A stretch of 64,000 nt of DNA from Elsinoe ampelina (taxonomy: Eukaryota). This document shows positions 1-64,000 of this stretch, in pieces. The position numbers and the translations under genes are program-made. Numbering within the stretch: position 1 is the stretch's first letter; the number at the start of each line of letters is the position of its first letter. Location of the stretch: assembly GCA_010093995.1 (NCBI GenBank), contig ML992513.1, positions 617,203 to 681,202 of the forward strand. Reading direction: 5' to 3'. The notes below the pieces were generated by a model, which searched no databases, was not told where the DNA came from, and saw only the letters and a program-made list of their open reading frames with translations.

Positions 1-344
1 CAAAAGGGGTGCAGGAGCGTGCAGGGAAGGTCTTCTGCATTTACGGTAGTTCCACAGGCTTCTGGGATTGCTAAAGTTCAAAGTACGGCACCCACGTATG
101 TGGTAGACATGGAAATGCTCCATACGAGCATGGTAAATGAAAGCTGTGTTAATTACTCAGCCCTGTGGTGGGGATGTTAGTACCCACTTTTTGGCCACCT
201 TGGGCGAACATGTTGCTGCCTTGTTTACCTTAATCAGGCATCTTTCCGATCCAAACTCCGCTGGCTCTGTGATATTTCATTTTTCTGACTTTTTCCCACT
301 CTGGATCACCTTTTCCAAACCCGACCATTCCACGACATCAGAAC

Positions 345-1198
345 ATGGGAGACAGTACCGTCGTGCGACAAGAGATGAGTCCGTCAATGGACACGGTTGA
401 GGACAGCTATGCAGCTATGGTAAGCTCGACGTGTGTCACTTTTGTCTTTGCTCTAACTTTTGACCAGCCAGGCCCAATGCCGTTTGACCTTATTGGACTT
501 CCGACCGAAATCAGACACATGGTCTACGCCATCCATCAGCAATACATCGATGAGCACGACTTCCTTTATGTATCCATTACGTGGAACAAGGCCGACAGAG
601 TCCTGAAATTCTGCAGCGAATACGCTATCTACGTGCCGAACATGCTACCTCTGGTACTGACCTGCAAGACGATCAGCACTGAGATCCTGCCGTACTTCTA
701 CGCGACGCCTTGTTTCCAACTGCGTTTTGGCAACGAAATTGACAGGACTGTGGCCGATCTGCGGGCATCCTATCACTGCTTCAGATACATGCGCAACGTC
801 GAGATCCTTCTCGATCCGTTTTGTCGATTCAGCCGCGCCTTGAAACAGAGTCTGGAGCTGATCGAATGGGCCGAACAAATTGCGTACATGGAGATCAGCG
901 TCGGCAACTCTTGCTCATGGGAAAGGAGAGAGCATTGTGAGCTGCTCGAAGCGGGAGGGGGGGCAGAAGTCGAGAGGATGCTTGCGTATTGGGGCCAAAT
1001 CCGCTTCAAAGACAAGGTGGACTTGTGGTTTTGTCTGTTCGGATGGAAAGAATTGCGCGGTATGTGAGGTGTGAATCGACAACATTTGCAACGCTGACAG
1101 GAGCAGATGCAGAAGCCCAAAGACAGATCGCAATGAAGCTGGAGGGAAAGTGGAGAATGCTGCGTGAGCTATCTCGCCTTTTGCTAGAAAAAGTCTGA
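345..1198 (+). CDS. F-box-like (2EXR-type N-terminal motif) protein, paralogue 1
   Basis: Motif FDLIGLPTEIRHMVY followed by LVLTCKTISTEILPYFY. Predicted introns 420-467 (GTAAGC..CTAAC..CAG) and 1060-1100 (GTATGT..CTGAC AG, phase 1) join it to the exon GADAEAQRQIAM..EKV*. Confidence 0.75.
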
Positions 1199-1440
1199 AT
1201 TTCCAGACCATTTTCCAAACACTACCTTACGATGTCTTTCTGCGTCTGATGATGGTGTTGAAGTGTGAAAAGTCCATAGTTGCGTCCTTGTGCAGCGCAG
1301 CTGCCTATTTCGCGATACAAAGCCGTGACGCCAACTTCCTGCCCAACCTTTACACGCGTGCTTTCAAGAACAACTCGTCTCGTTGCAATCTTCGAGACTC
1401 AAGCGCACTACTCTATTCAAGACTCAGAGCGGAGAGCACC

Positions 1441-2553
1441 ATGGATAGATTCACTGTTCAGCATCATGCAGAAGAGGTCCGACGTGCAGCAACAATGCCG
1501 CAAGAAAATCAATCTGAGGATGGAGACATCCCTGGCTACATCAGTGTCGAAGACTCCGACACCAGTACTAATGATATGGTCGACGACGAGGCTGGAGACG
1601 AATATGATGCTCAGCACGAGAGCTCAGACGAAGCTGATGAAGAGCTGGGATGTAAAACCGCTCACGTCGCCAACCTCACCAGACACTTCACTGGCCCTTT
1701 CCGCTTGATGGATCTTCCGATCGAAATTCGCCGACTCATCTGGCGTGCCCTTCGTGGCTGTGGAGTCAAGAAGGATGCTCAAGATGACGGATCCGTCATG
1801 TACTACCATCCCGTTGCAGTCGATATCTTTGATGACGAGGACGACAAGACAATGCGCTGTGTCAAGGCACAAAGCCACACCTGGTCCTCGACTACACTCT
1901 TCCCCCTGCTCCTGGCGAGTCGCAAGGTTCACGACGAGGTCATCCCACTCCTTTATGGTAACGTCTTGTTCAACTTCAAATGGAGCGTCTGCGACAATTA
2001 CGAGACAGAGGAGTCTCTGCCATGTTTCCCTCACGGCTTGAGATGGGTCCTCATCGACTCTGCTGTCATTTGGTTGGACCCTTGCTTCGACATGATCCCA
2101 TACTTCAAAGAGATGATGAGCAAGCTACGTTGGGGTCGTAACCTTGGTTACATGAGCATCAGGTTCGACATGCAGCTTGCCGGACTCTATGGTATGGTGT
2201 TCGGAGTTGACATGGACGAAGATATGGAAGAGAACATGGATAAGCTGGCTGCAGAGTGGCCGAACATCGAAGCCAAATGCTTCGTGGACACAGACATCGA
2301 GGACCAGCATCATCCACCACTACTGGGTAGGATACCTGCAAAAGAAGACCGCATCCCTCCTGACACGATCACAGCTGCCGAGAAGAAGAGGCTGGAAGCA
2401 AAGGGCATGGCGGAGAAATTTCCCACTCCAGGTCGGTCAAATTGGATACTGCAAGGATCTTACTGACAAGTTGCAGCTCAGTTGTTTGGTTGGGGACCAT
2501 TGGGTGATGTGACGAAGTTAATCATGGTGGATGATCAGGGACGCGTCGCGTGA
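1441..2553 (+). CDS. F-box-like protein, paralogue 2 (acidic N-terminus)
   Basis: Motif FTGPFRLMDLPIEIRRLIW and LLLASRKVHDEVIPLLY. Predicted phase-1 introns 2327-2374 and 2432-2476. Start ATG uncertain (1249, 1441 or 1495). Confidence 0.75.
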
Positions 2554-2871
2554 GCTTCAAGAAGAATCGGTAGTGGGCGAAGCAATGGGATAGGGTGGAT
2601 TGCTTTCACGCGGGTTTGCTAATGTTTCCAATGGTTCATATTCGTATAATAGTGCAGTAGAATCATTTCGGTGGTGTTCAAATGCAATTTCTCATTGTCT
2701 TGCGCCCTGGTTTTCACATGACCGTGGCACGGATACACGATCCCAGGATTTTCGTTTCTTCACCTTTCATTTCTTCACCCACCTCAAATCAAGCTCATCA
2801 ATCCTACCACGACTGGCACGGCTCAAGAGACGGTTGAGATACCAGACAGAAAGTCGTCTGAAGTCAGTGTC

Positions 2872-3672
2872 ATGGTGAGTGAACGAATATACATGGTCGT
2901 GCTGGTGATCTCATGACGACTAATCCTATCAGACGACCACTTCTTCCCTCCGTTTGAGCTTCCTGGATCTACCAGCAGAGATTCGACGTCAGGTCTACCA
3001 CATGTGCATCGAGGTAGATATGCTTCTTGAGGAGCCTGCCGACAATTATTGGTACACCTTCGGCTGGACGATGGAAATACTCATCAACTGGTCCGCACAG
3101 CGACAAGTTTTCGACTTCGACGCCAACGGTGGTACACCTCCCTCGACACTTGCAGCGCTCATCCGTAGCTGCCACATGGTCCTTGAAGAGGCAAATCCGA
3201 TTCTATACCATGGGATCTTTGCCACTGTTACGGAGATGCAGCTGCTCGCGCCCTGGTCTGGTAACGTGGCTATGGCCGACGAGAGATTCAAATGGGTCCG
3301 CATGCTCACTATCCACCTCAATCCCTTCAATCTTTTCAGCGATAGATTCGAGACTGTCATGTCGGCTTTTTTCTGGGGCGAGTACCTTGAGGTATCGAGC
3401 CTTCAGATCGGCTACGAGTGCTCTTATATTGTCCACGGCATGAACCCTTGCGAGATAATGGAGATTGGGGGAGCAGTGGAGATTCGCAATCTCGCAAAGA
3501 TCTGGCTACAGATTCGATGCAAGCGGGAGGTCGATATTGCTCAATGCATATGGGAGGTTGAGCCTCTACATGGTAAGTGGTCTTGGGGAGGACCAGGAGT
3601 GTACTGACGATATTCATAGCCGCCGAAATGGAAAGATTGGAGGCCATGAAGAAGGAGAAGACGGCTCAGTAG
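2872..3672 (+). CDS. F-box-like protein, paralogue 3
   Basis: ATG at 2872 is directly followed by intron 2875-2932 (GTGAGT..CTAAT..CAG), in frame with SFLDLPAEIRRQVY. Phase-1 intron 3573-3619, then AAEMERLEAMKKEKTAQ*. Confidence 0.75.
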
Positions 3673-4023
3673 GTGCGAGCGTTTTTTTGTTTCATAGGAC
3701 GGATGGGCGTGGAACTACTGAAGCATGTTTTTGGACTATCCACAGGGTCATGGAGCTCCCCGTGAGCAGTCACCAGTCAATCAATAGATACTACTTTGAG
3801 GTGCAGATACAGAAAGGAGGAGGGGTTCGATCTTGCTGAAATGGACAATTTCGACAGTGTGACCCCAATTTCCGGAGTGGGATGGTACGCGACTGCGCAT
3901 GATTGTTCTCGCGTCTGCCTGATTGCTCTCCAAATCCAACACGTCCGACTCGTGTGAGAAATTTCTGCTTCACATCAACCTCGCAAACCCGCTCGCGCAT
4001 TTCCAGAGCCGCATCGCGGCTTT

Positions 4024-5152
4024 ATGAGCACCCTTAGCGTGCACCCAATGGACGAGGCAATCAACCAGCCTGCTTCTGCTTCAGCGAATGAGGATGAACC
4101 TGCCGCACTTAACCCCAGCGACCCACAACTCCCGGAGGACAATGATGATGGTGGTGGGAGTTCCTCCGAATGTCACTGCGTGAGCCGCAACGGAGGAGAT
4201 GGATGTCATTGTGAACATGACGATCGCTCCAGCCCCCAGCCGGGAGACAGTGATGCAGAATCCGATATCGACCACGCCTACTTAACTGCCAACTTTACTG
4301 GCCCGTTTCGCTTGATGGATCTTCCACCTGAGGTTCGACGGATGATTTGGCTAGAGCTACGTGGGGACACGAGATACTTTGGGGTCTTCAAATGCAAACG
4401 TATCGAGCTCGTTCACGAGAAGCCTACAAGCCCTGAAGGGCCGCGAATCCATAGACTTCTCAGCCCAGGTCCAGGCACACTACTGCCGGTACTGAAAACT
4501 TCTCGAACAATTCACGAAGAAGCCGGTCCTCTGATGTATCGCGACGTGCTCTGGTTCATCTTATGGAGCAACTTTGGTCACCATGTCAAACTGACCGGAC
4601 CTTGCCAGTTCATCGAGACGCAGCCCTGGCGATTCATCATGCGTATACACTGGTACGCGGACTCAGCGTTAACTGCTCATCGATCTTTCGAGAAATTTCT
4701 TGGCCTGGTGGATCACGGAAAGAACTTGATTGAAATCGAATTCGCCGTAAATCGCGAAGAGCTGCTTGGCTGTGAGCCAGAAAACTGGTTCGTCACAAAA
4801 GGCGTAGTCATGGAGAACATGGAGATGATCACCTACACAATCTCGAAGATTCAAGCAAAATGCTACGCTGAAGTCAGGTTCGGTGAGGAGCCTATGAAGA
4901 TCTGGGAGTGTCGGTCCAACATGTTCCTCTGTCTTAGATGTTACTGATATTGATAGTGGCCGAAGTCGAGCGTCTCCGCCGCCTAAACCTCATGCATCTA
5001 GTGCCAGAAGCTGGTATGACAAGCAAAGCCAGAAACTATAAATCACTGATATGTTTCCAGAACAAAATCTCGAGTGGGCTTTGACACTTACCGATGCTCT
5101 GGACTGGATAGAGACGATCGTGTTCGAAGGGGACTACGATGGGGACTTGTAG
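4024..5152 (+). CDS. F-box-like protein, paralogue 4
   Basis: Motif FTGPFRLMDLPPEVRRMIW (nearly identical to paralogue 2) and LKTSRTIHEEAGPLMY. Predicted phase-1 introns 4910-4956 and 5014-5060. Confidence 0.75.
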
Positions 5153-5444
5153 AAAGCGCAGAAAGGCTGCGGGAAGGCGTGTGAGGTTTGAGAAAGCAGA
5201 GAATACATTGCATGGTAGTTCAGCCATTCTGACGGCGGGTATCTTGCGGCCATGCATAGCGTTAAGGAAGGTATGAAGTTGAGCTTTTCGGACTTTCGGA
5301 AATTTTGCTGTGCGGTGTTTGGGTTTCCCACTTGGTCCGATTCAGCATTCAACACTCGGTCGGAAGATCAGAACATTGGAGATTGTTCAAAAATTCAGAT
5401 GCTCATACGACGATCTCAACGAAGACGACCTGACTTCAGCAAAG

Positions 5445-7592
5445 ATGTTCGTGGCCGCTGATGTCCGCCACCTCATCAACCTTTTCCCGCCGACAACCAA
5501 GCCCAAAGATCCATCTCCTGCAGATCAATCAACATCATTTGCATCCAGCGACACTAACAATACATTCTCAACGTCTGGTATCCCATCTTTCATCCCTTCT
5601 GCTACCCATCCCATCCTTTACCCTTTCCCTGTCTTGCAGCGGAAACTCCTCAACCACCTCTCCAGCCACGGCTCCATCTCGACCTCATCTCTTTCATCAC
5701 TGCTAGATGTACCAGATCCCACCACAATCATCAGATGGGCCGACCAACAACCCACTCTTTCCACGCCTGCCGCTCGAAAGCCTGACCTACCACCATGGCA
5801 GCAGAAAGTGGTGGCGATATGGTTCTTGTTTCAAGCTCGGTACAGGCCTACCAGGATCTCGGAAGCGGCTGAGTTCTTTGGTCTGGATGCTGAGATCGTG
5901 GAAGCCATCGTGAAGGCTCATGCGGAGACATGGCAGGGAGTGGAGGTGAAGGGGTTGTGGGTCACGAAGAGAATGTGGGAGGGGCGAAGGAGGGTGGTAA
6001 GCACGACTCTGGGAGATGCGGAGAAACATGGGGAGAAGAAGACGTTGGAAGGCTTGGAGGGCTGGGACGAGACCGTGGTGAGGTTGTTGGTGACGCTAGC
6101 GTTGGGAGAGGAAAGGGGTGGGCAGTGGGAGCTGCAAAGGGAGGGCTGCGGCTGGTCCTTCGTGCCCGCCACAGGGAACGGGCCAAGCGAAAAGACCGGA
6201 TTGGACGATCTGGTCAAAACGTACCGCCATGAGTTTCAGACAGTGGGCTGGGTCACGATTGCAGGTACGGGGGAACAGCGGGCGGTGATACTGGAGAGAC
6301 TGAGAGAGGATGGCGACTTGGACGATACGACTGAGCTGGAATCGGACTCTGCTACAGACTCTGCTACCCAGAATAAGGTTCCTCAGGACAGCGTCACTCT
6401 TGTCGCCTCGAGAAAGCTTAATGAAGCTAGCATGAAAGTGTTGGAGATCCTACCAGACGTCGCTCAAGCAATCTGGAGAGACACACAGGACAAGGACTTG
6501 TCTTTCAACACGAAGGTTCAATCACATATCACAACTAGTCTGCAAGACTCGAGTATCTCCAACACACTCCTGCCACTCATCGAGCTTGTTCTGGTCAGCT
6601 CAAATGCCAGCAAGCCCATCAAAGAAGCCTGGATGTCCCGCCTCGCCATACTCTCTTCGACCTCAAGCACCGCCTTCCTCAGCACTGTCCGAAACGATCT
6701 TCGACTCCCTCTCCATCTCTACACCGCCCCCATGGCCCTCTACTCCTCTGATCCCACCCTCGCAGAACATCAAACCTCCTTCCTCTATGACTTCCTCCGG
6801 TCCGACGTCCTCCCCGCCTTCTTCAAATCTATCTCCACCCTCGATTTACCACCACCAAAAGATCTTTCCAAAGAACTCTCCAAATTCAAGACCACCGCTT
6901 CCGAAGCCCGCAACCTCGACGCCCTTCTTTCCGTCTTCAAAAAGTTCTCCCGCAAAACCAAGCTCCCAGACGTGCACACCCCCCTGTCACGAGCCGGGAC
7001 CCGCTCTCTCTCCTCCCGTACAACCTCACGCACAGCATCACGAAGCCACAGTACCGCTCTCTCCTCACCAGCGTCACCCTCGACCGAGCAATCCACCACC
7101 ACCGCTCCTGCTGCAGAAGCCACCACACCCCCATCTCTGGACGAGCAGGCAGGCAAGACCGACCTCCTCCTCGCCCGCGACACCATCCTATCTCAAGACA
7201 TGAAAACTCTCCTCAAAGCCAAGCGCCCAAGCGACGTCCTCCAGCAAGCCACCTGGATCCTTCTCGCTTCCGTCGTGGAGGAGCCAATGGTGTTCATCTC
7301 CGGCGGGAGAGACGCGGGGAGGATGGTGAAGCTTTTTCAGAGGGTTGCGTCTGGCGTTGAGGATGAGGGAGGAGGAGAGGTAAAGGATAGAGAAGTGGAT
7401 GAGGAAGGGGATGAGGGAGAGGCTATGCAGCCAACGAGGGAGGGATATGGTGAGCGGATGGACTGGGTTGGTGCAGGGAGGAGGTTGGAGGGGTTTAGGG
7501 GGAAGGTGAAGGGGGGGAAGGAAGAGGGGAGGGAGGTGCAGGGGGTTAGGGAGCTGGCGGGGAGGGGGTGGGAGGGGAGGAGGGTGCGGTGA
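5445..7592 (+). CDS. Uncharacterised ~715 aa protein; probable remote E3 UFM1-protein ligase 1 (UFL1)-like homologue
   Basis: Long uninterrupted ORF with ATG at 5445. Several segments resemble remembered UFL1 blocks in the right order (HGSISTSSLSSLLDV; EFQTVGWVTI; LHLYTAPMALYSSDPTLAEHQTSFL; PSDVLQQATWILLA..FISGGRDAGRMVKLF). The CDS is confident, the family call is moderate. Confidence 0.55.
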   Translation: MFVAADVRHLINLFPPTTKPKDPSPADQSTSFASSDTNNTFSTSGIPSFIPSATHPILYPFPVLQRKLLNHLSSHGSISTSSLSSLLDVPDPTTIIRWADQQPTLSTPAARKPDLPPWQQKVVAIWFLFQARYRPTRISEAAEFFGLDAEIVEAIVKAHAETWQGVEVKGLWVTKRMWEGRRRVVSTTLGDAEKHGEKKTLEGLEGWDETVVRLLVTLALGEERGGQWELQREGCGWSFVPATGNGPSEKTGLDDLVKTYRHEFQTVGWVTIAGTGEQRAVILERLREDGDLDDTTELESDSATDSATQNKVPQDSVTLVASRKLNEASMKVLEILPDVAQAIWRDTQDKDLSFNTKVQSHITTSLQDSSISNTLLPLIELVLVSSNASKPIKEAWMSRLAILSSTSSTAFLSTVRNDLRLPLHLYTAPMALYSSDPTLAEHQTSFLYDFLRSDVLPAFFKSISTLDLPPPKDLSKELSKFKTTASEARNLDALLSVFKKFSRKTKLPDVHTPLSRAGTRSLSSRTTSRTASRSHSTALSSPASPSTEQSTTTAPAAEATTPPSLDEQAGKTDLLLARDTILSQDMKTLLKAKRPSDVLQQATWILLASVVEEPMVFISGGRDAGRMVKLFQRVASGVEDEGGGEVKDREVDEEGDEGEAMQPTREGYGERMDWVGAGRRLEGFRGKVKGGKEEGREVQGVRELAGRGWEGRRVR

Positions 7593-7803
7593 TATTGTGT
7601 TCGAGAAGTGGGAGTGAGATGGGAAAGATGATGTACTGATGCAGTTGATGGAGGCAAGACTACCAATGGCCGTCGGCACGTCGACACTACAAAGCGTGTC
7701 GAGCATGTCACACGGGAAAATGGACAGGCAGATCGTGACGGTGTGATCTTCTCATTCGTGCATCTATTCCCCTCCCCCTGATTTTTTGCCCAGCTACCAC
7801 CAT

Positions 7804-9710
7804 CTAAGGAGCCAACCTCCCCGGATCCCTCGGGAATAAACTCCCGAGCCTCACGTTCGGCAACCCCAACCACAACATGACGATCCTCTCCAACCCAATC
7901 CCACCCCCAGCGTGAGGCGGACACCCATACCTGAACCCATCGACATAATCCTTCAACCCCTGGCCCTCCGGGTCCACCGGGCTAACATGCTCCTTCATCC
8001 TCTTGACCAGGAAATTCGCATCGTGGATCCTCTGCGCGCCGGACATGATCTCCTGCCCGCGCATGAAGAAGTCGTAGCTGTTGCTGTAGCCGCCGTTGGG
8101 GTCGGGGGAGTCTTTGGCGAAAGCGGGGGAGTCGGGGGCGGGCATGGTGTAGAATGGGCGGATGGCGAGCGGGTAGCGGTCGAGGATGTAGAAGTCTGTG
8201 CCGTATTTTTCGAGGACGAGGCGGCCGAGGCGTTTTTCGTCGGGGGTGCTGGGGGGGAAAGTCAGTCAGGGGGGACGGGTTGGGGGATGGAGGGGATAGG
8301 GGGACGGACCTGAGATCGTCAAAGTCGCCGACTTGGATGCCGTCGTCGCGAAGCATTTTGACGCCTTCGGAGAAGGGGAGGCGGATGGTTTTGCCTACTT
8401 CGGGGAGCTTGAATTCTTCGACGTGGTAGATGCTGCGGATGAGGTCGGTCTCCTTGCCGTAGCGGTCTTTGAGGCCGTTGAGGATGAAGAGCATGAGGCC
8501 TTCGATGAACTCGACGACTTCGTGGTAGTGTTCCTGAAACTCCATCTCGAGATCCAGACCGGTGAACTCGGTCAAGTGGCGGGCTGTGTTGCTGTTCTCT
8601 GCCCGGAAGACGGGACCGATTTCGTAGACCCTCTCCATACGAGCGGCGATCAGCATCTGCTTGTAGAGTTGAGGACTTTGTGCGAGGTAGGCTTTGCGAT
8701 CGAAGTACTTGACCTCGAAGACGTTGGCACCTCCTTCTGATGCACTGCCCAACAGCTTTGGTGTCTGCACGCCCACGAAGCCCTTGCCGTCGAGGTATTC
8801 TCTGAAGAGTGCTGTTACACCGTGCTTGATCTTGAATATTGCCAAATTGTGTTTCGCCCTCAAATCGATGATCCTGTTGTTCAATCTCGTGTTGAGCATG
8901 ACCAAAGGTCTCGCGCCCTCCTCTTCCTTCTCCTCTTCACCATCGGCAGGAAGTGGCCTCTCGGCGTCCGCTACCTGCATGGGTAGTTGCGCTTCGGCTC
9001 TGCACTCGACAAACAGCCTCTTGACATGGATCTCCAGGTGTCCGACGGTCGCGCTCTTGACCTCCTCTTTCGGCGCCTTGACTACACCATGCACAATTAC
9101 CACGCTCTCGGTAGGTATTGATCCGCAGAACTTGACCATCTGTCTGCTGAGCGACGGGCTCTCTGCTACGACAGCTTGTACATTGTTCCCACTCTGACCA
9201 AGCAAGAGGAAGGAGAGCTTTGCGGACTGATTGCGGGCGTTCTCAACAATAGCGCGGAAGACGACTTCTGGTCCGCCGGGCTCGGTTAGGGAAGAGGCAT
9301 CGGCGTACTTTTTGGCGAGTTCGGAGAGAGTAACGCGAGTGGTAGACTCTTTGGGAGCTTCCGGTAGGACGGGGAGATCACCATAGTCTGCTTTGGAGAC
9401 GTCGTTGGCATCTTTGGCGGCTCGGGCTGCGTCTTCTTCGGCTTTTCGTTTGGCTGCCTTCTCAGCCTGGAAAGTATGTAAGTAAGCTTCATGGAAGATT
9501 ACCAACGGTGGTAGAGGATGGCCAAATTCGAAGAGTGTAGACGGTCGAGCATTGAGGTGGTGAGTATACCTTTTCTTTCTCTTTTTGCATCTTCTTCAGA
9601 GCCGACTTGGAGGGGCCCTTCTCGCCCTCGGCGGGAGCAGAACCATCCTCCTTGGGTCGCTCTGGTAGAGCTTCAGCAGACTGACCTGCGGGCGCAGATT
9701 GGTCGGCCAT
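7804..9710 (-). CDS. DPS1: Cytosolic aspartyl-tRNA synthetase
   Basis: Class IIb motifs [74 protein letters not shown]. Introns 9467-9569 and 8249-8309. Confidence 0.97.
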
Positions 9711-10009
9711 GTTGTTGTGGGTGGGTTGAGAAAGAGGGTGTAATGTTTGGCGGGGTACTTTGGATATTTGAAGTGGGATGCTGTGCGTCACAGGAATTGC
9801 GCATGAGTCGAAAGTCAATTCCGAGCACCGATCATCACCGCCATCGACAAGAAAGGTCACCGCGACGTGATTGGAACAAGTTTGAGGACCAATACAGTAG
9901 TATATACAGTGTTTGATTACATGACAGTCCCGCGCCTGGCTATGCGATATTCCCAGGCCAGCTTATGCCTTTAAATGCACGACCTCCTCCTTTCCAGGGT
10001 CGACTTCAT

Positions 10010-10702
10010 CTACCGCGTGAAGAAAGCGACTGCCAGAGCCAACAGACCCATCGTACCCATGTTGACACCGTACACGCTCGCTGCACCAGTCTGAGATGCT
10101 CCAGAACCACTGCTGGTAGGCGACACGCCAGCCGAAGTGCTTCTGCTGCCACTGACTGCTGAGCTGCTGCTGCCAGCGCTGCCGCTGCTAGATGCTTCGG
10201 TGGAGGAGGGCATACTGCCTGTAGCGGTCGAAGCTGCTACCAGCTTCTCGGCGCCAGCTGTGAATGTGACATCGGCGAGGGTGAAGGCATACTCGCTTGG
10301 ATCGGGGTTGGTGAATGTGGAGGTCTCGACGCCGTCGTTGTTGCCGCCAATGTTGATGCTGGTGCAGACGGATGGGACGGTGACACTGGTGACGTCGCAG
10401 CCGATGCTGAGGGTGAAACCCTCGTTGCCGTCGGCGTCGGGCTCGCTGCCACTGTCCATGGCCATGTACATCTCGTAGCGGCCAGTGGCGGGGAGGTTTG
10501 GGGGTGGGGTAGCCGCTGCCCATGGACCGACAGTGATGGATAGGTTGTAGATGCCGCAGTCATTCCCGTCTGTTCCCACTGGACAGTTGACTACCATGGC
10601 GGTCTGAGTAGGGTTGGCGGAGATGACCGAGGCGACGATACCTGCGCCGCCGTCACCTGCCATGATGTTGAGGGGCACGACGGTGCCATTGGAGGAGGAC
10701 AT
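10010..10702 (-). CDS. Ser/Thr-rich cell-surface/GPI-anchored-like protein
   Basis: Small Cys-containing N-terminal domain (CPVGTDGNDCG), Ser/Gly/Ala-rich stalk, hydrophobic C-terminus (MGTMGLLALAVAFFTR). Good ATG context (ctacaATG). Confidence 0.7.
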   Translation of the reverse strand: MSSSNGTVVPLNIMAGDGGAGIVASVISANPTQTAMVVNCPVGTDGNDCGIYNLSITVGPWAAATPPPNLPATGRYEMYMAMDSGSEPDADGNEGFTLSIGCDVTSVTVPSVCTSINIGGNNDGVETSTFTNPDPSEYAFTLADVTFTAGAEKLVAASTATGSMPSSTEASSSGSAGSSSSAVSGSRSTSAGVSPTSSGSGASQTGAASVYGVNMGTMGLLALAVAFFTR

Positions 10703-11463
10703 TGTAGATTGGTGGAGTGCCTTTTCAAAACGTGTGCAGGGTTCTGAAGGCGTAGGTTTGATATCTGTAGCGACTGTGGTGGTGAATAGTGAGAGAAGAA
10801 CTTGGGATCCGAGAAGGAGAGAAACCGAAAAGTTATACTACCGTGGTTTGCTTGCAGTGAAATGAGGTGCGGCCTCGTTCCTGGCAGGCGTCCAAGTATA
10901 GCCACTGCACGACATGGATATTCAAGGCTGGCTCGGTCGTTCGCATGCCCGTATGCTACCTCAGCGATGCCCGCGCCAGTCGGAAGGACTGCCGTCAGCG
11001 AAACAGACCGAAAAGAAATTGGATGGGATGAAGGAGGAACAAAATGGACGGAAGCTTGACTGATTGTGGAACGCCTTGCGAGCCGCACAGAGGTTTCTGG
11101 TGGTAGCGCTGACGGATCTGCACATGTGCCGGATGCCGCATGGCTGTGCAAGGAAACAAGCAAGGAAATCAAGCATCATGGAGGCCGTCGCGTGTCTGGA
11201 TCTGACCGGAAAGAGTAAACAGAATGATTGTGATATTCATGTCGACATGAAAAGAAAGAATTCCGAGCCGCGGACATGGCCGACGCGAAAGGGCGCCTGT
11301 TTGGCTGGATGATGCAGGAACCGGCAAAATGCGGTAGGGATGGCTTTTTACATGATGATCGCCTAACCAGAGGATTATCATTACTTCAGGTTGTCCTCAT
11401 ACTACCAGACTGCAACATTACCGACCAGACTGCAATACTTCCAGGACTGCATCCCTTCTCCAC

Positions 11464-11787
11464 CTACACGCAACCCGCTCCCTTCCCTCCAAAGACCTTC
11501 ATCGAAACTGTTCCCGCATCCTTGATATCCTTGCTGGCTTCTTTCGGTGCCCCTTTGCCCTCGACACATCGACAGACCATCTTAAAGTGGTGGTTGTCGG
11601 CTTCGAATCGGCCGCCAAGTGGATTACGCATATTCGAATATTGTTTGCAATCATCCCAGAGTGCTTTCTTGACGGCGTTCCGCTGGATATCCGTACATGC
11701 AGCTCCGGCTGGGCAGTCGCCCTCGTAAATGAGATTGACGGCCAGCGTCAGTGGGAGGAATGCTGTGAGTATAAATGAGAAGTGCAT
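11464..11787 (-). CDS. Small secreted cysteine-rich protein (107 aa, 6 Cys)
   Basis: Signal-peptide-like MHFSFILTAFLPLTLA, then a mature part with six Cys ending AGCV*. TATA-like TATA upstream at ~11912. Confidence 0.7.
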   Translation of the reverse strand: MHFSFILTAFLPLTLAVNLIYEGDCPAGAACTDIQRNAVKKALWDDCKQYSNMRNPLGGRFEADNHHFKMVCRCVEGKGAPKEASKDIKDAGTVSMKVFGGKGAGCV

Positions 11788-12729
11788 GCTGGCGGCTGGA
11801 CCTGGCGGGAACAGTGGGTGTTGCTCACAGCACAGCAGATGGGCATGAGTGAGAAGATATGTTATGCCCTTTCGACTTACGTGGATGTCCAGGTGAGACA
11901 CGCAGGGCACGTATAGAGTTATGGTGTAGGGCACAGTCAGGGGCAGTGTTGCTTCGTGTCGAATTGACCATGATGACCACCATACACTGCGGCTTCTGAT
12001 GACTGAGATATCAGCAGGTCAGCATGTGTCAAGGAGTTTTGTAGGACTCTAAAGCGTTCAGAGCTTGTCTGACAGCTGCAGCCCGGTCAACGACTCCTCC
12101 GACAACGTCAATCTAAGACACTATTGTAGCAATACCAGTCTGGAGACGAATCGACCGTTGAAAATACAACATGGATGTGAAAGTACTACCACATGAGTAT
12201 CATAAGTTATTGGTTGGACGGGTCATTCACTGGCCCACTGAATAATTGCTGTAGCTCGTTCTTCGGCGACCTCGCTGGCACTGGGACTCGAGGCATGCGG
12301 GGTTTTCCCGTCTGTCTCTGCCGTCTGGTGAGAATACAGCAGGGCAAGAATGGACCCGCTTGTGGATCTGCAGGTCAGGTATGAGTACGTTATGTTGGTA
12401 TATTCCGCTGGTAGGACAATTCGAAGCTCATGAAGTTGCAGAAATACTCCGTCGTCAAAGACGAGATGCCACCAGTGAGGCTGGACCCTGGCTGTCCGAT
12501 CCCGAAGCGGAAAAGATCGACAGGCACCCCTCCGGGCATGCTTTTCTTCCTCCGCACCCTCTCCAGCATCTCCACTTTGCACTGCAGCCCGACTTTGACG
12601 TTTCCACGACTCCACGAGCGATTTTGATATGCACTCCGCTCCAAAGACGTCTAGCCGCATGTGCATCAATAGGTATAAGTCAAGTCTCTGGTAGGTCCAT
12701 CAAGCACTTTCCTACCACTCCCCCTCAAC

Positions 12730-14118
12730 ATGGCCGTCTCCAAACTCCTCACCCTCTCCACCATCCTAGGCGCCACCACCGCCCTCATCCCCCAAGATGG
12801 CAGCACCGGCCGCCTCCCCGCCATGGGCTGGAACAACTGGAACGAATACGAATGCAACATCAACGAAACCGTCTTCCTCACGGTCGGCAAACTCCTCATC
12901 GACCTCGGCCTCAAAGACCTAGGCTACGAATACGTCAACATCGACGACTGCTGGTCCAACAAAACCCACCCGCGGGACCCCACCACCAACGAACTCACCC
13001 CGGACCTCGAAAAATTCCCCCTCGGCATCTCCCACGTCGCCTCGTCCATCCACGCCCTCGGCCTCAAACTCGGCATCTACTCGGACGCCGGCGCCACCAC
13101 GTGCGCAGGCTACGCCGGCTCCCTCGGCCACGAAGACATTGACGCCACCACCTTTGCGTCCTGGGGCATCGACTACCTCAAGTACGACAACTGCGCCGTG
13201 CCTCGCGAATGGTACGATCCCTACCGATGGTGGCCCGAGAACTGGTTCGGTGGGCCTCCCGCAGAAAACCAGACTATAGGCGGAGACAGCGAGTCAGCCC
13301 CCATCCCCGCGCCGGACGGGTACGATTGGTCCACTTCCCCGTCGTACAAGCGGTACGAAGCCATGAGTCTGGCGCTGGGGAAGCAGGCGCGCACCGTCCA
13401 GTACAGCCAGTGCGCGTGGGGCCACGCGCATATCGACCAGTGGGGGAACAGGACCGGGCAGAGCTGGAGGATGTGGGGCGATATATACCCCGTCTGGACG
13501 GGGACGTACCAGTGGTCCTGGGGGCTGATGCCGATCCTCAACCACGCGAGTTTCTTCACCTCGGCGACGAATTTTTTCGGCCGGTCGGATTACGACATGC
13601 TTGAAGTCGGGAACGGGAACCTGACCATCGAGGAGAATCGGAGCCATTTCGCGTACTGGGCAGGTCTAAAGAGCCCGCTTATCATAGGCACCCCCCTCGA
13701 TGGCATCAGGCCCGAAATCCTCCAGATCTTGAGCAACAAAGCCCTCGTCGACTTCAACCAAGACCCCGTGGTGGGACAGAGCATCAAGCCCTACAAATGG
13801 GGCGTCAACGAGTGGGGGACCTGGAACCAGAGCCATCCGGCCGAGTACTGGTCCGGTCTCTCCTCCAAGGGAGCGCATGTCTTCATCTTGAACACACTGG
13901 AAGAGGCAGGGGATAGGGAGGTGGTGTTTGCTGAGGTGCCCGAGTTGAAGGGGTGTGGGCGGTGGAGGGTCACGGATATGTGGACTGGGGAGGAGAAGGG
14001 GGTGTTTGAGGAGAGGTTCACGGTGGAGCGGTTGGCGAGGCATGATACTGCTGCGTTGATGTTTGTTAAGGCTGAGGAGGAAGGGGACAGGAGAAGGGAT
14101 AGGGAGTTGAAGGTGTGA
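12730..14118 (+). CDS. Secreted alpha-galactosidase, glycoside hydrolase family 27
   Basis: Signal peptide; PAMGWNNWN, YVNIDDCW, LKLGIYSDAG, IDYLKYDNC (nucleophile), SWRMWGDI, DYDMLEVGNG. Confidence 0.95.
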   Translation: MAVSKLLTLSTILGATTALIPQDGSTGRLPAMGWNNWNEYECNINETVFLTVGKLLIDLGLKDLGYEYVNIDDCWSNKTHPRDPTTNELTPDLEKFPLGISHVASSIHALGLKLGIYSDAGATTCAGYAGSLGHEDIDATTFASWGIDYLKYDNCAVPREWYDPYRWWPENWFGGPPAENQTIGGDSESAPIPAPDGYDWSTSPSYKRYEAMSLALGKQARTVQYSQCAWGHAHIDQWGNRTGQSWRMWGDIYPVWTGTYQWSWGLMPILNHASFFTSATNFFGRSDYDMLEVGNGNLTIEENRSHFAYWAGLKSPLIIGTPLDGIRPEILQILSNKALVDFNQDPVVGQSIKPYKWGVNEWGTWNQSHPAEYWSGLSSKGAHVFILNTLEEAGDREVVFAEVPELKGCGRWRVTDMWTGEEKGVFEERFTVERLARHDTAALMFVKAEEEGDRRRDRELKV

Positions 14119-14474
14119 GTGGGGGAACGCAGAAGGAAGGACGTTCGCATGATTGGTAAGGGGACTGGATAGTGTCGAAAGCTTCATTGAACTTTATACA
14201 TCAAGATATCTATCATCCCTGTGTCATTTTGTGCGTAACATGTCTCGTAAGGAGTGTCGTGAAATGGGCAAGAAAATGGGTATCATAATGAGTGTCATGT
14301 TCCGTAAGGAGGGTATCGAATGCGCCGTCCCCCATGAAATGTGAACCTGCGTGCAGTGTCCGTCTGTCGTCGCAGGAAATGAAGCTCCAGAAATAAGTCA
14401 AACATTAGAACTGACTCGAAACTCTGGGGAATTTCCGGTTCTGGATATACAAATGAAATGCTGATCGTATGTGC

Positions 14475-15745
14475 TCACAGCGCAGCTGCGGCGATGCCAA
14501 GAGCAATGGCTACGCTTCCAAGCCACATCAAGCTCTTGTCTGAGCTTAAGCGAGGTGCTAGACCAGTGAATTGTGGAGGTAAGCTTGAGACGCCAGATGG
14601 AGGACCTGTTCTAGTGGCATTGACAATAGCAGTCCGGCTGGTCGTACTGGTACTTGTGATGATGAGAGTGCTGGCGCTGGCGCTGACGGCGGATGTGATT
14701 GTGGTGATGGTAGGGACGAGATCACCAGACACGGGTAAAGCAGTAAACCCAGCGGTGACGGTCAAAGAAACGCCGGGAAGGACGGAGGTAAAGTCCTCGA
14801 TCGGGATAGTCGTCGACCCAACGACGATGCTCTCTGTGTTTGGCGGCACCGAGACTTCAATCCCGGACACAGTGACAGGTGGTCCTCCAAGTGTCGCGGT
14901 CTGGGTGCCCATGCCCATTGAGATGACCAAAGATGTAGACAGCTCAGCAGAGGTCGATGGCAGCACTGGTTGAGGAGTATTCTCAGGTGGATTGAGCTCC
15001 GAAGTCTCCACTGGTGTAGGAAGCGAGCTCACTGATGAAGGCTCATCGAGAGATATGCTTGTAGTGGTGGTGGTCGAAATAGGTGGCGGTGGAGGCGGAG
15101 TAGTAGTAGTAGTAGTAGACTGTGCCGGTGTCGTAGTTGGTGAGGGTGAGGGTGATGTAGTCGTCGGAGATGTTGTGGAGGGAGAAGGTGAAGGTGATGT
15201 TGTCGACGGTGGCTGAGGCGTCGTTGTAAGCGGAGGCGCTGAAGATGTGGTCACAATGATTGTACTATTCTGCGAACTTGTCTCAGTATCATCGCCGCTG
15301 GCTGTCGTACTCTGCGCCGTTGTGGTGGATGTGGTAGAGGTCAGGGTTACGAGGCTTGTGCTCTCTTCGACCGCTGAGGAGGAGGAATTCGTCGCGAGTG
15401 CGCTGAAGCTACCCGGCGTGGGTATGCTCGGAGGGGCAGGGGAGGGTTCGGGGGTGGTGACGGTCTCGGTGGAGGTGGAGGTGAGGAAGGGGCTCGTGGT
15501 ATTTACATCGGCCAAGGCGTTTACTACGAGCGAGGGAGCTTGTGAATTCACGCTACTTTGCGCTGCAGCTAAGCTCGAAGAGACTTGAGCGGCGGACTCT
15601 GAGACTGCAAGTATGTTTGCGACTATGCCCGAAGCTGTCGCTTCAGCCACTGAGCTGACATTGAAAGCTGGAAAGAGTGTCATTAGCTTGCTACACATGC
15701 GCAACTATGCTGTCGCTGGTCCGTGTAGGTCTACTCACTTGCCAT
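14475..15745 (-). CDS. Mucin-like Ser/Thr/Pro-rich surface protein with hydrophobic C-terminus
   Basis: About 400 codons of S/T/P-rich sequence ending LMWLGSVAIALGIAAAAL*. Predicted first exon ATGGCAA (15739-15745) and intron 15668-15738 (GTGAGT..GCTAAT..CAG). 5' end uncertain. Confidence 0.65.
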
Positions 15746-16991
15746 GATCAGAGTTGAGCTCAATCATAAATCTGCAATCCAGGGTACAGTCGCAGAGAAA
15801 GAGAAAACAAACCTGCGGGCCCACCTTGTCCTATGTACATCTCACTAGCCCACGGACCAATTCAATGGTACCCTCATGCTGATGGCATTGGCTCTCGTGT
15901 ACCTGAGGTCTCCGCTCATGATCAGCACCGCGCATTGCCAAACTGCGTTCCCGGTGCAGGCGAGGTAGCATACGCCTTGATGTCCAAGTAAGCCACAAGC
16001 AGGGCAAGAAGGGCAAAGAGCGCAAGAAGCGGGCCGAGGCGGCATGTTTCTGGAAGCATGATTGGGGCCTGAAGAGGATAGCTGCATTGGTAGTGAGGAG
16101 ACTATTGGGCAATCTGCCGGTGGGATTCTTGGTGGCCTGGTGGTGGACTGGACGGAGGCGGTCAGACCAGTCAGCATTCGACCGGAGCTGGGCGATGGGG
16201 AGGATCTCGACGAGTTGGATATTGCTCCGGTCGTGATACTCACAGGTTTAGCCGGAGATTCCGGGTCAGGTGAAGGGGGTGCATGCGGCGCGGTTTGTCT
16301 TTCAGCAGGTCGTCGAATGGTATGCTGGACAAGACGCCATCTGCGTGGAGGAGCTGTCAGATGCGGTCTAGCCCCCAAGGCAATCGCACCAAGATCAGCG
16401 ACCAGAACGAGTGGTCCCGCCGCCTGATCCTGGACAAAGGTCCTTCGACTGCGACCTTCTCTTATCGTCTGGCGCCACTCGATAGATTTGTTCTCTTGAC
16501 CGGCACGTTCGCCAAGGGGGCGCGAAATGTTGCTCAAATGTCGAGATCTGCAATGCTTTCTTCTTTGTTGAGATGCACCAGAGCAAAAGCCATGTTTGCC
16601 TGATTTCACTCGCCATCAGAGATCGATAACCGAGGTTCCGGAGCTCGGGCCACGCTGTGGAACAGTTCTCCGAGCAATCAGCGACTTCACCTGATTCATG
16701 GCATTCGGCGTGGCGCGTTTGTGCTTGCAGTGGGTGTACTTCATTGCTACCACTACTTCACGATATCTCCTTGAGGCGACTGTATGACTATTTGACACTG
16801 TCATTCATTCTCTCATCCCGCATGCCTGTGTGCTTGTCACCTCCGAGCGATGGCCACCGACAACCCGCCTTGCCACCTCGCGCAAAGTAACACCCATCTA
16901 GACGTGCTCTCCCCAGTTGATTGAACTTCCCACGGCCATCGTCATTTCTCTGGTCGTGGATGGTAGTGATGCTTGCAATGTTTGCTACCGC

Positions 16992-17778
16992 TCACGAATC
17001 CTCTGGCTCTTTGTACATCTTCGCCAGACGTGCGTCTTCCCACTCTGCACAGCCAAGTCAGTCAGTTGTCTCGTTGCCGTTGGTCCCACTCACCATTCAG
17101 TTCCTTCTCCAGGCGCTTCTTGGTCCTGCCACTGATTTTGAAATCGATCCTTCTCGCCAGCTTAAGCTTGCTCCATTCACGAATCAATGCCTGCCAACGA
17201 TCTGGGAAAGCCTTCTTGTCTTCCTCCGCCAGCTTGTCTCCCTTGACGAGCTCGATCGAAAGATTGTCCATACCTTCGCAGAAACCGGATGCCGTCATCA
17301 TCAGCTGAAACTTGTCGAACCAAGCCGGATCTTTGGCATTGAGCTTGATGGTCAGGTTCTGAACCATGCCGAACAACATCCTCGGCTGTGTGTAGAAGAA
17401 GTTCTCGAAAGGTGCGGTATGAATGGTGAACTTCATGTCCTGGTATAGATACGGCAGAACTTCGACATAGAGCTCTTTGGACACCCTCGCCAGTGACCAC
17501 AAGGTCTGATTGCACCTTCCTCGGATGAAGCAGAAGGTCTTCGTGAAGTGATTACGGAGGTACTCGACGGAGTGCGTAACGTCGGAGTTGTTTGCCGCGA
17601 CGAGCTTGTACACCATATGCCTGATCTCTGGAGGGAATCGCAGAAATCGGAAGCCGTTCGTGCGTTGGGCGGCATGTCGAAGCTCACGGATCTCTGTTGC
17701 CTTGAGGGGTGTCCGGGTGCGTAGACGAAGAGGAGGCTTCTTGGTCAGCGAGGGAGAGCCTTCGGGAGGAGACGCCAT
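16992..17778 (-). CDS. F-box-like protein, paralogue 5
   Basis: FRFLRFPPEIRHMVY and LARVSKELYVEVLPYLY. Phase-1 intron 17045-17093, then EWEDARLAKMYKEPEDS*. Confidence 0.75.
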
Positions 17779-18453
17779 GATAGCTGAAGCTTGCGTGTTG
17801 GTAGCCTGAGATTGAGCGTTAGTATGAGCTTCGAAACGATGCGCCAGTGAGCAGCAGCAGCGCAGTCGCAATCGAACAGGTGAGGTTTTTTGAGGAGGAA
17901 GAGGTGAAGTCCTGGAAGGAGGCAGAGGTGTAGGAGACTGAAAAAAAGTGGAGCCTGATACAGCAGCGATCACGAGCTACAACTCACTGCACCTTCACTT
18001 GAGTGACTTGCACACGAGAAGCAATGCACCGAAGACACTGCCACGGGTAGGTTGCTTCTCTCCTGCTATCAGAGTCCGATATATGCACAAGAAGGATGCC
18101 GGCATCGATGCTAAGATCATGGCAGATTGCTTCGTTCCAGCCAACGTCTGAGAGATGGTGATACGAAGAGCACCGGTGTTAACATCACACTATGAGATCA
18201 CCCCTCGCCTTTCCAAGCGCTGCTGTCAGCTCTCTCTTAAATTAGAGGCCTGTCAATCCCACCGTCCCACCATCGCCACTCGACCATAAGAATTTCTCCA
18301 ATCTTCATCATCTCAAGGGCCTGCCATCCTGTCATCTGCATTGATGCCGCCAGATGAGCTTGCAGTAGGTCCCATATCTCGCTATCTTTGCCTCAAACCC
18401 TACAAGATCCGCCTAGTTTGCTTGAGGAGCGATCCCTTGCCTCCGTGCGTGAC

Positions 18454-19378
18454 CTAGGTATCTCCAGAAGCAAGCGCCGCCAAACGTTCATCCTCATTCC
18501 CTATTCTGTGTCAGCCTGTAATTTCTTGTTCCCCCGAACTACATACTTTCGAGCTCCCTGATCATCTGCTTTCGCCCTCCGGCGTACTGGATACGATTCG
18601 GCAACTGCACCGATCTGAGGGCCAGCATGAAGCGGTCCCACTCCGCCCAGAAAAGCGCCCTGATATGGGAATTCCAGGAAATTTGTCGTTTGAAGGTCAA
18701 CTTGAGTTGCCTGCGGCTGTGTTGGTGCTGCATCCTGTGGATGATGTCGATCGTGTGATCGCACCAGCCGTCGTGGTCGATGAAGATGGTGAGCCTGAGA
18801 TCCTGCACCATCTCGAAGTCAATACCTGGCATGGTAAATGAAACACCGGATGTAGCGTCCGGAATAAGTTTTGCTAAGAAATGATCCCCAGCCACAGCGT
18901 AGCGGTTGCCGAAGGTCTGCATGGTGATGTAGAACGTCACACCGCGGTAGAGATACTGCTCGCACATCTCCTGTCGAATCGCCTTGCTGGTCCTGGAGAG
19001 ACTGCACAGATGCTGATTGGCCCTACCTTGACGGAAGTCGTACTTGTTGCGATCGCGGTCGTGAATGTGGGTGTAGATGACGCGTTTCACGACATGCTCG
19101 TCGGCATCTGCAGCCAAGTCATCGTAGACCATGAACCGCAGTTCGATCGGCAGGTCGAGGAAGCGGAACCCGAGAGATGAATCCTCATCCGGTAGGATTG
19201 AACCTCTGCTGAACACATCTGTATCTGACATTCGAGGCCTGGTATGCTCGCCCACTACAGTCTGCATTGTCAGCTGTGACGCAATCGCCGCCTCCTCTTG
19301 CGACTCGCTTCCTGTGGACGGAGATGTAGAAGAGGGAGAAGAGTGAGCGCTGGAGTGAACAGACGCTGAAGATCCCAT
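18454..19378 (-). CDS. F-box-like protein, paralogue 6
   Basis: FRFLDLPIELRFMVY and LSRTSKAIRQEMCEQYLY. Shares F..GR.NQ.L.SL.R.SK with paralogue 5. Phase-1 intron 18501-18546, then RNEDERLAALASGDT*. Confidence 0.75.
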
Positions 19379-20135
19379 GGCGATGCTAGTGAGGACTACC
19401 TAAGGTACAACGATAGTATATGGTGATCTGGCGACTTTGAGGATGATATGATATTGATCTTTGTGTGTCAAGATCGGAATGGCAATGGGAATAGACAGAT
19501 CGCGGAGGACTTTGAGTGAGAGGATAGGAAGAGTAGAAGATGATACTCCCTTGCGGTAGGTATCGTGACTGTAGGTAAACAGGCACGCCGTCTGAAAGAT
19601 GTCCGTTGACGTGCGAGAATGGAAAGGCTTTTTAGCACGGCTGTACAGAAGCAAAGCAGAGTGGAGAGTACTCGAACAGGAAGAGTCACAGACAACAAGG
19701 ACAAGATACAAAGACATTGGTTCGGAACATAATAATAGACAAATGAATTCAGTCTCAGATCTGGTTAGAAAAACTGTCTGCACAGTACAGCATCCGAGGA
19801 TGCGACGTGAGATCTGTTTCTTGAGTATCATCAACGACTGAAGGCCAGGTCCAGGTCCAGGTCCGGTCGGATCATCCAGTGTCGAGAGGGCTAAAGGGGG
19901 TCCCAGGATCCACCCATCCACTACCAATCATACCAGCAAACAGTCCATCTCAGCAACCCATCCATCCATCAACCCGTCAATCGCCCCTCAAGACCCAGCA
20001 GACCCTCAAGCCCATCAAATACCAGCCATCAACCCATCCAAAGCCCTCGTCCAGCCCAAGCGACCTCCTCCACCGGTCGATACCTGTTGGAAAGTCGAAA
20101 GTCGAGAACCGAGCGTTGGTAGTTCGAAGTCGAGA

Positions 20136-20275
20136 TCCGAGCGTTGGTAGTCCGAGCGATGGTAGTCCGAGCGATGGTAGTCCGAGCGATGGTAGTCCGA
20201 GCGATGGTAGTCCGAGCGATGGTAGTCCGAGAGATGGTAGTCCGAGCGATGGTAGTCCGAGCGATGGTCGTCCGA
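20136..20275. repeat. 15-bp minisatellite (GGTAGTCCGAGCGAT)n
   Basis: Eight full units at 20146-20265 (one carries a C>A change) plus partial units on both sides, flanked by degenerate GAAGTCGA motifs. Confidence 0.95.
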
Positions 20276-21289
20276 AGTCGAGAAGTCGAAGATCGAAGAG
20301 TCGAGAGTCCAGAAGTCCAGGAGTCGAAGTGTCAAAGTCGTCCTTTTGACATGCCGAGGTCGAAATCGATCCAGTGAGCGGCGCCCTCAGACCGCTATCA
20401 GAGCAACAAGTGTCGACACCACTGAGAAATGACTTTGATGGCCTGGGAGAATCTGGCTTCAACCAAAAATGCGCTCCGAGGGCGAACCCAGAGGCACCAG
20501 AAACATCCCAAGGTGCATCCATACATCACTCCCTGCCACCCTCCGCAAAATCCATTGCGAATCCCATGACGGTGAGGTAGTGCAGAACTCGGCAACTGAC
20601 CAACTCCGAAGAGAAAGATCACTGGACGCTCCCAGGGGTATGCTCAAGGCAAGCCCGCCATCAAAGCTTCTGTTAGCCCCACCGTTTTTCCCATGCTCAA
20701 AGCAACCTGGTGACCATCGCCAATGGCATGCTCGGGGTGGAGGAATTACGGCGTAGACGCTCATCCACAGTTACCTGAACCTGTAACCACTTGAACACGA
20801 GGAGCAAGTGTGGCATGCATGCCATGTGGAGAGTACGCCTGTAACCGCTCAGCGAAACAAGAAAGTGAGGAGAAGAAGAGAGGGTTTGTGGAGGGGGGGA
20901 AAGGTGCATTTATACCCTCCATGTGAAAATGAGAAATGCCGCATGAGTCAGTAATGTGCCGACGAGGAGGCTGGGTGATGCCTGGAGAAGTCGTCATAGT
21001 CACCTCGTCGTCGGCTGTGATTACCAGAAAGAGCAATTTTCACGTGACAGCGACCTTCACATGCAAGCAAGTTTTGCCACGTAGCCAATGAGCTGCGCCC
21101 GATCGTGGATAAAAAGTTTGCTATCCGCTCCCCAGCCATCTATTGAGGCTGTGCCTTGATTTTGCGAGCTTGACAATAGACCCGAGGGAGCGGAACTATT
21201 GTTCGTTGTGAAATTGCTAGCGGAGCAAGCCTTCTCGGTGAGGACGATCGCCGATGGCACCGAGCAACTCAGATAGGAGGCATGTGACA

Positions 21290-22579
21290 CTACCACTGTA
21301 GTACACCTCTATATCGCATCCGTCCAGTCTCTAGTCGTTGGAACGCAGCTTGAATGCCCTCAAGCGACATGGGAAATGTCTCAACCCATGGTTTGACGTG
21401 ATTGCGAGCAGCGAACTCAAGCATTTCAAGGTGATTCTTCCTCGACGCTTCCGTGGACGAGATGATGCGGTGACCAGGCAGGATGAAAGGCATGTAAGGA
21501 ATGCTCAATGGCTTAGTCTGGATCGTCATGAGCACAATCCGCGCCATACGGTCAAGCAGTGGTAGAACATTGAACCAGTCTGGCAGCTCGTTCGAGCAGA
21601 CCAAAAGCACATTGATCTTCTTGTCCGGCTCTGGCTCCTCTCCATCAGCTATTTCGATAGGACCATCGGCAGTGGTGTACAGCTCATCGATCCTCCCAGC
21701 TATACACCTTGCTTCATCAACTCCCAGGTCGAAAGCGTCCTTGACTTTCTGAGGAGTTGGCTTGCCAGAAGCAAACAAGGCTGTCACTCCGCAGCCCATG
21801 GCTTTGGCAAACAGGACCGCCATGTGTCCGAGACCGCCGATGCCGACCACCCCGACCCGATCAGACGGCTTAGTTCCAGCAGCATCCAGGGCTTCGTACA
21901 CCGATGCTCCAGCACACATGAAAGGGCCAGCATCGACGGATGATATGGATTCTGGAATGCGGTACGCGAATTCGGCATTGATGATGCGGTAGTTGCCAAA
22001 AGCTCCTTGATCCAGGTCGGAGAATGCAAAGCCACGAGCATCTGCACAGTACTGGCGATATCCAGAGAGGCAGGACGAACAGGCTCCGCAGGACTGCAGC
22101 TTGGATCAGAGGGAAGGACAAGGGGAATGTGGTTTGAGAATCGCGTGTATGATGGAAGAGGGGCATAGGAAGAGTAAACGACACAAGAGACAATCTTACC
22201 TCATGGAGCCATCTGTCAAAAATGTCAACATATATGCACCGACGACAAGTACGAGAGTAATCATTTGCACTGCCGGAGAGGAGGCTTACCCCCATCCGAC
22301 GCGGTCACCAGCTTTCAAGCTCCTGACAGCAACTCCTGTCTTCTCCACTATCCCGACTCCTTCGTGTCCCAGTCCACAGCCTCTTGTCTTTGCATGCACA
22401 TCAGTATAGCAAAGTCCCGAGTGTGTCGTCTTGATTAGGACATCGCTGGGACCAATGCCTCGCTTCGTAGAGAGCTTCGTGTATCGCTTCTCACGAGGAT
22501 CAAATGCAAAACATTCGAGGAAATGTGTCTCGCCATCATGGAGCTCAGAAGACGACATTTCCGGTGCTGAAGATGACAT
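21290..22579 (-). CDS. Zinc-dependent (NADP/cinnamyl-type) alcohol dehydrogenase, MDR superfamily
   Basis: GLCYTD, LGHEGVG, GDRVGWG, structural-Zn CGACSSC..YC, MCAGASVY, GIGGLGH, RYRGVL. Exons 22290-22579, 22200-22212 (13 nt) and 21290-22093. Confidence 0.93.
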
Positions 22580-22781
22580 GTGAAAGTTGTGGCGACAGCA
22601 TTACGATGTGAAGTCGGGATTCCGTCCTGCGGCTTGCGTCGGCCCACTCAAGCTTTTGACCGAGCAGCCAATCGGAGCGCAGCCTTTGTTTTCGGAAATG
22701 GATGGGGCGAGCGGCGACTTTTCTGAGCAACCACGAACAACCTCAACCAACACTCATCTCATCTTCCACCTAAGACACACC

Positions 22782-24079
22782 ATGGCGACCCTACGACCTG
22801 CCAGCCGCCGGCTGCTATCCTCCGCCGAGCTATGCCGCCGACCAGTCCACCCCAACTGCCTCCTCCGCCGCCCCTTCGCCACAGCCATCGACGCACCACC
22901 CCCGCCAACGACAACCAGCACCCGACCCCGACCCACCACCACCTTCAGCAACCGCCTCAACGCCGGCCCCTCCTTCAACGAGTTCGTCTCCGGCGACGAC
23001 GCCCCTACCCTCTCCGTCTCCGACTCCCTCGAACTCCGCACCGTCGAAGTCGGCCCCGCCGGCCGCAAACGCACCCACACCCGCCTACCAAGCTGGCTGA
23101 AGACCCCCATCCCTTCCAACGAGAACTTCAAAAAGATAAAGTCCGACCTGCGCGGCCTCAACCTCCACACTGTCTGCGAAGAAGCCCGATGTCCCAACAT
23201 CTCCGACTGCTGGGGCGGGAGCAACAAGTCCGCTGCGACGGCGACCATCATGTTGATGGGCGACACGTGTACACGAGGATGCAGGTTTTGCAGCGTCAAG
23301 ACGTCGCGGGCGCCGCCGCCTTTGGATCCGCATGAGCCGGAGAACACGGCGGAAGCGCTGAAGAGGTGGGGGTTGGGGTACGTGGTGTTGACCAGTGTGG
23401 ATAGGGATGATCTTGCGGATGGAGGGGCGAGGCATTTTGCCGAGACGATCATGAAGATTAAGCAGAAGGCGCCGACGATGTTGGTGGAGGCGTTGACGGG
23501 GGATTATGCGGGGGATTTGGAGATGGTGGAGATGGTCGCGCGGAGTGGGTTGGACGTGTATGCGCATAATGTGGAGACGGTGGAGGAGTTGACGCCGTTT
23601 GTGAGGGATAGGAGGGCGACGTTTAGGCAGAGTTTGGCGGTGTTGGACAAGGCGAAGAAGAGCAAGGAGGGATTGATCACGAAGACGAGTATCATGCTTG
23701 GGTTGGGGGAGAAGGAGGATCAGATCTGGGCGGCTTTGAAGGGTGAGACCAAACAAAGATGATCCCAGAGGATTTTGCTAACATCAAAGCAGAGTTACGA
23801 GCGATCGACGTCGACGTCGTCACCTTCGGACAATACATGCGGCCTACGAAGAGACACATGAAGGTGGAAGAGTATGTTACACCAGAAACTTTCGAGTTAT
23901 GGCGTCAAAGAGCACTGGACCTGGGCTTCCTGTACTGCGCCAGCGGACCACTTGTACGGAGTTCATACAAGGCCGGAGAGGCATTCATCGAGAATGTGCT
24001 CAAGAAGAGGGCGAGGAAGAATGCATTAGCCACAGCGGAGGCGATGGGAGATTTCAGTCAGGCCGGCAAGTGGTCGTGA
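22782..24079 (+). CDS. LIP5: Mitochondrial lipoyl synthase
   Basis: [13 protein letters not shown], radical-[35 protein letters not shown]. Arg-rich targeting peptide. Intron 23743-23792. Confidence 0.98.
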
Positions 24080-24363
24080 TAGAGCAGGCAGATGGTACTG
24101 TATCAAGGATGTTCCCTGCGAGCAGTTCGGCCTGCATCAGTGTGAAAACGGATTCCCGGCCCCAGCCAGGCTTTCGCAATGACACGCAACTGCTGGATGG
24201 CTGGATGTTGGCTTCAGCTTCGACCTTGCTTGGATTTCGGAGAATTGGCGTTCCGTTGGTACGATGTCGATATGTGGTGCACTTGGTCCAGTCGGATCAC
24301 CGCCCAGCGCAGAGTGATAGCCATAAGCGATATGGTGGCCAGTTCAGGACCAGCTGAGTAGAG

Positions 24364-24780
24364 GTGCAGGAAAAGGAGGAAGGAGAGAGGCGGCGGCAAG
24401 TGGCCATCACACTTGCAGCTAGCAAGTCAGGCCATCCCACCAACAACGACGACCACGTCAGCGACATTGACGACGAAGAGTTATCAGGATTCCTCAGCAG
24501 TCTCGACGATGACGAGCTGCGACAGTGCGAAATATCCGGGCATGAGGCTCAGAAGCACCGACGAAGACGCAATTGTGAAGTCAGTGGCACAGGCGACGAA
24601 GATGTAGCGCAGGATGATGAAGTAACTTCCGAGGCCGCAGAATCACCCCGCGAAAGTGGACCCGAACAGCAGGGTGAAGATGAAGATGAGATTTGGGATC
24701 ATGGTGGCGATTGTGATCGTGAGCAGGACTGGGAGACCGAGGAGGAGGAAGACCAGGCCGGTGATGAAGGATCTGAATGA
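24364..24780 (+). other. Acidic low-complexity ORF, possibly a gene fragment
   Basis: 138-codon Asp/Glu-rich open frame with no clear ATG or domain. Confidence 0.25.
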
Positions 24781-24858
24781 GCAGAGATCAAGGGTGAATC
24801 AAAGTACGGTAGAGGGTGTAGTGCATCAGTGAATATTTGAAATGGTCGTGGGTTTCCT

Positions 24859-26612
24859 TTAACCAGCAGACGTTACCTCCACGTCGTCCATGACTGCTGT
24901 TGTAAACCCCTTACTCCCAGCACCCTCCTCCGTGACCCTTAGTCCTTCGACGACTGCGGACTGTTCGACCGCAGCGAATCTTCTACTCGCCTTGCTAGCT
25001 GTGGAGTCTTCCGCCTCGGCCGTGAGGCCCTCTTCCTCAAACAGAAGCCGCACTTTGGCCTCGTAGGCTCTGGCATCAGCGACCATCCTCTTGACCACGG
25101 TCTCTGAATCTTCACAGAAGAGTTTCGATAGCCTTCTCAAGTTCTGCACCAGCTTTCTGTCCGTGGAGTATTTGGTGAGCAGGTGGTCCTCGAAGACGCC
25201 TTCCCAAGCATTGGTGTACCTGAGGCTGTCCCAGAACCATATGCTTCTGGATTTCCAGGATTGTTCCATTGTCCGAACCAGATTGATGTTGTGCTCCAGT
25301 CGTTTTTCACACTCGATCTCAGCTAGAATGGCCAGAAACTTGTTCCTCTCAGCCTCGTAGTGCTCGTACTCATCGGTGATCATGTCAAATGGGGTAGGCG
25401 TCATCCATGGATTTACCGACAAAGCTTCGGCTGGTAGTGCATTGATCCATTCCAGATCGACCATGCAGGTAACATTCCAATCATCATCGACGAACAGGTT
25501 GCCCGCATTCAGATCAGTTGGCTGGACGAGATATGGGCCGTAACGCCTCTCCAACGGGATGAAGGTGTGCAAAAGTGCACGTAGCATGACTCGGGCTGTC
25601 AGTCGGTCGCGGGCGTCGGTTGGGTTCAGAACGGAAAGTGGTTCATGAAGTAGAAAGTTGTCAAATACCGAGAGCATGTCGGAGGCGAAAGTCAAGGGAT
25701 CCCCATACGTCTGCCCTGTTTGAATGACCCGTGGCGAGCCCGCAGATTCTGTGACCATGACCGCGACATTCATTGGACGATTGGTCAGACTCACAGTACC
25801 TCTCTCCCTGTCGAATCTGAATGAACCGATGCGTGGCTGCGGTATTCTTGCAAGTGATGCCATGATCCGGGAAATGCCATGGTACAAATTGGTTCGTTTC
25901 ACCGGGTCATTGGAGTATTTCTTCCGAGTGAAGGCGAATGGCTTTCCTACGGATCTATCGATATACTCCAAGAGCATGAAAGCTATTCCAGTCTCCGGTG
26001 CAGACCGTTGCGGGACGTACTGGCCAACCATCGGCCACTTGAGCAGCTCATAAAGCCATTGACGGAACCGATGACGAACACGGACATGCCACGGTTGGAG
26101 ATCGACATGTGTGAACTGGTCAAGCTCAGTGAACAATTCCGATCAAGCGCTATTGGTCTCACCTGAGCACCATCAGAAAATGCAAATGCATAAAGTTTGG
26201 GTATGCGTATGTCGCTGCAGTGTCGCTGCATCCACATGTAGGTAGCTGCCTCAGTATTGACCTTGTCGTCCAGCGCATCTGGGTAGTGTCGGATGGCATG
26301 CATATGGGGCATCGCGACTCGTAGCAGAAGTCTATGCCTTGTCCCTTGATCTTTGTTTCCGGCGAGGACAGGTATGCACAGGTTTGTGCTGCCCTGAATC
26401 CAGAACTTTGGCGGCAAGATCCTACATGTACTCGTTTCCAGCCTTAGATGAGAAGCGACCGTCGCTGCGAGCAACCCTCGGGAGCTCCAAAGCTTTGATT
26501 CTAGTTCCTGAGTATCAGCGATATCCTCCCGATCTCGCAAGAAGTTCGCGCCCTGAGATAGCGCCGCGTTGAGTGAAGTGTCGCCCATGCGGAATGCGGA
26601 CTTTTGAGCCAT
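24859..26612 (-). CDS. Aminoglycoside-phosphotransferase (APH)/kinase-like family protein
   Basis: WIQGSTNLCIPV, LLRVAMP, EAATYMWM..IRIPKLYAF, FMLLEYI, Brenner-like PTDLNAGNLFVDDDWNVTCMVDLEW. Intron 26116-26162. Confidence 0.88.
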
Positions 26613-27699
26613 CCTGGTCTGCGACTTGATGGGACTTGATGAAAAGCAGTGGAGGCACTATCTTCGAGCATCCGAAAGAGATTCGGAATCGTGCCCTTTT
26701 GCAACACGACGTTCTCGATGTGTGAGACATGGTTGGTGTGACTAGTTGCAGGCGCTTGTGCTACCTCACGGCGGGCGATAATAGGTCTGGGAGCCCGATC
26801 TTCTCTTACGATTACTTAAGCATGCCGGTCACCCATCTGGGCGAGACTCTCATCAGACTGTCATTCGGGGACATGTATCCGCGAGACCGGGATCGATTAC
26901 TTCCGTATATACCTAGGAAGAGACCAAATAAAACTTGCGACGGGAGAAAGGTGGTGTTTCAGAGGACGCTCGCAGATACTGCACCCGGCACTGTAGTAGA
27001 TCTTGGGTTTCTAGGCTCCATTCGACAACGAGTTTTCGAGGGCTCGAGGTGACTTTTATTAACCACTACCGGGATGTTGAGCTGTCCATGATCGTCCAGT
27101 GCTCGGCATTCATCTCCATCAAAATGATACTGCAATGATCTGAGCTATCCTAAAAGACCTTGATGACATCACATGCACTGGACCGATGGTTCTGATGAGA
27201 CCCAAGGTGGCTTGAGCATGACTAATGCATACCTCAGGCGCGGAGTCCTGTCAGCTGCCCATTTCGATCAGTCAAATATGTACATTCAGCGGCGTGGTCA
27301 TCACCTCGCAAGCTGCCTGTGGCGCTGCCCTTTCTCCGGAAAGTGCTGTGGACAGACAAAGTAGTAGTCAACATCACTACTAGATTGGACATGCGCTATC
27401 GATCTAATGCTTCAAGAAGACGCAGGGTACGCAAGATGAAGGCAGCGAGTCAAAGCCTCTTTGACTATGGCTGTCACCTTGCAGACGACACATCTGAGTG
27501 TATACCGCAATGCTGACTCAGCCGGTTGGAACATCCCTCTGAAAGTCACAAAGGGCGAGATCATACATCGTTTCAACAGATTGTAACCATGCATCTGCGG
27601 ACCTTCCGGTGCATTCCTTTTTCGTTTATACGTTCTATCACTTCAGGCCCTCACCGATCAGTCCCCGCTGCCTCTACATGTTCGATAGATGGTCAAGCT

Positions 27700-28826
27700 A
27701 TGTCGACATTGACAGGCAGATCTGGCCGGGTATATACCGAAAAGCAGGGCATCCACAAGCGCACCTCAGACGGCAATTACACTATCACTAAAGCAACGTA
27801 TGTCACAAAATGTGAAGCAGCCCAGGATCCATATATCTGACGTATAACCAGGTCCGAGAACGACACATACGTACTTAAGCAAGTCCCGTGGCAGGTCTAC
27901 GAACGTTCGCAACGCATCGCCACCGACTTGGCAGAGTCTCGCCGACTCCGCTTGCATGTTGATTGCAATGACGAACACAAAATTCTCGTGCATCCGTACA
28001 TGCGTGAGAATCTTCTCACCTTGGTCACGAGGAGTGTCCAGCCAGAGCTTGATTTCCACTCACGGAGGAAGATCTTGCGAGAAGTGGGCGAGGCGATCAG
28101 AGAGCTGCATCACAGCGGATGGGTGCACAATGGTTCGTCACATGCGCAGCACTTCTATCTCCGTAGTGGTCAGCGAAGTACTGACTATCACCACAGACCT
28201 CAAACCAGACAACATCCTGGTCAATTGGACCAATGACGATCGGAATCACAAAATCATCACCGATGTCATCCTCGGGGACTTTGACATAAGTCTGAAACAA
28301 GGAGACGCTGATCCACGTCACGAGCAATACGCTGTCGGCAACGTCATGTGGCGGAGCCCAGAGGGCCAAATCGGCAGGAGAGGAACAACCATGTCCGATG
28401 TCTATTCCTTCGGCCTAGTGGTGAGTGGCCCACGTGCAATCCAGCACAGACTGACAGCGCTCACAGTTCATATTCGTCCTCGGCGGTGCTGATCTTCTCA
28501 TCATCGACGACGCTCAAGAACTGGCACGGCTTGATATCATTCCCGAGCAATACATCGTGAACCGTCACTTTGCATATTTCGGCCCCGTGCCGCAAAGTTT
28601 CATCGACGGCCTTGCTGACGAGACCTGGCGTCAGAGGTTTCGACAATCGGCTGATGCAGCAGAGAGGATGGCGGCGGAGAGACCCGAGATGAGATTATCT
28701 TATTGGGGCCAGGATCTAGGTCCCGAGGCACTCCAGCTTGTGGCAGCCATGACGAGCCTGGAACCTGCGACGAGGCCAAGCATAGATGAGATCATGGCGC
28801 ATGAATGGTGGACTATTGACGATTGA
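27700..28826 (+). CDS. Divergent Ser/Thr protein kinase
   Basis: Spliced model (introns 27798-27851, 28133-28196, 28421-28466) gives YVLK, LHHSGWVHNDLKPDNILV, LGDFDIS, GNVMWRSPE, SDVYSFGLV, RPSIDEIMAHEW. Alternative in-frame ATG at 27589. Confidence 0.88.
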
Positions 28827-29068
28827 CGGTCGTGAAGTCAGCCGGGGTCCAGTGTTCAGATTGTGCGGGCACTGTAAGAGGAATCCTCAGGAAGCCTGGT
28901 ACGATATGGGTCAACAGGATTGGCGTCTGAGATGAAGGGCGTCCTGACTATTGATCAGTAGCCCGTGTGCAATGAAGCGCTTGATGGAGTTCACGTGCAG
29001 GTAAGTGGAGGTCACCTGGGGGAACCCTAGCAGAGCTTTTGCTTGTAAGAATCACAGTGGTCAAATGC

Positions 29069-30697
29069 TTATCTGGCTGCCGATAATTTCAAAAGCTCCA
29101 TCAGTTCCTTGCGTTGCTCGATCATCTGCTCCTTCTCTTCCCTCAACTTCTCCTTCTCTTGCTCCTTCTCTTCCCTCAACTTCTCCTTCTCTCGCCTCAT
29201 CTCTTCCCTCATCTGCTCCATCAGCCTCTGCTGAGAATTGACGCTGTTGGTCAACAGCTCCTGTAGTCGGTTGTTCTCCTGTTGCATCCGCGCCTCATAC
29301 TGCTCTTGCCTCTGCTGCAAAAGTATGCTGTTAGTCAACTGCTCTCGCAGGCGATCATTCTCCTGTTGCAGCCTCGCTGTGGATGGCAGTGATGGCTTCT
29401 TAAACTGCCCATGCCCTTGTGCGGATGACTGGCTGGGTTGTGAATCTTGCATGAGCTCTGGCTGTGAGATGAGGTCCGAAGTTGGTCTGTTGACCAAAGT
29501 CCGAAGGGCACTCTTGATCCTCGCTATGTGTTGAGGGAGGAATGTCTCGTAAATGGCACGGCACAATCGATAAGGTTTACCCCAATCCGGGGATGCGGAT
29601 TGAGTTGCAATATCAGCTGCGTACAGTCGGTGGCGGTAAAATGTGGCCTTGCCATCTTTGATAGACGCAAAATGACCAAAGACCTTCACGTTGCTGTCGT
29701 TGTGGGCTACTGAGAATGCAAGTAGTTCCCGGTCGATTTGATCCAAGGCTGAAGTCTTCCTATATAGTTGTACTATCGAATTGACGGCAATGCTGGCACC
29801 GTGCATGGCTTGCCGTTCCGCTTCCATGATCGGTCTGTCACTGCTTTTGACCTCGCAGATCAGGAAAGGGAAATACATGCCTTCCGGGAAAGTGGTTGGG
29901 CAAAATGGCGTATGTTCCAGGCGGAGTGTTTTCATCTCATCCTCATCAAAAGCGCTCGCCGCTACACCCACGGCAAAATCGGGCTTTGGCCTTGGACCAC
30001 ACAAGGTGGCACACTGTAGCCATTCCGCATCAAGAGCTTCGCACACGTGTTCCAGTCCCGAGTCATCGTCTAGTGAAAGTAGCTCCGGTGAGGGGACAAG
30101 GAAAGGTGTGGCATCCCTGATGATCCGGGCCTCGTTACAGAAGCGTATGCGGTCCAGAACCCTCAAGAGCTTCCCTTCGTGGAGCAGTGGTCCATCAGGG
30201 AGGGGATAGTGAGAGGATAACAGCACAGTAAGAAGATCCTCACTGGCCCTCGACATTTTTACTTCGGTCTGATATTCGCTCATGACAAGACCAGCTTCGC
30301 GCATTTTCTCTTCGTGCCTCCTAGTCCATGCAGCGGGTGAGTCACCATCGCGGACGCTTTGGCTGTAGCTCGTCTGAGAGCGTAATCTTTTATTGTTGCC
30401 CTCATCCATCTTAGTCTCAATGTCAGAGATTCTTCTCGGCCACTCTTCGAAGTACTCTGCCCAATCAACGAATGGTTCACTGTCCGCTTGACTCTGCTCG
30501 GAGATTGGTTTCCGCTTCTTCTCGGGACGGTCGACCTTGAGATCATCACCGGTATGCTTCCTCTTATTGACCCTCCCAGACTGGTCGTGTTCCGGAGAGT
30601 CGCTACGAGTATCGAGCGGGGTGCCTCCGTCTTTGTGCAATCGCCCAGCGTGATCTCCTCCCGGGGATGCTGTGGTCGAGGGCGGCGAAGGTGGCAT
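29069..30697 (-). CDS. PD-(D/E)XK nuclease-fold protein (DUF7924-like) with C-terminal coiled coil
   Basis: PKPDFAVG..YFPFLICEVKS..EAERQAMHGASIAV..AFSVAHN is a typical fungal restriction-endonuclease-like signature. Q/E/K-rich helical tail. Confidence 0.75.
   Translation of the reverse strand: MPPSPPSTTASPGGDHAGRLHKDGGTPLDTRSDSPEHDQSGRVNKRKHTGDDLKVDRPEKKRKPISEQSQADSEPFVDWAEYFEEWPRRISDIETKMDEGNNKRLRSQTSYSQSVRDGDSPAAWTRRHEEKMREAGLVMSEYQTEVKMSRASEDLLTVLLSSHYPLPDGPLLHEGKLLRVLDRIRFCNEARIIRDATPFLVPSPELLSLDDDSGLEHVCEALDAEWLQCATLCGPRPKPDFAVGVAASAFDEDEMKTLRLEHTPFCPTTFPEGMYFPFLICEVKSSDRPIMEAERQAMHGASIAVNSIVQLYRKTSALDQIDRELLAFSVAHNDSNVKVFGHFASIKDGKATFYRHRLYAADIATQSASPDWGKPYRLCRAIYETFLPQHIARIKSALRTLVNRPTSDLISQPELMQDSQPSQSSAQGHGQFKKPSLPSTARLQQENDRLREQLTNSILLQQRQEQYEARMQQENNRLQELLTNSVNSQQRLMEQMREEMRREKEKLREEKEQEKEKLREEKEQMIEQRKELMELLKLSAAR
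29127..29192. repeat. Perfect 33-bp tandem duplication inside the coiled-coil coding region
   Basis: TGCTCCTTCTCTTCCCTCAACTTCTCCTTCTCT occurs twice (29127-29159, 29160-29192), encoding EKEKLREEKEQ twice on the minus strand. Confidence 0.95.
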
Positions 30698-32470
30698 GTT
30701 CGCATGTGTACGAGGAATCTATACGTCGTGAATTTTCCAGGCAGCAGACCGGCGGCTGGATCTGAGATGCGCCCAGTATTAGCGCCGTGTTTTGGAGAGA
30801 GCAGGCCTGAAGGGGTTGATAGGTCCAAGGTCGTCCGATGCCCGAAGCCTTGGTGAGTCAGCTTCTCCCCGCATGGTCAGAGCTCGAGGCTGGCTCTCGA
30901 GCACTTCATCACACAAACATCATCACATCTATGCTCGACTCGTACCCATTGGAATGCATATGACCGTCAAGCGCTACGCAGGAAGGCTACATGCTGTCGC
31001 CTCTCCATGAAACCGCGCTAGAAATTTGCTCCGATAGAGCATCGAAGAATGATACAGACTCCTTCGCTAGATCATGCGGTTTGCCTTCGCCGCCTGCTCG
31101 ACCTATAGACCGTCCACCGAAGCCGGCTCAAGGATCAAAGCCCGAGAGCCAATGGATAACAAGGCATTTTTTTTGATCGAGTCCCTCATCTCAGTCCCCA
31201 ATGATCTGAGTTCAAAGAGACACAACACCGCTGATTCGAAGCGTTGACATGATTTTATTGCAAGAGAAGACCAGCCGTGGCTTAATCTCGCCAACAGCAA
31301 CAAGCATGACAAATCGGTGGGGTGATAGAATTAAGGTGGGCTCGGGTCTTGCGGTATTGCTACATAAATTCGCTTTTCGTCAGCGACAAGCAGTAAAACC
31401 CGCACATTCATAGGTTGACTCGATCAAACGCAATTGCTTCGCCATATGATATGCAACCTTAATCTCACATCAAAGCCGATAAACAGCACATCTTCATCAT
31501 ATCCCGTACACTACCCAATGGCCCATAAACTCTAGCGGAGCGATCACGACCCTCACTTCTCTCGGAAGCGCCCTGCCCTCACTCCTCTCAGCGGACTTCA
31601 TGATCGAGCTCCGCTTCTACATCTCCGCCCGTTTCGGGCCGCCGACGGGTCTCCTCCCCGACCTCTCTGCCCTGGATTGGCTCCAGGTTCAGCGCCTCAG
31701 GCTCATCACGAGCGCTACCTTCCCTCGTTTCGCGCTCCTGGAGACGGCAATGCAGCGCATGCGATGGGGGAGCAACTCGTGAGGCTGGAAGTGTGGGCGG
31801 AGCCTGGGGGAAGGGCGGTGGATAACCGTGGGCAGATTAGGGGGCGAGGTATGATGGATGTGGTGGGGTCGGCTGGGCGGGAATGGGCGGAGCTGAGGGC
31901 GGTGTGGCGCAGGGTGCGGTGTCGTGGGCGGGTCGTGTTGGGGTTGACTGGGGGGGAGCCGATGCGATCGGGTGGGGGGAGGGATGGGCCGAGGGGTGGG
32001 TCGAACAGGCTGCGAGACCTGGAGGTCAGGCGGAGGCGGAGGCTGAGGGGTTGAGTGGTGGTGGAGGCGGTGGGAGCAAGGGGGCTCGTTGATGGGGCAG
32101 ACCTGGTGGCGACGGCGGTGGGATGGGAAGGGGTCGTTGAGGGGGTTGGTGGTGTGGGTGGATGCTGGCGTTGAGATGGGGTAGATGACCTGGTTCCTGC
32201 AGGCATTAGTGTTGGCGAACATCATCTGGTAGTACCCGGCGAACAGACATGACAAATAGCAATACACGATGTAATCTTCCTCCTTTGACAAACGAGTCCC
32301 ACATTGGTATGGTGAGACGACGTACATGAGAGAGGATACACGACAGACATAGTCACAGGTGGGGGGACACAGGTAAAGATTCGTGGAATTGTACATGTAA
32401 AAACCATTCAAAGTATGTCAGCAGGGTATAATAGGTCCACAACCAAAGATCAAACGCTTGCGCCACCCAA

Positions 32471-33997
32471 TTAGTTGTTAATCATGCCGATGCTGGTATT
32501 TCTGTGACCATTGGAATTGCCCAGTACTGTTGCGAGAGGATCGATAGACTGTGCTGTTGTACCGGTCTGGTGGTGATCATGGTCTATTGATCCGATACGA
32601 GGAATGAGAGGCGGGAGAGCTTGCATAGAGTTCAAGTCGTTGGCGCTGTTCAAGAGATGTGCAAGAGGATGTGTAGAGTCAATTGCACCAGGCACATCAG
32701 TAAACCAGGTGTCGTCCATGGGCGGAAGAGAGATGTTGAAGTTGGTGTTCGAGGATGGTGCGGCCGCCTGCGCCGTTTGCTCGGGCTGGGAAGCTGGAAC
32801 AACTGAGAGTTTTGGCAGCGATGTTGCTGATGGCCGGCTATCCGTGGGAGGCTTGGGTTGGGAGCGCATCTGAGCGCGAGGCTTAGATGGCTTGGGTGCT
32901 AGCCCTGCCTTCTTGTACTGGTCCGAAAATCGTGTCCGGATCCGGTCACGGATGTCAGTGGGTGTTCTCTTCTTCAGGACAGGATCAAGTTGGATGGATG
33001 TCCACGATGGTCCGTACCGGCCGAACCCTCTCAAAAGAGCAGCATCTTCTTCCTCGGACCACTTTGTACGTTGTCTCCGCTTAGCTCGAGGCAGGTCAAG
33101 ATCAGCACTCTGCGATATTGCGCTGGGACCATTTCCTGGTCGACTCTGGGCAGCAGCGGCAAGATGCGCAGCTTGTGAAAGATCTGGCGGATTTCTCATG
33201 TACTCGGCATAAATCTGATAGTGCATGAGCATATCTTTGTTTGAGCACACGACCCGGAAGCGGTCTTTCAAGTCAGTGGCAGTCCGATGGTTGAAAGAGT
33301 ACTCGGAGCAAGTAAGGATCTTCTTCCAATTTCCAGCACCGAATTGTCGTACACCTTGGAGCAGTGCGTGCGTCTCCTCGTCAGTCCATTTGTTTCGCCT
33401 CGTTGGCCGATGACCGGATGCAGGGACTTTGATGACCACTGTTTTTGATGTATTCTGCGTCGCGGGCTGCGACGGTCCCGGCTGCGCGGTGGATTTGTCA
33501 TTTTGCTGTTGGGTCTGCTGAGCCGGCCGGCGGTTCTCAGCATCCATAGGCGGAAGCAATCCAGCATTGGGTGGCGGCTGATGGAGTCCTTGCAATACAG
33601 GTGGAACTTGATGTCTCGGCCGCTTCATCCCCTGTTGAGCTGGAGGTGGGAGTGTATAACGCGCTGGATCAATATCTCGAGGAATCGCATACGCTGTGCC
33701 CTCTCCAGTCGGGCTCTCGCCATCCTGAGGAATAACTGTGGCGTTTGGAGCAGTCGATGCATGTGGAGGCTTCGAGCTTGGTGGAATTGATACACCTAAT
33801 TCCTTGGCCACATTTCTCGAGGATTTGTGCAATCGAGAGTCGCGGAGCACTCGGAGAAGTTCTCCATTGGTCTGACTCTCCAGCTGCTTGCTACTTGAGG
33901 ACTCGTGCCTATGGCTGATATCGCTGGGCTCCACAGGATTCGGTCTATTGATAAAGTCAAGCGACGTCGGTTGAAAGTTGCCTTGAAGGTTGTTCAT
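32471..33997 (-). CDS. Double Myb/telobox-domain DNA-binding protein (Tay1/Teb1-like)
   Basis: Two TRF-type Myb repeats: RNKWTDEETHALLQGVRQFGAGNWKKIL..RTATDLKDRFR and RTKWSEEEDAALLRGFGRYGPSWTSIQ..RTPTDIRDRIR. Also LQGLHQPPPNAGLLPPM. Start uncertain. Confidence 0.85.
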   Translation of the reverse strand: MNNLQGNFQPTSLDFINRPNPVEPSDISHRHESSSSKQLESQTNGELLRVLRDSRLHKSSRNVAKELGVSIPPSSKPPHASTAPNATVIPQDGESPTGEGTAYAIPRDIDPARYTLPPPAQQGMKRPRHQVPPVLQGLHQPPPNAGLLPPMDAENRRPAQQTQQQNDKSTAQPGPSQPATQNTSKTVVIKVPASGHRPTRRNKWTDEETHALLQGVRQFGAGNWKKILTCSEYSFNHRTATDLKDRFRVVCSNKDMLMHYQIYAEYMRNPPDLSQAAHLAAAAQSRPGNGPSAISQSADLDLPRAKRRQRTKWSEEEDAALLRGFGRYGPSWTSIQLDPVLKKRTPTDIRDRIRTRFSDQYKKAGLAPKPSKPRAQMRSQPKPPTDSRPSATSLPKLSVVPASQPEQTAQAAAPSSNTNFNISLPPMDDTWFTDVPGAIDSTHPLAHLLNSANDLNSMQALPPLIPRIGSIDHDHHQTGTTAQSIDPLATVLGNSNGHRNTSIGMINN

Positions 33998-34446
33998 GTC
34001 CAACAAGACGTCTAGGGACGTCTCAAGACGCGCAGATCAGGTTGCCGGCGCCAATCTCATACTCGTGCCACCTGATGTCTTCACTGCCTTTGCCGAGCGT
34101 GAGTGATTAGTAAGACACCTCGGAAACGATCTCGGTGCCTTTCTGCTGTCGTCGCGAAGATCGTTGAGGATACGGAATTGTTGTCGTGGATGTCAGCTGA
34201 GGAAGATGGCAAATCAGCACTGCACGACGTCGGCTTCATGTCTCCACTTCTCGGGGAGAAGGCGTTCCGACGTTGGATCCACTGGGCTTGACCCCTTCGA
34301 GCGCTTGGCAGAAAGCCAACCGGTGCTGGAATATCTATTCGCCGAAGACTTCACGCTAGCACTGATTGGTCGACCACGAAAATCACCTACTTGAACTTTT
34401 GATCTCGACTTTGTCTCCTCAGCGAAACCAAGCACATATCGCCAAC

Positions 34447-35403
34447 ATGGGTCGTGGTCCAAAGAAGGTACAATTTCAATCGCATTGATAGTCGCGGGCG
34501 CATACTCACATCTCCAACAGCACCAACACCGTCTATCGGCACCAAGCCACTGGCTCTTGGACAAGTTGTCCGGAGCATACGCTCCAAAGGCCTCGCCAGG
34601 TCCTCACAAGCTTCGCGACTCGCTACCCTTGATCGTCTTCATCAGGAACAGGTACGGTGGTTCGATAGAGAGCATTGGTTCATGGTCTGATAGTCTCCCA
34701 GGCTGAAGTATGCGCTCAACGCCCGCGAGACCAAGGCCATTGTCATGCAGCGCCTGATCAAGGTCGACGGCAAGGTCCGTACCGATGCCACCTACCCAGC
34801 CGGTTTCATGGATGTCATTTCCATCGAGAAGACTGGCGAGAACTTCCGCCTCGTCTACGACACCAAGGGTCGCTTCACTGTCCACCGCATCACCACAGAG
34901 GAGGCAGAGTACAAGCTAGGAAAGGTCAAGAGAGTACAACTGGGCAAGGGCGGGATTCCATTCTTGGTTACGCATGATGCTCGCACGTAAGTCGCATCTA
35001 TCAGCCGTTGGACCAAGTTTTGGTGATCCGCAGAAATGCTGATATTGGACACAGGATCCGTTACCCAGACCCTGCCATCAAGGTCAACGACACTGTCAAG
35101 ATTGACTTGTCAACCGGCAAGATCGCCGACTTCATCCAGTTTGACACTGGTGTGATCGCCATGGCCACCGGTGGTCGCAACATGGGTCGTGTTGGTGTAA
35201 TCACTCACCGTGAGAGGCACGATGGAGGTTTCAACATTGTCCACATCAAGGATGCCGTCGACAACGAGTTCGCCACCCGTGAGAGCAACGTTTTCGTCAT
35301 TGGCTCTGAGAAGCCATGGATCAGTCTGCCCAAGGGCAAGGGTGTAAAGCTGTCCATCGCCGAGGAGAGAGATCGTCGCAGGGCTTACAACCTTGCTCAC
35401 TAA
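34447..35403 (+). CDS. RPS4: 40S ribosomal protein S4 (eS4)
   Basis: [57 protein letters not shown]. Introns 34468-34520, 34652-34701, 34987-35054. Confidence 0.99.
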
Positions 35404-37065
35404 ATACCCTTCTTCTCTTTTTGGGTTGTTGCATGGCTCACGAGCAGCGTGTCGCTGCAGGCGTCCTCTGGCAATGGAAGCCATGGCATTCAAAATAGCG
35501 AGTATCAATGAGAATCATCAACGCCAATTGGTCGCCCCACCGCAACAGACGCCCATGTGCTCGTGTAATGTTCTTGACCTTGTAACTCATCGAAACGTTC
35601 CACTGCATCTTAGCTTCTCACAGTGGTATCGTACTCCCGCTCGCCGCTTACCAATGGACCAATTTGCGACCGAGTGCTGGGATCCGCAACATTCTGGACG
35701 TAGACGCTTCAATTTGTCTAGGGCTGTTCCGAATCTTCTCCTGCCAAGTATGCGACGCGCCAGCCGCCTCTTCGCATGTTCACGCAGTGAGCCTCGTCCT
35801 CCATCCTCGTCCACACCTGGGGCTTCGCGACATGTACATCTCTTACCCAACCCTGGAGGTACACCTCACATGTAAACGGTGGCAGAATTCCCCTTGCTTA
35901 CTATGATGAAGAGCATCATATTGGAAGAGCTCGTTGTCCCAAGCAAGTGGATCATTCAATCGGAAGCGTGCCCTACAAGCACAAGTCCTTGGCTGTATCA
36001 TAGAGCGTGGCATCACCATTCTTCACGCCTTGCGGCGTTAGTGGTGCTGGACGAAGCACTGATCTGCCGCAGATCATAGATACTATGCAGTGTCGTATGG
36101 CTCCACTGGCATCCCGTACAAACCCGCAATCATCCGACGTCTTCCTGTACCTCACTTTCAGCACAGAGTCACTCGCGCTGTGAAGTGCCTTGGAACTCAA
36201 GTCCATGTCAAGGTTGACTAATTGTATAGGAGTCATATCATCATGCTGACGCTGGTACTTGCACGGGGTCTCCAGCAAGAGTCTTTGGCCCTGCTAGAGC
36301 GTGCTGTTGATAGCGCGTGAATGTTACCGGGTTCAGGAAGTGGAGCCGATCCTAAGAACGATGCGCCCAATGGTGGTCCTCCAATATTGCACGAACTTCG
36401 ACAGGGTAGAGTACACACCTTTCCTGAAGCTTGAGCAGTATCTCTGATGTTTCGCGGAAATCTCCTTCCACCTCGTCGCCTCCTCTTCGACTGGCTGCCT
36501 TGATACACCATCAGCACTATATGTTGTCCTCGCCCCACGGCAGGACGACATGTGCAGGACAACTCTTATGCTAAGGGAGATGACTGTAGTACATAGCCCT
36601 ACATCCGGTGCATCATTGAATACTCAGGGCTCACTCCCAAATTTGAAGCACGGCTTGACACGGAATCTACCATATCGCTTCCGCTGTCGAACCCACGTCC
36701 TCTGCTTGGCGTAGGCTATGGCTCACCGACATCTGACATACCAAGACATCACTGGAGCCATCATATCTCGGTACGTCCACTCTGCCAACGCCGCCCTGTG
36801 CCGAAACAAGGAGGCAGTAAGGGCATCGGGACTCGACATACCGTAAGTCCGCTCCTTCATCAACAAAATCAAGATGAACGGAGGAGAGGTGGGTGCTTGT
36901 GGAAAGGGGCTGTCGCGGCCACTGGGTCTGATCTTTGCATACAAAATCGACAGATTTTGTCTCGTTGTGTGATCGACATTATCTTCACTCTCTTCTAGTA
37001 GTTCTGTTGCTACCATTCCTGTCTGAGTGTTTCTGCCGGTCAGATCACCTTGCTCCAATACCACA

Positions 37066-38924
37066 ATGATGATTTGGAGATCAGTGTCTCTGGTCTGTTT
37101 GACCATCCTCGGAACGACATTTGCCTTACCGCAGAGCGAGCGTCCATCAACTCCTGAATAGTATGACTGATGAAGTCGGCGGCAACTTGCATCAGCTAAC
37201 CAGCAACAGTGAAGTGATAGTCGTCGGTGGGGGAGCGTCTGGCATCATAGCTGCAACCCGCTTCGCCGAAGCTGGACTAAAGACTCTCCTACTGGAAAGC
37301 GGCGGCCCATTCTTTGCTAGAGATGGGGGTCAAGCAATTCAACCATGGCAGAAACTCATTGACCCAAACACCACCATCACTCGGCACGACGGCATGGGTT
37401 TCTTCTTCTTCGGTCTGCCAACCGGTCCTGGTGCATCGGCATTCTACGACAGTTCTGTACCAGCCCTTGCACCCAAAGGTCTTGGGGGCGGCACTGGTGT
37501 GAATGGTGCCCAACAGTTCTGGCCACCAAGGAGATACCTCGACAAATACTTTGGCTTCCAAGGGTGGACCGCAAATGATTTCCAGCCTGCATTGAGGAGA
37601 GTGGAGCGCCGCATACCAACTACGCCAGCTATCTCTGCAGACGGCAAGGCAGGTGCATTAAGCCGTTGGTAGAAGCTCAAGCTGACAATAGCAGTTCTAC
37701 GGCGACGAAGTGTACGAGGTCATGCGCCCTGTCTTCGAAGGTCTCGGCTTCAAGGAAGTTGACACGAACGTCGACGTTGATGAGAAGTGGAACACATTTG
37801 GTCGTGACATCTTTGCCACGAAAGATGGTCTTCGAAGCGGTCCAGTGGTTGGATACCTCCAAGATGCCAAACGCTTGCCCAACTTCACCGTCATGATGTA
37901 CAGTAGGGTGGACACCATCATCCGCGACCCTCAGCGGCCGTCCGTCGCCACTGGCGTCCAGGTGAATGGCACAGTCATCACTGGCCGTAACATCGTTGTC
38001 GCTGCTGGAGCATGGAATACATCTCCCTTGCTACTCCGATCTGGTATAGGACCCCGAGAAGAGCTGGTGAACGCAGTCAGCACGAAGTATACTTCAGTCT
38101 CCGAGGATCAATGGGTCGTGAATACCTGGGTCGCAAGGAATCTGCACGATCACCCGACTACTTCTGTCACCTTCGTCGCTGATGACCCTTCCCGCCTACC
38201 AAACAACGACCTCACTGGCCTGTTCAATGGTACCGTCAGCCGTCAAGATGCCGAAGACCTGCACTTCCGACGGATCGGTCGTCTCACCAATTTTGGCCGT
38301 CAGCAAGCAGCATGGCTTGGTGTTGAGGACCCCAGCAACCCCGAGCATGAGATTGTGGTACAGCTGATCTGCTCCACGCCGACCACTATTGCTGGTCGCT
38401 TCCAGTGCCAGTTTAACCTGAACGAGGGTATTCTCAGTCGCGGTGGCATCACGATCCTGAGCAATGGCACCGTCGGTCACCTCGGCGGCGTCGGACCATG
38501 GTTGACAGATCCTGAAGGTAAAGATCTTGAGCTGTACACTATCGCGCTGGAGCGATTTGTTACTTTCGCTCGCAGCGTTCCGGGTCTCTCCGTTGTGGCA
38601 CCACTCGGTAATGCAACAACCACGGCGCAGTTCAGACAGCATCTGCTTGACAATGCTCGTCGAACGAACAACCGTAAGCAGTTTCCTGATGACAGCTGGA
38701 CGAGACTAACATGTCTAGATTGGGGCGGTGGATGTGCTCTTGGGCCTTCGCCGGAGACGGCCTGTGCGGATCTCAATGCCAAGATCTATGGTACTGACAA
38801 CATCTTTGTTGTGGATGGATCTCTTACACCAGCTCCGACAACATCGAATTCGGCGTATTTGTACGAAGGTGTTGCAGAGCTCGCTTCGGACAAGATTATG
38901 AGGTTGATTCGCAGAGGTTATTGA
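37066..38924 (+). CDS. Secreted GMC oxidoreductase, cellobiose-dehydrogenase flavin-domain-like (AA3_1), without cytochrome domain
   Basis: Signal peptide MMIWRSVSLVCLTILGTTFA; YEVIVVGGGASG (FAD), LGGGTGVNG, LLRSGIGP, NLHDHP, NHW (after splicing), NIFVVDGS..PTTSN. Introns 37161-37209, 37649-37694 (GC-AG) and 38674-38718. Confidence 0.85.
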
Positions 38925-39376
38925 GACTGCCCATTGTGGGTAGTTGTAGGCGTGTACTTAAAACATGCGTATCAGTGAATTCCCAGCTGCATGGAATCTG
39001 CTGTCATTTCGCTTCTCGAACACATTTGAATTTAGAAACCATCTTATTATTTTCTTGGCCTCTTGTCCTACACGCAGAATTCGGTTGATAGTCGGCATCT
39101 CCCTGAGCTTTGAAATTGAATCATTTAATCTGCGGTATGGAAATGTCATGGATGAGGGCACGTCGTCGGAAGCATCACCCGAACAGCCGAAGCGCGATGA
39201 CGATCTCCCGCCAAGGACCGCAGCTTGGGATGAAGATGTGGTTGCATTGCGTGGACATCTCAGGCTACAACAATGTTTTCTTGATTCAAATTCGCCATAG
39301 CCCTGAGCTGTACAAACGACTATCCTGAATGAGCGCTGCATTTCCGATAATCAATCCTCCTGATCAACCTCGGCGC

Positions 39377-42300
39377 ATGAGCACGAACATGGCGCTTCAT
39401 ACTTCGAGAAACGTCGACTTGGGCAAGTAGGTGTTGAGAGAAGGACGTGTGAGGGGTATCGCTGATTGTGCGTCAGGTCCGAGTCGGATCTTGCGATTGT
39501 TGTCAAAAAGGCCACTAGTCCAGGTATGAATTGGGATGTTCATAGCTACTAAGCACGATTGCTAACCTCTCCAACAGAGGAGACCGCGCCGAAGAGTACG
39601 ATGCCCATAAGCGCAAGCGAAGAAACCCGATTGACACGGTACAGGAAAGCATGTTCGGAGCAGTATTGTCTACACATGGGACCACAAGAGCTCGGCCTCC
39701 TTCTGGTCGGCTATGAAAGTGTATGGAGAACACCCCAGCCGCCAGCGACAACATGATTGACGGGAAGCAGACAACCTATACTAGCGGATGAAGTTCAGAC
39801 ATTCAAAGCTCTCATCACGGTACACAAGGTGATGCAGGAAGGCCACCCTATAGTGCTCAAAGATGCCCAAGCCAACGTCAACTGGATCGAGAGTCTGTCG
39901 CGCGGCATGCCGGGCGGCATGGGAGGAGGCGGTATGATGGGAGACGGCATGAGAGGATACGCTTCATTGATCCAGGAATACGTGTTCTTCCTTATCCAGA
40001 AGCTGACCTTCCACCGCACACATCCCGAGTTCAATGGTACATTCGAGTATGAAGAGTACATCAGCTTGAAGTCGATCAACGATCCGAATGAGGGCTACGA
40101 GACGATTACAGACCTCATGACACTGCAGGATCAGATCGAGACATTCCAAAAGCTCATCTTTGCTTCTTTCCGGCCCGGGACGAATAACGAGTGCCGGATG
40201 GCTGCTTTGGTACCTCTGATTGCGGAGAGCTACGGTATCTACAAGTTCATCACGAGCATGCTTCGAGCCATGTTCACAAGTGCGGATTGCCTCTTTCCTG
40301 GAAGATTCAAGACTAACACATCCCAGCTCTTGGCGAAGACGAAGCACTGAAACCTCTCCACGAGCGATACAACGCGCAACACTACCGACTTGTCAAGTTT
40401 TATTACGAGTGCTCGAATCTTCGATACGTCACGAGCTTACATCCCGTGCCGAAGCTACCACAAGATCCGCCGAACCTCCTTCAAGAAGACGAAAACGCCC
40501 CTGCTCTACCCGCAAGACCAAGGGGTGAGGTCACCAAGCCAGTAACGCCTCCGCCAAAGACAGCACCCGATCCGGAGCCGATCAACGAGTTTTGGAAGAA
40601 TGAGCAAGCGCGACAACAGGAAGAGTTCGAAGCAGAACAACGGCGATTGCAGGCACAGTACGATGAGGCTCAGAGGCTTCAGCAACAGCAGGAGCTACAA
40701 CGGCAAAGAGACTTTGAGGAACAGCAGAGACTTCAAGCTGAGCAGCAAAGGCTCGCGCAGGATCAGCTCATGCGCGACCAGTACGCACAACAGACACAAG
40801 GCAGGATGGCGGAGCTTGAGCGGGAAAATCTCAATGCGCGAGCACAGTACGAGCGCGATCAGCTAATGCTTCAGCAATTCGATCAGCGTGTCAAATCGCT
40901 AGAGGCGGAGTTGGCACAGCTCGGCCACAACTTCCAGCAACAGTCACAATCGAAGGATGAGCAGATCCGAGCACTGCAGGAACAGATCAACACATGGCGA
41001 TCGAAATACGAGGCTCTGGCGAAGCTGTACTCGCAATTGCGACACGAGCATCTTGAGCTTCTGCAGAAGTTCAAGAGCGTCCAGTTGAAGGCGGCATCGG
41101 CACAGGAAGCCATAGATAGGCGGGAGAAGCTAGAGCGTGAGCTCAAGACGAAGAACCTGGAGCTGGCGGACATGATTCGGGAGCGAGATAGAGCATACCA
41201 TGACCGGGATCGAACCACTGGCGGACACAAAGATGAGCTGGAGAAGCTCAAGCGGGAGCTCCGATTTGCTCTCGAGAAGGCCGAGAATGCCGAACGCAGC
41301 AAAGGCTCGGATCTGTCAGCGATGCTGTCACGGCACAACAGAGAGATTGCAGATCTCGAAGAAGCCTTGCGCAACAAGACCCGCTCGCTAGACGACATGC
41401 AGATGAAGTTCCGAGAAGGCGACAGCGATCTCGAAAGACTTCTTCGCGAGAAGGATGAAGAGCTTGAGATCGTCAAAGCTGGCCTTGATCAAGCGCTGAT
41501 GGAGCTGAATGAGCTCCGAAATGGCGGCACCGATACAGACAAAGCGATGGACGAGCAGATTGATGTCATGCTTCTCGAGAACATTCGCAAGATTGGCGAG
41601 CTCATCGACTCCGTACTACAATCTGGTGTGCAAAGAGTGGACGATGCGATGTATGAGCTGGAGTCAAACATGATTGCTGGTAATCAGAATGCCTCTGGTC
41701 CATTCGTGCTTTCGCAAATTGAGAAGGCTGCATCTTCAGCAATGGAGTTCTCGACTGCCTTCAACAACTTCATCGCAGATGGTCCTGCTGCGAACCATGC
41801 CGATGTCATCCGGACAGTCAACAGCTTTTCTGGAGCTATTGCAGACGTTCTATCAAACACGAAAGGTCTCACCCGCTTTGCATCAGACGACAAGAAGGGC
41901 GACCAGCTCATCAATGCTGCCAGACAGGCTGCCACCTCGACAGTCGGCTTCTTCCGATCCATCCAGTCTTATCGACTTGAAGGTCTAGACGACTTGCAGA
42001 AGACTGACGTGGTCATCTCTAAGAACAACGACGTTCAGGTCAATCTCAACCAGCTATCCAAGCTTGCCGATGCATTCGCACCAAAGAGCAAGCTCACAAA
42101 TCAGTCTGGAGACATTGGCGAGTTGGTGGATCAAGAGATGTCCAATGCCGCAAAGGCCATTGAGGCTGCCACTGATCGTTTGAACAAGCTCATGAACAAG
42201 CCACGCGACCAGTACAGCACCTACGAGCTCAAGATCCACGACAGCATCCTCGAAGCCGCCATTGCTGTCACAAACGCCATCGCACGACTCATCAAGGCGG

Positions 42301-42877
42301 CCACAGACAGTCAGCGGGAGATCGTCAAAGAAGGTAGGGCTGGAAGCATGTCTGCCTCACAATTCTACAAGAAGAACAATCGCTGGACGGAAGGTCTCAT
42401 CTCTGCGGCCAAGGCTGTGGCGACGTCGACGAACATGCTCATCGAAACTGCCGACGGTGTCATCTCCGGCCGTAACTCGCCAGAACAGCTCATCGTTGCG
42501 TCCAACGACGTGGCAGCCTCGACCGCACAGCTTGTGGCGGCCAGCAGGGTCAAAGCTTCATTCATGTCGAAGACGCAAGAGAGATTGGAAGAGGCCAGCA
42601 AGGCTGTGACTGGCGCTTGTAGGAGCTTGGTGAAACAGGTGCAAGCTATCATTCAGAGCAAGATGAATGGTGGCGAGATGGAAGATTATGGCAAGTTGAG
42701 CGAGCACGACTTTAAGATTAGGCAGATGGAGCAGCAGGTAAGCGGTTCCCAATCCGTTTTACTTTCGAGGATGCTAATCAGAAACAGGTCGAGATCTTGC
42801 AGCTCGAAAACTCACTATCAGCGGCCAGACACAGGTTGGGTGAGATGAGGAAGATCAGTTACCAGGAGGAAGATTAG
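39377..42877 (+). CDS. SLA2: Endocytic adaptor Sla2/End4 (ANTH, coiled coil, THATCH/I-LWEQ)
   Basis: KKATSPEETAPKRKHVR (spliced), DEVQTFKALITVHKV, FNGTFEYEEYISL, WRSKYEALAKLYSQLR, FYKKNNRWTEGLISAAKAVA, VAASTAQLVAASRVKA. Several short 5' introns including an 18-nt exon at 39578-39595. Last intron at about 42738-42788. Confidence 0.97.
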
Positions 42878-43323
42878 GGAGGTAAGCAAGGATGCCGGAA
42901 AGCTCCGTCGGTGCTAGGCTGCTTGGGAATAAGGCGCGGCATAGGCGTGGAGGAATTGTCGATACCATTCTGTCTTCGTGTAGCTTAGCGACAAAATATA
43001 TCATGACACTCTGGGTGGCAATCTGCACTGCGTTACGATCTGTGGATCATTTGAGCCTCAGACGGCAGGTCTAGACGAGATGTCTTGGCATGGCATGTCA
43101 GGCCGACAACCTGTCATGTTGGTGGCCCTTGATCTGTCTCCTCCTCTCCACACATTACTCACGACAAGGATCTTACTCAGTCCACCGCGCCCTATTCGCT
43201 GCGGACCGAACAGACCAATCAAAAAAGTGCCTCGCCAGCGACCCTTCCTGGCTCAGGGACCACATCTTGACCCGCAAACCTCAACTCCCAACCTGCCACA
43301 CCTTCTCCCCAAACACAACCACA

Positions 43324-43776
43324 ATGTCCGTCCCAATCAACATCACCAAAAAGGCCCCCTCCTCGTCGTCCCCGTCTTCCTCCGGCACCCCGGCCAAACC
43401 AGCCTACTTCTCCAACGGCCGCGCCCTCTCCTCCCCTCCCCTCTCCGCCCGCGCCAAATCCCTCCTCAGCACAATCTACTGCTTCATCGGGCTGTACCTG
43501 ACCACTTTGTTCTCGCTGGACAGCACGGCGGCGGCGCAGGGGAGTCCGTTTGCCAAGAGCAGGGGTGGGGGGACACAGGGGAGGGGGAGTTTTCCGAAGC
43601 CGACGTTCTGGGGAGGGAGTGGGGGTGGAGGGGGAGGGGATGGGAGGGGCCCGGGAGGAGGGGGGAGCGGAGGTGGGAATGGGAAGGGCTGGTTTGGTGG
43701 GGCTGGAGGGGGTGGGGGGAAGAAATTGGGGACGGTGGATGGGGTGAGGGGGCCGGAGTGTGGGAGTTGTCAGTAG
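43324..43776 (+). CDS. Selenoprotein K/SelG-like ER membrane protein (Cys version)
   Basis: AYFSNGRAL, one TM-like helix (TIYCFIGLYLTTLFSL), Gly-rich linker, KKLGTVDGVRGP and a terminal CGSCQ*, which is the SelK/SelG architecture. Confidence 0.75.
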   Translation: MSVPINITKKAPSSSSPSSSGTPAKPAYFSNGRALSSPPLSARAKSLLSTIYCFIGLYLTTLFSLDSTAAAQGSPFAKSRGGGTQGRGSFPKPTFWGGSGGGGGGDGRGPGGGGSGGGNGKGWFGGAGGGGGKKLGTVDGVRGPECGSCQ

Positions 43777-45333
43777 GATGGGATTGATAACATTGGGGAT
43801 GCAATGATACTGGGATTGCGGTTAATCAAAGTCTTCTGAGCCATTGGACTCGTTCTGCTTGTGAGGTGCCGGCGTTCTTGTGGGATGTCGTCTTCTTGCG
43901 TGTTATTAGGTCAAATAAGTCGCCGCCAGCGTCTCTTGGGACGTTCGCCAGGGACTAGCATGATTGCCCATGATCGCCTTGAGGGCTTTTCACAAAGATA
44001 CTGAACAGGCCACGATCGTCGTAGCGTTACGTTAATTGTTGACGCCTCTGCCGGTCGTTCCATTACAAGCCTTGCAACCATGCTGTGTCTTCTGCTTGAC
44101 TCGATATTTGAGACACCCATGTCTGGACAGCTCGTAAGGGCATGGTAACATCAACTATTCCATAACAATGACGATCATGGCAAGTACCGCGAGCTGAAAA
44201 TAGAGTATAGACGGGATATGAGAAGGAGCTGGGCTGAGAATAACAATTTCCCTACCCGGCTACCTGGCGTCGCAGTAGGCCCAAGTGTTTCGACCATCCC
44301 GTCTCTCGGCATCTCCAGACGAACGATCGACGATTCAATAGGGACCTTCCGGTGCCTGAGCGCTGGGTGAAGGAGAGATGTTGTGACATTTCAGCCTTGT
44401 CGGTTAAAGTTTGCGGGAGGGAGTTGCCGATCAACTCCATCCTCTTCTTCAACCTCACTCCATTGAACCTTGTTCACTGGTCATGTTTCTGATATTGCTG
44501 ACAGGCCATGCGGCTTGGTCGTATGGGCAGCGCATGTGTCGTGACATGTGCTTGACACCCAACGGTAAGTGATCGCTTGAAGGCGACCTGGTAAGCAGAC
44601 ATGCGGAGATGGCAATGCCAATATTTCCTTGAAGACTTCTTGTGGGCTCTGATCGACTTGCTTTCCTTTATTTGCAGCCATCTCCATATTGAGCGGTATT
44701 CGGCCCGGTCTTGCATGCTAGAGAGACGGCAGAGTGCCCGTACGAACCGTCGAGGCTCAATGTCAGACCAACCACCAACAACCTGCTCTCAACGTCATGG
44801 GCGGGATAGTGACAGGTTTGTGCCACATCCTGGAGCTCCTACATGCAGAATACAGGGGAGTCGGTATGGTCTGGTCGGAAACTTGTCATGGCCTTGAACT
44901 CTAAGGAATGTATGTTTCGTATAGGTACTTGTACATGAAAGTTCTCCGTGGAGGCACGCCTGTCGACCTTGGCCGCGGGAGGGCAAACCGCGCCTTACAC
45001 TTCTGTCCGTTCTAGACGTGGAAGGACTTTGGCCACCTGTATAAGCTAGGCGAACCAGTCTCGCCTTCTCATCTATCTTCGGCGACTTTACGGCACACCT
45101 GTATCAGCAGCCATTTGGCCTCTCCTACACAAGCGCCTAATACATCTACACACTCGCTTGGCAGAAGAAGGTATACGTTACCTTGGGACGTTATCTAGTA
45201 CGATGGGAAGGTATAAGACAGAGCACACTGTTCGTGAAATATCAGTCCATCATCAACAACCACAACATCCAACATTCACCAGTAAGAACCAACCAGCACC
45301 AAAACAACTACATCCAGTCTCCAAAACGACAAC

Positions 45334-45795
45334 ATGAAGACCACTACCACCACCCTCATCGCCTCCCTCCTCGCTTTCGCCTCCGCCGGACCATTCAGCC
45401 AACAAAAGCCAGGCACCACCACAGACCCCGGCCTCGTCGGCAAAGTCGGCCAGCCCAGCAACTTCCTTGGCCCATCCCCCAACAAGGCCGGCGAAGCCGG
45501 AGGCGAAGGTGTGGGACAGGCCACAAGCTTCGGCGGCGGTTCCGGACCCGGCATTGGACCCACGTTCGGACAGCAAGCGGTCCCGGTCGCCGCAGCCGGA
45601 TTGCAAGTCGGTGCTGGGAAGTCGGTGAGTGAACCGGAAGGAGTCTGATGATGGAAGGCTACTGACGCGGTGCAGTTCGAGCATTCAGTGGCGAATGCGA
45701 ATGCGAATGGACAATTCAAACATGATCCTATCCCGCCGGGGACGAATACCTACACCGAAACCCCTGAGTTTTCGGGAAGTGGGACGAAGCCATAG
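45334..45795 (+). CDS. Small secreted Gly/Pro-rich protein
   Basis: Signal peptide MKTTTTTLIASLLAFASA. Intron 45625-45675 (GTGAGT..CTGAC..CAG) continues to FEHSVANANANG..GTKP*. TATA box (TATAAG) at ~45213 and a CA-rich 5' UTR. Confidence 0.75.
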
Positions 45796-46672
45796 TAGGA
45801 GATGTTTCTCTGGAGCCCTATCGGGAGATGGACCTGGTGGGTAGATGACGGTGGATCTTCGGGGGAAATATGATATACAGGACATGGGTTCAAACTCTGA
45901 CAGAGCCGGGGTTGAACGGCACTGCCACTATAGAAGGTCTTGAGACGGCGTTCGGGAGCACGAATATATCTGTTGGAAACTCAATGCTGGTCTGGAGGCT
46001 CCACTGGCAGCAAATGAAGGCGAATACGCTTCAAATCCTCCTTCTCAAGCATCACGTCGCCCTTTTTACTTTCCTCCTTCTGTAGTGCTGTCACTTTATC
46101 ATCTCGTTCGTGAAGGCGCCGACACTATCTCGGCATAAGTTGCGCGACAAGAAGACTAAGTCACTTTACTGGTTCACATTGACAAGTACCCTTGATCGTG
46201 ATAGAGGGAATTTCGAGCTTCACGAGCCACAATGAAGAGGAAGCTACCATTCAGAGAAAGAAAGACAGCAGGTCTGGTTTCTCCCATCACCCGCTTGCCG
46301 TTCCCAGACTGGGGCTGCGTCACGAGGTGTTCCCCACATGGCATCCGATGTGCTGGCGTTCCAACAACCAATCGCACACCCCCCCGGACGCTTGCGCTAG
46401 TCGCTAGACAAAACTTGTATCTGTCTAGAGCAGGCAGCAGCCCTGAACAAGCTCAAATACAAGAGGTCAAGCTGGCCCAACAATAATCCTCGTACAGCTG
46501 TTGCCATGTGTCAGACCAGTATTTCCACGACCATATTCAAATGTGGTCACAGGGTCCAACAGTTCGTAGGCACAACGATGTGTCATACCGCGCAAAGGTC
46601 GGGACGACCGTGTCGAAACATCCCCACCCGTGAAATCGGATCCACACGAAAGAAGGAGAAGTGTCCAAGGTG

Positions 46673-47566
46673 TCAATAGGCTTTACTTGATGTGTTGACA
46701 TCGAGACAAGATCCGTGAGTGCACGATGCAAGACTGGAACCTAAGACTAGCAAGTCATTAATGGAGCTGACTTCACATCTCCAGCAGGCTTGGATCATTC
46801 GATGACAGAGCAGGTGCTCGGTATCTGGGAAATCGCGTTTCGAGAACAGGATCTCCACCTCTTCGTCGTCCAGATCGTGGTAAGGGGCACTCCCCGTGGC
46901 AATTTCATATAGGGTGGAACCGACGGCAAACAAGTCAGTCTTTATCGTGGAGGATTCTTCAAAGCTGCGCGGTAGGCAATGGCGGACGCCTTCCATGGCG
47001 CTTCCAGGCTTTCCAGGTGTAGATGACCCAGAAAAATCGATAACTCGTAGTCTGCAATCCCGATCAAGAAGGAAGTTTTCTGCTTTTATGTCACCATGAA
47101 CGATGTCATGCGCATGCAGCAAGCTGATGGATTCCAAGACATCCATGATCCACTGCACCCTCCAAGCATTGTCGATTACGGTATCTTTCCGCATCAGATA
47201 ATCTTTCAAGTTGCCGCACGGCATGTATTCCATAGTCAGGCCTTCTTCACGGCGAAACGCATAGACCCGTAAAAGCCTTGGATGTGTCCCCAATTGCTGA
47301 TAGATTCGGTATTCATGTTCGATCTCATCGAGACTAGTTTGTCGCAGCGGAGAGGCTGGGTACGGAGCCTTGAGGACCATGTGATCAGAGAGAAGCTCGA
47401 CTCTTGCCGTGGACCCTCCAGAGACGATGACTTTATCGCCATCATAGAGTAGCTCTACCTCCTCGTTGTTCCTTAGGTTCAGGGAATTATCTGGAGCAAC
47501 GTCCTCAACGCTGCAATCCACTTCCATTACGCCATGATCATCTCGAAGTCCCATGGCGAGGCGCAT
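46673..47566 (-). CDS. Intronless protein kinase of a fungal expanded family
   Basis: VSGGSTARV, VLKAP, EYRIYQQLGTHPRL, MEYMPCGNL, VHGDIKAENFLLD, IDFSGS, TDLFAVGSTLYEIATG..PY. Confidence 0.9.
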   Translation of the reverse strand: MRLAMGLRDDHGVMEVDCSVEDVAPDNSLNLRNNEEVELLYDGDKVIVSGGSTARVELLSDHMVLKAPYPASPLRQTSLDEIEHEYRIYQQLGTHPRLLRVYAFRREEGLTMEYMPCGNLKDYLMRKDTVIDNAWRVQWIMDVLESISLLHAHDIVHGDIKAENFLLDRDCRLRVIDFSGSSTPGKPGSAMEGVRHCLPRSFEESSTIKTDLFAVGSTLYEIATGSAPYHDLDDEEVEILFSKRDFPDTEHLLCHRMIQACWRCEVSSINDLLVLGSSLASCTHGSCLDVNTSSKAY

Positions 47567-47936
47567 TCCGGCAGACTCTGATCAAGTCAAATATCGGTTG
47601 TTTCCCCAAGCTCTTAGCAAGTCAACGTGATCCTTGTTCAGCTTCAGTCGGCGCCTACGGTATCGCGGAGGCGTGGGGACATGCCGGAAAGCCTGATTCG
47701 TATGACCAATGGGAGGAGAAAATTCGTGAGCCGGAGAATTGCTGCACTTGATGAGGGTGTCTACATCGGTAGCGCCAAGTTGACGCTAGGTGAATGGAAT
47801 ACAAATCATTATAAGTAGAGAGTCTTATCAAGGGACGTGTGATTCATAAAGAGCGCCGTAATGATGACCGATCACCCTCTATATACATATTCGGCGCGAG
47901 AACGAGAACGAAGAACGAGCGAGTTTCTAGCAAGAA

Positions 47937-47948
47937 TTAGGGTTAGGG
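47937..47948 (+). promoter_or_regulatory. Interstitial telomeric dimer TTAGGGTTAGGG (possible telobox site)
   Basis: Two exact TTAGGG units in the divergent intergenic region, close to a TATATA at ~47879. Confidence 0.3.
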
Positions 47949-48012
47949 TCACATGTCAATGCCAAGCGCGCCGGGGTCGCGTGTTCACAAGTAGCTTGCC
48001 TTCTGGCTTGCG

Positions 48013-48104
48013 CATCGACATATCACTCTCTATGCGCCTCCTTCTCGTGGCTTGTTCATCGACATATCACTCCCCATTCATTCAACGCGCCTCCTTCTCG
48101 TGGC
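48013..48104. repeat. Imperfect direct duplication upstream of an ORF
   Basis: CATCGACATATCACTC at 48013 and 48057; GCGCCTCCTTCTCGTGGC at 48034 and 48087. Confidence 0.85.
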
Positions 48105-49813
48105 ATGACTACTGTACAATCACAGACGCCGGTCGCAAAAGGGAACGATCCAGGCAAAAGCATGGAACAATTGGGCTCTAGCCCAGAATCGCAACCTCGA
48201 GTGCTATCCCAGCAGCCATCGAATATGGAAGAAATTCCTCCGCCACCTGAGCTAATATCACCTACTGGCAGTACAACAGAACCCGAAAATGACCAGAGTA
48301 GCTCAGAGTCCTCACATGACGAAGTGTCAAAGATAGATTTCGAGCCGGCAGGGAACACGAACGCTGCCGTCCGGCAAATGGCAATGATCACGTCCAAAGC
48401 GACTGCTGTACTTCACGCTGGCTTGAGCAAGAAGATGGATAGAAAGAACGGGAGATTGGAAAACAGGTTGAATACAAGGATGGACGGTTTGGAAGCCAAG
48501 ATGGAGGACAGATTTCAAACGAATGAACGCCATTGGAACGGTAAGCCACAACAAAAGAGTCAGTCGTATGCCTATGTACTGATTTGAGATGCAGTCCAGT
48601 TTGCTCATGTGCAAATTCAGTTCTTGAATATCGATGCGCGTACTCATAATGCTGGTATCAGGTACCCGTTCGAGCGGATCCATGATATTCTCCGCTCTTC
48701 CATCGACGAGAATGGCGATGTCTTAAAAGAACAAATAGCACCCTCTATTATGCCGAGGACACTTGGAGATTGGTGGTTTGCACTTCGTAAGAGTTAACCT
48801 CAAACATGCGAATATTTTGCAACCCTCTGACTGCATTAGGGCACCAACCAGGGAATGTAGAGAGACTTGCGCAGATTTTGGATTTCCTCGACAGCGACTG
48901 GTTGAATCATTATGGTATCGACGGCATTCGGGAGGATAGTACTGCCGCCATTGCGCAAGTAGCCAGACTGCATGGCTTAAACTGGGAGGCTGTACAATCA
49001 AGCATGCTCGCAGCCGATGAGCAGTTCCGCACCGATGGATACCCGCTTCACAGCCAGATTTCGCGCCAGCCGAAATCTTACCCTGGTCTCGAGCATATCA
49101 ACGACCAGATCCAGGAAAGCAAAAAACGAAGGAGATTGTCCGATTCAAACTCAGGATCATATGTCAGCGGAGGCCGGAAATACACGCGTGTGCAGGGCAT
49201 GTATGTTGTACCTCCACGGCGCGCACATCGACCGCGCGTTGCAGCAGCCGAGCAGCCACTGTCTGATGCGCATCTAAATGCTCCACATATCAATGACTAG
49301 AGTGGAATACACCAGCCGTCCCAGGAAATCTATCAAGAATCCGGACCGCCACACCATCCCAGGCAACCCAACGAGGGCCTCCACTCCAGCGACGATTCGG
49401 ACAGCAAGGCCGAAGAACATGTAGGTCCTAGTCCGAAGCAGACCAACCTTGGCGATGTGTTACAGCGATCTGCCACAAAAGAAGCTCCCAATAATGGTCC
49501 CGTACACAGGCACGCTATCTTCGGAGGAAAGAGTAAGATGCCTAAAGACAACAAGCGGGCCCACGCGCCTGGAAGCGAGCAAATCCTCGTACCACGAACG
49601 AATACAGAAGTGTCGTGGGTGCCAACTCCAGACGGCCAGTCGCCGCGCACCCGAAAGTCCTCGAGTAAGCGGGCTAGAAGCAGTCTGCCGACGGTCCCGG
49701 ATACGCAAAGTGAGAGGGACCGGAGTGGAAGCAATCGATCGACGGTCCCGGCCTCAAGTGGCGAGGTGGAACGGGCGCTAGCACTCGCTCGACGCAGGGA
49801 AGACGCGCCTTGA
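48105..49813 (+). CDS. Coiled-coil protein with Mug135-like domain; in-frame TAG at 49298-49300 (true end, intron or nonsense mutation)
   Basis: Introns 48541-48594 and 48787-48839 join three frames. RLNTRMDGLEAKMEDRF coil, then DARTHNA..MPRTLGDWW..RLAQILDF..VARLHGL. The same frame stays open from 49301 to 49813. Confidence 0.5.
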
Positions 49814-49929
49814 ATGACACGACGTAGATGCCAGCATTTGCATGGCACATGAGCTTTCGCTGTCATCTGCGATTTTCGAATAGTGTCACTCTCAATACAT
49901 GTCGCTTCACTGAAAGTGTACGATCCCTC

Positions 49930-50829
49930 CTACAACCCCACCGCCGCCTTCTTCTCCCTCCTCTCCTGCTCCGCCATCCCCTCCCAGATCCTCCCAAACC
50001 TGCTCATCTCCGCCCCTCTCATCTCCACCTCCCACTCCCTCACCTCCCAATCACCCTCCCATATCACGGGCCACCTAACCTTCACCCCCTCCCACAACCT
50101 CACCAACGCATCCTTCGTCCTCCCCCTCTCCACCAGCCCCTCCTTGACCACCACCCTCGTCCTCGCACTCTCCGATCTCCATCCCCCCTGATAGCTCTCC
50201 ACCACCATCCCCTCCAACTTCTCCCCCCAGTCAATCTGCGGCATCAACCACCACAACAGATCAACCACGTCCACGCCACCGTGGTGCTCGATCCTCAACT
50301 TCCTCAACGAACCCCAATGCGGCGCCGGGAGGAAATGCATCGTCACGTCCTCAGCCCTGATGTGAGGGAGGAGCATGCGCATCTCCACTTCCGCGAGCGA
50401 GGTGGTGTAGGGCATGATTTCGTGGCGGAGTTGGCGGCATGAGGCGGCGAGGGAGATGGTGCCGAGGAGGAAAGGGCAGGTGGAGGAGGGGAGCCAGAGG
50501 TACTTGGTGGTTGAAGGCGTGGGGTGGACGGCGGTGAGGGTGTAGGTGAGTGTGGGGCGGGTGGGGCGGGAGAGGATGGCGTCCCAGAGGATGGAGTAGA
50601 TGATGTTGCGGATGTCGCCGGGGAGGGAGGTGAAGCTGGTCGTGGGTGTAGATGTGGGAGATGGTGGCAAGGAGACCTGCGGAGAGGGAGCTGGAAGAGG
50701 TCAGCAAAGCGAAGCCCGGTGCAGAGACTAGATCGCACTTCTGTGTGGACGCTTGAGAAGAAGCTCGTCGCCAGGTGAAGCAACTTGCTCTGGTGGAGCC
50801 GCCATGGTCTTGCGCTTGCGGATCTGCAT
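49930..50829 (-). CDS. F-box-like protein, paralogue 7
   Basis: FTSLPGDIRNIIY, LAASCRQLRHEIMPY, IDWGEKLEGM. Predicted 5' intron at about 50691-50750. Start at 50829 or 50805. Confidence 0.7.
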
Positions 50830-51164
50830 TGTAAGCCTGTCTTGTTTCAAGTCGCTAAAAAGATGAATCGTGGAGAACCAACTGATAGATCCATGGTAAT
50901 TATACTCAAGAAGTTTGCTATTGTCAAGTGGTGATGTGAAGATGTGGAAACGAAGACAATAGCATCTTTATTGTTGAGGTGTTCCTGTGAATACAAAAGC
51001 AAAGACAATAGTCATCGCAAAGTTCGGAATAGAGCAAACCTTGACAATCCAAAGTCCACAGTGCCACCGTTAGAGTCTTGTGCTTGGCCAATAATATACT
51101 CCAAGCGTATCCCTTCTCTGCTTCTGCCTATGGAACGCTCTGTACCTCGTCTGACCTGGCCATG

Positions 51165-52210
51165 TCACTGCTCTTGATCAACCGAGGTCTTCGCATCGCT
51201 CTTGAGCTTCGACAAGCGCTGTTCATCAGCAGCTACCCTCGTCAGTGCTTCAGACTTTCGGAGACAAGGTCCTCGTTCGACGTACCTAGTAATCGCCTCG
51301 AATGGTGAATGGTTCCAGTCGTATGACCGAAATCGATAGGTCGTTTGCAGCGGATGTCGGCAATGAGGCCAAGAAGCGTGCCGAATTCTTTCGCTGGGTC
51401 AGTTCCAGCTGTGTCTACTGTTTCCTCCTCAGCTTCGATCGTGTAAACGCTGTTTAGGCGCAGCTGATGCAGGTGCGTCCCATTATCGATGAGGGGTAGC
51501 AGATCAGCCAAGATGCGATTGAGTCCGGACGCAGTATACGCTGATAGTTCGAGCTTCTTAACAAGCGGCCATGCGACGGTCGCCGCTGAAGGCAGCCTGA
51601 CATGATCATCGCCGTGGGACTCCCAGGTCTCGATCGAGAAGTCGATTTTGGCGTATAGCATTGGCGGCAGCTCTTCACGCACCTTTCGGCATGTTGCGGC
51701 CAACTTCCCAGCGTCGCCCCAAACGACCACTTCGCCATCGCCGTGCCTATCGCGAACCAATAACGCTGCATCCTCATAATCAGGCAGGAAGACAGCCGTG
51801 TCCCAGAAGGGCTGATCCGTGTTCCCAGACTCGATGTATTTTTGTTCTGCTTTGCCTCGACCATCCTTAAGTATGATGTCGTAAATGAGCAGCCTGATCT
51901 CGGGCAGCAGCGTCAACAAGCTGGGCTGGACCTTGCTTGTCGATGCATTATGACCCTCCTCTTCCTCTTGGCCTGCTTGCATCCTTGCCCCTTCTGTCGA
52001 CGACTCCCCCGCCTTACCCTTCCCTCTCTTCTTCGACGGCCTCCCCTTTGGCTTCTTCCCTATCTCCGCCGCAATCGCTGCCCGTGCGTCTTTAACGTCC
52101 TGCTCCCTGCTACCGTTGAGTGGTGGTCCGGGCTGCCAGTTCTCAGTCAGGCGTTTCTTGGTGATTACGACTTCGACGCCATCATCTGTGGCTTTACGCC
52201 TTGGCGGCAT
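51165..52210 (-). CDS. F-box-like protein, paralogue 8
   Basis: SLLTLLPEIRLLIY, LAATCRKVREELPPMLY, LIDNGTHL, DIRCKRPIDF. Basic NLS-like N-terminus. Phase-1 intron 51233-51285, then AADEQRLSKL..EQ*. Confidence 0.75.
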
Positions 52211-52389
52211 CGCGATGGTTCTAGTGTCGGATGTAGAGGGTAATATCGCAGGTTGATATCTAAGCTCGATGGTCGGAATTCGTGCTGTGATGTTTGAGGT
52301 TGTTGACTGGTTGGACGAGGAGCTAAAGCCAGTGCTCTAAAGGTGATCGACGGGGAATAAGTCTTGTGGTGGATAGAGGAGGTAGGCGT

Positions 52390-52496
52390 GTGATGATCTG
52401 ACGAGGGTTTTCTGATACACAGTGATGATCTGACAAGGGTTTTCTGATAGAATGTGATGATCCGACGAGTGACTCTGATTGAATTTGATGATCTGG
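52390..52496. repeat. 32-bp imperfect tandem repeat (three copies plus a partial one)
   Basis: GTGATGATCTGACGAGGGTTTTCTGATACACA-like units start at 52390, 52422 and 52454, with a partial unit at ~52486. Confidence 0.9.
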
Positions 52497-52737
52497 TTGT
52501 CAGCAGCTTGCTCAAGAAAGGAAGCACAGAGTGGTTTCGAGGGGTGGGTGAGGTCAGGATATTTTGCATTAGGCAGTCACGGCTTCCACGTGACACCGCG
52601 TTTCCCGCCGACCGCGTTTGACTCGCGCCACAAACCACCTTGGTGAATGAATAGTACAGTGAAAGGTAAGTAAGCAAATATTGTTGACAACGGTGCGATC
52701 CATCTCTTCCCAGGGCATCATCCGAATAATGCCACTT

Positions 52738-54466
52738 CTAGAACACATACTGTTACTCGTCAGCACAATCTCACTCGCGATGATTGGGTCACATACCGGG
52801 ATGAACAAATACGGTACCCTCCGCTCATACTCCTTCCACGCCTCACCATATTTTTCCTTACACCGTTGAATATCCCTGTACGCACGGTGCGTAATCATGA
52901 GACAGAAGAAGACCGGGTAGAACCAAGGGAACGGACTGCTGAAGCCGGTGATCAGACCCCAGCAGATAGCGAAGTACGTGTCGGCGACATAATGAGGCTT
53001 CCTGACAATGCCGAACCAGCCATCGCATAGGATAGGGTCACCGGCCTGTGTCTCGATCTGCTTGGGGTTCTTGACGAACTTCCAGGGCAGTTGCGGGAAG
53101 GTGTTGCGGTCGACGGAGTAGCCTCGGGATTGCGAGCGGAAGTAGTTCTTCTGGCTGTTGCCCGTGTCCCAGACCCAGTAGGCGAAGAGGTAGGAGACGA
53201 AGAACCAGACCATGACGGGCCACGGGTGGTGGTACTTGGAGGGATCGTGGTTGGCGAGGAAGATCGTGCAGTGGCAGTAGGAGAGTGGGACGCCGGCGAG
53301 GTTCCAGAAGATGAGCATGAAGCCCCATTTCTCGTAGTAGATGTCCCTAGGCAGAAGGTCAGACATATCTCTCCCTCATTCCGCATCGACACTTACCAGG
53401 ATGTCACAATCATCTCCTCACCCTTGCTGCAAGCATTGGCATACAGCCAATGCGCCAACAGCAGGAACGCCACTTCCCCACTGACATATCCATACCTCTC
53501 CAACTGTCTCGCGGCCGCTCCAGCTGTCAACAAGAACAAAATGTACCACGGAAGCCTAACCTCGAAGAACATCTTAAAGTCCAACCAGCCAAACATCCTC
53601 GGGTTCAGTTCCGCTCCCATGAAGAAATCATAGACATGATTCCCCGTCATCCTATGCTCCTTGCCCCTGACAAACGTGCTCACATACGCCACAATGCTGA
53701 CCAGATACCCACTGCAAATCGCCACGCTCATCAACGGCCCAAACTCATCGATCAGCGTATACAGCTTGAACAGCCCCGTCCGATGCAACACCACCGCCCC
53801 CACAATCGTCGCGTAGAACGAGTACACCGCCGAGCAGTAATACTTCAACTGCTTCCCACCCTCATGATGCAGCGGCTTCCCCGTCGCGTACACTCCAGGC
53901 ATGTAAAGGTACATGACCCCCTGCACCACCAGAAAAGTCCAATAAATCACCCAGGCCTTCACATGCGGGAACGCTCCCTCCCAGCATAACTCCCCCATAT
54001 GCCGCGCAAATTCCCCCAGCGACTGCCCCTTCTCCGGCAGCGGGAACTTGCCATCGTAGTACGTCGCGCCGATCCACATGTAGTACATCAAGGCGGGGAA
54101 ACCGATCATCATGGCCGTGACGCCCGGTGCGCCGCCGAAGTCGAAGTGCGGGTTCGCGTCGATCTTCGGGGAGGAGCCCACGCGCCAGCCATCGATCACC
54201 TGGCCTTTTTTGTAGGTGTAGTCTTGCTTGGAAGCGCTTCCGTTGGCGGTGCCGTTCGTGGTGCCGTTGGTCTTGCGCGAGCGGGAGACGGAGCGTGTGC
54301 GGGGGCCGGAGGTGCTGCCATTTGCGGTGCCGTTGCCGTTGACGTGGATGTTGTCTGAGAGGGGGATCTCGACGACAGGTTCGCGGCGGGAGGGCGGGGC
54401 GGAGGGGGAGGGGGAGATGGTGCGGCGGGTGCGCGAGGAGCGGCGGCGGTGGGGGGTCTCGACCAT
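52738..54466 (-). CDS. ERG4: Delta(24(24(1)))-sterol reductase (ERG4/ERG24 family)
   Basis: [89 protein letters not shown]. Introns 53347-53396 and 52750-52796. Confidence 0.96.
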
Positions 54467-55090
54467 GCCGTCTGGGAGGTCGGGCTTTCTGGTGGGATAG
54501 GTCAGTATGGTCGAGGTCTACCTGGGGAGCGAAGAGGTAGGGAAGGGAGTTTTCTCGAGCCCTGAGTGCTGCTCGACTCGTGCGGCCATGAAAGTGGTCT
54601 GAGAGTTTGCTCGGCGTGGTGGGGACGTGTCGGGGGACTTACTTGGGCGTGTGCCCTGTCTGACTGCGAGTCACTGTCATGTTGGACAGTCAATGCGTCA
54701 AATCAGCGAAGGATACGCGTGAAGAGAGGTTTGCGACAGAGAACAACAGAAAGGAAAAGGGCGTGGAACGATTCTGGATGCGCGCGTGGTGAAGTCACAT
54801 CGATGCTGTTTATTTTTTGGACCGGCCTAAACTCGATTGAGCAATTTTGGCAGTTGGGGAAGAAAGTGAAATTCCGATCCAAAAAAGCCACCAACCGAAA
54901 GGAGCAACAGCGCGATTGGTCAACAAGATCGAATACAGATTGCGCTCGCTTGCACAAATTATACAATGCTATATATGGTATCTCTGTACAGAAAAGACCG
55001 AAATCCAACACCGTCCTCGCTAAATGCTGTTGAAACGCTGAAACATTACTTTTCGTCACACTTCCTGAAAATGCAGCGAACCATCACACA

Positions 55091-58000
55091 TCATTCCCAT
55101 GTGTACCTCCCCTCTTCGACCCCCAATGGCGTCCACTCCTGACCTGGATAGCTGGCTCCTTTCATCTGAGGCGCATCCTCGCTCTCATTTCTCTTATGAC
55201 CAGTGCCACCCTGCTGCGGTAACGCGTTGCTCCCCGAGAAGTCGGTCACCAGTCTTCCTGGCTGCGGCGGCGCGGGTCTGCCCACTGGACGAGCGTAAAG
55301 ATCTGAGTCCCTGCTGCCGGCCGACGGTGTAGTCCTGTGCCCTTGCTGTCTTCGCTTGTACTCTTGCCTGACGAATTGATTGTGCTCATCCGCTTGTTGT
55401 TTTGAAGGCGACTCGTGTCGAATCTCAGAACCAGGGTTGTGCGCTGATAGTCGACGACTTTGTCGTTCCGGCGAGATGTTCGGACTTGGGCCCTGACTCG
55501 GTACAGGTGGGACCGGTGACAGAGCTTGATTGTTGACGGTCATGAAACTGTACGGTACGCTTGCTTCTCGAGAAGATCTGCGGCGGTGTGACTGCTGCGA
55601 AGGCACTGCGTTGCTTCCCCTTCTACTGCCGAGCCCAGAGTGCACCGACATGGAATCTTGGGCATCCGGAGTGTGGTAGCCCGACGAACGTCCAGAGGAT
55701 GGCGCACCTTGCGGAGGATAGTTGTAGTCGTCTCCAGGACGAGCACCATACGAAGGATGACTGTAGTTACCAGGAGGTCGATATGCTTGCTGACGAACTT
55801 GCTCCGGTATATAATAGCCGTTGTTGTCTCTCAAGCCGCGTGGAGGTTGATTGGCCATGACTTGCGGAAGAGAGTTCAGGCGCTGTGGCGGTGGAGATGT
55901 AGACGAATATCCTGACAGATTCGAAGACGTGCGACGATAGTTGTCAGGTGCCGCATAACTTCCACTTCCGTACGAAGGCTGTCGGGTGGCTCCCATGCTC
56001 CCATTAGAGTGGAATCTGCTCGATGACTGTGCTCGCGGGTCTTGACTAGCAGTTCTGACCTGGCCGGGTTGGCCCCTTTGAGGTGGAATGATCTGCTCAA
56101 ACACCTGGCTCAGGCGAGGCGGATCGACCGGCGACATACCAGCACGGTAGGAAGAGTCGACCGGCTGAAACTCGTCCGGCACATCGACGTAGGAGAATCG
56201 CTTGCTACTCCTCTCGCTGTGCAATCGTCGAATAGACGACTGCACGTTTGGCAACGTCGGCTGCGGGTACTCCTGCTGATCGTTAGGGGCAGACCAGCCA
56301 GTCCGACTTCCTAACGTGTTGAGAGTATTGCTCCTGCTTGGACTCGAGGGCACCATCCCAGAGCTTCTTCGCGAAAGTGGAGTCAAGCTTCTGGGATGAC
56401 TATTGTCGTCTGCCAGTGTTGCTTGTTCCCGAGCATTTGGCGCAGCATAGTCGTCCTGTGGAGCGAGCTTGTCTGGCGAGATCTGACGAGGCGCGCTAAT
56501 GATCATCGGGCCCTGTTTGCTCAGCCGGTTTCGTTTCGAGGTGGATGCCGAAGATGCCGGTCCTGCCGTACTTGATTTTGATCTGCGAAATAACGAACCG
56601 AAACCTGAGAAGCGCTTTTTCTTCTCAGGCTGTGATGGAGGAGGCGTTGGTGTAGAAGCCACCTTTTGCGAAGATACACGTCGGTCTTTCTTTAGCAACT
56701 TCCCTTTCGCAGGACTGTCGAGCGCGTCGAGATCCATAGTCGAGGTCATACCTGACATGCGATTGGTGTTCATCGTCGACGGTGTGCCACTTGAGGGACG
56801 ATCAAATGCTCCTAATAATCTCGAAGACGATCTCTTGAAAGGAGGTGCCGGTACCGGACCGGGATGATGGCTGCTCTTAGGTGGTTCGCTTACAAGTGAC
56901 GGTCCAAGAGACGGCGTCCTCGAATATTTTCTCGAGTTGGCACCCTCCTGTTGCTGCCGCTCAGTCGCTTGACGGAAAGCGTCTTCCCTATCGAACACGG
57001 TGGCTTCGAGTGGTGACATTTCCACAAGTCTATCATCCATGTAGTCCCGATGATACATATCCGAGGCATCCGCAACAGGTTGAGGAGCTTGTCGCTGATA
57101 TTGGGGCGGTCCATAGTAGTCGGATCCGAATTGAGTATCTCTATCAAGCTGCGTTTGGTATTGTGACCACCTCTGCCCCTCAGCACCAGACAATCTCCTT
57201 GGGGGAGTACGCCGGTATCCGTATGGCTCGCTGGTTTGTGCCGGCGGCGTGAGATCTCGACTTGGAGGAAAGGAGTTATGGGCCAATGCTGACTGAGGAT
57301 ACAGTTCTCGGCCCCGCTCAACGAGGGACGCAGGCTGTGCCGCGTCGGGTATTGCTGGAGGATCTGCATCATCCATATCTTGAGCCACAACACCAAAGCG
57401 CTTTTGCGCGGGAAGGACGAGTGGCATTCGTGCCACGTCTATGTTCTGTGGAGACTCACGACGTGCAGCTTCCGGTTCTGGCAGGACTGTCTCCTCTTCA
57501 CGCGGCGCCGTAGGTGTCTGCATCAGCGTCTCGTCAATGCGTCGATCCTCGTCTCCAGGCGTTGTGAAAGGCGTGGTATCGCTATCGTACATCTCGGGTG
57601 GGAATGTTGTGCTGCGCGGCGTCAAATGTTCCGGCACGGTCGGAGAGTCTGTATTCCGGAGCTCCAGACGCAGATGCTCAATCTCTCTGTGTGGTGTTGG
57701 CAGAGGAGATCTTGCATATGATGACTTCCTACTTTGCGAAGGTAGGGAGGAACGATTGTTGATGAGCTTCGGTGAGCCGACACGAACAAGCTCGACCTGG
57801 GCAGGCTGCTCGACTGTGCCAGCAGAGATGAGCGAAATGTCGGAAGGAACTGAATGAAGACCCGAGCTCAACGCCATGCCGGATGATCTTTTTGAATCGT
57901 CAGCAGCACTCAGCTGCGATCTCGAGATGCGGGCTCGAACGCCTTCCCATTCACTGCGTTCATCTTCAGACCCAAAAGTAGGTTTCTGATCATTGAGACG

Positions 58001-59077
58001 AAATTCCGGCGAGGAGATCATAGGAGTATCCTTCTTGTCGTCGAGAGCGGTAGGAACCTCTGCTTCGGATTCTTTTGGCTGCTCTAGAGGTGACAGGTCT
58101 TTCGCATATAGGTCGACCATCTTATCTGTCACCGGCACCTCAACAGGCGACTTCGTCTGCAAATCGGCAGCCTTTTGGGGCGGTTGGTGAGGCTCCCACT
58201 CGTAGGAAGTCGGTAATTCTACAGGGCTTTTGTCTCCCAATTCCACTGGAGTCGTTGTAGCGACAGGCATTTGCTCTTGCTCTGCACCATGAGTTGACAT
58301 GCCGGTATTGTGAGCATCCGTAGCAGCCGGGCGCCGGTTTTCTGCCGCATCTCCCCTGGTAGGACTTGACGGGCCGAGTTCGGCTATCAAGATCGGGCTT
58401 ACATCCTGTTGACCAAGCGGACTGACAGACCGTTCAAGAGATTCCGGAAGCTGCCCGGGCTGAAAAACATCATTCTCGGGCGACCTCTGTGCGATCGGCG
58501 ATAGTATATGGCTATCGACCGTGTCTCTTCTCAAGCGAGTACCAGCATCGCTGCCGGGCCTTGTGTTTCTGATAGGCGATCCACTGACAGAGCTGGAAAA
58601 TGTCTCGACACCAGGACTTGGGAGTACACCCAATCTGAAACCTGGCTCGTTAAAGGGGCTGACCAGAGGAGGAGGGGTGATTTTCTCTTGCTGATCCCAA
58701 CTTGCGGTCCAAGCAGAGGCAGCAGCTGTGCTCGGCTGACTTGCCATTCTATCGGGATGAGGACTCTCTTCCACAATCTTCTCGTCTAAGCCGAGTTTAT
58801 CCATATCTAGCATGGGTGTACTGCTCCGGCTTGGTAGAATCAGACTTTGTGGGCGTGACTGTGACCGCGACTTTTCCGACCTGTCACTTCGGAAGCCGAG
58901 CGTGATTGATAGACGATTGGCCGACCATGAAGAGCTGTTCCTCTTTGACAAGCGGGGACGTAGGGAGGTTGTGGGTGGCGCGTCGGACAGACCGGGTGAT
59001 GAGCTGCGAGTATTGGCTGCGGTCGGTGCCGCTGAAGACGTGGGAGTGACGCTGCGAGAAATGTCGGCAGATGGAGC
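55091..59077 (-). CDS. Large disordered Ser/Pro-rich coding region with a conserved-looking C-terminal motif (MKGASYPGQEW); may be the terminal exon of the upstream gene
   Basis: Frame is open from 59077 to 55091 (about 1330 codons). First ATG is only at 58813, while the frame begins right after a TAG splice-acceptor-like site. Confidence 0.75.
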   Translation of the reverse strand, partial: APSADISRSVTPTSSAAPTAANTRSSSPGLSDAPPTTSLRPRLSKRNSSSWSANRLSITLGFRSDRSEKSRSQSRPQSLILPSRSSTPMLDMDKLGLDEKIVEESPHPDRMASQPSTAAASAWTASWDQQEKITPPPLVSPFNEPGFRLGVLPSPGVETFSSSVSGSPIRNTRPGSDAGTRLRRDTVDSHILSPIAQRSPENDVFQPGQLPESLERSVSPLGQQDVSPILIAELGPSSPTRGDAAENRRPAATDAHNTGMSTHGAEQEQMPVATTTPVELGDKSPVELPTSYEWEPHQPPQKAADLQTKSPVEVPVTDKMVDLYAKDLSPLEQPKESEAEVPTALDDKKDTPMISSPEFRLNDQKPTFGSEDERSEWEGVRARISRSQLSAADDSKRSSGMALSSGLHSVPSDISLISAGTVEQPAQVELVRVGSPKLINNRSSLPSQSRKSSYARSPLPTPHREIEHLRLELRNTDSPTVPEHLTPRSTTFPPEMYDSDTTPFTTPGDEDRRIDETLMQTPTAPREEETVLPEPEAARRESPQNIDVARMPLVLPAQKRFGVVAQDMDDADPPAIPDAAQPASLVERGRELYPQSALAHNSFPPSRDLTPPAQTSEPYGYRRTPPRRLSGAEGQRWSQYQTQLDRDTQFGSDYYGPPQYQRQAPQPVADASDMYHRDYMDDRLVEMSPLEATVFDREDAFRQATERQQQEGANSRKYSRTPSLGPSLVSEPPKSSHHPGPVPAPPFKRSSSRLLGAFDRPSSGTPSTMNTNRMSGMTSTMDLDALDSPAKGKLLKKDRRVSSQKVASTPTPPPSQPEKKKRFSGFGSLFRRSKSSTAGPASSASTSKRNRLSKQGPMIISAPRQISPDKLAPQDDYAAPNAREQATLADDNSHPRSLTPLSRRSSGMVPSSPSRSNTLNTLGSRTGWSAPNDQQEYPQPTLPNVQSSIRRLHSERSSKRFSYVDVPDEFQPVDSSYRAGMSPVDPPRLSQVFEQIIPPQRGQPGQVRTASQDPRAQSSSRFHSNGSMGATRQPSYGSGSYAAPDNYRRTSSNLSGYSSTSPPPQRLNSLPQVMANQPPRGLRDNNGYYIPEQVRQQAYRPPGNYSHPSYGARPGDDYNYPPQGAPSSGRSSGYHTPDAQDSMSVHSGLGSRRGSNAVPSQQSHRRRSSREASVPYSFMTVNNQALSPVPPVPSQGPSPNISPERQSRRLSAHNPGSEIRHESPSKQQADEHNQFVRQEYKRRQQGHRTTPSAGSRDSDLYARPVGRPAPPQPGRLVTDFSGSNALPQQGGTGHKRNESEDAPQMKGASYPGQEWTPLGVEEGRYTWE

Positions 59078-59407
59078 CTATGGCCAATGTCACAATGCAA
59101 TTCATCAATGAAAGAGTGCAGAGAGGAGAAAGCAAATTGATCACCACCACGCGAGGTCCACCGAGAGTAGGAAAAAAAGTCTTTTGCATTGATCCGCACC
59201 AAAGGCCAGTCTACATACATTGCTCAAAAGTCTGGAGCAGGATTAATGAAGACCAGCATTTGATGCCATCGAGTGCAAGTCCGACTTCAAGGGTGAGGTC
59301 GTGAAACATTATGCATCTGCAAAGAAATGCGAATCGTCGTGCTACCGCAAACGGCAAGCGATAGAAAATCAAGTGCAGCGGTCGTGGACGTGAGGACAAA
59401 AGAAAAA

Positions 59408-62400
59408 TCAATCTACCTTATCACCACCACCGCTGCTGTCCCGTAACCTCTGTTTGCCCTTGGCTAGCCATCCTTTGGCACCCGTGATACCCTTCCCACC
59501 AAGCTTCCCAGCCGACGACAAGAAATCCTTGCCCATGGCTTGCATCTTCTCCGCGTTCACGCTTGACTGAGGAGAGTGACCCGAGAAGTTGTTCGAGGTG
59601 CGACGTGTTGGCTGCGAGGTTGATTGTCCATCCGTGTTCGAGGGTGATGAGGGACCATCTCCTTTAGAACCGAAACCTTTTGCCATTTTGATGATGCTAG
59701 GGGTTTGGCGGTGACGCGAAGTGCCAGTAGGCTGTCCTCCAGGAACAACACTTGCATTCGTGTTCGTCAGATAGTTGAGCTCGGGATTGGCGGCGATTGT
59801 AGTGCTTAGCCAACCCTGAAGACCAGTGTTCATGTCGGCGAATTGCTTCCGGGTGACATGGTACTTCTCAATTCTTTCAGGGGCAGATTTGATATTCGCG
59901 ATCTCTCGGAAAGAAGCGATTTTGGCCGAAGACTTTTCAATCGTATCTGGAAGTGGCGCATCCACGATTGGCTCGGGCTGACTTCTTGAATTTGCCTCAG
60001 TTGATGATCTTTCGAGTTGACCAGCACCAATGGGGGATGGTGGGTTCTCTGACGTTGATGGTCGACCATCTTCGGCATTCGCGACAGGGGATACTGGGCT
60101 ACGTCCATCAGGTACAGGTGTCGCTGATGATGTCGACAGTCGACGCTGGAGGCCACTGTCCTCCGATGCTCTTGTCGTTTCGACCATAGGAACCTCCTGA
60201 TTAGTCACGTGCAGGCCTGACTGGGGAAGATCGACCTCAGACGCCAGACCGGAGGGATTAATCGACGAGGTTGGCTTGCTCTCCCAGCTGAATCGCTTGT
60301 TGAGCAGTCCTGGACCAGCGGCGACTTCGGGGCCAGATCCATCTAGTTCAGCTACCTCTGGCAGATCCGAAACGGCCTGCGCAGTACGAAGTGGAGAGGA
60401 CTGAGTAGGCTGAACCTTGTCCGAGTTCTGCTCATCCCGAACAGTGTCCGGGCTATTGAGTATCGTCTGATCGTGGATCCGATCATTTGTGCCTCGCTCC
60501 TGCGCCTGTGGCGTGAGACTGCGAACGATCTCGCGCCGCAAGCGATCACTCTCTACAGAGTCCGGCTCCTCGTCCGAGCCTTCCCATGAGTCCCTTGAGT
60601 CTCGTTTGGATCGATCGGCGAAGTACGCACTGCGTGTCTCTGGCTCATCGATTGTAGGTGTGTCTTTGGCAGGTGGGCTTGGAGCACCGCTTGATGCCAC
60701 TGATGACGCTGTGCGTTGGAATTCCAGGGGTCTCATATACACGTCACCAATCGAGCGTTTTGGTTGATCGTCGGCTGTTGGCGGCGCTTCCTGCTTGGGA
60801 GCTGCAAAATCGCGTGCTTGATGAGAAGTGCCAACACTCGTGGTCAATGATGCAGCAAGAGCGGCGCCTGCAGCCTTGAGAGCATCGGCAGGGCCACTCG
60901 AGGCGGTCTTTGTACTTGCGCTGCGATCAACTTGAGCAGCTCTGGGGGTGAAGTCAACCTCTGAAGGTGTCGAAGGGCCTGAAGGGACAGTTGGTGTCTT
61001 TGGCAGATCCTTCTCCTCTTTCGTTGATGCCAGACTACTGGACTGAATGACGACCGGCTCGTTACGTAGGTCAGTCGTGGAAATCCATTCGCCAGGTAGA
61101 TGGGGTCGGAAGCTGGGCTGTGGATTGTATGTCGGACGCTCAAGCTTCTCACTGGAAGTGCCGACCGGTGAAGCAGCGACAGGTGGCTCAGGAGATGCGT
61201 GGCCCGAACCAGATCTGGACTTTTGACGTAGCGAAGAAATGCTTGTCTTAGACTTGATCGAGGCCGAGGAGTTGCGGCGGGATTCTTCGTGAATGTCGTT
61301 GTACTTACCTGCCAAATCTCGCACTCTGCTTCCTCCGGCTCCTGGAAATGGAGATCTCCGACCCTCGACAGGAGATGTGAGCGGTGTGCTTGAACGCGAT
61401 CCTCCCCGAAGTGTCACAGGGGTTTCAGCAGTGGGTGACTTGTTGTCGGACGATCTAGGCGGTATGGGAAATACAGGCGTAGCTCTGTCGGACATGGCGC
61501 TGGTAGGATATGTAGCTTGAGAATAGTTGGATGTAGCACTCGGAGGTTCTGCGATCTCGTCTTCTTTGACCTCGGCAGCTAGAGGTTGCGACAAGCGCCG
61601 CGTGCTGGTGGTCTCGAGTCGTGGCGAACGTGCCGGGCTTGCTTGCGGACTGGGCGTGCTGACCTTCCTCGTGTGTCCTGGTATGAAGCCTTCGGAGCCC
61701 TGTGGTGAGTGTGTCGAAGCCATTGTTGCGCTCTGTCGATTTGCAGACCTCGGCGGTGGCTCGAGAGGAATTTCCTCGGAAATATTTGACATGGCTCTTT
61801 CTCGGTTCATTGCAGCTACCCGGCCACGTGATTCATCAGTGGTAGAGCTGGGCACTCTGCTCATGATGGGGCTGATACCGGTCGTGCTTTCGGAATTACT
61901 GCGTGACAGGTCGTCTTGCGTCTTTTGGGAATTTCTTGCAGAGATCGGGGTCGGTGGCACGGAGTTGTCATCTGGTCGATCGAAGGCTCTATCTACGATA
62001 GACTGGAAGCCATCAATCGATGACCGGGGCATGTCGTCGGGTAAGGTGGGTGCTGCATTCACCGGAGCATTCGTGAATGCAGGTCCTGCTGATGCTCCGG
62101 TCTGTGAAGGGGCCGTACTCTGCTGCGGAGGTGGAGAAATCTCCGTCTTCCTGTCGATCGATGGTATAGGTGGTACCGGTGCATCTGTGCCAACCTTCTT
62201 GCTCGAAGCAGAATCGATGGAAGGCCTTGACGACTCTTGAGACTGTCGCTCTCTCTCACGCTCCTGCTCCATCCGCTTGTAGATGTCTGAGGGTCTAATG
62301 AAAGGTATCGCGGCCGGGGCTTTCCCACCGCTTCCGTTGTCCACATCCTCTTCGTTGCTGGAGACTGGTGCTGGTGCACGACTGGCCACAGGTGATTGTG

Positions 62401-62839
62401 TTGCTTTCAAGGGGGCAGGTGCATATGCCGGCTGGGAGAAGTCCCTTCGCTGCTGCTGTGGTGGACCTCGTTGGTATTGTCCTGGAGGACCGGTGCCTGC
62501 AGAGAATGCTCGTCTTTCTTCACCTCTGTCGAAAGAATGCTGACGCGGGCGTGGATTCTGGGGAGGACCTGCCGGATCGTCATAATTGCCGTACTCGTCG
62601 TATGGGTCGAAGCCACCCCATTCGTCTCCGTCGTAATTGTGCTGCTTAGCTTCGGCCCATTTCCTCGTTTTGTTTCTGTTCACGTTGGTCTTGAAGTTTG
62701 GTGGAGGGCCAGAAGATCCTGCTTGAGGAGGCCGATCGCTGAGGAACAGATTAGCAATTCTTCTAATAGGTGTTGTTAGGGCCACGTACAAAGGAGACGA
62801 AGGCCTCTCGTCGGCGAAATTATAGGCTGGACGCGACAT
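59408..62839 (-). CDS. FYV8-like low-complexity protein
   Basis: N-terminal FKTNVNRNKTRKWAEAKQHNYDGDEWG, FIRPSDIYKRM, ESDRLRREIVRSL, LNKRFSWE, ERIEKYHVTRKQFADMNTGLQGWL. Probable in-frame intron 62739-62789. Confidence 0.75.
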   Translation of the reverse strand: MSRPAYNFADERPSSPLYVALTTPIRRIANLFLSDRPPQAGSSGPPPNFKTNVNRNKTRKWAEAKQHNYDGDEWGGFDPYDEYGNYDDPAGPPQNPRPRQHSFDRGEERRAFSAGTGPPGQYQRGPPQQQRRDFSQPAYAPAPLKATQSPVASRAPAPVSSNEEDVDNGSGGKAPAAIPFIRPSDIYKRMEQERERERQSQESSRPSIDSASSKKVGTDAPVPPIPSIDRKTEISPPPQQSTAPSQTGASAGPAFTNAPVNAAPTLPDDMPRSSIDGFQSIVDRAFDRPDDNSVPPTPISARNSQKTQDDLSRSNSESTTGISPIMSRVPSSTTDESRGRVAAMNRERAMSNISEEIPLEPPPRSANRQSATMASTHSPQGSEGFIPGHTRKVSTPSPQASPARSPRLETTSTRRLSQPLAAEVKEDEIAEPPSATSNYSQATYPTSAMSDRATPVFPIPPRSSDNKSPTAETPVTLRGGSRSSTPLTSPVEGRRSPFPGAGGSRVRDLAGKYNDIHEESRRNSSASIKSKTSISSLRQKSRSGSGHASPEPPVAASPVGTSSEKLERPTYNPQPSFRPHLPGEWISTTDLRNEPVVIQSSSLASTKEEKDLPKTPTVPSGPSTPSEVDFTPRAAQVDRSASTKTASSGPADALKAAGAALAASLTTSVGTSHQARDFAAPKQEAPPTADDQPKRSIGDVYMRPLEFQRTASSVASSGAPSPPAKDTPTIDEPETRSAYFADRSKRDSRDSWEGSDEEPDSVESDRLRREIVRSLTPQAQERGTNDRIHDQTILNSPDTVRDEQNSDKVQPTQSSPLRTAQAVSDLPEVAELDGSGPEVAAGPGLLNKRFSWESKPTSSINPSGLASEVDLPQSGLHVTNQEVPMVETTRASEDSGLQRRLSTSSATPVPDGRSPVSPVANAEDGRPSTSENPPSPIGAGQLERSSTEANSRSQPEPIVDAPLPDTIEKSSAKIASFREIANIKSAPERIEKYHVTRKQFADMNTGLQGWLSTTIAANPELNYLTNTNASVVPGGQPTGTSRHRQTPSIIKMAKGFGSKGDGPSSPSNTDGQSTSQPTRRTSNNFSGHSPQSSVNAEKMQAMGKDFLSSAGKLGGKGITGAKGWLAKGKQRLRDSSGGGDKVD

Positions 62840-64000
62840 TGCTGACCGTCACTCGGCTTAAGCCTGGGCCTTTGATGTTGTCGCGACAGTCAAGTCGCTT
62901 TGCTAGCAAAGCATTGCCGAATGTGCAAGATGTCTCGTGAGGCACGACCGCGATATGATGCGAATTCGCAATGACGCGCCGGGTGCAGCTAAAGCTTTGT
63001 ACCGGCGCACTTCTGCCAACGGCTGGTGGAGAGAAGAGCAAGAATCGAGACGTGCCAAACACGAACTACGGTCGAGGATGAGCAGATTGAGGAAAAGGGG
63101 TATGGCTGATCGGAGGGAGTGATCCAGATTGCAAGACAGAATGTCTAGGGCGAAGCCGAGGATCATGGAGGTGCTGGTCGTACAGAAACCGGGACAGCGA
63201 AGCCTTCGGGGCAAGCTCCAGCCGCAAAGCCGCGTGAACTGGGAAGATGCCCGCTGTCCACCTCATGAGCCACAGACGGACTGACGTCTTCTTCTCCAGA
63301 TGACCCACTGCAAAACGAAGAAGGATTGGAGAATTCGCCCGGACCACTGTCGATCTCGAGATTCATGTGCTATTTTTGCCTAACTCTACGAGTGTTGTCT
63401 TTCCAAGTCCCAAGTGAAGGACCACAAAGAGGATAGCTGTGGAACTCATGGTCGTCGTCACCACGGTGTGTCCATACCTTATGCTCGCTACCAGAACTGC
63501 ACTTACCAACCAATCTATATGGATAATTCCAAGGCACCGCCGGGGAGCGTGCGTGTCACTTGTATCTCAAGTTTCGCCTCCACCTCCCGTTTCTGCAAAC
63601 AAAATGTCCGAAAAGAAGGTCTCGGCAACTCCCGAAGCCGGCTCGTCAATGTTTCCACGTTCGGCATCAACTGTTGAAGCCAGACTTCACCTCCGAACGA
63701 CAATCGACATCACAACATTTCTCAACGACCGCACTCTCGACGACTCTTGACTTTGAGAGCAGCGCTGTAATCCGCCCGCTAATTTTCTACACATTCCACG
63801 CGCGACAATAATCTGGAGATCGCGACTCCGACTAGGGGTATCCTCCAGGCCGCAGTCAATCCTCAACTCCTGCAACGATCTGTGACCGCACCAATTTGGA
63901 CACGGCGCAGAAGAGTTCTTCCTTCATCTTCGCCGTACTCGGTCTCCCCTCGGACTTGTCGGCACGATGGGTACCGCCTCTATCCAAGACCGCACCCCAG

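What the first reader, a model, noticed from the sequence alone, without database searches (positions are those of the whole stretch)
345..52210. Eight highly diverged F-box-like paralogues in three clusters share one intron and a C-terminal signature
Seen: genes at 345, 1441, 2872, 4024 (+) and 17778, 19378, 50829, 52210 (-) all carry F/L-x-x-LP-x-EIR-x-x-I/V-Y/W, then L-x-x-[SC]-[RK]-x-[IV]-x-x-E-x-x-P-x-LY. Most also show a W/H/N-G-x-x-L segment and a W-x-x-I-x-x-K-x-x-[VI]-D segment. Seven have a 41-53 nt phase-1 intron just before a helix that in most reads E-x-x-RL (1060, 2327, 3573, 4910, 17093, 18546, 51285), although the intervening sequence is barely alignable. Established: F-box motifs bind Skp1 in SCF ligases. 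Inference: this is one lineage-expanded, fast-diversifying family of substrate adaptors (about a quarter of the genes in the window), the pattern expected of a ubiquitin-based defence or non-self surveillance repertoire.
Basis: partly seen in the sequence, partly recalled or inferred. Interest (0 to 1): 0.72.

Follow-up and report, generated by a model that had tools for sequence, protein, structure and literature searches.

The report
Eight old F-box-like fungal paralogues
Eight small, very dissimilar sister genes of a fungal plant pathogen belong to a large, unstudied fungal protein family that looks like ubiquitin-ligase adaptors, and they form an old, conserved gene array, not a newly expanded defence set.

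Summary
Eight spliced genes in three head-to-tail clusters are 15-29% identical. A profile of any seven finds the eighth at E 4e-11 to 2e-27. Seven carry a 46-53 nt phase-1 intron in the same alignment column, before an A-E-x-x-R-L helix. Spliced contigs of one run confirm the g2 and g3 introns.

They are diverged members of the Ascomycota family that Pfam files as DUF7730/2EXR: 4726 cluster representatives match at E<=1e-3, and 98 of 120 scanned carry DUF7730.

Two confident AlphaFold models share one topology: helix, hairpin, two helices, about four strand-helix units, then a C-terminal helix. The best full-length fold matches are F-box-LRR proteins, but at modest Z (5.8-6.4). The best solved sequence match is the Skp1-binding F-box of Ctf13 (E 0.037). 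Skp1 binding could not be tested.

"Lineage-expanded defence repertoire" is not supported. The four subfamilies predate the genus. Counterparts lie in the same neighbourhood in E. batatas, E. fawcettii and Sphaceloma murrayae, and probably in two more distant fungi. The whole fold is conserved between close species.

This is a new member of a known, uncharacterised kind.

The parts
345..1198 (+). g1 (subfamily A), 268 aa in my model. Exons 345-1059 and 1107-1198. C-terminal phase-1 intron 1060-1106 (47 nt; acceptors at 1100 or 1103 are also in frame).
   Evidence: A database protein (P0003, 252 aa) uses the same C-terminal splice but has a 16-residue N-terminal gap relative to my model. No joint was listed for this intron.
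1441..2466 (+). g2 (subfamily B), 325 aa. Exons 1441-2326 and 2375-2466. Intron 2327-2374 (48 nt, phase 1).
   Evidence: A spliced contig of run X1 skips exactly these 48 bases with GT..AG ends.
2872..3672 (+). g3 (subfamily A), 231 aa. Exons 2872-2874 (ATG only), 2933-3572 and 3620-3672. Introns 2875-2932 (58 nt) and 3573-3619 (47 nt, phase 1).
   Evidence: A spliced contig of run X1 skips 3573-3619 with GT..AG ends. The first intron is inferred from sequence only.
4024..5084 (+). g4 (subfamily B), 337 aa in my model. Exons 4024-4909 and 4957-5084. Intron 4910-4956 (47 nt, phase 1, weak donor GTCGGT). The 3' end is uncertain.
   Evidence: A minus-strand spliced contig (joint 5035->5092, CT..AC) overlaps the modelled tail.
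16992..17778 (-). g5 (subfamily C), 245 aa. Exons 17778-17094 and 17044-16992. Intron 17093-17045 (49 nt, phase 1).
   Evidence: My spliced model is letter for letter the database protein P0001. AlphaFold model: pLDDT 85.1, pTM 0.75.
18454..19378 (-). g6 (subfamily C), 292 aa. Exons 19378-18547 and 18500-18454. Intron 18546-18501 (46 nt, phase 1).
   Evidence: E. batatas counterpart P0005 is 77% identical.
49930..50829 (-). g7 (subfamily D), 283 aa. Exons 50829-50739 and 50690-49930. N-terminal intron 50738-50691 (48 nt, phase 1). No C-terminal intron, but the helix is kept.
   Evidence: No Pfam hit. Found by the profile of the other seven at E 3.7e-11. AlphaFold model of the exon-2 product: pLDDT 82.6, pTM 0.77, with the same order of helices and strands as g5. 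A database model (P0008, 161 aa) covers only the C-terminal half.
51165..52210 (-). g8 (subfamily D), 330 aa. Exons 52210-51286 and 51232-51165. Intron 51285-51233 (53 nt, phase 1).
   Evidence: My spliced model is identical to the database protein P0004.
31483..32051 (+). Possible decayed ninth copy. Two collinear pieces lie in different frames. No F-box part was found.
   Evidence: ORF 31483-31779 matches family profile positions 103-157 (E 0.024). ORF 31536-32051 matches positions 155-213 (E 6.5e-4). Both were scored against 1550 six-frame ORFs. The signal is weak.

Best explanation
The eight genes are real, spliced, ancient paralogues. They fall into four subfamilies (g1/g3, g2/g4, g5/g6, g7/g8) of the Ascomycota protein family that Pfam lists as DUF7730/2EXR.

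Each protein has four parts:
- a disordered N-terminal tail;
- an F-box-like three-helix unit. The unit is split by a variable insert of about 30-75 residues that forms a beta-hairpin;
- a short LRR-like stack of about four strand-helix units;
- a C-terminal helix (A-E-x-x-R-L) encoded after a conserved phase-1 intron.

The most likely mechanism is inferred, not shown. The split F-box docks on Skp1, so each protein would serve as a small FBXL-type substrate receptor of an SCF ubiquitin ligase. The strand-helix stack and the C-terminal helix would form the target-binding face.

The array is an old, syntenically conserved set of receptors. It evolves much faster than housekeeping genes but under constraint over the whole fold. 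It is not a recent lineage-specific expansion.
For: Family and genes:
- Leave-one-out profiles recover each member at E 1.7e-27 to 3.7e-11.
- Seven introns share one phase and one alignment column.
- The g2 and g3 introns are skipped in spliced contigs.
- My g5 and g8 models equal database proteins letter for letter.

Family assignment:
- 7 of 8 give weak DUF7730 hits, with 1 of 8 above the cutoff. 5 of 8 give weak 2EXR hits.
- A profile of the eight finds 4726 representatives at E<=1e-3.
- Of 120 proteins scanned, 98 carry DUF7730, 61 carry 2EXR and 13 carry F-box-like_2.
- The nearest Atlas clusters are DUF7730/2EXR, or are auto-named 'F-box domain-containing'. All are mainly Ascomycota.

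Fold:
- The g5 model has pLDDT 85.1 and pTM 0.75. The g7 model has 82.6 and 0.77. Both show the same order of helices and strands.
- Both models align over their whole length to the same stretch (35-227) of 4i6j_B: Z 6.4 with 152 residues aligned, and Z 5.8 with 153. Both also align to 5hyw_A (Z 5.3 and 5.2).
- Isolated F-boxes bound to Skp1 align to g5 residues 40-116, skipping the hairpin: 5k35_A at rmsd 2.0 over 46 residues, and 5ibk_E at Z 5.4.
- The best solved sequence match is residues 5-49 of Ctf13 (E 0.037). Ctf13 is an F-box-LRR protein with an expanded domain round the F-box, and it binds Skp1 (PMC5771398, passages read).

Age and constraint: as set out in the full report.
Against: - No canonical F-box model (PF00646) hits any of the eight. 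F-box-like (PF12937) hits 0 of 8 and 1 of 120 relatives.
- Foldseek against the PDB gave nothing at E<=1e-3; its best rows are Rab GTPases and CD38.
- All VIA Z-scores are below 8, a range the tool says may reflect only a common arrangement. For g7 the top rows are helical-repeat and axonemal proteins tied with FBXL3.
- The Ctf13 match (E 0.037) is not significant on its own. With the larger profile, all solved-structure hits have E>=0.017.
- The insert between helix 1 and helices 2-3 might block Skp1.
- An arginine occupies a position that, as I recall, is hydrophobic in the canonical F-box.
- No experiment on any DUF7730/2EXR protein turned up in the papers searched.
- No domain fusion among the 120 relatives hints at a function.
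Confidence: 0.55

Rival explanations
1. The N-terminal helices are only a structural cap of a small LRR-like protein-binding module. On this reading DUF7730/2EXR proteins do not bind Skp1 and have no link to ubiquitin. They would be stand-alone binders or scaffolds with another, unknown role.
For: - Canonical F-box models do not match.
- Foldseek finds no F-box.
- Structural Z-scores are modest and tied with unrelated helical and LRR proteins.
- The models fold as one compact unit (pTM 0.75-0.77).
- A long insert splits the would-be F-box.
- The Pfam models are named as a domain of unknown function and as 2EXR, not as F-box models.
Against: - The helices align to F-boxes solved in complex with Skp1 at rmsd 2.0-3.8 over 46-47 residues.
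- The same residues give F-box-like_2 hits in 13 of 120 relatives, with a best E of 3.2e-08.
- One Atlas cluster carries 2EXR in 93% of members and F-box-like_2 in 76%.
- Ctf13 carries nearly the same motif and binds Skp1.
- The F-box helices are the best-conserved part between orthologues, at 85-86%.
Confidence: 0.25
2. The proteins dock on Skp1 but do not act in a cullin ligase. They would be non-degradative adaptors or assembly factors, as Ctf13 is in the CBF3 kinetochore complex.
For: The closest solved sequence match is Ctf13, which uses Skp1 for complex assembly (PMC5771398, passages). A review title in the listing, 'F-box proteins: more than baits for the SCF?' (PMC1712225), was seen as a listing only.
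Against: The match is marginal and covers only about 45 residues. Nothing here separates cullin-dependent from cullin-independent use. A family of thousands is more easily explained by substrate receptors than by dedicated assembly factors (inference).
Confidence: 0.1
3. One reading: a lineage-expanded, fast-diversifying battery of SCF adaptors that serves ubiquitin-based defence or non-self surveillance.
For: - Eight of roughly 30 genes in the window belong to the family (my estimate).
- Paralogues are 15-29% identical.
- Counterparts in E. fawcettii are only 24-35% identical, against 46% for a neighbour gene.
- Terminal branches in the tree have a median length of 1.05 changes per column.
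Against: - The duplications predate the genus, and the array is syntenic across Elsinoaceae and probably beyond.
- Against E. batatas the family (58-88%) evolves at about the rate of an unannotated neighbour (72%). The body has no gaps and is 74% identical.
- The genes sit among housekeeping genes: a class II tRNA synthetase, lipoyl synthase, ERG4/ERG24 and an ANTH + I/LWEQ protein. None of the 24 other long ORFs scanned matched a HET, NACHT or NLR domain.
- No recent copies lie in the window.
Confidence: 0.1

Closest known systems
Pfam DUF7730 (PF24864) and 2EXR (PF20150), uncharacterised families of Ascomycota
   Same: The eight give their best, though weak, Pfam hits to these two models over the N-terminal 80-100 residues. 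Of 120 proteins scanned (g5's own protein plus its 119 best-ranked relatives), 98 carry DUF7730 and 61 carry 2EXR. The nearest Atlas clusters are the same families.
   Different: Only g5's exon-1 translation reaches the DUF7730 cutoff (28.0 against 27). None reaches the 2EXR cutoff, and g7 hits nothing. The eight and their nearest relatives form a syntenic subgroup with a conserved C-terminal helix and intron. I saw no description of either in the only paper found that mentions 2EXR (PMC9621593, one passage read). That paper says only that two ExR motifs might be functionally important and that AlphaFold predicted the region as mostly unstructured.
FBXL-type F-box proteins (F-box plus leucine-rich repeats: FBXL3, Skp2, rice D3, TIR1)
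   Same: Both share an N-terminal three-helix unit followed by a parallel strand-helix stack. Both models align end to end to 4i6j_B residues 35-227 and to 5hyw_A. Sub-threshold profile hits to SKP2 and TIR1 were also seen. The naming of 4i6j_B as FBXL3 and 5hyw_A as D3 rests on entry titles and my recollection.
   Different: These proteins are much smaller (231-337 aa, about four repeats). Their F-box is split by a hairpin insert of about 30-75 residues. An arginine follows E-I where, as I recall, the canonical F-box has a hydrophobic residue. A C-terminal helix follows the stack. Canonical F-box Pfam models do not match. Skp1 binding is untested.
Ctf13, the F-box-LRR subunit of the yeast CBF3 kinetochore complex
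   Same: Ctf13 is the best solved sequence match. Its residues 5-49 align to the family's F-R-F-L-D-L-P-x-E-I-R-x-x-I-Y helix. The paper describes it as an F-box-LRR protein with an expanded domain round the F-box that binds Skp1 (PMC5771398, passages).
   Different: E is only 0.037, and the match does not extend beyond the first helix. Ctf13 is 478 aa, has seven LRRs with a helical insertion, and has a kinetochore role. There is no evidence that the two are close relatives.
Large, fast-evolving F-box gene families of plants and nematodes
   Same: Both involve many tandemly arranged, highly diverged F-box-type genes. This comparison is recalled from general knowledge. Plant F-box surveys appeared only in the listing.
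   Different: Here the array is old and syntenic, and the whole fold is constrained between close species. No recent tandem expansion is visible in the window.

Membership tests
Pfam DUF7730 (PF24864) | Score at or above the curated whole-protein cutoff (27 bits) | tested here: inconclusive
   g5's exon-1 translation scores 28.0, above the cutoff. The other six hits score 11.7-25.9, and g7 has none. The full-length g5 protein P0001 scores 25.9. So 1 of 8 passes, and only in one form.
Pfam DUF7730 (PF24864) | Homology to family members, shown by a profile search | tested here: met
   The profile of the eight finds 4726 representatives at E<=1e-3. Of 120 proteins scanned (P0001 plus the 119 best-ranked of the 150 listed; the other 31 were left out because of the residue limit), 98 match DUF7730 at E<=1e-3.
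Pfam 2EXR (PF20150) | Score at or above the curated cutoff (24.8 bits) | tested here: not met
   5 of 8 hit at 15.2-19.1 bits, and none reaches 24.8. Among relatives, 61 of 120 match at E<=1e-3.
F-box proteins | Match to a curated F-box sequence model (PF00646, PF12937, PF13013) | tested here: not met
   only g3 touches F-box-like_2 (16.6 bits, cutoff 21.6, E 0.008). PF00646 and PF12937 do not appear for any of the eight. Among the 120 scanned proteins, 13 match F-box-like_2 (best E 3.2e-08) and 1 matches F-box-like.
F-box proteins | Three-helix F-box fold at the N-terminus of the folded part | tested here: inconclusive
   The g5 model aligns to 5ibk_E (Z 5.4, rmsd 3.8, 47 residues), 5k35_A (Z 4.9, rmsd 2.0, 46), 9xzj_F (Z 4.5, rmsd 2.4, 41) and 9cb3_A (Z 4.5, rmsd 2.5, 41), all starting at model residues 40-43. 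The g7 model aligns to 5ibk_E at Z 4.9. All Z-scores are below 8, and Foldseek found no F-box.
F-box proteins | Binding to Skp1 | not testable with these tools
   No Skp1 sequence was available. The window encodes none among the ORFs scanned, and no whole genome is held. So no complex prediction was run.
FBXL subclass (F-box plus LRR) | Leucine-rich-repeat solenoid after the F-box | tested here: inconclusive
   Both models show four to five strand-helix units. They align to 4i6j_B 35-227 (Z 6.4 and 5.8) and 5hyw_A (Z 5.3 and 5.2), and to LRR proteins including RanGAP, CARMIL, tropomodulin and LANP (Z 4.7-5.7). No Pfam LRR model matched. Sub-threshold profile hits to LRR proteins all had E>=0.017.

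The most novel reading that the evidence does not exclude
DUF7730/2EXR, with thousands of sequence clusters across Ascomycota, would be a large and so far unstudied class of Skp1-docking substrate receptors. Its F-box would be split by a hairpin insert. The array in this window would then be an order-wide conserved battery of such receptors. Their binding faces would track fast-changing targets such as non-self, viral or mobile-element proteins. If so, published F-box catalogues of filamentous fungi miss most of the repertoire.
Probability: 0.15. Interest if true: 0.6.

Novelty: new member of a known kind. Interest (0 to 1): 0.3.

Why it matters
DUF7730/2EXR is a very large family of filamentous ascomycetes. 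My searches found no experimental study of it. '2EXR' and 'DUF7730' gave one relevant passage, and the three Pfam accessions gave no fungal paper.

This work turns a domain of unknown function into a concrete hypothesis: a small F-box-LRR receptor with a split F-box. The obvious test is Skp1 binding and its loss on mutating the L-P / E-I-R helix.

It also shows that what looks like a local expansion is an ancient array kept in one genomic neighbourhood across a fungal family. That is a caution against reading divergence between paralogues as recent diversification.

If Skp1 binding holds, counts of SCF receptors in plant-pathogenic and other ascomycetes would need to be revised upward.

Tried and rejected
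- **Whole genome.** None is held, so genome-wide copy number could not be counted.
- **Foldseek against the PDB.** No match at E<=1e-3.
- **RNA support for the other introns.** No joint was listed for the introns of g1, g4, g5 and g6. g7 and g8 lay outside the 20-kb stretch that was laid. No listed run is on record as RNA; X1 is labelled RNA only as a guess. Runs X2-X4 gave nothing over the family genes.
- **Shared upstream motif.** The commonest 6-, 7- and 8-mers in the eight 300-bp upstream regions are no more frequent than in random windows (fraction of nulls at or above the observed value: 0.665, 0.23, 0.89).
- **Bacterial promoter/terminator scan.** Irrelevant for a fungus, and it found nothing.
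- **Earlier scan notes.** Two look-ups gave nothing on this family.
- **Paper search on F-box expansion in filamentous fungi.** Only the listing was seen. No listed title or abstract start mentioned this family.
- **dN/dS.** No nucleotide sequence of orthologues was reachable, so only protein identity by region was computed.
- **Intron position in distant relatives.** Not checked, for the same reason.
- **Domain fusions as a clue to function.** Among 120 scanned proteins, the only other hits were Forkhead (2, weak), CTD1 (1) and F-box-like (1).
- **Supplements.** None of any paper was opened.

Full report
**1. What is in the sequence**

The window is fungal. It has short introns with GT donors, CTGAC branch sites and YAG acceptors. 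A database search returned the g5 product letter for letter as a hypothetical protein of Elsinoe ampelina.

The seven stated donor positions are exact. The C-terminal introns are:

| Gene | Length | Note |
|---|---|---|
| g1 | 47 nt | acceptors at 41 and 44 nt are also in frame |
| g2 | 48 nt | |
| g3 | 47 nt | |
| g4 | 47 nt | weak GTCGGT donor |
| g5 | 49 nt | |
| g6 | 46 nt | |
| g8 | 53 nt | |

All are phase 1. In the alignment of the spliced products they fall in one column, directly before a helix reading [AEN]-[EAD]-x-x-R-[LQ].

g7 has no intron there but keeps the helix. It has an N-terminal 48-nt phase-1 intron instead. g3 starts with an ATG followed at once by a 58-nt intron.

My spliced models of g5 and g8 are identical to database proteins P0001 and P0004.

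One sequencing run (X1) is labelled RNA only as a guess, but its contigs skip introns in several neighbouring genes. It has contigs that skip exactly 2327-2374 and 3573-3619 with GT..AG ends. So the g2 and g3 introns are observed.

**2. Is it one family, beyond chance?**

Pairwise identity is 15-29%. Direct pairwise searches link only g1-g3, g2-g4 and g5-g6 strongly. g7 links to nothing.

A profile built from any seven recovers the eighth at E 1.7e-27 to 3.7e-11, with g7 the weakest. The best ORFs outside the eight main ORFs score E 2e-05 to 3e-03, and five of those eight are short exons of family genes.

Strictly they fit 3 of 8, 1 of 8, 5 of 8 and 3 of 8 genes. Loosened forms of the first two fit all eight and no other of the 945 six-frame ORFs, but I loosened them after seeing the family. 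One arginine and one glutamate are invariant.

No further intact copy is in the window. A weak two-piece, frame-shifted signal at 31483-32051 (+) may be a decayed ninth copy.

**3. What family it is**

Pfam gives weak hits to DUF7730 in 7 of 8 (one above the cutoff), to 2EXR in 5 of 8 (none above), and to F-box-like_2 in g3 only.

A profile of the eight, run against 1.84 billion representatives, finds 4726 at E<=1e-3, 104 at E<=1e-10 and 6 at E<=1e-30.

I scanned 120 proteins: g5's own protein plus the 119 best-ranked hits. The other 31 listed hits were left out because of a size limit. Of the 120, 98 carry DUF7730, 61 carry 2EXR, 13 carry F-box-like_2 and 1 carries F-box-like.

The protein atlas places g5 next to clusters of the same families, mainly from Ascomycota. 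One cluster carries 2EXR in 93% of members and F-box-like_2 in 76%.

In the papers searched, 2EXR appears once as a protein family. [quoted passage not shown] DUF7730 appears in no paper. The three Pfam accessions gave no fungal study (listing only).

**4. Fold**

AlphaFold2, run with a 66-row alignment, gave a confident g5 model (pLDDT 85.1, pTM 0.75). Its elements in order are:
- helix 50-63;
- hairpin 70-87;
- helices 91-97 and 101-112;
- strands and helices alternating to residue 216;
- a C-terminal helix 220-238.

The most doubtful member, g7, gave pLDDT 82.6 and pTM 0.77 with the same order of elements. So the fold is shared beyond the N-terminal motif.

Foldseek found nothing at E<=1e-3. 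An exhaustive alignment against 48,161 solved chains gave only modest scores, all with Z<8. The tool warns that this range can reflect a common arrangement.

The content of the lists is nonetheless coherent:
- For g5, 9 of the 50 rows are F-box proteins. 4i6j_B is first (Z 6.4, 152 residues, model 44-243 against chain 35-227).
- Isolated F-boxes solved with Skp1 align from model residue 40-43 across the hairpin. 5k35_A gives rmsd 2.0 over 46 residues.
- For g7, 4i6j_B aligns over the same chain range (Z 5.8, 153 residues), 5hyw_A scores Z 5.2, and many LRR proteins follow. The top rows are tied with unrelated helical-repeat proteins.

Which protein each chain is comes from entry titles and my recollection.

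At sequence level, the profile's only near-hits in the PDB are Ctf13 residues 5-49 (E 0.037 and 0.043). A larger but messier profile gave only sub-threshold hits (E>=0.017), mostly LRR and F-box-LRR proteins: TIR1, SKP2, Ctf13, Roq1 and NAIP. Ctf13 is described as an F-box-LRR protein with an expanded domain round the F-box that binds Skp1 (PMC5771398, passages).

The W/H/N-G-x-x-L and W-x-x-I-x-x-K-x-x-VD segments belong to the repeat stack. The post-intron helix is the last element of the model, and that it caps the stack is inferred. The comparison with the canonical F-box consensus is from memory.

**5. History**

A tree was built from the eight plus 18 near relatives that I picked from the BLAST lists; all other hits were left out. 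It shows four subfamilies: g1/g3, g2/g4, g5/g6 and g7/g8. Five of the eight pair with an E. batatas protein on short branches. Several pair with E. fawcettii proteins on long ones. Median terminal branch length is 1.05 changes per column.

Closest E. batatas counterparts:

| Gene | Identity | Note |
|---|---|---|
| g5 | 88% | |
| g2 | 80% | 99-residue fragment only |
| g3 | 79% | |
| g6 | 77% | |
| g4 | 58% | |

For g1, g7 and g8 the cluster representative is the window's own protein, so their E. batatas counterparts could not be seen.

In E. fawcettii, four consecutive locus tags (045330 to 045360) are family members. Tag 045310 is the orthologue (46% identical) of the window's gene at 5283-7589. 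Tags 045250 and 045090 are g6-like and g8-like. The spacing resembles that in the window.

Other fungi show similar arrangements:
- Sphaceloma murrayae has three members within twelve locus tags, on the contig that also holds its lipoyl synthase.
- Myriangium duriaei has four hits with nearby accession numbers on one contig.
- Dothideomycetidae sp. 11243 has three members on the contig that also holds its lipoyl synthase.

Synteny beyond E. fawcettii rests on locus tags and contig lengths only, not on aligned DNA.

For rate controls, lipoyl synthase is 98% identical in E. batatas and 88-89% in E. australis and S. murrayae. The unannotated neighbour is 72% identical in E. batatas and 46% in E. 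fawcettii.

Pooled over four orthologue pairs, identity by region is:

| Region | Identity |
|---|---|
| F-box helix 1 | 85% |
| Helices 2-3 | 86% |
| Insert | 75% |
| Repeat body | 74% (1 gap in 493 positions) |
| N-terminal tail | 47% |

So the genes evolve much faster than an enzyme, at about the pace of an orphan-like neighbour, and under constraint over the whole fold.

**6. Verdict**

The F-box-like reading is reasonable but rests on modest scores, and Skp1 binding is untested. I could not run a complex prediction because no Skp1 sequence was at hand.

The claims of a lineage-specific expansion and a defence repertoire are not supported. The array is old, syntenic and embedded among housekeeping genes.

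I file this as new members of a known, uncharacterised family, with a sharper structural hypothesis than the databases give.

Noticed in passing
window 31483-32051 (+): Two collinear weak matches to the family profile lie in two different frames: positions 103-157 at E 0.024, then 155-213 at E 6.5e-4. No F-box part was found upstream. This may be a decayed ninth copy, lying between the second and third clusters.
   Followed up: partly
window 5035-5092 (-), overlapping the modelled 3' end of g4: A contig of run X1 skips 56 bases with CT..AC ends. So a minus-strand spliced transcript overlaps the tail of my g4 model. Either g4 ends earlier than modelled or the two genes overlap tail to tail.
   Followed up: no
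window 345-5084 (+): The first cluster alternates subfamilies (A, B, A, B) with 243-405 bp between coding regions. This suggests duplication of a two-gene unit. The E. fawcettii counterpart run reads B, A, A, A by the tree, so the alternation is not conserved.
   Followed up: partly
window 49930-50829 (-), g7: The database protein for this gene (P0008, 161 aa) covers only the C-terminal half. The open frame and a confident structure model include the F-box-like part, so the public gene model is probably truncated.
   Followed up: partly
window 29072-30718 (-), 55094-59077 (-), 59411-62848 (-): One ORF carries a strong DUF7924 match (E 1.8e-67). Two very long ORFs (1328 and 1146 aa) have no Pfam match at E<=1e-5.
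   Followed up: no
window 7744-9741, runs X2-X4: Contigs of three runs with the same species label differ from the window at many third-codon-like positions in the tRNA-synthetase gene, with 11-31 differences per piece. They probably come from a different strain or a close species.
   Followed up: no
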